Shown here: positions 1 to 28,411 of the stretch, piece by piece
Position numbering within the stretch: position 1 is the first letter of the stretch
How the letters are laid out: every line of letters begins with the position of its first letter
Assembly: GCA_016839445.1 (NCBI GenBank)
Contig: JAEOUG010000004.1
Span: 1-28,411 of the forward strand
Direction of reading: 5' to 3'
Length of the DNA: 28,411 bases
Origin: Candidatus Thorarchaeota archaeon
Lineage (GTDB): Archaea > Asgardarchaeota > Thorarchaeia > Thorarchaeales > Thorarchaeaceae
Notes under the pieces: model-generated
Database searches by the model: none
What the model saw: the letters and a program-made list of their open reading frames with translations, nothing else
Told to the model about the DNA's origin: nothing
Position numbers and translations under genes: made by a program

Positions 1-696
1 GACTTCCGGCCTCGAGAGTATGCTCTTCAGGTCACATCCGAGATGGCGAGGATAGTGAACAGCTACCTGAATCGTCCTGGGGTATCCAAGTCTGAACGAG
101 ATGCCACAATGGCATACGTTGTGGAGAAGTGGGTGCGGATAGCTGCCCCATTGATCCCGCATGCTTGCGAGGAGATGTGGTCCATGATGGGAAAGGATGG
201 CTTTGTGACTCTGGCTGAGTGGCCAGACGTGGACACAAAACTGATTGACAAGTCCGTTGAGGCTGCCTATGAAACCGTGGAATCCACAATACGCGATGTC
301 CGGGAGATTGTGAAGCTGCTGAAGGGCAAGAAGGTGTCTGCAGTTCACGTCTATGTGGCACCCCAATGGATGTATGATGCGATGAGTTCCATCCGCCAGG
401 CCAAGTTGCCTGTCATCATCGGCGAGATCATGAAGCATCTGATGTCTAAGGAGGAATTCAGGAGTCACGGCAAAGAAGTGAAAGGAATCGTTGACCGTAT
501 TGCAAAAGAGAATGGCCTATGGGACCACTCAACTAGTGCGAAGGCGGAAATGGCTGCTCTGCGAGACTCGTCCGCTCATATGGAAGGAGAGCTGAAGCTG
601 GAGGTGACCGTGCACAGCGCAGAGAAACCGGATTATGATCCGCAGAACAAGGCCAGATTCGCCCTGCCTGGGAGGGTATCGTTGTATCTGGAGTAG
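1..696 (+). CDS. leuS: Leucyl-tRNA synthetase, archaeal type, C-terminal part (5'-truncated by the window)
   Basis: Frame is open from base 1 (DFRPREYALQVTSEMAR...). Anticodon-domain motif APLIPHACEEMW...LAEWP and the archaeal LeuRS terminal motif YDPQNKARFALPGRVSLYLE*. Confidence 0.9.
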   Translation, partial: DFRPREYALQVTSEMARIVNSYLNRPGVSKSERDATMAYVVEKWVRIAAPLIPHACEEMWSMMGKDGFVTLAEWPDVDTKLIDKSVEAAYETVESTIRDVREIVKLLKGKKVSAVHVYVAPQWMYDAMSSIRQAKLPVIIGEIMKHLMSKEEFRSHGKEVKGIVDRIAKENGLWDHSTSAKAEMAALRDSSAHMEGELKLEVTVHSAEKPDYDPQNKARFALPGRVSLYLE

Positions 697-806
697 GGCG
701 CACATGTCACTCGAAGTCGACAGGCCGTATACGTGAGCGCTACATATATCAGCAGAAAGCCACGGGATTCTAATATCTTTGAATAGTTCCAGAAGGTTAT
801 GTAGAA

Positions 807-2114
807 ATGCAGGAACTTGAGTATCTGCTAGATGTCGTACTGACTTTCGCAGTGCTCGTTCTCTACGGAACCGTTGTGTGGGCCCTCTTACGTTATGCGA
901 CGCAACCCAAACACCGATATTGGGCGATTGGCTGGGTTGTATACTCCATTGGAGCTATCTTCGGGGTCCTAGTTTCCACCAGTGGCCTTGTTCCCTCTGA
1001 CATCATCTCCCTCTCTCTGATGTTCTTCGGGTCGCGGCTCATTCTTGATGGTAGTAGATCTGCATACAGACCAATCCAGTGGATCGCGTACCCGGTTGGG
1101 TTTGTGTTCTTGCTTCTGGACCTTCTTCTGGGTCTCTATCTCTCCGTGAGCTTCTTCCTAGTATTCCTACCACTTGCCATACACGTGGCCTACGCCTGCA
1201 TCATTTCTGCCAAAGCGGTCTACGAGAGCACGCCGCAAATGAGGAGGTCGGACTGGTGGTTAGTGGGCGGCCTTCTCTTCTGGGCTTCAAGCTGGTTCGT
1301 GTTTCCATTCGGTCTATTCTTTCCCGAGTCCTTCTACTTCGACAGCATGATTCTCCAGGCTGGCGGCATCCTTGTCACTGGGTCTGCGATGCTCACCTAC
1401 TTCCTGAAGAACGTCACTGAGGACCTAGAGGTACAATATCAAGTATCACAGATCATGTCCAGCGTCGTCCAGCACGACATCCGGAACTACCTGCAGACAA
1501 TTAGAAACTCTCTCGAGCTGGCAGAAGGCGAACCTCACAAGCAAGACCACTGGGTGGAACTTGCTGGTGAGACTGTTGATCGAGCCAGCGACTTCATTGA
1601 TGACATGCGGATGATTGCGGCCAGCCTCACTCGAGAGAGGTCTCCTCGCGTTGAGGTGCCAATGAGAGAGATGATTCAGCAGGTGAAGGAACGCGTTTCA
1701 TTAGAGTACGCCCTGGGTTCCGACGATGTGTGGGTCGAGGTTCCAGACTCGGTGACAGTGACGTCATGCGGACTGCTCAGAGAACTCCTCTGGAACATCT
1801 TCGACAACGCCTTCAAGCACGGAAGCTCACGAGTAGTCGTCCGGACCATGTCCGAGGCCGGCCATGTACGAGATTTGACAATTGAGGATGATGGCGGCGG
1901 TCTTCCACCTGATGTGAAGGAATTCATGAACCGCCCGGATTCTCTGAAGCGGCCTGTGGCTCCTGGTCTTGGGCTAGGTGTTATCCTGATACGCGGCTTG
2001 GCGATGCTCTGTGGCGTTCACTTGGAAGTAACCGACTGCATAACTGGTTCCACTGTCACAGGAACCTGTTTCCACCTGGTCTTCGATACATCTGCTCGGA
2101 TACTATCTACTTGA
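807..2114 (+). CDS. Membrane-bound sensor histidine kinase (about 7 TM helices, HisKA, HATPase_c)
   Basis: Hydrophobic N-terminal ~200 aa; H-box HDIRNYL, N-box NIFDNAFKHG, G1 EDDGGG, G2 GLGLG. 3' end overlaps the hydrogenase large subunit by 8 bp (convergent). Confidence 0.88.
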   Translation: MQELEYLLDVVLTFAVLVLYGTVVWALLRYATQPKHRYWAIGWVVYSIGAIFGVLVSTSGLVPSDIISLSLMFFGSRLILDGSRSAYRPIQWIAYPVGFVFLLLDLLLGLYLSVSFFLVFLPLAIHVAYACIISAKAVYESTPQMRRSDWWLVGGLLFWASSWFVFPFGLFFPESFYFDSMILQAGGILVTGSAMLTYFLKNVTEDLEVQYQVSQIMSSVVQHDIRNYLQTIRNSLELAEGEPHKQDHWVELAGETVDRASDFIDDMRMIAASLTRERSPRVEVPMREMIQQVKERVSLEYALGSDDVWVEVPDSVTVTSCGLLRELLWNIFDNAFKHGSSRVVVRTMSEAGHVRDLTIEDDGGGLPPDVKEFMNRPDSLKRPVAPGLGLGVILIRGLAMLCGVHLEVTDCITGSTVTGTCFHLVFDTSARILST

Positions 2115-3420
2115 TCATCGGGTCAGGGAGACTGAGGCTCTCGTGAGCCTTTTGCTCGAAGATTTGCTTCGCAGCCTCTACCAGGCTTCTCTCAATGCCA
2201 GCTATGTTGTTGTTCGTGGCCACAACTAGATTGGCCTTTGTGATCATGCCATCCTCATCGGTCCAGTAGTTGTGAACAAGGGTTCCTCGTGGGGCTTCCA
2301 CACAGCCTACACCCTCTCCCCTTCTTGGTTCGACATCAGAGAGTTTCACGTCAGTACTGACGATGTCGGGATCTTTCAGCAGTCCCTCCATCTCCTCTAT
2401 CGCCTGAACGAGCTCGATGATTCTGGCCCAGTGATACGCGAATGTCGCATGAATCGGGCGGCCAAGGGCATCTCTCATCTCTTTGAGCGCCTCCTGTGCA
2501 ATAGGTGTTGCCATCTTGTCGGCAACATTCACACGGGCCAGGCTGTTGGCACGCCAGATTCCCTTTGGATACCCTACAGGCTTGTAGTAGATGTGGGTGG
2601 CGTAGCTATGCTCAGGGACATACTCGCCGTAGTACTTCTTGTAGTCCCTCGGATTGAAGTCCGCCACAATCTTCCCCTCAGGGTCCATGACGCGGAGATT
2701 GCCATCGTATATCTCGAGATTTCCCTTGTTATGCATGCCAAGATAGTAGGTGTCGACCACGGCTAGCTTTGTTATTGGATCCCAGTAGTCTTGCACCACC
2801 TTCTTGGCGAGTTCAACTGTCTGCAAGGTTCTCTCCTTAGTCTCGACAATTCGCTTAAGGAACTCGTCGCGCTTCTCCTCAGAGAAGGGGTTCAGCATGC
2901 CTCCTGGGGTGGCTGTGACTGGATGAATCGCCTTTCCTCCAACAGCAGCTGCCAAGTCTTGTCCAAACTCCATTACCTGCAGCGCCATCTTCCCCACATC
3001 AGGCAGCGCCTTGATGATTGCCACAACGTTTCTGGTTGCGGGATCAGCAAAGGGCCCTGCCAGGAAGTCAGGTGCAGCAAGGGCAAAGAAGTGCAGAGCA
3101 TGGCTGCTGTACTGCTTGGCATTTATGAGAAGACGCCTCAGCTTTGTTGCTGCAGGTGGCGGAGTCACTTTCCATGCTGCCTCCACAGCCTTGACGGCGG
3201 CCAGATGATGTGGCTCTGGGCAGATGCCACAGATACGAGGCGCGATTCTTGCGGCCTCCTCAGCAAAGCGGTTTTCCAAGAACTTCTCGAAGAACCGTGT
3301 TGATGATACGTGGAACTTGACATCCTTCACTTTGCCTGTCTTCGTAAGTTCAATCGTAAGTTCGCCATGTCCCTCAAGCCTGGTCACTGGCTCGATTCTG
3401 ATCACTCGCTCGTCAGTCAC
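2107..3420 (-). CDS. mvhA: Group 3c [NiFe]-hydrogenase large subunit, VhuA-like (lacks the C-terminal L2 motif)
   Basis: IEPVTRLEGH, L1 motif RICGICPEPH, EAPRGTLVH, ANLVVAT. Ends QIFEQK...DPMIK* with no DPCxxCxxH. GTG start overlaps the mvhG stop (GTGA). Confidence 0.92.
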   Translation of the reverse strand: MTDERVIRIEPVTRLEGHGELTIELTKTGKVKDVKFHVSSTRFFEKFLENRFAEEAARIAPRICGICPEPHHLAAVKAVEAAWKVTPPPAATKLRRLLINAKQYSSHALHFFALAAPDFLAGPFADPATRNVVAIIKALPDVGKMALQVMEFGQDLAAAVGGKAIHPVTATPGGMLNPFSEEKRDEFLKRIVETKERTLQTVELAKKVVQDYWDPITKLAVVDTYYLGMHNKGNLEIYDGNLRVMDPEGKIVADFNPRDYKKYYGEYVPEHSYATHIYYKPVGYPKGIWRANSLARVNVADKMATPIAQEALKEMRDALGRPIHATFAYHWARIIELVQAIEEMEGLLKDPDIVSTDVKLSDVEPRRGEGVGCVEAPRGTLVHNYWTDEDGMITKANLVVATNNNIAGIERSLVEAAKQIFEQKAHESLSLPDPMIK

Positions 3421-4328
3421 TTCCCACTCTTCCTCCCCTTCTGCTTAATCTTTGAGAGGTATGAGGCTCCGAAGTCTGTGAAGTAGAATGAACCTATAGG
3501 GTCCGGAAAGGCCTCTTTCAGTTCCTCCGGATCCATGTCTGCAATGGCACCCAGCGCCGAGATTATCTTCGCCCCGTGGTCCTTGATCGATGGTGGTGGA
3601 CCGAAGCACCCTTTGCAGGGAGTGTTCACAGTAGGACACTGCGCCCCGCAGAGTCCAATGGTGGCAAAGCCAAGGCAGAGATATCCTTGGTCCAGAAGAC
3701 ACCGGTCTGGGTCGATCTTTCCTTCGTGTGTGCGATGGAACTTCGTTATGCGCTTGTCCTCTCTCACCTTCGGACACTGGTCACAGACAGTCTTGTCGGG
3801 AAGGTCATAGGGACTTCCGGTTATCAGGGCGCTCAACGCCTCGAGTGTGTTGTCGCTGGTTGGAGGGCAACCTGGAACAGCGGCCTCGAAGCGCACGATG
3901 GCGGGATTGGCTTGCACAACCTCTGTGAAGCCCGGGAGATACTTGTCGGGAATGCGTGCGTCTGTTATGGTGTCTGCCTCCATGAACTTCCTGTCCAGCA
4001 GCTCCTTCAGAGACCATTGGTTACCAAGACCCTGAACTCCTCCGTACGCCGAACACGAGCCCCATGCCACGAGGATCTTGCTCTTCTCTCTCATCACCTT
4101 CAGCAGATGGACATCTTCGTTGGTTCTGCAGCTACCCTCTACCATTCCGATGTGGACTGACCCCTTAGGAAGAGCCTCTAGGTCTTTCATCTTGAAGTCT
4201 ACTACGGCAGGCCAATACACAATCTCGAGCTCGGGCAGCACGTCGAGGAGCTTGAGATGTAGGTCTACCAGTGACTGGTCGCAGCCCCAACAGGAACTGA
4301 GCTGCGCTAGCGCGATTCTCTTTGTCAT
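3417..4328 (-). CDS. mvhG: [NiFe]-hydrogenase small subunit, MvhG/VhuG
   Basis: SSCWGC, EGSC, GSCSAYGG, PGCPP, VCDQCP, CLLDQGYLCLG, CGAQCP, PCKGCFGP; lies between mvhD and mvhA. Confidence 0.92.
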   Translation of the reverse strand: MTKRIALAQLSSCWGCDQSLVDLHLKLLDVLPELEIVYWPAVVDFKMKDLEALPKGSVHIGMVEGSCRTNEDVHLLKVMREKSKILVAWGSCSAYGGVQGLGNQWSLKELLDRKFMEADTITDARIPDKYLPGFTEVVQANPAIVRFEAAVPGCPPTSDNTLEALSALITGSPYDLPDKTVCDQCPKVREDKRITKFHRTHEGKIDPDRCLLDQGYLCLGFATIGLCGAQCPTVNTPCKGCFGPPPSIKDHGAKIISALGAIADMDPEELKEAFPDPIGSFYFTDFGASYLSKIKQKGRKSGK

Positions 4329-4331
4329 GTC

Positions 4332-4805
4332 TTAGCCCCCTTTGTTCACCGGGCTCGGTCCGAGCTTCTTGATGCGTTCCACCATACTGGTCACACCTTC
4401 CGCAAAGACGTCTCCCTCTGCAGCCGATGCCCACTGAAGGTGCACACGCTCGGGCTCGAATCCAGCCTCTTCTAGAAGGCTCTTCAGAAGGACGAATCTG
4501 GACCGAAGCTTGAGATTACCGCTAGTATAATGGCAGTCTCCCGGATGGCAGCCTGAAATAAGGACTCCATCGGCTCCTTGGTATAGCGCATCCAAAATGA
4601 AGGAAATGTCTATCCGCCCCGTGCAGTTTACTCGTATGATCCGCACATTGGGCGGCATCAGCATTCGACTGGTTCCGGCCAAGTCAGCACCAGCATAAGA
4701 GCACCAATTGCAGCAGAAGGCTACTATTCGGGGCTCGAAACCCTTCTTCGACTTCTTCGCCTTTGGTTTGCCTTCACCAGTGCTCTTGGGACTGACCACG
4801 GACAT
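4332..4805 (-). CDS. mvhD: Hydrogenase delta subunit MvhD/VhuD ([2Fe-2S]), all-Cys form
   Basis: FEPRIVAFCCNWCSYAGAD, RVNCTGR, GCHPGDCHY. Start placed at ATG 4805, downstream of an AAGGAG RBS (the track start at 4823 sits on the RBS). Lys-rich N-terminal extension. Confidence 0.92.
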   Translation of the reverse strand: MSVVSPKSTGEGKPKAKKSKKGFEPRIVAFCCNWCSYAGADLAGTSRMLMPPNVRIIRVNCTGRIDISFILDALYQGADGVLISGCHPGDCHYTSGNLKLRSRFVLLKSLLEEAGFEPERVHLQWASAAEGDVFAEGVTSMVERIKKLGPSPVNKGG

Positions 4806-4848
4806 GAAATGGGTCTCCTTCACTCCCCGCCGACTCCCAGTAACGACG

Positions 4849-4856
4849 TATTAAGG
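4849..4856 (-). promoter_or_regulatory. Putative TATA box for the mvhDGA operon
   Basis: CCTTAATA on the minus strand, ~45 nt upstream of ATG 4805, followed by an AAGGAG RBS. Confidence 0.4.
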
Positions 4857-4949
4857 TTGCTGCTAATGAGGCGTGGTCTTCCACCTTTGGCAACAGTTTT
4901 ATGTCCATCAGAACCGCTACAGGAACCAACCCATTGCCCAAGGTGATAT

Positions 4950-5189
4950 GTGTTGATTATTGCCTTCATAATGGCCAAGATCGAATCCACCAAGTCCCGT
5001 ACCATTCTCGAGCAGGTTCGCGGCCTTGAAGAAGTCGAGGAGGCCTACCTAATCTACGGTGCGTACGACCTACTGATCAAGTGTGTCTTCAAGACCCCCG
5101 AGGCCATGAGTTCCTTCGTTGTGAATGAGCTCAGAAAGGTCGACGGTGTGAAGGACACCATAACCAATGTGTGTGCAACCTGCGACTAG
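4950..5189 (+). CDS. Stand-alone Lrp/AsnC ligand-binding (RAM) domain protein with C-terminal CxxC
   Basis: AFIMAK...EVEEAYLIYGAYDLLIK...ELRKVDGVKDTIT pattern, no HTH; AGGTGA RBS upstream; start GTG 4950 or TTG 4953. Confidence 0.85.
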   Translation: MLIIAFIMAKIESTKSRTILEQVRGLEEVEEAYLIYGAYDLLIKCVFKTPEAMSSFVVNELRKVDGVKDTITNVCATCD

Positions 5190-5200
5190 AGGAACGAGCT

Positions 5201-5518
5201 ATGAGTGAAGTATACAGTCGCAGAGTGTACACATTTTCTCCTCGGTTCGGTTACCAGCTCAACATGGGCGCTGCAGAGATACGCGCCGCCGTGCTGAATC
5301 TTGGTCATGAGGTCCTTGGTAGTATTTTCGACGCAGAGATAATTGACGAAAGAAAGAACCGAATCTGTGTGAGGTGCTCAGCCGCCACGGGCCAGCTCGT
5401 CTACGAGATGGACATGAAGCTCATGCTTCGGATTCTGAACTACTGTGAGAAACACAATCTAGACTTCTCTGTCGGCGACATGGAAGTCAAGACGCCGGAT
5501 ATGGAAGACTGGGAGTAA
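5201..5518 (+). CDS. Hypothetical protein, 105 aa, with a CVRC motif and acidic tail
   Basis: ATG 5201 preceded by AGAGGA, 11 bp after the Lrp/AsnC stop; fills the gap up to the convergent AOR stop. No family recognised. Confidence 0.65.
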   Translation: MSEVYSRRVYTFSPRFGYQLNMGAAEIRAAVLNLGHEVLGSIFDAEIIDERKNRICVRCSAATGQLVYEMDMKLMLRILNYCEKHNLDFSVGDMEVKTPDMEDWE

Positions 5519-5523
5519 CTGCT

Positions 5524-7392
5524 TCAGGTCTCCTCTTTGAGACCGAGACGCTCAAGGGTCTCCTTCTTGGGGAGACCGGTCTGTAGGTCCCATCCTCTCT
5601 CTCTGTAGTAATCATCAAGCATGATGTCAAGTTCGACAACCTCCCCCGCAGAGGGACCAATAGGGGCCTTCTCATGGGTGAGCCGCCGAGGCAGGCAGTC
5701 ATCCTTTCTTGTGATGCCTCTCCTCGCGTTGAACAACCTGTTCAGATTGACCACGCGTTCTCCAATCTCCTCAAGTTCCTTCCGACTGTACTCGAGGCCG
5801 TTGTGTATCTTCAGTGCTAATGCAACGTCATCGTAGAAGAACTCTGGAGGGATCTGTGTTCCGTATTTGCAGAGTCCTGCGCTCTCCACCATGACCATGA
5901 AGTCTTCACACTGTTTCACCATCAGACCCTTGTACTTCGGGCTCAGGCGTTCGGCCATCTCGGGCAAGAATTCCTCTCCGAATCGCTTCTTGATGTCCTC
6001 GTCGAATCCGACCTCATCTAGTACGGGAAACGCGTAGAGGTGGTCTGCTCCTCTCGCTGCAGTGACAGCCGCTAGCCCCATCGACTTCTGAGCCCGTGGT
6101 TCCTGTCCGGCAATCTCCTGCTTCTTCACGGTCATAACGAACTCCTCAGATCCCCTTCCAAGCTTCTGTGCGGCTCTGGCACTGCCTTCTGCAAGAAGGT
6201 CCCCGAAGCCCTCCCGCAAGGCAATCATCTCTGTGAGTCTGACGATTGTCTCATGATTACCCCAGCCTAGGTCCAAGCCCTCGGTGTCTTCTGATGTTAT
6301 CAGCCCCTCATTCCAGCATTCCATGGCCCAGGATATGGTTGCACCGAGAGAGATTGTGTCCATCCCGTACATATTGGCCAGATGGTGTCCATAGAGTACA
6401 GACTCTAGATTGTCATTGCCACATCTTGATCCCATGGATGACTGAGTCTCAAACTCCGGAGAACCTCCCTCGAAGGCATATGGCCCCTCTCTCACGGCCG
6501 TGTATCGCCCGCATCTCTGGAGACATGACCAGTCCGCCCTCGCTTTCACAAGGTACTTCTCATTGATTGCGTCTCCACTGATCTTCTCGAAGTTGTCAAA
6601 GACTCCCTGCTTCATGTTGTAGCTGGGCAGACGACCTATATGCTGCATCAGTTCAACGAGGCTTGTGGTTCCGTACTTCACTCGACCCGGAGTGAAAGGA
6701 TTCTCCATCATTCGCCTGTAGAACTCGTCCATGTGCTTCAAGTAGTTGCTCGGGTCCGCAACCTCAAGCTTCCCCGTACCCCTTACTGCAATCGCCTTGA
6801 GCTTCTTTGAACCCATGACTGCACCGAGTCCCGAGCGTGCAGAAGCCCTGTCTCGGTCATTCATCACCGCCGCGAACCTGACAAGATTCTCTCCCGCTTG
6901 CCCAATTGAGATCACTCTACAAAGATGGCCGTGGGTCTCTCTAAGAATGCTGTCAGTCTCAAAGACATCCTTGCCCCAAAGATGTTTGGCATCCCGTATC
7001 TCTATGCGCTCGTCTTCGATGCTCAGGTAGACAGGGCTCTTTGATATGCCAGTGAAGAAGACTGCATCATAGCCTGCGAGTTTAAGTTCGGGGCCCCAGA
7101 AGCCTGCTGCGTGGCTTTCTCCCCATACATCAGTCAGAGGTGAGAGCGCCGCAACTACATGGCGTGAGGCCTGGGGGAACATGGAACCAGTCAGAGTTCC
7201 AGTTGCGAATCCCAGGACATTCTCAGGTCCAAGGGGGTCTGCGTCTGCTGGTATGAGATCATAGAGTACCTTGGAGAGGTATCCTGCCCCCAGGAGATAC
7301 TTCCTGACGAGGTCCTCTTCGAGAGGTCGTTTCTCCACAGTACCCTTGCTCAAGTCAACCCATATGCTGTACCCACCAACTCCGTGAATCAC
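5524..7392 (-). CDS. aor: Aldehyde:ferredoxin oxidoreductase (AOR/WOR) family, copy 1
   Basis: SPLTDVWGESHAAG, IGQAGENLVRFA, GLGAVMGSKKLKAI, PEFET, GMDTISLG, RGADH, DDCLPRRL, YYRERGWD. Start set at GTG 7392 (GGAGGT RBS, GTGA overlap with the ferredoxin stop); the track's extra 51 aa overlap the upstream gene. Confidence 0.92.
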   Translation of the reverse strand: MIHGVGGYSIWVDLSKGTVEKRPLEEDLVRKYLLGAGYLSKVLYDLIPADADPLGPENVLGFATGTLTGSMFPQASRHVVAALSPLTDVWGESHAAGFWGPELKLAGYDAVFFTGISKSPVYLSIEDERIEIRDAKHLWGKDVFETDSILRETHGHLCRVISIGQAGENLVRFAAVMNDRDRASARSGLGAVMGSKKLKAIAVRGTGKLEVADPSNYLKHMDEFYRRMMENPFTPGRVKYGTTSLVELMQHIGRLPSYNMKQGVFDNFEKISGDAINEKYLVKARADWSCLQRCGRYTAVREGPYAFEGGSPEFETQSSMGSRCGNDNLESVLYGHHLANMYGMDTISLGATISWAMECWNEGLITSEDTEGLDLGWGNHETIVRLTEMIALREGFGDLLAEGSARAAQKLGRGSEEFVMTVKKQEIAGQEPRAQKSMGLAAVTAARGADHLYAFPVLDEVGFDEDIKKRFGEEFLPEMAERLSPKYKGLMVKQCEDFMVMVESAGLCKYGTQIPPEFFYDDVALALKIHNGLEYSRKELEEIGERVVNLNRLFNARRGITRKDDCLPRRLTHEKAPIGPSAGEVVELDIMLDDYYRERGWDLQTGLPKKETLERLGLKEET

Positions 7393-7880
7393 TCTTCCAC
7401 CTCCCTTGAGTAGAGCACGTCCGCATGCTGGTCGTAGAGTTTCCTCATCCTCTGATCCTTGTCGCGAGCTTCCAGGTCTGCATCCGAGGTCATAAAGAGG
7501 GCGTCCGCAGGGCAACGGCCCACACACTGACCGCATTGGATACACTTGATGGCCTTCCCTGTGTCAGGGTTCAGCCGGATTGCATTGTAAGGACAGGCCT
7601 CTATGCAAGCTCCTGTACCATCACACTTCTTGTTGTTGACAATCACAACTCCCTTTGACGTTCGGGAGAGCGCGTCGTTGGGACACGCCGAGATACAGGG
7701 AGCATCCGGGCAGTTGCGGCAGAACAGCGGGAAGTCCAGGGCCGGCTCTATCCTCATGACTCGGACTCGTGCTCTCTCCGGACTGATGACCTTCAGATAG
7801 TACATGCTGCAGACATTCGCGCAGATCATGCAACCACTACAGACTTCTGGGTCTCCAAAAACGAACTTGAGTTCCGCCAT
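7389..7880 (-). CDS. 4Fe-4S ferredoxin-like small subunit (DmsB/AorA type), partner of AOR copy 1
   Basis: CSGCMICANVC, CRNCPDAPCISACP, CDGTGACIEACP, CIQCGQCVGRCP. Confidence 0.9.
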   Translation of the reverse strand: MAELKFVFGDPEVCSGCMICANVCSMYYLKVISPERARVRVMRIEPALDFPLFCRNCPDAPCISACPNDALSRTSKGVVIVNNKKCDGTGACIEACPYNAIRLNPDTGKAIKCIQCGQCVGRCPADALFMTSDADLEARDKDQRMRKLYDQHADVLYSREVEE

Positions 7881-9242
7881 CTAACGTACCTCCATAGCGT
7901 TCCCACATCCCATCCTGAGAAATTCTCCGTGACCTGCCTTGCCTGTCACTTGTCCTTCTCCGAACACCTGAGTGCCTCTCACGAAAGTTGCCTCTGGCAC
8001 CCCCTTCATGGTCATTCCCTCATAGAGAGTCCATCCGCACTTCGACAACATCATCTCCGGGCCGATTTTCTCCTCTCTGTGCTGGTCCACGATGACCAGG
8101 TCCGCATCCGCCCCAATCCTGATTGTGCCCTTGCGAGGGTACAGGCCGAAGATTCTAGCTGGGTTCCTTGAGGTGACACGAAGGAGTCTGGACAGGGAGA
8201 GCCTTCCCTTGCTGATACCTTCTGAGAGGAGAACCCTTAGAATCATCTGGATGCCATCTACACCTGACCAAGCTACTCGGATGTCATCATTGCCTGTCTC
8301 TTTCTTCTCAGGAGGGCAGGGTGCGTGGTCGCTGACAGTTATGTCTATTGTTCCACGGAGGATTGCCGACCAGAGTGCTGATCGGTCTTGCTTGCTCCGG
8401 AGTGGTGGATTCATCTTGCTCTTGGGCCCTATCAGGTTCATCTCGTCTCTCTCCAGCACAAGATGATGTGGGCAGACCTCAGTTGTCACCATGGTTCCCT
8501 GAAGTTTCCCGCGCTCGACTTCCGAAACCCCCTCCTTTGTCGTGATGTGGGCGACGTGGAGATGACCTCCTGTGTTCTTGACAATGGACACCATCTGTCT
8601 TACTGCCAGTTCCTCTGCAAGGTTTGGTCTGGAGAGTGCATGACTGATTGGTGCATCCCAGTCTCCTCCGAGGCTCTTGCCAAACTCGTCTAGTATTCCT
8701 TGGTCCTCACAGTGAACCGTCAAGTGGCCTCCATATTCTGAGACCTCGCTCAGAGCCTTGGTGATTACACCATTGGTTGTCTGATATGGCTCACAGGTGA
8801 AGGCCTTGAACCCCGCAATCCCCTCTTCCACCATCGAGGGTATCATCTTGACGTTCTCTGAGTTCATCATGCCTGCATAGAAGGTGAAATCGACCAAGGA
8901 CATCTTATTGCCAGTCCGGATCTTCTCTTCAACAGCTGAGGGAGTGTCTACCTGGTTTGTGAGCGGCATGTCCACGATGGTGGTCACTCCGCCTGCTGCC
9001 GCAGCCATGCTCCCTGAGGTGAAGTCCTCGTGGTCGAGTCTGTTTGGATCATGAACGTGCGCGTGTCCGTCAATGAGCCCAGGAATGAGTAGCTTGGCTT
9101 CTGCATCGATGACGTTGTCCGCGACAGGCAGATGGCTATCCTTCGCTATCGCGCATATTCTACCATCCTCAACGGCGACTCCTCCGGTGACGATCCCGGA
9201 CTCAAGTAGCACCTTCGCGTTCTTGATGACAAGACTGACCAC
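7881..9242 (-). CDS. Cyclic amidohydrolase (dihydropyrimidinase/allantoinase/dihydroorotase family)
   Basis: PGLIDGHAH, AAAGGVTTIVDMP, carbamylated-Lys site GFKAF, HCED, HVAH, EVCPHHL, KMNPPLR, SDHAP. Confidence 0.88.
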   Translation of the reverse strand: MVSLVIKNAKVLLESGIVTGGVAVEDGRICAIAKDSHLPVADNVIDAEAKLLIPGLIDGHAHVHDPNRLDHEDFTSGSMAAAAGGVTTIVDMPLTNQVDTPSAVEEKIRTGNKMSLVDFTFYAGMMNSENVKMIPSMVEEGIAGFKAFTCEPYQTTNGVITKALSEVSEYGGHLTVHCEDQGILDEFGKSLGGDWDAPISHALSRPNLAEELAVRQMVSIVKNTGGHLHVAHITTKEGVSEVERGKLQGTMVTTEVCPHHLVLERDEMNLIGPKSKMNPPLRSKQDRSALWSAILRGTIDITVSDHAPCPPEKKETGNDDIRVAWSGVDGIQMILRVLLSEGISKGRLSLSRLLRVTSRNPARIFGLYPRKGTIRIGADADLVIVDQHREEKIGPEMMLSKCGWTLYEGMTMKGVPEATFVRGTQVFGEGQVTGKAGHGEFLRMGCGNAMEVR

Positions 9243-9245
9243 CGT

Positions 9246-9527
9246 TTAACCTCCTCCGACCGGCGGAAACATTGCGATTGCATCGCCGTCGTTCAGCACG
9301 GTTTCATATCCGTCGAGAAGCTCAATTCGCCTGCCGTTGACCATGCACGAAAAGAACTGCTTCAGGCGATTGGTCTTGGCGTCGATGACGGTATCAGTGA
9401 ACTTCTTCCCATATCTCTCAGAGAGGCCGTCAATAACCTGTCTGACCGTGTCCGCCTCCATCTCGATGCTTCTCACACCTGTGATTTCACGAATAGTGGC
9501 GAAGAACTTCACAGTCACTCTGGCCAA
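9246..9527 (-). CDS. moaD: MoaD/ThiS/SAMP ubiquitin-like sulfur carrier
   Basis: VTVKFFATIREITG...VNGR...DGDAIAMFPPVGGG*. TTG start at 9527, 5 nt after a GGTGA RBS; the track's N-terminal 44 aa overlap the divergent promoter region. Confidence 0.88.
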   Translation of the reverse strand: MARVTVKFFATIREITGVRSIEMEADTVRQVIDGLSERYGKKFTDTVIDAKTNRLKQFFSCMVNGRRIELLDGYETVLNDGDAIAMFPPVGGG

Positions 9528-9560
9528 GAGATTCACCAAGGTAGGCTGATGAGGCTCTGT

Positions 9561-9606
9561 GATTAAAACAGTTCCTTTGTGTCCGCTCCATGCATAGGAG
9601 TTATAG
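9561..9606. promoter_or_regulatory. Divergent promoter region (moaD operon / pfkB)
   Basis: TTTTAATC on minus (9561-9568) ~34 nt before the moaD start; GTTATAG on plus (9600-9606) ~30 nt before ATG 9636. Confidence 0.4.
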
Positions 9607-9635
9607 GTTGGCTGATATGTGTCGGTCCGAAGTCG

Positions 9636-10526
9636 ATGGAACTCATTGTTGTCGGACACCTGAGCAGAGACCTCATCATCACGCCTGATGCGCGACGTGA
9701 GACCCTTGGCGGATCCGCTGCGTATGCGATGATTGCACCAAGTATCGGTGCTCTCGGCGCAGGCATTGTGTCAAAGGTCGGTGCGGATTTCGAGCATCAC
9801 TATTTGGCCACACTCGAGAAGGCCGGTCTGGACTTGACAGGCCTGCATGTTGAAGGTCTTCACTCTACACGGTTCGTGAACATCTATGATGAGAGCGGAG
9901 AGAGAACGCAACGAGTTGAGGCTGTTGCTGCACCCATCCGCCCAGATGACTTCTCCGATGCACATCTTGAATCGACTATCGTTCACTTCTCACCCCTCAC
10001 AGGCGACGAGGTTGAAGTCCGTTGCATTGAAGAGGTCCGAACCAGCGGCGCATTGACCTCCTTGGATGTGCAGGGGTTTCTTCGGAAGGTAGGGGCGCAG
10101 GGGGACGTACTTCCCTGCTCTTGGGCCGATCGGGATGAGGTGTTGACGCTCGTTGATGTGGTCAAATTCCACGAGGATGAGCTCAGGGCTGCCTATTCCT
10201 ACGAGTCTGAGATCTCGGTGGCGAACGAAATCCTCGGCCTCGGACCGAGGGTAGTCTTAGTCACAAAGGACCGGCGTGGTTCAACAATATACACTCGCAA
10301 CTCACAGGTAGATATCCCTCTCATTCTTGCCCGAAGACAAGCAGACACAACTGGTTCAGGGGACATCTACGCGATTGCCTTTCTTCTTGAATACATGAGG
10401 ACCGCGGACGTGAAACGAGCAGGGCTCTTTGCAGCTACTTGTTCCTCCTTCAATGTCGAAACGGTGGGTCCGTATGGTATTCCAACGAGAGAGAGGGTGG
10501 AGGACCGGCTGAACAAGTACCTCTAG
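9636..10526 (+). CDS. PfkB/ribokinase-family carbohydrate or nucleoside kinase
   Basis: LIVVGHLSRD, LGGSAAY, SLDVQG, anion hole DTTGSGD. Start moved to ATG 9636. Confidence 0.88.
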   Translation: MELIVVGHLSRDLIITPDARRETLGGSAAYAMIAPSIGALGAGIVSKVGADFEHHYLATLEKAGLDLTGLHVEGLHSTRFVNIYDESGERTQRVEAVAAPIRPDDFSDAHLESTIVHFSPLTGDEVEVRCIEEVRTSGALTSLDVQGFLRKVGAQGDVLPCSWADRDEVLTLVDVVKFHEDELRAAYSYESEISVANEILGLGPRVVLVTKDRRGSTIYTRNSQVDIPLILARRQADTTGSGDIYAIAFLLEYMRTADVKRAGLFAATCSSFNVETVGPYGIPTRERVEDRLNKYL

Positions 10527-10571
10527 CAGAGGATAGAAGGTTTTTTCTTCTGGACAGTCGGCGGCGTAAAT

Positions 10572-11756
10572 ATGCTTGAAGATCTGGATGAGCTGATGGA
10601 TGAGTCTGGGATTGATGGTCTTTTGGCGTCAGGAAACGCCTTTGATGACCCAAACATCTTCTGGTTCACAGGATTCCGTTCTTCTGACAGTATCATCTAC
10701 CTGAAGAGCAAAAACGAAGAGGGCCTGATTGCCACTTCTCTGAACACACTAGCGAGAGTCGAGAAGGAGAGCTTCATCAAGAGAACTCATGACCTCTCTG
10801 ATATTCATCTCTCAATCCTCTCTGAAGGTCAACGCGTTGACAGGAACCGTGACAGGTTCTATAAGTCACTGCTGAAGGCCGAGTTCTCAGGAAAGACACT
10901 AGGTGTTCCCGATGAGTTTCCAGCTAGTCATCTGATGACACTACTTGACCTTGGTTATGATGTCAAGGCAGTACCTGAATTGGTAAGAAAGGCGAGGGGC
11001 ACAAAGAGCACAAGAGAGGTCAATATCATCAGGAAAGCCGGAAAGGCCACAGTCGCCGCTATGAATAGAGTGGTAGACGTGATACAGAATGCGTCGGTTA
11101 CCGAGAATCGTACGCTGGTGCACAGGGGCTTGCCCTTGACTGTAGGCCGAGTCAAGTTGATTCTTGAACAGGCGCTGCTGGAGAGCGATGCCGAGTCCGC
11201 AGAGGACGCCATAGTGGCTGTGGGTAGAAGGGGCTACGATTGGCACTACCTTGGAAGACCCTCTGACAGATTGCGGTCCGGCTTGCCCATCATAATGGAC
11301 GTGTTTCCAAGATTGAAGCGCGATCGATACGTCGCCGATGTCACCAGAACCATTGTGAAAGGGCAGCCCTCTCAGAAGGTCCAGAGGATGTTCGACGCAG
11401 TCCTTGATGCCCAGAACGCATCACTAGATGCTCTCACATCCGGAGCGCGCATAGACGATGTGAACCTGGCCTGCTTCGAGACCATGAAGAAGCACGGGTT
11501 CGATTCACGCAGATTGAACCCAGATGCAAGAGAGGGAATGACCCATGGCCTCGGTCATGGTATCGGACTTGAGGTTCATGAGGAACCAAGCATGTATGAG
11601 ATTGATGGGACATTCTCCGAGGGTCACGTGATGGCGATAGAGCCCGGAGTGTACCTGCGTTCGGTTGGCGGTGTGAGGGTAGAGAACGACTATCTTGTAT
11701 CAAATCGCAAGCCCCGGCTACTTACGCCTGGAATTGAGCAGGTCCTATACGTCTAA
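10572..11756 (+). CDS. M24 family Xaa-Pro aminopeptidase/prolidase
   Basis: Metal ligands intact: IMDVFPR, YVADVTRT, HGLGHGIGLEVHEEP, IEPG, RVEND. Confidence 0.9.
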   Translation: MLEDLDELMDESGIDGLLASGNAFDDPNIFWFTGFRSSDSIIYLKSKNEEGLIATSLNTLARVEKESFIKRTHDLSDIHLSILSEGQRVDRNRDRFYKSLLKAEFSGKTLGVPDEFPASHLMTLLDLGYDVKAVPELVRKARGTKSTREVNIIRKAGKATVAAMNRVVDVIQNASVTENRTLVHRGLPLTVGRVKLILEQALLESDAESAEDAIVAVGRRGYDWHYLGRPSDRLRSGLPIIMDVFPRLKRDRYVADVTRTIVKGQPSQKVQRMFDAVLDAQNASLDALTSGARIDDVNLACFETMKKHGFDSRRLNPDAREGMTHGLGHGIGLEVHEEPSMYEIDGTFSEGHVMAIEPGVYLRSVGGVRVENDYLVSNRKPRLLTPGIEQVLYV

Positions 11757-11761
11757 GGTGC

Positions 11762-12856
11762 TCAGGGGATACTCAGTGCATGGTATGGGCAGACTGAGAT
11801 GCACATCCCGCACGACTGACATCGTTCTGGGTCAATCTCGAAGTGGTTCTTCTTCTTGTCCACCGAGATTGCACTATAGACGCATGACTTCATGCATAGC
11901 GCACATCTCGTGCACTTCTCGAGGTCTATATGAGGTGTACCTGAGAGCGTCTTTGGGCTCTCGACATGCTTGAGTGCAATGCCACGAATGTCCTCCAGCG
12001 AGTCGTGACCATGTTCGTTCAGCCAATCTCTCGCCTCAGAGGCAATCTTACCATAGACGGCATCTCCTCCCAGGATTGCTGCGGTGCAGACCTGCACAGC
12101 TGATGCACCCACCATCATGTACTCGATTACGTCTTCTCCGCTCATTACGCCTCCGACGGCTATCACTGGTAGATCAACAGACTTCGCGATGTCGGCCACG
12201 CAACGCAGGGCTATGGGTTTGAGCGCAGCACCACTCATCCAACCCTCTCCAGCACTGCTTCCGAGCAGAGGCATGCCTGTTTCAATGTTGATTCTCAGAC
12301 ACGGACCGTAGGTGTTGATACCGACAATGCCATCCACATGGGGCTCAAGTGATTTCGCCACCTCTGCTACGTCCACCTTGGGACTCAGCTTGGCAAATAT
12401 GGGCACTTCTACAGCCTCTTTCAATGCCTTGGCAATCTCAACATGGCCCCCGACATAGTGTGTGCTAAACTCAATGGCATGAACTCCTGCCTCTTCAAGC
12501 CTGGGACCGATGGATGCGACGTCTTCAGGTGTGTAGCCCACACTAGCGATGAGCGGCAGTCCTGCGCTCAGCGCAATGGCGTACTCCCTTTCGAGCCATC
12601 TCTCAAGAGGAATCTCACTCCAAAGCTCTGCATTCAGCATTCCCTGTTTGGTGCCTAATACTCCGCTCTTGAGAGCGGCCATATTCGGATGCGGTATCTC
12701 CGCCGCTCTCACGCTCACAGTTTTCGCGACAAGGCCCCCTGCGCCACCTGCCGCGGCATTCAGGAGGGTCATACCGTCTCGTGAGGTTGGGCCTGCCGCA
12801 GTGAGTACTGGGTTCTTGAACCTCATGTCTTTGATGGATACCCGAAGATCAGCCAT
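11762..12856 (-). CDS. PreA-like dihydropyrimidine/dihydroorotate dehydrogenase family flavoprotein with C-terminal 2x[4Fe-4S] domain
   Basis: KNPVLTAAGP, VAKT, NAELWSE, AKLSP, GINT, SGAALKPIAL, VGGV, GASAVQVCT; C-terminal CTRCALC...C and CQSCGMCISVCP. Confidence 0.88.
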   Translation of the reverse strand: MADLRVSIKDMRFKNPVLTAAGPTSRDGMTLLNAAAGGAGGLVAKTVSVRAAEIPHPNMAALKSGVLGTKQGMLNAELWSEIPLERWLEREYAIALSAGLPLIASVGYTPEDVASIGPRLEEAGVHAIEFSTHYVGGHVEIAKALKEAVEVPIFAKLSPKVDVAEVAKSLEPHVDGIVGINTYGPCLRINIETGMPLLGSSAGEGWMSGAALKPIALRCVADIAKSVDLPVIAVGGVMSGEDVIEYMMVGASAVQVCTAAILGGDAVYGKIASEARDWLNEHGHDSLEDIRGIALKHVESPKTLSGTPHIDLEKCTRCALCMKSCVYSAISVDKKKNHFEIDPERCQSCGMCISVCPYHALSIP

Positions 12857-12904
12857 ATCTAGACAATCTACTATCGGACATGAAACTCTTTCGAACGGAT
12901 GGAA

Positions 12905-14731
12905 TTACTCATCCTGCTCCACTTCGACAGAGTCCGCAGGCTCTATGTCCTCGATGTCTATACCTGCCTTCTGGAGCCTTACTATTGAAGCCTCGTATGC
13001 CCGGAGGACGTCAGCCTTTGTTATGTAGCCCATCATGCGGCTTGGAGTATCTGGATCAACAATGACTGCATGACCCTCGTCCCGCTTCATCATGGCCTGA
13101 AGAGCGCTGTCCATTGTGCAAGAGGGTGCTAGGTGCAAGAAGTCTGGATTCATCAGGTCTATGACACGATAGACAATTCCCTCCCCTCTCGGCTTCTTGA
13201 ACAGGTCCTCTGCCAGTAGGATGCCGATGACATTCCCGTTATCGTCTACGACCGGGAATTTCGTGTGATGGGTCTCATCGATTATGCGGAAGACCTCGTC
13301 AGTTGTCATGCTCGGGCGTAGAACAGTGGGCTGCATGGTCATTATGTCTGATACCTTGACCGTCTTCAGCGCGCCGATGTGCAGACCCCTGCGTATGTGA
13401 ACACCTCTCCTGTAGAGCTTGAGGGTGTAGATACTCTGCTCTTCAATTATGGACGAAACAAGGTAGGACGCTGAGACTGCAATCATCAGGGGGAGTATCA
13501 TTGTGTAGTCAAGAGTCATCTCCATCAGCATGACTATGCATGTGATCGGAGCTCGCGCTGTGCCTGCGAATAGTGCTGCCATGCCCACAAGCGCAAACGC
13601 TCCCGTGAATGCGATTGGGTCACTGATCACTGTCGCTGGGACGAACATCACCACAACCGATCCTATTGCACCTCCGAGTCCAGCACCAATGAAGAGCGTA
13701 GGAGCGAAGACTCCTCCTGAGCCTCCCGAGCCAAGCGTGAACGATGTTGCGAAACCCTTCAGAAGAGAAATGGAAGCCAAGGCCGCCAGAGCGACTCCGC
13801 CTGCCAGTGATGCATTGATGAAGGAGTAACCACTGCCCATGATTGAGGGGAAGGGCGGCTCCCCTGGCTCGTAAACGCCAGTATACCCCAGAGAGCTCTC
13901 AAGCTGGATGGCCAAAACGCCAACAACACCTGTCAGCAGTGCACCTATCACCGGTATTGCATACTTCGACGTGCGGATTCTCTCGAAGAGGTCTTCAATG
14001 AAGTAGAAACCTCTCATCCAGACAACGCTAGCTATCCCCAAGGCAACACCGAGAACTAGGTAGAATACAAGTTCAATGGGATTGCCGAGTACAAAAGTGG
14101 GTGAGATGAATGATGGCTTGGGGCCGAGAATGAGCGTGGCAACTGCAGTTGCTACAACGGATGAGAGTATTACGGGGAGCAGCGCGAATCCTATGATAGT
14201 TCCTGCGACAATCTCGATTCCGAAGAGAGCGCCACCGAGAGGTGCATTGAAGGTGGCTGCAATGCCGGACGAGAGACCGCAGACCAGCAGCGTTCGTGTC
14301 TCAGTTCTTCCCAGATTGAGCTTCTCCGCCAGCGCCGAACCCAGACCCGCTCCGATTTGAGCAATTGGCCCCTCTCGGCCGCATGAGCCTCCTGATCCTA
14401 TGCTGAATGCCGAGGAAATCGCTTTGATCACAGGAACTCGCATACGGATTCGTCCACCCTCAAAGGTGTACGAGGCCATCACTTCAGGAACTCCGTGCCC
14501 CTTGGCCTCTGGGGCGTAGGTCACAACCATGAATGAGATGATGACGGCACCAAGGGCAGGTGTAATAATCCAGCCGTACGTTCCTAAGACATTCGGGATG
14601 ATGATGAAGACTGCTGACAGGAAGGTGATGAGCGCTCTGAAGGCCACAGCCGTCAGACCCGATACAATGCCAACTAGTGCCCCTAGGAAATAAAGCACCA
14701 GCCTGTCGAAGACCACGTTTCGCTCAGTCAT
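12905..14731 (-). CDS. CLC-family chloride channel/transporter with C-terminal CBS pair
   Basis: GHGVPE, GREGP, ATFNAPLGG, GGVFAP, SIY motifs and two CBS repeats. Start ATG 14731 chosen; track GTG 14764 is possible. Confidence 0.92.
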   Translation of the reverse strand: MTERNVVFDRLVLYFLGALVGIVSGLTAVAFRALITFLSAVFIIIPNVLGTYGWIITPALGAVIISFMVVTYAPEAKGHGVPEVMASYTFEGGRIRMRVPVIKAISSAFSIGSGGSCGREGPIAQIGAGLGSALAEKLNLGRTETRTLLVCGLSSGIAATFNAPLGGALFGIEIVAGTIIGFALLPVILSSVVATAVATLILGPKPSFISPTFVLGNPIELVFYLVLGVALGIASVVWMRGFYFIEDLFERIRTSKYAIPVIGALLTGVVGVLAIQLESSLGYTGVYEPGEPPFPSIMGSGYSFINASLAGGVALAALASISLLKGFATSFTLGSGGSGGVFAPTLFIGAGLGGAIGSVVVMFVPATVISDPIAFTGAFALVGMAALFAGTARAPITCIVMLMEMTLDYTMILPLMIAVSASYLVSSIIEEQSIYTLKLYRRGVHIRRGLHIGALKTVKVSDIMTMQPTVLRPSMTTDEVFRIIDETHHTKFPVVDDNGNVIGILLAEDLFKKPRGEGIVYRVIDLMNPDFLHLAPSCTMDSALQAMMKRDEGHAVIVDPDTPSRMMGYITKADVLRAYEASIVRLQKAGIDIEDIEPADSVEVEQDE

Positions 14732-14830
14732 GTCTGATTGCGCCTTCTGAAGTATGGAACACACGTAGGCGTTGTAGTCTGGGCCATGCCGGAGACCTCA
14801 CTTAAGGGTAGCGCAACTATTGGGCACAAA

Positions 14831-16762
14831 TCACTTCGCCAGCATGCCTCTCTTGGCCAAATCATCCGCGACGAAGTCTAGGCCAACTTCTCTCAGCTTT
14901 TCGTCCCTTGGATAACCAGTCTCTCTGTCGCACCCTCTGAAGTCGTAGTACTCGTCCAGCATCATGTCAAGATCTGGAAGCCCTCCCTTCGAAGGTCCAG
15001 TCGGCATTGGCTCAGAGAGCAGTCTTGGTGGTAGGGTCTCCTCCTTCCTGGTGACTCCCAGTCGATGGTTGTACGCTCGCCTCAGGTGGCTGATTCGTTC
15101 TCCCGCCTGCCTGACGAACTTGGGATCGGCCCATTCCTCCATACCTGTCAAGGGCGCTATCACATTGACAAAGGTGTCATAGTAGAACATTGGTGGCCAC
15201 ATGGTTCCATACTTGCAGATTACGGCCGAGTCCACAATTGAATACAGGTCTTCCATGTCCCAAATGAGTAGTCCCTTGTGTTCTGGTGACATTATGTCGA
15301 GAATGGCGTCTGCTTTGTCCTCGCCGAACCTACTTGCCGCCACCTCGGGGTAGCCCAGTTCCTCCACACAAGAGATGCTTCGGAGATGGTCGGCGCCTCT
15401 GACATTCGTTGCATAGGTGAGCCCCATGCTCTGGTGTGCACGCGGGTCTTGTCCAGACGCCTCGAGACCTTTGACGTGGACTGCATACCTCCACGCATCT
15501 CCTCCAATCTCCTCAGCGGCCTTCCTAGTACCCTTTGCGAGGAGAGCTCCGAAGCCATCCTTTCTGGCTATCTTCTCGACAAGCTCGGCCATCGCTTCCA
15601 CGTTGCCCCATGAGAGATCGAGTCCGTCAGTGTCCTTCGCTGTGAGGATTCCGCGTTCCCACAATTCCATGGCGAAGCTTATGGTCTTCCCACACGATAT
15701 CGTGTCAAGCCCTAGCAGATCACACCTCTTCCCTAGGTGGAAGACTGCCTCGATGTTGCTGTTCAGGCAGTTGGATCCGAACGCCATTATTGTCTCATAC
15801 TCGGGTCCACCAATCGGGTCTGTGGCATACTTCCCGTCCTTAACCCTGATGATGTACTTACAGCCCACCTCACAGCCGTAGCATGCCTCTTGGGCAATCC
15901 TGTACTTCTCCGCAATGAGTTCAGGACCAATGTCGTCCGCATGTTCGTAGTAACCAGTCCAATGGTTCTTTGTTGGCAACCTTCCTATCTCGTTGATGAT
16001 AGCTACCAGGTCTGTTGTACCATACTTGCGGAGTGATGCGAGGGAGTCCTTCCATAGTGGGTCCTTCAGCCGCTCCATCTCCACATCGTTGGCTGCCATG
16101 TACTTCTCGTAGTCGTGTATCTCGATACCCAAGGAGCCACTAGCGGCGATTGCTTTCACATTCTTTGAACCGAGAACTGCTCCCATGCCAGTCCTCCCTG
16201 CAGCTCGATAGAAGTCAACAATGATTGAGCCGTAGAGCACCTGATTCTCTCCGGCGGGGCCGATTGCTGCAGTCTTGATGTCGGGGTCTCTGTGCTCTTC
16301 GCGGATCATCAATGTAGTCTCGTTAGTTTCCTTACCCCAAATGTGCTCAGCATCGATAAGCTCTGCCTTCCCATCTCTCAGGAAGAGATACACTGGCTTC
16401 TCGGAGCGTCCGTTGAGCAGCACGAAATCAAAACCTGCGTACTTGATCTCCGGTCCTAGGAAGCCGCCCACATGGCTCTCCGCCCAGACGCCTGTCAATG
16501 GTCCTTTCGACGCAAACATCATCCTTCCCGATGGAGAGAACATTGCTCCTGTCAGAGGGCCGGTCCCAGCAATCAGGACATTCTCTGGGCTCAGTGGGTT
16601 CGTTTCAGGCCCTGTTCTATCCCAGAGAATCCTCGCAGACACTCCTGTTCCGCCTAGATACAGTCTGGCCCATTCCTTCTCGAGTTCCTTCTTGTGGACC
16701 TTCCCCTTCGTCAGGTCGACATCAAGGTAATACCCGGCATATCCTTTGTACGGAAACGTCAC
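14831..16762 (-). CDS. aor: Aldehyde:ferredoxin oxidoreductase (AOR/WOR) family, copy 2
   Basis: IGPAGENQV, AAGRTGMGAVLGSKNVKAI, CYGCEVGC, GPEYET, GLDTISCG, RGADH, LPPRL, YYDFRG. Confidence 0.92.
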   Translation of the reverse strand: MTFPYKGYAGYYLDVDLTKGKVHKKELEKEWARLYLGGTGVSARILWDRTGPETNPLSPENVLIAGTGPLTGAMFSPSGRMMFASKGPLTGVWAESHVGGFLGPEIKYAGFDFVLLNGRSEKPVYLFLRDGKAELIDAEHIWGKETNETTLMIREEHRDPDIKTAAIGPAGENQVLYGSIIVDFYRAAGRTGMGAVLGSKNVKAIAASGSLGIEIHDYEKYMAANDVEMERLKDPLWKDSLASLRKYGTTDLVAIINEIGRLPTKNHWTGYYEHADDIGPELIAEKYRIAQEACYGCEVGCKYIIRVKDGKYATDPIGGPEYETIMAFGSNCLNSNIEAVFHLGKRCDLLGLDTISCGKTISFAMELWERGILTAKDTDGLDLSWGNVEAMAELVEKIARKDGFGALLAKGTRKAAEEIGGDAWRYAVHVKGLEASGQDPRAHQSMGLTYATNVRGADHLRSISCVEELGYPEVAASRFGEDKADAILDIMSPEHKGLLIWDMEDLYSIVDSAVICKYGTMWPPMFYYDTFVNVIAPLTGMEEWADPKFVRQAGERISHLRRAYNHRLGVTRKEETLPPRLLSEPMPTGPSKGGLPDLDMMLDEYYDFRGCDRETGYPRDEKLREVGLDFVADDLAKRGMLAK

Positions 16763-17250
16763 TACTGACCCTCCTCTACAATCAACCCTTCCATTTGTGC
16801 TGGTATCTTCATGCCTGTCTTCCTCTTGGTATATCCGTCCTTCTTAGACTCGACCAAGGCGATGGCACCGTATTCACAGGCTCTTACGCACGCGGGCTCT
16901 CCATCACACAGATCACACTTCACAGCCTTTCTTGTTTGCGAATCAATCTCGATACCGCCAAACACACAGGCCGAAACGCAGTTGCCACATCCGATGCAGA
17001 CCTCTGGAATCACACTCAATACGCCGAACTCGCTAGTGACTATGGCATTGTTTGGACAAGCGTTCTGACACAGTGGGTCTTCGCACTGAAGACAGACCAT
17101 AGGCACAATCAGATTACGCGCCTCATCCTTCAGAATCTGGATTCGGGAACGTTTTGGGTTGATGGTCCTTGTCTTTGACAGGGAACAGGCCATCTCGCAG
17201 TTCCTGCATCCCGTGCAGCGTTCGACATCAATGGCAAGAAAGGGGCTCAT
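16762..17250 (-). CDS. 4Fe-4S ferredoxin-like small subunit (DmsB/AorA type), partner of AOR copy 2
   Basis: CTGCRNCEMAC, CLQCEDPLCQNACP, CIGCGNCVSAC, KCDLCDGEPACVRAC. AGGAG RBS; stop overlaps the AOR GTG start by 1 nt. Confidence 0.92.
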   Translation of the reverse strand: MSPFLAIDVERCTGCRNCEMACSLSKTRTINPKRSRIQILKDEARNLIVPMVCLQCEDPLCQNACPNNAIVTSEFGVLSVIPEVCIGCGNCVSACVFGGIEIDSQTRKAVKCDLCDGEPACVRACEYGAIALVESKKDGYTKRKTGMKIPAQMEGLIVEEGQ

Positions 17251-17299
17251 TCGTGGTCGCTCTCCTGTGAAGTGCAGCCTTCTGAATCAAGACTCTGCC

Positions 17300-17307
17300 C
17301 TTTAAGT
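17300..17307 (-). promoter_or_regulatory. Putative TATA box for the ferredoxin-AOR2 unit
   Basis: ACTTAAAG on minus, ~50 nt upstream of ATG 17250, with an ACAGGAGA RBS in between. Confidence 0.35.
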
Positions 17308-17431
17308 TGTTACTCTCTGGCGGCTAGATGTCGCACAAAAGTATTAGTGGTGACTCATCACGGCTTCCTGTACTCAGCGAAGCGTTCGCGTGTCAAGGAA
17401 GGCATTCATGCAACGAAAATGATGTGGGACT

Positions 17432-19240
17432 ATGAGACAATCATTCGAACGAGAGCCGTCCCCACAGAGGAAGCAGTTTCGTCAAGTAGCTGACACCATG
17501 CACATTCCTGTTCTTGAGTTCGACCCACTCCTTCTATTGATGTATGCCAACTCCGCGGCTCTAGATCTGCTGCAGCTCGACAAGAGCACTCTGGAGAAGG
17601 GTGTGCATGTTGACGCGCTCATTGCGCCTGAGCAGCAGGACTTGGTCCATGATGGCCTGAAGAGCCTGAAGAAGGGTGCTGACCCCACCTCAATCTCCCT
17701 TCGAGTTGTAGTCGGAAGCGGTCTCAAGGTTCCAACTCAGGTCTACACGGACAGAATCATCATAGACGGCCGCCTTGCCGGCTATGTCGCATACGTGGTA
17801 GACCTCTCGCGCAGGGCGGCAGCCGAGGAAAAGATACTCTCAAAGATGGAAGTCCTTGAGCTTATCGTAGACTACTACAGCTTTAGCGGCATCATCATTG
17901 TAGATGAGCACTACAGGTTCGAGTATGTCAACGACAAGATGTGCGACATCACGGGTAGACTTCGGAGCGAACTGCTCGGGCATGACTTCCGCGAGTTCCT
18001 ACATCCTGACAGCGTCGACTTGGTAGCAGAACGATATCAGCTGCGGCAGAGGGGAGAAGAAGTACCCTCGATGTACGAGTTCAAGATTCTAAGGAAAGAT
18101 GGCCAGGCTCGGGACATCAGAATGAATGTAGGTGTAATCAAAGGGCGAGACGGGAGAATGAGAACCGTGGCACAACTCCTCGACATCACAGAGGAGAAGG
18201 AGCGAGCCCGACTACTGACAGAGTCCGAGCACCGATATCGCTCTCTTGTTGAAACCATGGATTCTGGGTTGAGTGTGGACAACACAGCGGGGCGAACTGT
18301 CCTTGCCAATGATGCACTTCGGCGCATGCTTGGATATGATTCGATCGAGGACATTGTGGGAATCCCCATCACTGAGATGCTGCTCGGATGGACTGAAAAC
18401 GACGTAAAGACGAAGCTGGACGCGAGGAAACTTGGAAAGATAGAGCACTATGAGGCCCAGCTCAAGCACAAGTCAGGAGCGTCTGTGCCCGTCATGGTAT
18501 CCGCTTCTCCCCTTTTCGGGCCCGACAATGAGTACCTAGGAAGCATGGCGGTATTCACTGATGTTTCAGAGCTGAAGGGAGCAGAGGCCGAGGTCCACTT
18601 CCTGCTAGACCTACTGCTCCATGACATTGGCAATCAGCTCCAGCTGATTCTTGCTGGGGGCGACTTCCTCACTCCTGATGTTGATTCTGCACAGATTGAG
18701 CGTTCGCGTCGGTACATCCTGGATGGGGCAAATCGATGCCTCGAGCTCATACAGAAGGTCCGAAGGGCTGAGGAATCTAAGGAAGAGCCACTACGTCCTG
18801 TCAACATCGCAAAGGTGATTCGCACCGAAGCCGAACTCGTCTACAGGCAGAGAGGCGTTCAGGTGGACCTAGGTGACCTGAATGATCACATTCTAGTTCT
18901 GGCTGATCAGGCCGCCTCACAGCTATTATGGAACCTTCTGGAGAACGCAGTTGTACACAACAATCTCGACCCTCAGAACAAGCTGGTCAAGGTGAGAGGT
19001 CGTGTCTACGGGGACACCTTCATGCTCTCAGTAGCAGACAATGGTCCTGGACTGAGCGACTCAAAGAAGGCCGAGCTCTTCGACCCGTCACGCCGCTACG
19101 GCGGAGTCGGACTCCATCTTGTACGTCGTCTGGTTGAGAAGTACGGTGGCACCGTTGAGGTCACAGACCGTGTCAGAGGGAAGCCGGAGCACGGTCTGAA
19201 GTTCGTGATTCGCCTGCAGATGGCCGAGCAGGCAAGCTGA
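17432..19240 (+). CDS. Cytoplasmic multi-PAS sensor histidine kinase
   Basis: Three PAS/PAC-like repeats (YANSAAL; YVNDKMCDITG...FLHPD; LANDALRRMLGY), H-box HDIGNQL, N-box NLLENAVVH, DNGPG, GGVGL. Confidence 0.9.
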   Translation: MRQSFEREPSPQRKQFRQVADTMHIPVLEFDPLLLLMYANSAALDLLQLDKSTLEKGVHVDALIAPEQQDLVHDGLKSLKKGADPTSISLRVVVGSGLKVPTQVYTDRIIIDGRLAGYVAYVVDLSRRAAAEEKILSKMEVLELIVDYYSFSGIIIVDEHYRFEYVNDKMCDITGRLRSELLGHDFREFLHPDSVDLVAERYQLRQRGEEVPSMYEFKILRKDGQARDIRMNVGVIKGRDGRMRTVAQLLDITEEKERARLLTESEHRYRSLVETMDSGLSVDNTAGRTVLANDALRRMLGYDSIEDIVGIPITEMLLGWTENDVKTKLDARKLGKIEHYEAQLKHKSGASVPVMVSASPLFGPDNEYLGSMAVFTDVSELKGAEAEVHFLLDLLLHDIGNQLQLILAGGDFLTPDVDSAQIERSRRYILDGANRCLELIQKVRRAEESKEEPLRPVNIAKVIRTEAELVYRQRGVQVDLGDLNDHILVLADQAASQLLWNLLENAVVHNNLDPQNKLVKVRGRVYGDTFMLSVADNGPGLSDSKKAELFDPSRRYGGVGLHLVRRLVEKYGGTVEVTDRVRGKPEHGLKFVIRLQMAEQAS

Positions 19241-19305
19241 ACGCGCTACCAAAATCGTTATGTCAATCATCCATCAGTGTCTGCTCCGCAAGGGAGGACT
19301 AGGAC

Positions 19306-20700
19306 ATGACTGAAGGATCAATCCTGATCAATAATGGTTACATTCTCACCATGGATGATAGACGCGAGATAATCAAGCATGGCTCTGTCTACATTGAGGA
19401 TGGCAAGATTGTTGAGCTCAACAAGACAGACAACATGGTGAAACGCACCGCTGACGTTGTTATTGATGCACATCACAAGCTGGTCATGCCCGGCCTGATT
19501 GACACACACATGCATCTGGCTCAGGCTCTGATTCGCGGATGCGCTGATGACGTGTCACTTGTTGACTGGCTGAAGAAGTACGTCTGGGTGCTGCAGGGCA
19601 ATTTCACAGAAGAAGATGGAAGGGTTTCCACAGAGCTCTGCATGGCAGAAATGATCCGCACTGGAACTACGTCCTTCTTGGAATGCATGATTCACTCGAG
19701 GTACGGCTTCAACGGAATTGCGGAAGCCGTTGAGAAGGCGGGAATGAGGGCTGCCCTCTCAAAGATAATCATGGACTCAACAGGCTACGCTGACAGCGAG
19801 GATATCATGTACGACGGCATGATAGAGAGTAAAGATGAATGCCTCAGAGAGACCGAGGACATGTATCAGAAGTGGCATGGTAATGCAGAGGGCCGAATAC
19901 AAGTCTGGTACGGCCTCCGGTCACTCGGTGCCGTCAGTCCCGATCTCTTCCGCGAGGTTTCTCGACTAGCTAGGGAAAAGCAGACCCACATGACCATGCA
20001 CCTTGGAGAGGTTGTCGATGACGTGAGATACGTCCGGGAGAACTTCGGAACGAACCTCACTGGATTTGCGCGCGACCACAACCTGCTGGGACCAGACATG
20101 GTCTTCGCACATGGGATACATTTCGAGGATGAAGAGCTGGAGGTTCTGGCGAAGACGCGGTCTAACATTGCTCACTGCCCCGCCAGCAACACGAAGTTGG
20201 CCTCGGGTTTTGCGAAGGTTCCAAAGATGCTGAAGGCAGGTGTGCCTGTGTCTCTGGGATGCGACGGAGGGCCCAGCAATAATACGTATGACATGGTTCG
20301 TGAGATGCGCCTGGCTGCACTGATCCACAAACCCGTGGCGAATGACCCTCTAGTTGTCAGTGCGGAACAGGTCATCGAGATGGCGACACTCGGAGGGGCT
20401 GCCGCTCTAGGATTGAGTGACAAGATTGGGTCCATCGAGCTCGGGAAGCTGGCTGATATCATCCTCGTCGATTTGGACGACATTGGCCTAACACCAGCTA
20501 GCAATCCTGTATCGAATATTGTGTACTCAGGGAGTGGCTACGCTGTTGACACAACCATCGTGAACGGTCAGGTTCTCATGCAGGGGAAGAAACTACTCAC
20601 TCTGGATGAGGAAGAGATCAAGAGGAAGGCTCGCTTCCATAGTGAGAGGCTTCTTGAGAGGTCGGGTGTTGACATCAGCCCGAAGTGGCCTATTCGTTGA
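19306..20700 (+). CDS. Amidohydrolase-superfamily deaminase (8-oxoguanine/guanine/MtaD-like)
   Basis: MPGLIDTHMHLAQ, TMHLGE, AHCPASNTKLASG, LGCDG, ATLGGA, GSIELGKLAD. GGAGG RBS. Confidence 0.9.
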   Translation: MTEGSILINNGYILTMDDRREIIKHGSVYIEDGKIVELNKTDNMVKRTADVVIDAHHKLVMPGLIDTHMHLAQALIRGCADDVSLVDWLKKYVWVLQGNFTEEDGRVSTELCMAEMIRTGTTSFLECMIHSRYGFNGIAEAVEKAGMRAALSKIIMDSTGYADSEDIMYDGMIESKDECLRETEDMYQKWHGNAEGRIQVWYGLRSLGAVSPDLFREVSRLAREKQTHMTMHLGEVVDDVRYVRENFGTNLTGFARDHNLLGPDMVFAHGIHFEDEELEVLAKTRSNIAHCPASNTKLASGFAKVPKMLKAGVPVSLGCDGGPSNNTYDMVREMRLAALIHKPVANDPLVVSAEQVIEMATLGGAAALGLSDKIGSIELGKLADIILVDLDDIGLTPASNPVSNIVYSGSGYAVDTTIVNGQVLMQGKKLLTLDEEEIKRKARFHSERLLERSGVDISPKWPIR

Positions 20701-20704
20701 GCAC

Positions 20705-21940
20705 CTATGCTATGATAGCCTCTCTCTCGAACATCTTCGCCCCTATGATGAGCGTGACTATGGTGAACGCCACCATGTAGATGACGTTGATTGACAACGC
20801 TGCTATGTTTGGATACGGCGAGAGCACTCCATTGAGGAACATTATCGCATGGCTGAACGGAATGAACCACACAAAGGCTCCAAACAGGCCCCCAAACTGC
20901 GAGATGCTCCCTGTAAATCCGAGGATACCAATCACCATCGTGGGGACCAGAAGGACAAGATTGTTGACTGATTCCGATGTCGCCTGATCCTTGGCCATTG
21001 TGGAAATGACAATGCCAATACCGATTGCGCACAATAGCACTAGGAACTGGCAGAACACGATAAGTGGGATGGAGGTCGTGCTGACGCTGTAGTATGCAAT
21101 CTGGGCTGCGCTGTCGAGACTCCCTAGGGCACGCACGATGACAAGGTAGTTGAAGGCCACTATACCCACTACCGTGAATATCGAATAGAACGCGGATAGC
21201 AGAATGCCTGCCACTAGCTTGGCTCCAAGTATCCGCAGCCTGCTCAGCGGCACCACAAGAAGAGCCTCGAGAGTGTGCTGCTCTCGTTCTCCGGCAAATG
21301 ACTTGCTCACATATGGGCTTGGCGCGAGTACTGAGGTAATCATCACCAAGAAGATTGCCAGCTGGTGTCCGTAACTAGCTTCTGCGGCTGGGGGCGTACG
21401 GCGATCGATGTTAAGATCCGTCACACGAACCTGCCACTGTGAGAATATCGCGACTCTCTCTGCCGCAGCACTTGCCTTGAAGCTGCCTGTGTTGACGTAG
21501 ATGATTAGGGTCGTCACGTTATACTGCTGAAGAAATGACGTGAAGTTGGCGGGTATGTAGACCCATACCGGTGCTGTACGGTTGTTCCATGACGCCAAGC
21601 CATCTTGAGCAGAAACCGTTGTAAGGTTTGAGAATTTCAGGAACCTCTGGTTCTCAGGTAGCAGCCTCTCGTACTGATATTGAGCAACTATTGAATCGTA
21701 GAGATTCTGCCCCGCAGTATTGTTTGCGTATGGGTCCTCGATGGTGATGTAGACGTGCTCTGGTTCAATGGCCTGAGCGAATAGGAAGTTGAGGAAGAAT
21801 CCCTGAAATGTCCAAGCGAAGAGCGGGCTAAGCATGAAGCCAAAAAGCAGCCATCGAGAACGGAAGATGGATTTGAGTTCCTTCTTCAGGAGCCAGACTG
21901 TCTTCTCTCCGTTCTTCTTCCTCCTCCTGCTCTCGTTCAC
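20705..21940 (-). CDS. ABC-2 type exporter permease (NatB-like)
   Basis: KKELKSIFR, large extracellular loop, FAGEREQHTLEALLVVP, ~6 TM helices; overlaps the ATPase stop. Confidence 0.88.
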   Translation of the reverse strand: MNESRRRKKNGEKTVWLLKKELKSIFRSRWLLFGFMLSPLFAWTFQGFFLNFLFAQAIEPEHVYITIEDPYANNTAGQNLYDSIVAQYQYERLLPENQRFLKFSNLTTVSAQDGLASWNNRTAPVWVYIPANFTSFLQQYNVTTLIIYVNTGSFKASAAAERVAIFSQWQVRVTDLNIDRRTPPAAEASYGHQLAIFLVMITSVLAPSPYVSKSFAGEREQHTLEALLVVPLSRLRILGAKLVAGILLSAFYSIFTVVGIVAFNYLVIVRALGSLDSAAQIAYYSVSTTSIPLIVFCQFLVLLCAIGIGIVISTMAKDQATSESVNNLVLLVPTMVIGILGFTGSISQFGGLFGAFVWFIPFSHAIMFLNGVLSPYPNIAALSINVIYMVAFTIVTLIIGAKMFEREAIIA

Positions 21941-22716
21941 TCCGCGTACACCCCCTCCCCTGTCACGAGCCCTGTGAAGACCTCCTCAAGGTTTGCCGCT
22001 CTGAACTTCTCTTCCAGTTCAGATGACTTGCCGACTGCTGCAAGCTTGCCCTCATTCAGAATCCCTACTCTGTCACACAGCTCTCCTATCTCATTGAGGT
22101 CGTGAGTGGTCAAGATGATGGTCAGCTGTTCCTCCTTGCTCAGCTTCTTCAAGAGGTTGCGAACGACGCGTGCGCCAATGGTGTCTATTCCCGTCGTTGG
22201 CTCGTCCAGAAATATGATCTCAGGTTCTATGATGAGCGCTCGGGCAACCAGCACCTTGCGCTTCATTCCCCCGCTGAACCCCTTCACTTGGTAGTCCTTC
22301 TTTTCTAGGAGGCCCACGGTCTCAAGAAGGGAGTCAGCTCTCTCATAAAGCTCCTCTTTCGGGATACCGTAGAGGCCACCGTAGTAGACCAGATTCTCCT
22401 GTGCCGTGAGTCTGTCGTAGATGCCCGCCTCCTGAGGTAGTAGAGCTACTCTCTCTCGGATATCGTCGATCTCCTTGACTACATCCCTGCCCAACACGGA
22501 GGCATTTCCGGCCGTGGGAGTCAAGAGACCTACAAGTATTCGAATCAGTGTCGTCTTGCCAGCTCCGTTTGGGCCCAGCAGACCAAAGACCTCACCCTTC
22601 CGTATCTCTAGGTCCACATTGTCAAGAGCAATGACCTCACGCTTCTTACCCTTCTCGAAGATCTTGGTGAGTCCCTCTGTTCTGATTACGACCTCGCTCT
22701 CCATATCTAACATCAC
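21937..22716 (-). CDS. ABC transporter ATP-binding protein
   Basis: Walker A GPNGAGKTT, signature FSGGM, Walker B IIFLDEPT, H-loop TTH. Confidence 0.93.
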   Translation of the reverse strand: MMLDMESEVVIRTEGLTKIFEKGKKREVIALDNVDLEIRKGEVFGLLGPNGAGKTTLIRILVGLLTPTAGNASVLGRDVVKEIDDIRERVALLPQEAGIYDRLTAQENLVYYGGLYGIPKEELYERADSLLETVGLLEKKDYQVKGFSGGMKRKVLVARALIIEPEIIFLDEPTTGIDTIGARVVRNLLKKLSKEEQLTIILTTHDLNEIGELCDRVGILNEGKLAAVGKSSELEEKFRAANLEEVFTGLVTGEGVYAE

Positions 22717-23480
22717 ACCACATGATCGACCTCTGGGAAGGGCGGTTCTCCCTTCACATCCTTAAGGAACTCGTAGGCCGCAAGAATCTCGCCTTCCGTT
22801 CCTTCGATGAACAATGTGACTGACCCCTCTGCACCATTCACGCCGCCTGCAGATATCGGTGCTGCGTCAACTCCGAAGAGTGCCTCCAGAGCGTCTATCT
22901 CAGTGAAGGCGACTCCCTCTGTGACACCGGCTATGCCTACGGGCGTACCGATGCTGTATTCCCAGTCATCCTTTCCAAACTGTCCGCAAATCTCTTCATA
23001 GGCCACAGGGATGGACTTCTCCAGTCCAACGGGCATGATGATCTTGATGTTCCTTGAGAGGGCTGCACCGATGAAGGAGCCCCATGTGCCTCCTGTGTCA
23101 CTCGCGAGGAGAATCAGCGGGACGTAGTTCTCATCGAGTCCGTTCGCGCCCTTGATGATAACATCGTTCGGGCCCATTTGCTCGAGAACGTCCTTCACCT
23201 TCTTGCCCTCAAGGTACTCGCCCTTGTGGAATATCGCGTCAAATGCCCGCTTCTTGGGGTCCGTGACTGCTAGGCCCTTCGGCACTACAATACCAGCGAT
23301 GTGCTTGGTCTTGTCGTATTCTCCAAGTATTTCTTCTACTAGATACGCCGAGGTTGTGCCAAGAGTGATGCAGAGATAACCACTCTTGAGGGCCTCTTTG
23401 ATGAGATCGGTTGCCAAGAGCCCCTTTGCTATGAGTCTCTTGCCTTCAGCAGGTGTTAGTGTGACCAGGAGTTTCGTCAT
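22713..23480 (-). CDS. Conserved hypothetical protein (possible NagB/RpiA/CoA-transferase-like fold)
   Basis: 255 aa with GAGGAG RBS, 4-bp overlap with the ABC ATPase; LTPAEGKRLIAKG, GTTSAY, IKGANGLD, GGT, PVGLEK, AGGVNGAEG look like conserved motifs. Fold assignment is a guess. Confidence 0.7.
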   Translation of the reverse strand: MTKLLVTLTPAEGKRLIAKGLLATDLIKEALKSGYLCITLGTTSAYLVEEILGEYDKTKHIAGIVVPKGLAVTDPKKRAFDAIFHKGEYLEGKKVKDVLEQMGPNDVIIKGANGLDENYVPLILLASDTGGTWGSFIGAALSRNIKIIMPVGLEKSIPVAYEEICGQFGKDDWEYSIGTPVGIAGVTEGVAFTEIDALEALFGVDAAPISAGGVNGAEGSVTLFIEGTEGEILAAYEFLKDVKGEPPFPEVDHVV

Positions 23481-23667
23481 TGTGGCTCTCTCCTCTCGAC
23501 ATCACTTCACCATATCACTCTGTTGGCTCCGATGCCACCTCCCACTATGGGGTCCTGAGATTACAGCCCGTTGAGCTAACTATTGATAGCTGCACATGCC
23601 CGCGGGCCCTGCAAATCCGAGGTCCAATCCAGCAACGTATGATTTCTCCAGAAAACCGAAACACCTT

Positions 23668-24627
23668 ATGCGACAAAGCGCTCCACTTCGAGATACAGGT
23701 GATGCAGTGGAACGAAGCAGTGTTCTGGAGATCCTTAGGATTGGTCACGAGATTCTGAAATCGGGCACTCCTGAGTTGCACGACCGTGTCCATGCACTGG
23801 GAATGATGTTCTATGGTGCATCTGAGCATGATAGGCAAGCGTCACAGCTTGCCGCGGCCATGCTGGGCGTTCCCCTTGTCGATCTGAGCTGGAGCGATGC
23901 CGGGGCGAAGTCATCACGTCTCCTCCTCGAAGAAGTCAGGATGGCTTCCAAGGCGGTTGACCTTCTGGTCACCTGTTTCTCTGAGTCCGAGACCTTCGGC
24001 GATGGTTATGAGGTGTCAAGAGGGTTCAGCAGCGCATCGGATGTCCCAGTTGTCAACGTGGCTGACGACATACTAGGCTGGCAGTCTGCCCTAACCCATC
24101 TCTTGGGATTCGAGGAGCGACGTGGGGATCTCTCGGGTCGGCAGTTAGTCGTCTCATGGGGATTCGGATCATCGTTCTCTAGGCCAACCACTGCACACAG
24201 CCTAGTCCTGGGAGGTCTTATGGTTGGTGCCAATGTGAGAATCGTAAGCCCTCCTGAGTTCTCTCTGATGAACAGGATTCGAAGCAAGGCAACGAAACAG
24301 GCATCAGATCTCGGCCTCACGTTCGAGCAGCTCCATGAGTTCGACGGCGCCTTGGCAGGAGCGGATGCGATTTTCGCATCTAACTGGTTGAGGCTTGATG
24401 ACTATAATCACCCGGAGCGACACTGGGCCTCTGCAAAGGAATACCAAGACTGGTGCATAACGCCGGACAACCTGCCGCAGGACTGCATCTTCTCTACTGA
24501 GCCTCCCCTGCAGCCTGAGCTCCTGTACAGCCCTGCAATGGTAGAAGATCCGAGGAACATAACATCCGGTTGGCTGTCTCGGCGAGCCATCACTTTGGCG
24601 GCAAGTACACTACACTCATTGCGGTGA
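23668..24627 (+). CDS. Divergent YgeW/ornithine-carbamoyltransferase-like protein, catalytic motifs degenerate
   Basis: Collinear with the ATCase/OTCase fold (VPVVN, LVVSWGFGSSFSRP, VRIVSPPEF, ADAIFASNW, DWCIT). Start uncertain: ATG 23596, ATG 23668, or GTG 23707 (after an AGGTGA RBS). Confidence 0.75.
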   Translation: MRQSAPLRDTGDAVERSSVLEILRIGHEILKSGTPELHDRVHALGMMFYGASEHDRQASQLAAAMLGVPLVDLSWSDAGAKSSRLLLEEVRMASKAVDLLVTCFSESETFGDGYEVSRGFSSASDVPVVNVADDILGWQSALTHLLGFEERRGDLSGRQLVVSWGFGSSFSRPTTAHSLVLGGLMVGANVRIVSPPEFSLMNRIRSKATKQASDLGLTFEQLHEFDGALAGADAIFASNWLRLDDYNHPERHWASAKEYQDWCITPDNLPQDCIFSTEPPLQPELLYSPAMVEDPRNITSGWLSRRAITLAASTLHSLR

Positions 24628-24638
24628 CCTCACAGAGC

Positions 24639-24644
24639 TTTTAT
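24639..24644 (+). promoter_or_regulatory. Putative TATA box for the pflX-like gene
   Basis: TTTTAT ~27-32 nt upstream of ATG 24671, spacing typical of a leaderless or short-leader archaeal transcript. Confidence 0.4.
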
Positions 24645-24670
24645 CGAAAGGTCTCAGGTGTTGTAGTGAC

Positions 24671-25774
24671 ATGTGGCGTCTAGTGAGACCGGATGCAGCT
24701 CGAGTATGGAAGAATCCCGAGACCCTTCGCAGACTGGGCCGTTACAGGAAGATCATCGACCTGGAACGAATTGCCAAGTACCTACTAGCGAAGGGTGCTG
24801 AGTGCGAGATACCACTGGACTCAAGCACAGAGGACCTTTGGAACGCCCATACTGCGCTCTCCCACGAATTCAGTGCGTTGGTTGAGAGTGTTGACTCTGG
24901 GCAGACTGCGCCTGGCTCTCTTCCTGATCAGAGCGGGTCGTTTCTGAAACTCAAGATTGAGCTCGCCCAGAGGATTCTCGCCGACTGCCACTTCTGTGAG
25001 CGCCGTTGTGGCGCTGATCGAACCCGTGACGAGAAGGGCTGGTGCAGGCTGGGTTCAGAGTCTCGTGTATCCTCAGCCTTTCTTCACACCGGCGAAGAGG
25101 CACCGCTGGTCCCCAGCGGGACCATATTCTTCTCGTCGTGTTGCTTCGGATGTGTCTTCTGTCAGAATGACGACATCTCGACAAACCCGAACTCGGGCCA
25201 TGTCGTTGACCCCAAGGGCTTGGCCAGTATTGCAGGCGCTCTCTTCAGAGATGGCGCCCTCAACATCAACTACGTTGGTGGGGACCCTATCCCTAACACA
25301 CACACGATTCTCGCGTCCATGGAACACCAGACTGACAACGTTACTCAGCTCTGGAACTCAAACCTCTATTGCTCTGAGGAAACCATGAGGCTTCTTGTAG
25401 ACGTATTCGATGTGTGGCTCCCCGATTTCAAGTATGGGAACAACGAGTGTGGACTTCGACTCTCCGGAGTCAAGAACTACTTCGATGTGGTGTCAAGAAA
25501 CCACCTGAAAGCCTATGACTACGGAGAAGTAATCATACGTCACCTGGTCATGCCGAACCACCTCGAGTGTTGTACACTCCCCATCTTGGAGTGGATCTCA
25601 AAGAACATGCCTGACTGCATTGTGAACATCATGGGTCAGTATAGGCCTGAGCACAAGGTGCGTAGAAGCCCGGAACGCTATCCGGACATCACAAGGAGGG
25701 TCAATCGAGAGGAGATGGACCTAGCCCTTTCCACGGCTGATGAACTCGGGATCTGCTGGCGTCCTGCAAGCTAA
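24671..25774 (+). CDS. pflX: Radical SAM protein, PflX family
   Basis: CHFCERRC...GWC, HTGEE...PSGTIFF, CCFGCVFCQN (CxxxCxxC), NINYVGGDP, DFKYGN, IIRHLVMP, NIMGQYRP. Confidence 0.88.
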   Translation: MWRLVRPDAARVWKNPETLRRLGRYRKIIDLERIAKYLLAKGAECEIPLDSSTEDLWNAHTALSHEFSALVESVDSGQTAPGSLPDQSGSFLKLKIELAQRILADCHFCERRCGADRTRDEKGWCRLGSESRVSSAFLHTGEEAPLVPSGTIFFSSCCFGCVFCQNDDISTNPNSGHVVDPKGLASIAGALFRDGALNINYVGGDPIPNTHTILASMEHQTDNVTQLWNSNLYCSEETMRLLVDVFDVWLPDFKYGNNECGLRLSGVKNYFDVVSRNHLKAYDYGEVIIRHLVMPNHLECCTLPILEWISKNMPDCIVNIMGQYRPEHKVRRSPERYPDITRRVNREEMDLALSTADELGICWRPAS

Positions 25775-25830
25775 CGCGGCCACTTCATAAGATTCTAAAG
25801 AAGACATTCGAAGACCTTTCTTGAACTCAC

Positions 25831-26070
25831 ATGTGTCTTGCAGTTCCCGCCCGCGTTGAAGCAATTGATGGTGACTTCGCAGATGTAGACTTCGGTGGAA
25901 CTCGCAAGAAGGTCTGCGTGTCGCTCCTCCAAGACTTGAAGATTGGAGAGTATGTCATAGTCCACACCGGCTACGCCATAGAGAAGATGAAGCCTGAAGA
26001 GGCCAAGAAGACACTGGCGCTCTTCGAGGAGATGGCTCAAATGGCTTCGGCAATGGACCCGGAGCAGTAG
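25831..26070 (+). CDS. hypC: Hydrogenase maturation chaperone HypC
   Basis: MCLAVP N-terminus, VDFGG, GEYVIVHTGYAI. Confidence 0.95.
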   Translation: MCLAVPARVEAIDGDFADVDFGGTRKKVCVSLLQDLKIGEYVIVHTGYAIEKMKPEEAKKTLALFEEMAQMASAMDPEQ

Positions 26071-26126
26071 CGGGGTTCGATTGACAATCCTTTTGAACAG
26101 ACCAGTTAACGTCTAGGTCGAGCATC

Positions 26127-26990
26127 ATGCCCGATACACTCGATTCTATCATGAAAGAGATCCGAGAGCGTATCAACACGGAGGACGAGGTCACAACCGT
26201 TTCTCAAGATGATGTTGAGGCACTCAAGGAGGCGACCGTTGTTGTCATGCCTGCGGGTGGCAAGGGTCAGCGCATCAGGGCAGAAACTCAGAGTGAGCAG
26301 ATAAACAAGGTCATGGTCAGTGTCGATGGCAAGGTGAGCATGATTGAGAAGACAGTCAAGGACTATTCTGATGCAGGCATCACGAAATTCGCTGTACTGA
26401 CAGGCTTCCTCGCAGAGAAGGTTGAGGAACACCTAGGCGACGGCTCACGATGGGGTGTTGAGATCAGGTACTCTCAGGACCCTGAGGGCAGGAAGGTGGG
26501 GAACGCAGGAGCAATTCTCCATGCGCTGAACAACGGCACAATCGGCGAGAACTGCACCTCCATCATACACAATCCTGATGACATGGTCATCGGACTCTCC
26601 CGCCCCTATGCGGATGTCTTCCTCGAGGGCCACCTCAAAGGCCGAAAGAACGGCTGCATTGGGACCTTTGTAGTGGTTCCAGAGACCCCGTTCCAATACT
26701 CCGGGTTGGTCATAGAGAAGGGAAAGGTGCGAGACATCTCCAAGTATCCGCCAATCGCCGTTCCCGCACACACAGGCATCACGATATTTGACCCTGCAGT
26801 CTATGACTACTTCAAGCGCCTTGTGTCGCTTGAGATCGAGTCGTCTTTCGAGAACGTGGTGTGTCCGGTCATTGCAGGGGAGGGCCGGCTCTATGCAATT
26901 AACATCCCCTCCGGTACTTGGATCCCCGTGAATAACCTGAAGGGTCTGGAACAGGCGGCGAATGCCCTGAAGGCCCTTGGGGAGAGATGA
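26127..26990 (+). CDS. Sugar-phosphate nucleotidyltransferase (NTP_transferase family)
   Basis: VMPAGGKGQR...NKVM, HLGDGSRWGVEIRYS, GNAGA, NPDD; no left-handed beta-helix tail. Confidence 0.85.
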   Translation: MPDTLDSIMKEIRERINTEDEVTTVSQDDVEALKEATVVVMPAGGKGQRIRAETQSEQINKVMVSVDGKVSMIEKTVKDYSDAGITKFAVLTGFLAEKVEEHLGDGSRWGVEIRYSQDPEGRKVGNAGAILHALNNGTIGENCTSIIHNPDDMVIGLSRPYADVFLEGHLKGRKNGCIGTFVVVPETPFQYSGLVIEKGKVRDISKYPPIAVPAHTGITIFDPAVYDYFKRLVSLEIESSFENVVCPVIAGEGRLYAINIPSGTWIPVNNLKGLEQAANALKALGER

Positions 26991-26996
26991 TGCGTC

Positions 26997-27476
26997 TTGC
27001 TACGACGCAAGAAGGAGTCAATCAAAGGCATCACTGCTCTGGTGGTGTTCCTTGCTCTGATTGTAGTCTTCAGCTACACTTTTCCTCACTCCACTGAGCA
27101 GGCCGGGTACACGGTCATCGGCATTGGACGACTAGAAGAAGACCCTCTTCCACTTGAAGGGGCGAATGTGTCTTCTTCTGCAACAATCCTTAGTGTTCAC
27201 GACAATGGCTCTGTGTTCGTGGTAGGCATCGGTGAGGAAACAGAGCTCATCTTCCGTCCGCCGTTGCAGCCCCCAGAAGTCGGCGAGAGGATACTGTTTA
27301 GGGGAACAAGCTGGGTTGCCACCAATGGATCGATTGTGGTGCATCAGTTCAATGCAATAGACCCGAATAGCTCGCTCATCCGGTCTGTTCCGGGGATTCT
27401 CATCTTTGCGCTGTTGTTCTTCATCACATACTCAATAGACACAGACCGTCTGGCATTCATCAGGAGGGGTGAGTAG
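26997..27476 (+). CDS. Membrane protein: N- and C-terminal TM helices around a possible OB-fold-like domain
   Basis: The ORF track labels this '-', but the given peptide reads on the + strand (TTG CTA CGA CGC AAG AAG at 26997; GAG TAG at 27471-27476). It sits 6 bp after the upstream gene and 2 bp before the downstream gene, both on +. Confidence 0.75.
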   Translation: MLRRKKESIKGITALVVFLALIVVFSYTFPHSTEQAGYTVIGIGRLEEDPLPLEGANVSSSATILSVHDNGSVFVVGIGEETELIFRPPLQPPEVGERILFRGTSWVATNGSIVVHQFNAIDPNSSLIRSVPGILIFALLFFITYSIDTDRLAFIRRGE

Positions 27477-27478
27477 GC

Positions 27479-28003
27479 ATGCCTGATGTCACGACCCACC
27501 TCCTGGTAGGAGCGGCGCTTGCTTTGCTTCTTCGTAAAGACGGACCCAGGTCCGAGCAGATGCTCGTCATCATAGGAGCTGTCATCATCGATGCTGAGCG
27601 CCCATTCTCGTGGTTATTGCGTGGCACCGCCTTGGAGTGGGTTGATCTGGTTTCTGGATTCCATTCCATTCTTGGCGCAGTTGCACTAGCCTACGTCACT
27701 GCCGCCTTCATTGCCGTGGATGGGACCACAACAAGGAGCAGGTTCGCTCTGGTGCTAATCGGTTGTGCAAGCCACCTCATCATGGACATGATGATGTATC
27801 CTTGGGCGGAGCTCGGAATCTACGTCCTCTACCCCCTCAAGGTTGCCTTCTCCTTCCACCTCCTGTGGCCTGATTTCGCCTTCTATCCCTTGATTGGGCT
27901 TGCGATATTCGGCCTTGTGGCTCTCTACAGATACCCAACCATCAGACAGGCAATTCTCAACGCAAGAAGAGGTACACAGGCCTCTAGTCAGACTGGCCCA
28001 TGA
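27479..28003 (+). CDS. Membrane-bound metal-dependent hydrolase (YdjM/DUF457-like)
   Basis: TTH, IIDAE, FHSI, SHLIMD motif series within TM helices. Confidence 0.82.
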   Translation: MPDVTTHLLVGAALALLLRKDGPRSEQMLVIIGAVIIDAERPFSWLLRGTALEWVDLVSGFHSILGAVALAYVTAAFIAVDGTTTRSRFALVLIGCASHLIMDMMMYPWAELGIYVLYPLKVAFSFHLLWPDFAFYPLIGLAIFGLVALYRYPTIRQAILNARRGTQASSQTGP

Positions 28004-28409
28004 TTCTTCTGATGACCTGCTTTGCTTCCAAGGGTCCCGAGACCTGAATCCACGGAATTCCTAGCCTCTTCACAGTCTCATCGTTTCCTCCCTCATAGAG
28101 GGCGTCCCCGACGAAGAGATAGGAACTGAGCGAGAGATTGGGCATGGCTTCCATGACTCTCTCAACGGCACGGGCCTTGTCGAATCCCTTGCGATTGACA
28201 TCGATGGATGTAGTTCCTCCCACACGCACGTCAAACTCGGGAAGGAGGTCGTCCAGGTGCTTCTTGATACGCATCCGGATCTTCTGATCGGGATCATAGG
28301 CTGCCTTGAGATCCAGTGGCGCCTTTTGACCCAGTGCTGAGAACGTGACCTGCCCACCTCGGTCCTCAATGATCTCTCCATAGGTCGGGTTGTGAGGGGT
28401 CCATTCGGA
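27984..28409 (-). CDS. HAD-IIB phosphomannomutase-like protein, C-terminal part (5'-truncated by the window)
   Basis: Frame is open to the window edge: GEIIEDRGGQVTFSALGQKAP...YDPD...GGTTSIDV...GFDK...FVGDALYEGGND, which matches the PMM (Sec53/PMM2-like) motif series. Confidence 0.85.
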   Translation of the reverse strand, partial: SEWTPHNPTYGEIIEDRGGQVTFSALGQKAPLDLKAAYDPDQKIRMRIKKHLDDLLPEFDVRVGGTTSIDVNRKGFDKARAVERVMEAMPNLSLSSYLFVGDALYEGGNDETVKRLGIPWIQVSGPLEAKQVIRRIMGQSD

Positions 28410-28411
28410 CC

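Follow-up and report, generated by a model that had tools for sequence, protein, structure and literature searches.

A thorarchaeal gene island linking a UacX-family reductase to AOR-family oxidoreductases, a candidate variant of reductive purine-ring breakdown

Introduction

Oxygen-free, reductive breakdown of the purine and uric-acid ring was described in gut bacteria in 2025 (PMC12507026). As that report outlines it, UacX, a PF01180 protein that replaces YgfK, is proposed to reduce 2,8-dioxopurine during the reductive breakdown of uric acid, and ferredoxin is proposed as the electron donor of the C. difficile enzyme. In Aromatoleum, as outlined in PMC6365974, the AorA and AorB proteins are followed by the flavoprotein AorC, and a MoaD-like gene is present in the aorABCDE operon. 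We found no paper on an AOR-containing archaeal purine-breakdown island.

Here we analyzed a whole contig of 28,411 nucleotides (the window, G000:C145) from a 2.9 Mb, 190-contig Thorarchaeota genome (completeness 89.8%, contamination 6.45%). An original prediction, made from the sequence, had proposed that it carries an anaerobic nucleobase-degradation island built on AOR-family enzymes.

Results

Gene content of the island

Genes were called from the list of open reading frames together with Pfam and NCBIfam profile searches, and all of those listed in the prediction were found where they had been placed. A MoaD-like small protein is encoded on the reverse strand from 9246 to about 9518 (TIGR01687, 81 bits, above 49.5), its start being uncertain because the open frame continues to 9659. 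It is followed after 3 bases by the cyclic amidohydrolase Amido1 (7881–9242, reverse), whose stop codon abuts the ATG of the polyferredoxin Fd1 (7389–7880, reverse; several Pfam Fer4 families), and the TGA of Fd1 overlaps the GTG start of AOR1 (5524–7392, reverse; Pfam AFOR_N 248 bits, AFOR_C 428 bits). The predicted tight coupling of a hydantoinase/allantoinase-like gene to moaD, ferredoxin and AOR is confirmed. The second predicted ferredoxin–AOR pair corresponds to Fd2 (16762–17250, reverse; Pfam Fer4 families) and AOR2 (14831–16762, reverse; assigned by Pfam, tree, motifs and gene order), which overlap by 1 base. A UacX-type (PreA/PyrD-like) FMN protein with two [4Fe-4S] clusters, hereafter the reductase, lies at 11762–12856 on the same strand.

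The window contains no xdh gene, as had been noted, and a search of the whole genome for the XDH-family domain PF02738 also returned 0 matches. No purine permease was found in the window by Pfam. The clustering of the gene set is confirmed, and the grouping is more than chance because it recurs in other phyla.

UacX-family membership of the PreA-like protein

The FMN/Fe-S enzyme predicted as PreA-like is present, but its assignment as PreA or PyrD was rejected, and by sequence it is a member of the UacX family. It aligns over its full length with a UacX-matching gene of C. difficile (46% identity, 170/370, E 1e-118) located between SsnA-PbuX and HyuA-SeXDH, and an ELSTHYVG loop is common to the two. 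The reductase has a DPD-like FMN barrel with 2x[4Fe-4S] and an STHY loop without cysteine; the catalytic Cys loop of DPD and DHODH is absent throughout the UacX-like family. Its predicted model (pLDDT 94.9) has pig DPD as best fold match (TM 0.81–0.83). A Peptostreptococcaceae homologue (46%) is accompanied by SsnA (601 > 444), YgeX (628 > 532), YgeY (719 > 321), PbuX (521 > 414), D-hydantoinase (554 > 393) and Se-XDH (1392 > 830). The analogy with bacteria is sharper because the protein falls in the UacX family, and this kinship makes the reductase a candidate purine-ring (2,8-dioxopurine) reductase.

Amido1 and the reductase are not the genome's only PyrC and PyrD, a possibility that the prediction had raised against itself, since PyrC is encoded on contig C8 and PyrD/PyrK on C29. 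A complete reductive pyrimidine cluster, comprising PreA, DHPase, ureidopropionase-like, aminotransferase and MMSDH genes, is located on C56.

Cluster-linked AORs and their polyferredoxins

In a tree built without any characterized reference enzyme, the cluster-linked AORs form three clades (A, B and C), apart from the canonical AOR of the genome. Together these make up a 34-row clade (SH-aLRT 98) that leaves out five of the six other full-length AOR-type paralogues of the genome, including the canonical-type paralogue on C36; the sixth, on C34, branches at an unresolved fork just outside. AOR1 belongs to clade A (SH-aLRT 99), with orthologues from other phyla 55–63% identical, and AOR2 to clade B, whose gene immediately precedes that of the reductase in most lineages. 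The cluster AORs are 48–63% identical to clade members of other phyla versus 36–43% to the C36 protein, and their best scores against solved AORs are 426–431 bits versus 651 for C36 (651/625 for C36 and 431/399 for AOR1). Their predicted separation from the canonical aldehyde-oxidizing AORs is consistent with both tree and scores.

The cluster AORs have motif changes in common, from RGGCH to RGADH and from LPAYD to (S/A)GQ(D/E). AOR1 carries RGADH and has Asp at the position of the first [4Fe-4S] ligand, and AOR2 carries RGADH and CK(Y/F). Equivalents of Glu313 and His448 of Pyrococcus AOR are kept, so these enzymes may still have an active site for aldehydes.

Fd1 is kept upstream of AOR1 in relatives, and Fd2 shows 16 invariant Cys columns (alignment A3); their sequences suggest AorA-like polyferredoxins that partner AOR1 and AOR2, respectively. 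A third Fd–AOR pair of the genome, on contig C68, probably belongs with the island core. The MoaD-like protein ends in PPVGGG, similar genes are present in other AOR/UacX clusters too, and it is probably a pterin-cofactor maturation factor.

Conservation and neighbor census

The block is present in 8/8 close relatives, and the Fd2-AOR2-reductase unit in 11 of the 14 other genera of the family. The mvh hydrogenase, ABC exporter and leuS genes at the flanks frequently share this synteny within the family, which makes family-level synteny weak evidence when taken by itself. The synteny called for by the prediction extends further, to 16 archaeal AOR/UacX loci of other phyla.

These were identified in a census of 69 UacX-family loci from non-Thorarchaeota phyla, with neighbors considered within 8 kb. 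AOR genes occur in 17 loci (the 16 archaeal ones and one Bacillota MAG) and XDH genes in another 17, all bacterial, while the two occur together in 0/69. Beside UacX genes, AOR and XDH genes are mutually exclusive in the loci examined. Neither is present within 8 kb in the remaining 35, so the mutual exclusion applies to only half of the loci. Nor do related genomes count as independent samples: close Korarchaeia-type relatives supply 8 of the 17 loci with AOR, Acidobacteriota supply 8 of the 17 with XDH, and loci L111 and L112 are 98% alike. In Anaerolineae, many loci contain the reductase with no purine gene within 8 kb.

Korarchaeia-type loci carry a single co-directional cluster, Fd-AOR-UacX-Fd-AOR-Amido1-AOR, together with a Bmp/PnrA-type binding protein and ABC transporter. 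Partial clusters, in which AORs are fewer or the flank lacks an Amido1-like gene, are present in loci labeled Bathyarchaeia, Baldr-, Geotherm-, Hermod- and Promethearchaeota. Across phyla, linkage thus joins the reductase with the amidohydrolases and with three dedicated clades of AOR. In a set of 400 Asgard genomes, 87 have both a UacX-like gene and a clade A AOR gene, often on one contig, and 300 have neither; 13 have one alone (9 UacX-like, 4 AOR clade A). A search for PF02738 gave no match in three of five other AOR-linked genomes; the other two, both Korarchaeia-type, have XDH-family genes elsewhere, and the domain is present in 5/5 archaeal UacX genomes lacking AOR in the locus.

Amidohydrolases

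Amido1 scores 360.2 bits on the NCBIfam allantoinase model TIGR03178, just above the cut-off of 357.85, as well as 322.5 bits on pyrC_multi (above 279) and 326.7 bits on the D-hydantoinase model (below 393). Its best solved relative is the L-hydantoinase 1gkr, and its translation shows HxH, FK, HCED, HVAH and SDHAP residues. Judged by these matches, it is a binuclear-metal cyclic amidohydrolase of the allantoinase/hydantoinase/dihydroorotase superfamily, a third paralogue in the genome beside PyrC and dihydropyrimidinase. Homologues 40–45% identical are found in AOR/UacX clusters of other archaeal phyla, the clade is 27–33% identical to bacterial HyuA, and Amido1 is a candidate ring-opening enzyme in the HyuA position.

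The second amidohydrolase, Amido2 (19306–20700, forward), had been predicted to be an HxHxxQ nucleobase-deaminase-like enzyme. An amidohydrolase is present, but it scores nearer to 5'-deoxyadenosine/MTA deaminases (PRK07228, 412 bits, cut-off 522) than to SsnA (222 bits, cut-off 444), both scores being below cut-off. Two UacX clusters of other archaea hold genes of its type, one in a Baldrarchaeota locus (430 bits) and one in a Promethearchaeota locus (54% identity, 423 bits), and it is the sole such gene in the genome besides an SsnA-like gene on C21. Amido2, of the MtaD/DadD/SsnA superfamily, probably belongs with the island core, where it may act in ring opening or deamination, although it may instead be a housekeeping deaminase.

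Doubtful members and the lower pathway

A carbamoyltransferase-fold gene is present (23596–24627, forward; PF00185, 38.8 bits, above 29.4), but the label YgeW-like is weak: its support is a score of 31 bits against a YgeW cut-off of 500 together with an ESM Atlas lead (0.91), and the catalytic motifs STRTR, HPxQ and HCLP are replaced. Pfam matched PF00185 only, with no N-terminal carbamoyltransferase domain, and identity among relatives is only 32–49%. The gene is degenerate, and its membership of the pathway is doubtful. YgeX and YgeY, noted as missing from the window, had no orthologues in a genome-wide search either (best 51 bits, cut-off 274, and 117 bits, cut-off 321, respectively). Together with the degenerate carbamoyltransferase-like gene, this means that the bacterial pathway's lower half is either missing here or different.

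Some intervening genes (CLC, ABC exporter, peptidase) had been suspected to be unrelated. These genes, and PfkB with them, show no linkage to UacX loci outside Thorarchaeota. The PfkB kinase (9579–10526, forward; Pfam PfkB) and the M24 metallopeptidase-fold hydrolase (10572–11756, forward; Pfam Peptidase_M24) lie inside the block and are each present in 13/14 other genera, but neither was matched in any of the 69 non-Thorarchaeota loci, and they are at most possible members of the pathway. The CLC-CBS channel (12905–14764, reverse) is present in 5/8 close relatives and absent in G001 and the JAOUFI010000055 contig, the 5.4-kb G351 piece not covering its position. As it is also absent in 14/14 other genera, we read it as an insertion at genus level that separates AOR2 from the reductase and lies outside the system. 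The ABC-2 exporter is at 20705–22716 (reverse). The PAS sensor histidine kinase (17432–19240, forward; Pfam) adjoins Amido2 in 10/14 genera, a linkage known within the family only, and is a possible regulator.

Discussion

The nucleobase-degradation reading is supported, as synteny is kept, the AORs lie outside the canonical clade, PyrC and PyrD are encoded elsewhere, and the reductase is in the UacX family. We tentatively favor, at a little under an even chance, the view that the island encodes an archaeal form of reductive purine-ring (uric acid/2,8-dioxopurine) catabolism in which AOR-family enzymes stand in for XDH. The core would comprise two operons, Fd2-AOR2-(CLC)-UacX-like reductase and MoaD-Amido1-Fd1-AOR1. 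We propose that the AORs, each with its own four-cluster polyferredoxin, act in place of bacterial XdhD/DOPDH, adding oxo groups to the carbons of the purine ring or removing them (as in a conversion of urate to 2,8-dioxopurine), which would be a formal nitrogen analogue of AOR acid/aldehyde interconversion. The UacX-like flavoprotein, fed via its Fe-S clusters, would then reduce the ring, after which Amido1 and either Amido2 or the SsnA-like protein of C21 would open the two rings, with the MoaD-like protein serving pterin-cofactor synthesis.

Alternatively, the AORs could be ordinary aldehyde oxidizers, acting on fermentation aldehydes, that feed electrons via AorA-like polyferredoxin to the UacX-like reductase, the purine-type ring being the electron sink of an aldehyde:heterocycle oxidoreductase. 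We consider this unlikely, though it has several points in its favor. Fd-AOR(B)-UacX adjacency holds in 11/14 Thorarchaeota genera and most archaeal loci, and Fd2-AOR2-UacX would mirror the AorA-AorB-AorC arrangement of Aromatoleum (as outlined in PMC6365974). Ferredoxin is the donor proposed for C. difficile UacX in PMC12507026, and UacX-like domains are modular in their donor, being fused to GltD/PreT-like (P0229, P0271) or FrhB F420 modules (P0234, P0242, P0247). The kept Glu313 and His448 equivalents also fit. However, a single donor module would suffice, whereas the clusters retain AORs of three old clades, each with its own polyferredoxin, and the cluster AORs have motif changes in common that set them apart from canonical aldehyde AORs. 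The absence of XDH beside UacX wherever AOR is present (0/34 loci) and the entry of a urate-type substrate in genomes without an XDH-family gene would also be left unexplained.

Breakdown of a purine or other lactam N-heterocycle might instead release an aldehyde or semialdehyde, which the AORs would oxidize to acids, regenerating reduced ferredoxin; the enamidase of nicotinate fermentation is a precedent for such release from a ring. The translational coupling of a cyclic amidohydrolase to Fd1-AOR1 would suit this scheme, as would the distance of the Amido1 clade from bacterial HyuA (D-hydantoinase score 327, below 393) and the missing YgeX and YgeY, given which the steps that follow ring opening may be different in archaea. 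It is nonetheless distinctly improbable: bacterial UacX clusters have XDH rather than an aldehyde dehydrogenase at this place, three AOR clades would need several aldehyde steps, and the reductive uric-acid pathway as outlined in PMC12507026 has no aldehyde intermediate.

We give little credence to a non-purine substrate, pyrimidine-like or another heterocycle, with likeness to the uric-acid cluster at the enzyme-family level only. The DPD-like fold of the predicted reductase model, the similar scores of Amido1 on allantoinase, dihydroorotase and hydantoinase models, the window's lack of a purine permease and the Anaerolineae loci would be consistent with it. However, a complete canonical pyrimidine cluster is already present on C56, the DPD/DHODH Cys loop is absent throughout the UacX-like family, its bacterial members lie beside xanthine permease, SsnA, Se-XDH and YgeX/YgeY, and Korarchaeia-type clusters include the Bmp/PnrA-type transport genes. 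A mosaic of unrelated operons (AORs for amino-acid-derived aldehydes plus housekeeping amidohydrolases) held together by family gene-order conservation would account for the syntenic flanks and the family-bound PfkB, M24, CLC and ABC genes, but is very improbable and disfavored given abutting or overlapping start and stop codons, the Asgard co-distribution, and clusters of the same families in differing orders in at least 6 other archaeal phylum-level lineages.

Our preferred reading, with AORs in the XDH position, would if true predict from these sequences a new role for the tungsten-type AOR family. The archaeal island and the gut-bacterial uric-acid route both have a UacX-family reductase and a cyclic amidohydrolase; where the bacteria have a Mo XDH-type enzyme, the island has tungsten-type AORs.

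Organization and conservation of the AOR-containing contig

The Thorarchaeota genome under study (G000; 2.9 Mb, 190 contigs, 89.8% complete) contains the window as one entire contig, C145. Every gene named in the original prediction, which had placed here an AOR-based nucleobase-degradation island lacking xdh, was recovered by ORF calling together with Pfam and NCBIfam searches. Two operons lie on the reverse strand. In the first, the gene for a MoaD-like protein with the C-terminus PPVGGG (9246-9518) is followed by a cyclic amidohydrolase, Amido1 (7881-9242), a polyferredoxin, Fd1 (7389-7880), and AOR1 (5524-7392); the Fd1 ATG abuts the stop codon of Amido1, and the AOR1 GTG overlaps the Fd1 TGA. 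The second runs from Fd2 (16762-17250) through AOR2 (14831-16762) and a CLC channel gene to an FMN protein resembling PreA/PyrD that carries two [4Fe-4S] motifs (11762-12856). A PfkB kinase (9579-10526, +) and an M24 hydrolase (10572-11756, +) sit between the operons. Further along the window are a PAS histidine kinase with a second amidohydrolase, Amido2 (19306-20700, +), an ABC-2 exporter, and a transcarbamylase-fold gene (23596-24627, +) followed by a radical-SAM gene.

The block was colinear in all eight close relatives. Among 14 other genera of the family, Fd2-AOR2-reductase was conserved in 11 and uninterrupted MoaD-Amido1-Fd-AOR1 in 10, although synteny inside the family is by itself weak evidence, since the order of flanking genes is frequently kept as well. 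The PfkB, M24, CLC and ABC exporter genes had no match in the other-phylum loci described below. The CLC-CBS channel gene between AOR2 and the reductase (12905-14764, -) was found only in this genus, being missing from two relatives and from all 14 other genera and present in two copies in the relative G011; we read it as a genus-level insertion.

MvhADG-type (VhuA/G/D-like) [NiFe] hydrogenase genes (2107-4823, -), with no HdrA alongside, adjoin the AOR1 operon and may supply the island with electrons from H2. Matches to vhuD/vhuG stood beside AOR1 in 8 of the 14 other genera, and hydrogenase matches were missing from the block in four of the eight close relatives (G002, G001, G014 and G023). 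Three conserved ORFs had no Pfam or NCBIfam match, at 22713-23480 (-, 255 aa), 5171-5518 (+, 115 aa) and 26997-27476 (+, 159 aa); the first of these lies on the same strand as the ABC-2 exporter and shows 63-74% identity in relatives. No Rfam family or tRNA was found in the window, and bacterial-type promoters and terminators occurred in it at chance level (10 versus 9.4 expected and 10 versus 8.7 expected). Sequencing runs with this DNA, from six studies, were labeled as marine sediment, estuary, mangrove and soil metagenomes; the runs listed included no RNA.

The FMN/Fe-S protein is a predicted UacX-type reductase

The PreA-like protein scored under the family cut-offs of NF006183 (180 bits, cut-off 335) and TIGR01037 (171 bits, cut-off 270), and carries EFSTHYVGGH in place of the DHODH/DPD loop ELNxSCPx plus about 16 residues. 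When 1.84 billion cluster representatives were searched, 257 proteins matched at E<=1e-30, and the Cys loop was missing in all 40 sequences aligned from these matches. The predicted model (pLDDT 94.9) gave pig DPD as the best fold match, with a TM of 0.81-0.83. The fold class of a PreA-like FMN/Fe-S enzyme was borne out; an identity as PreA or PyrD was given up, given the scores and the replaced Cys loop.

Li et al. 2025 (PMC12507026) describe UacX as a PF01180 homologue of PydA that has no FAD domain. It stands in for YgfK in the proposed role of reducing 2,8-dioxopurine, with ferredoxin as the presumed electron donor. A C. difficile homologue of the window protein, 46% identical over the full length and with the same STHY loop, is placed between SsnA-PbuX and HyuA-SeXDH, and from this gene context we infer that it is UacX (UniProt Q181U4). 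In a complete Peptostreptococcaceae genome, the homologue is surrounded by genes for SsnA (601 bits, cut-off 444), YgeX (628, cut-off 532), YgeY (719, cut-off 321), a carbamoyltransferase, xanthine permease (521, cut-off 414), D-hydantoinase (554, cut-off 393) and selenium-dependent XDH (1392, cut-off 830). Judged by the 46% identity, the STHY loop and the family-wide gene context, the window protein is a predicted UacX-type reductase.

UacX-like domains were also found fused to FrhB/FdhB F420-binding modules (proteins P0234, P0242 and P0247) and to GltD/PreT-like NAD(P)H modules (P0229 and P0271), which suggests that in other lineages one ring reductase takes different electron donors.

AOR genes accompany the reductase in archaea of several phyla

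Using a 9-row alignment, we fetched 80 UacX-family loci, 11 from Thorarchaeota and 69 from other phyla at 46-55% identity, and counted the genes within 8 kb of the reductase in the latter. AOR genes were found in 17 of the 69 loci (16 archaeal and one from a Bacillota MAG) and XDH-family genes in 17, all bacterial; the loci are not independent, as eight AOR loci come from close Korarchaeia-type relatives and eight XDH loci from Acidobacteriota. No locus held both AOR and XDH, and 35 held neither. The archaeal AOR loci were labeled Bathyarchaeia, Korarchaeia-type Thermoproteota/Nitrososphaerota, and Baldr-, Geotherm-, Hermod- and Promethearchaeota. Such cross-phylum loci are stronger evidence than synteny within the family.

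Several archaeal clusters have the order Fd-AOR-reductase-Fd-AOR-Amido1-AOR on a single strand. Genes added in other archaeal clusters include SsnA above its cut-off of 444 (456 bits in locus L073, 527 in L104), an Amido2-type gene (L073 and L137) and a Bmp-type ABC transporter, while carbamate kinase with intact carbamoyltransferases was found in L099, L104 and L137. Locus L099, from the MAG labeled Bacillota, is the sole bacterial-labeled locus with an AOR-type cluster, and contains carbamate kinase, a carbamoyltransferase, Fd-AOR pairs of clades A and B (defined below), UacX and one more AOR. Its AORs show odd composition in the tree, and the locus may reflect gene transfer or mis-binning.

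The claimed absence of xdh was upheld for the genome as a whole, with no match to the XDH-family domain PF02738 in G000 at 89.8% completeness and a control search positive in 6 of 14 genomes. In a small sample of five other AOR-linked genomes, PF02738 was missing from three and present in two of Korarchaeia type. It was present in all five members of a likewise small sample of archaeal genomes with UacX but no AOR in the locus; the genomes in both samples may be incomplete.

The cluster AORs form three related clades

Both window AORs carry the Pfam AFOR domains PF02730 and PF01314 (248 and 428 bits in AOR1, 243 and 408 bits in AOR2). An IQ-TREE quick tree was built from 44 AORs, comprising the genome's paralogues and the cluster AORs. 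Clade A (9 rows, SH-aLRT 99) includes AOR1; clade B (15 rows) includes AOR2 and corresponds to the AOR that immediately precedes the reductase gene; clade C (10 rows, SH-aLRT 99) includes the third Fd-AOR pair of G000, on contig C68. Together they make up a 34-row clade (SH-aLRT 98) that leaves out five of the six other full-length AOR-type paralogues of the genome, the sixth (on C34) branching immediately outside it at an unresolved node.

The window and C68 AORs share 48-63% identity with clade members from other phyla, and members of the three clades only 36-43% with the paralogue on C36. Against solved AORs, C36 scored 651, 625, 593 and 544 bits, compared with 399-431 bits for the cluster AORs, whose best scores were 426-431; C36 is by this measure the canonical AOR type. 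Because the tree holds no characterised enzyme, it is these PDB scores that place the cluster AORs relative to known subfamilies, and both these scores and the tree set them apart from the canonical C36.

Changes common to the three clades are RGADH for RGGCH and (S/A)GQ(D/E) for LPAYD. In the canonical CxxCxxxCGR region, clade A has CGR and clades B and C have CK(Y/K), and Asp replaces the first [4Fe-4S] Cys ligand in 8 of the 9 clade A members, AOR1 among them. The Glu/His pair near the metal, equivalent to Glu313 and His448, is retained. On C68 (L140:8334-10728, -), apart from the island, the clade C AOR has its own polyferredoxin and lies close to genes for a class-IV aminotransferase and glutamate dehydrogenase and some 7 kb from a PNP/UDP-type nucleoside phosphorylase; no clear further pathway genes were seen in this context.

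The same 400 Asgard genomes were searched for UacX-like proteins at E<=1e-80 and for AOR clade A at E<=1e-190. The former were found in 96 genomes and the latter in 91, with 87 having both, nine UacX only, four AOR clade A only and 300 neither. The matches were limited to five GTDB families and often shared one contig.

Amidohydrolases and lower-pathway genes

Amido1 scored 326.7 bits for the hydantoinase model TIGR02033 (cut-off 393) and 360.2 bits for allantoinase AllB TIGR03178, barely over the cut-off of 357.85; besides this match, Pfam and NCBIfam scans found no allantoin-pathway genes in the window. Its orthologues are named allantoinase or dihydroorotase in public records, and its ESM Atlas label, "dihydropyrimidinase-like", decides nothing. 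Amido1 shared 27-33% identity with the hydantoinases of bacterial clusters and 40-45% with those of archaeal clusters. A homologue search gave 120 close relatives, nearly all Thorarchaeota where named, with no outgroup among the matches listed. Within the family, orthologues at 61-74% identity were present in 71 of 85 genomes, covering 15 of 16 genera; elsewhere in the phylum only one 41% homologue was found, in one genome. On one contig of another Asgard genome (G029:C18; L037:235-14201), three Amido2-like amidohydrolase genes come after an Amido1-like gene at 40% identity; the 15 kb fetched held no AOR or UacX match, and a UacX-like gene lies on another contig.

Amido2 scored 412 bits as a 5'-deoxyadenosine/MTA deaminase versus 222 bits as SsnA (cut-off 444). 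The only other gene of this type in the genome is SsnA-like (C21, 363.5 bits, below the same cut-off), with no clear further pathway genes around it. YgeX and YgeY, originally reported as outside the window, were not found genome-wide by family score, with best matches in this incomplete genome of 50.9 bits (cut-off 274) and 117.5 bits (cut-off 321.5), respectively; YgfK was not found in G000. Carbamate kinase is likewise outside the window as claimed, and the genome-wide search did find arcC, on C131 (376 bits, cut-off 358), unlinked to the island and adjoining a RidA gene, with no clear further pathway genes in its context.

The label of a YgeW-like carbamoyltransferase proved weak. The transcarbamylase-fold gene scored 31 bits for YgeW against a cut-off of 500, has only 32-49% identity among relatives and lacks STRTR, HPxQ and HCLP, and was rejected as a working YgeW on the loss of these catalytic motifs. 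At 23596-25774 (+), this fast-evolving gene precedes the radical-SAM gene, which is well conserved (73% identity in a relative). Given the affinity of Amido2, the missing YgeX, YgeY and YgfK and the degenerate transcarbamylase, it is the upper purine pathway that is supported in this organism, and the lower part may differ.

Proposed pathway and alternatives

We propose an archaeal purine pathway with AORs in the XDH role, a reading to which we give slightly less than an even chance. The AOR/polyferredoxin pairs would add oxo groups to purine carbons or remove them, the UacX-like enzyme would reduce the purine ring, and the amidohydrolases would open it; the MoaD-like protein would help make the cofactor, the role suggested for aorD and aorE (PMC6365974). 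More tentatively, and with the balance leaning somewhat against it, the three anciently diverged AOR clades may be purine-ring hydroxylases/dehydroxylases, perhaps split by ring carbon (C2, C6, C8), which together with the UacX-type reductase would carry out tungsten-based purine fermentation in Asgard, Bathyarchaeia, Korarchaeia-type and other anaerobic archaea. To our knowledge, purine-ring hydroxylation/dehydroxylation has so far been known only from the molybdenum/selenium XDH family.

The AORs might instead oxidise ordinary aldehydes, with the electrons wired into UacX. That UacX-like domains elsewhere are fused to input modules of the NAD(P)H or F420 type speaks for such wiring; overall we consider this main rival unlikely, though a serious contender.

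Two further readings, Amido1 and the PreA-like protein as the genome's PyrC and PyrD and the island as the reductive pyrimidine pathway, were rejected, since canonical copies lie on C8 (PyrC; pyrC_multi 313 bits, cut-off 279) and C29 (PyrD/PyrK; 323, cut-off 269, and 283, cut-off 224) and the full pathway is already on C56. The C56 cluster (L040:7659-14207) is a complete canonical one, with dihydropyrimidinase (475 bits, cut-off 393), CN-hydrolase, class-III aminotransferase, PreA (434, cut-off 335) and CoA-acylating methylmalonate-semialdehyde dehydrogenase (533, cut-off 448). Amido1 and the PreA-like protein, 28-34% identical to these genes, are therefore third paralogues and not, as would have undercut the original prediction, the sole PyrC and PyrD.

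If the AORs do act on purines, the AOR family would gain N-heterocycles, a substrate class until now confined to XDH-type molybdenum enzymes, in a clear case of non-homologous replacement between two pterin enzyme families. Thorarchaeota, Bathyarchaeia and other uncultured archaea abundant in sediments would gain a concrete purine/nucleic-acid catabolic pathway, three AOR paralogues, out of the many in their genomes that lack an explanation, would have a role, and the bacterial pathway of 2025 would be extended to archaea. Even if the AORs only feed electrons, a complex of AOR, polyferredoxin and DPD-like reductase would represent a new kind of redox module.

Comparison with known systems

In the searchable literature we found no report of an AOR-family enzyme acting on purines, and none joining aldehyde ferredoxin oxidoreductase with SsnA or tungsten AOR with archaeal purine degradation. 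The accessible text of the papers on the reductive uric-acid pathway (PMC12507026; bioRxiv 10.1101/2025.04.24.650524) contains no mention of archaea, tungsten or AOR.

The window reductase has the same FMN TIM barrel and C-terminal 2x[4Fe-4S] domain as DPD PreA/PydA and dihydroorotate dehydrogenase 1B, but EFSTHYVGGH replaces their catalytic Cys loop.

The tungsten aldehyde oxidoreductase AorABC of Aromatoleum aromaticum, as described for the operon aorABCDE (PDB 8c0z; PMC6365974), likewise has an AOR large subunit preceded by a small polyferredoxin binding about four [4Fe-4S] clusters, one or more MoaD-like genes within the operon, and a flavoprotein gene after the large subunit, here in the Fd2-AOR2-UacX operon. 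That flavoprotein is the FAD-containing AorC, of which Pfam found no homologue in the window, whereas an unrelated DPD-like FMN enzyme takes its place here. The window large subunits scored 368-398 bits to 8c0z versus 544 for C36 and have different motifs, and, unlike in aorABCDE as described, an amidohydrolase is translationally coupled within one of the window operons.

The reductive uric-acid cluster of E. coli comprises xdhD-ygfM, ygfK, ssnA, hyuA, ygeW, yqeA, ygeY and ygeX (PMC12507026; bioRxiv 10.1101/2025.04.24.650524), and the C. difficile variant has UacX and UacY (PMC12507026). The archaeon has in common with these clusters an FMN/Fe-S reductase of the UacX family (46% identity to that of C. 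difficile), a cyclic amidohydrolase placed like HyuA, an amidohydrolase of the SsnA superfamily, carbamate kinase (here elsewhere in the genome) and an anaerobic ferredoxin-type redox setting. In contrast, Amido1 falls outside the cyclic-amidohydrolase clade of HyuA, Amido2 is more like DadD/MtaD than SsnA, and orthologues of YgeX and YgeY and a functional-looking YgeW were not found in G000. Where those clusters have the XDH family, the window has AORs, polyferredoxins and a MoaD-like gene. XdhD and DOPDH/XdhAC, of the Se-dependent XDH family, are Mo-MCD/Se hydroxylases, whereas AOR has an unrelated fold, a bis-pterin and different cofactor chemistry; the two nevertheless share a pterin cofactor, a proposed similarly low potential, and the same neighborhood position beside UacX, SsnA and HyuA-type genes.
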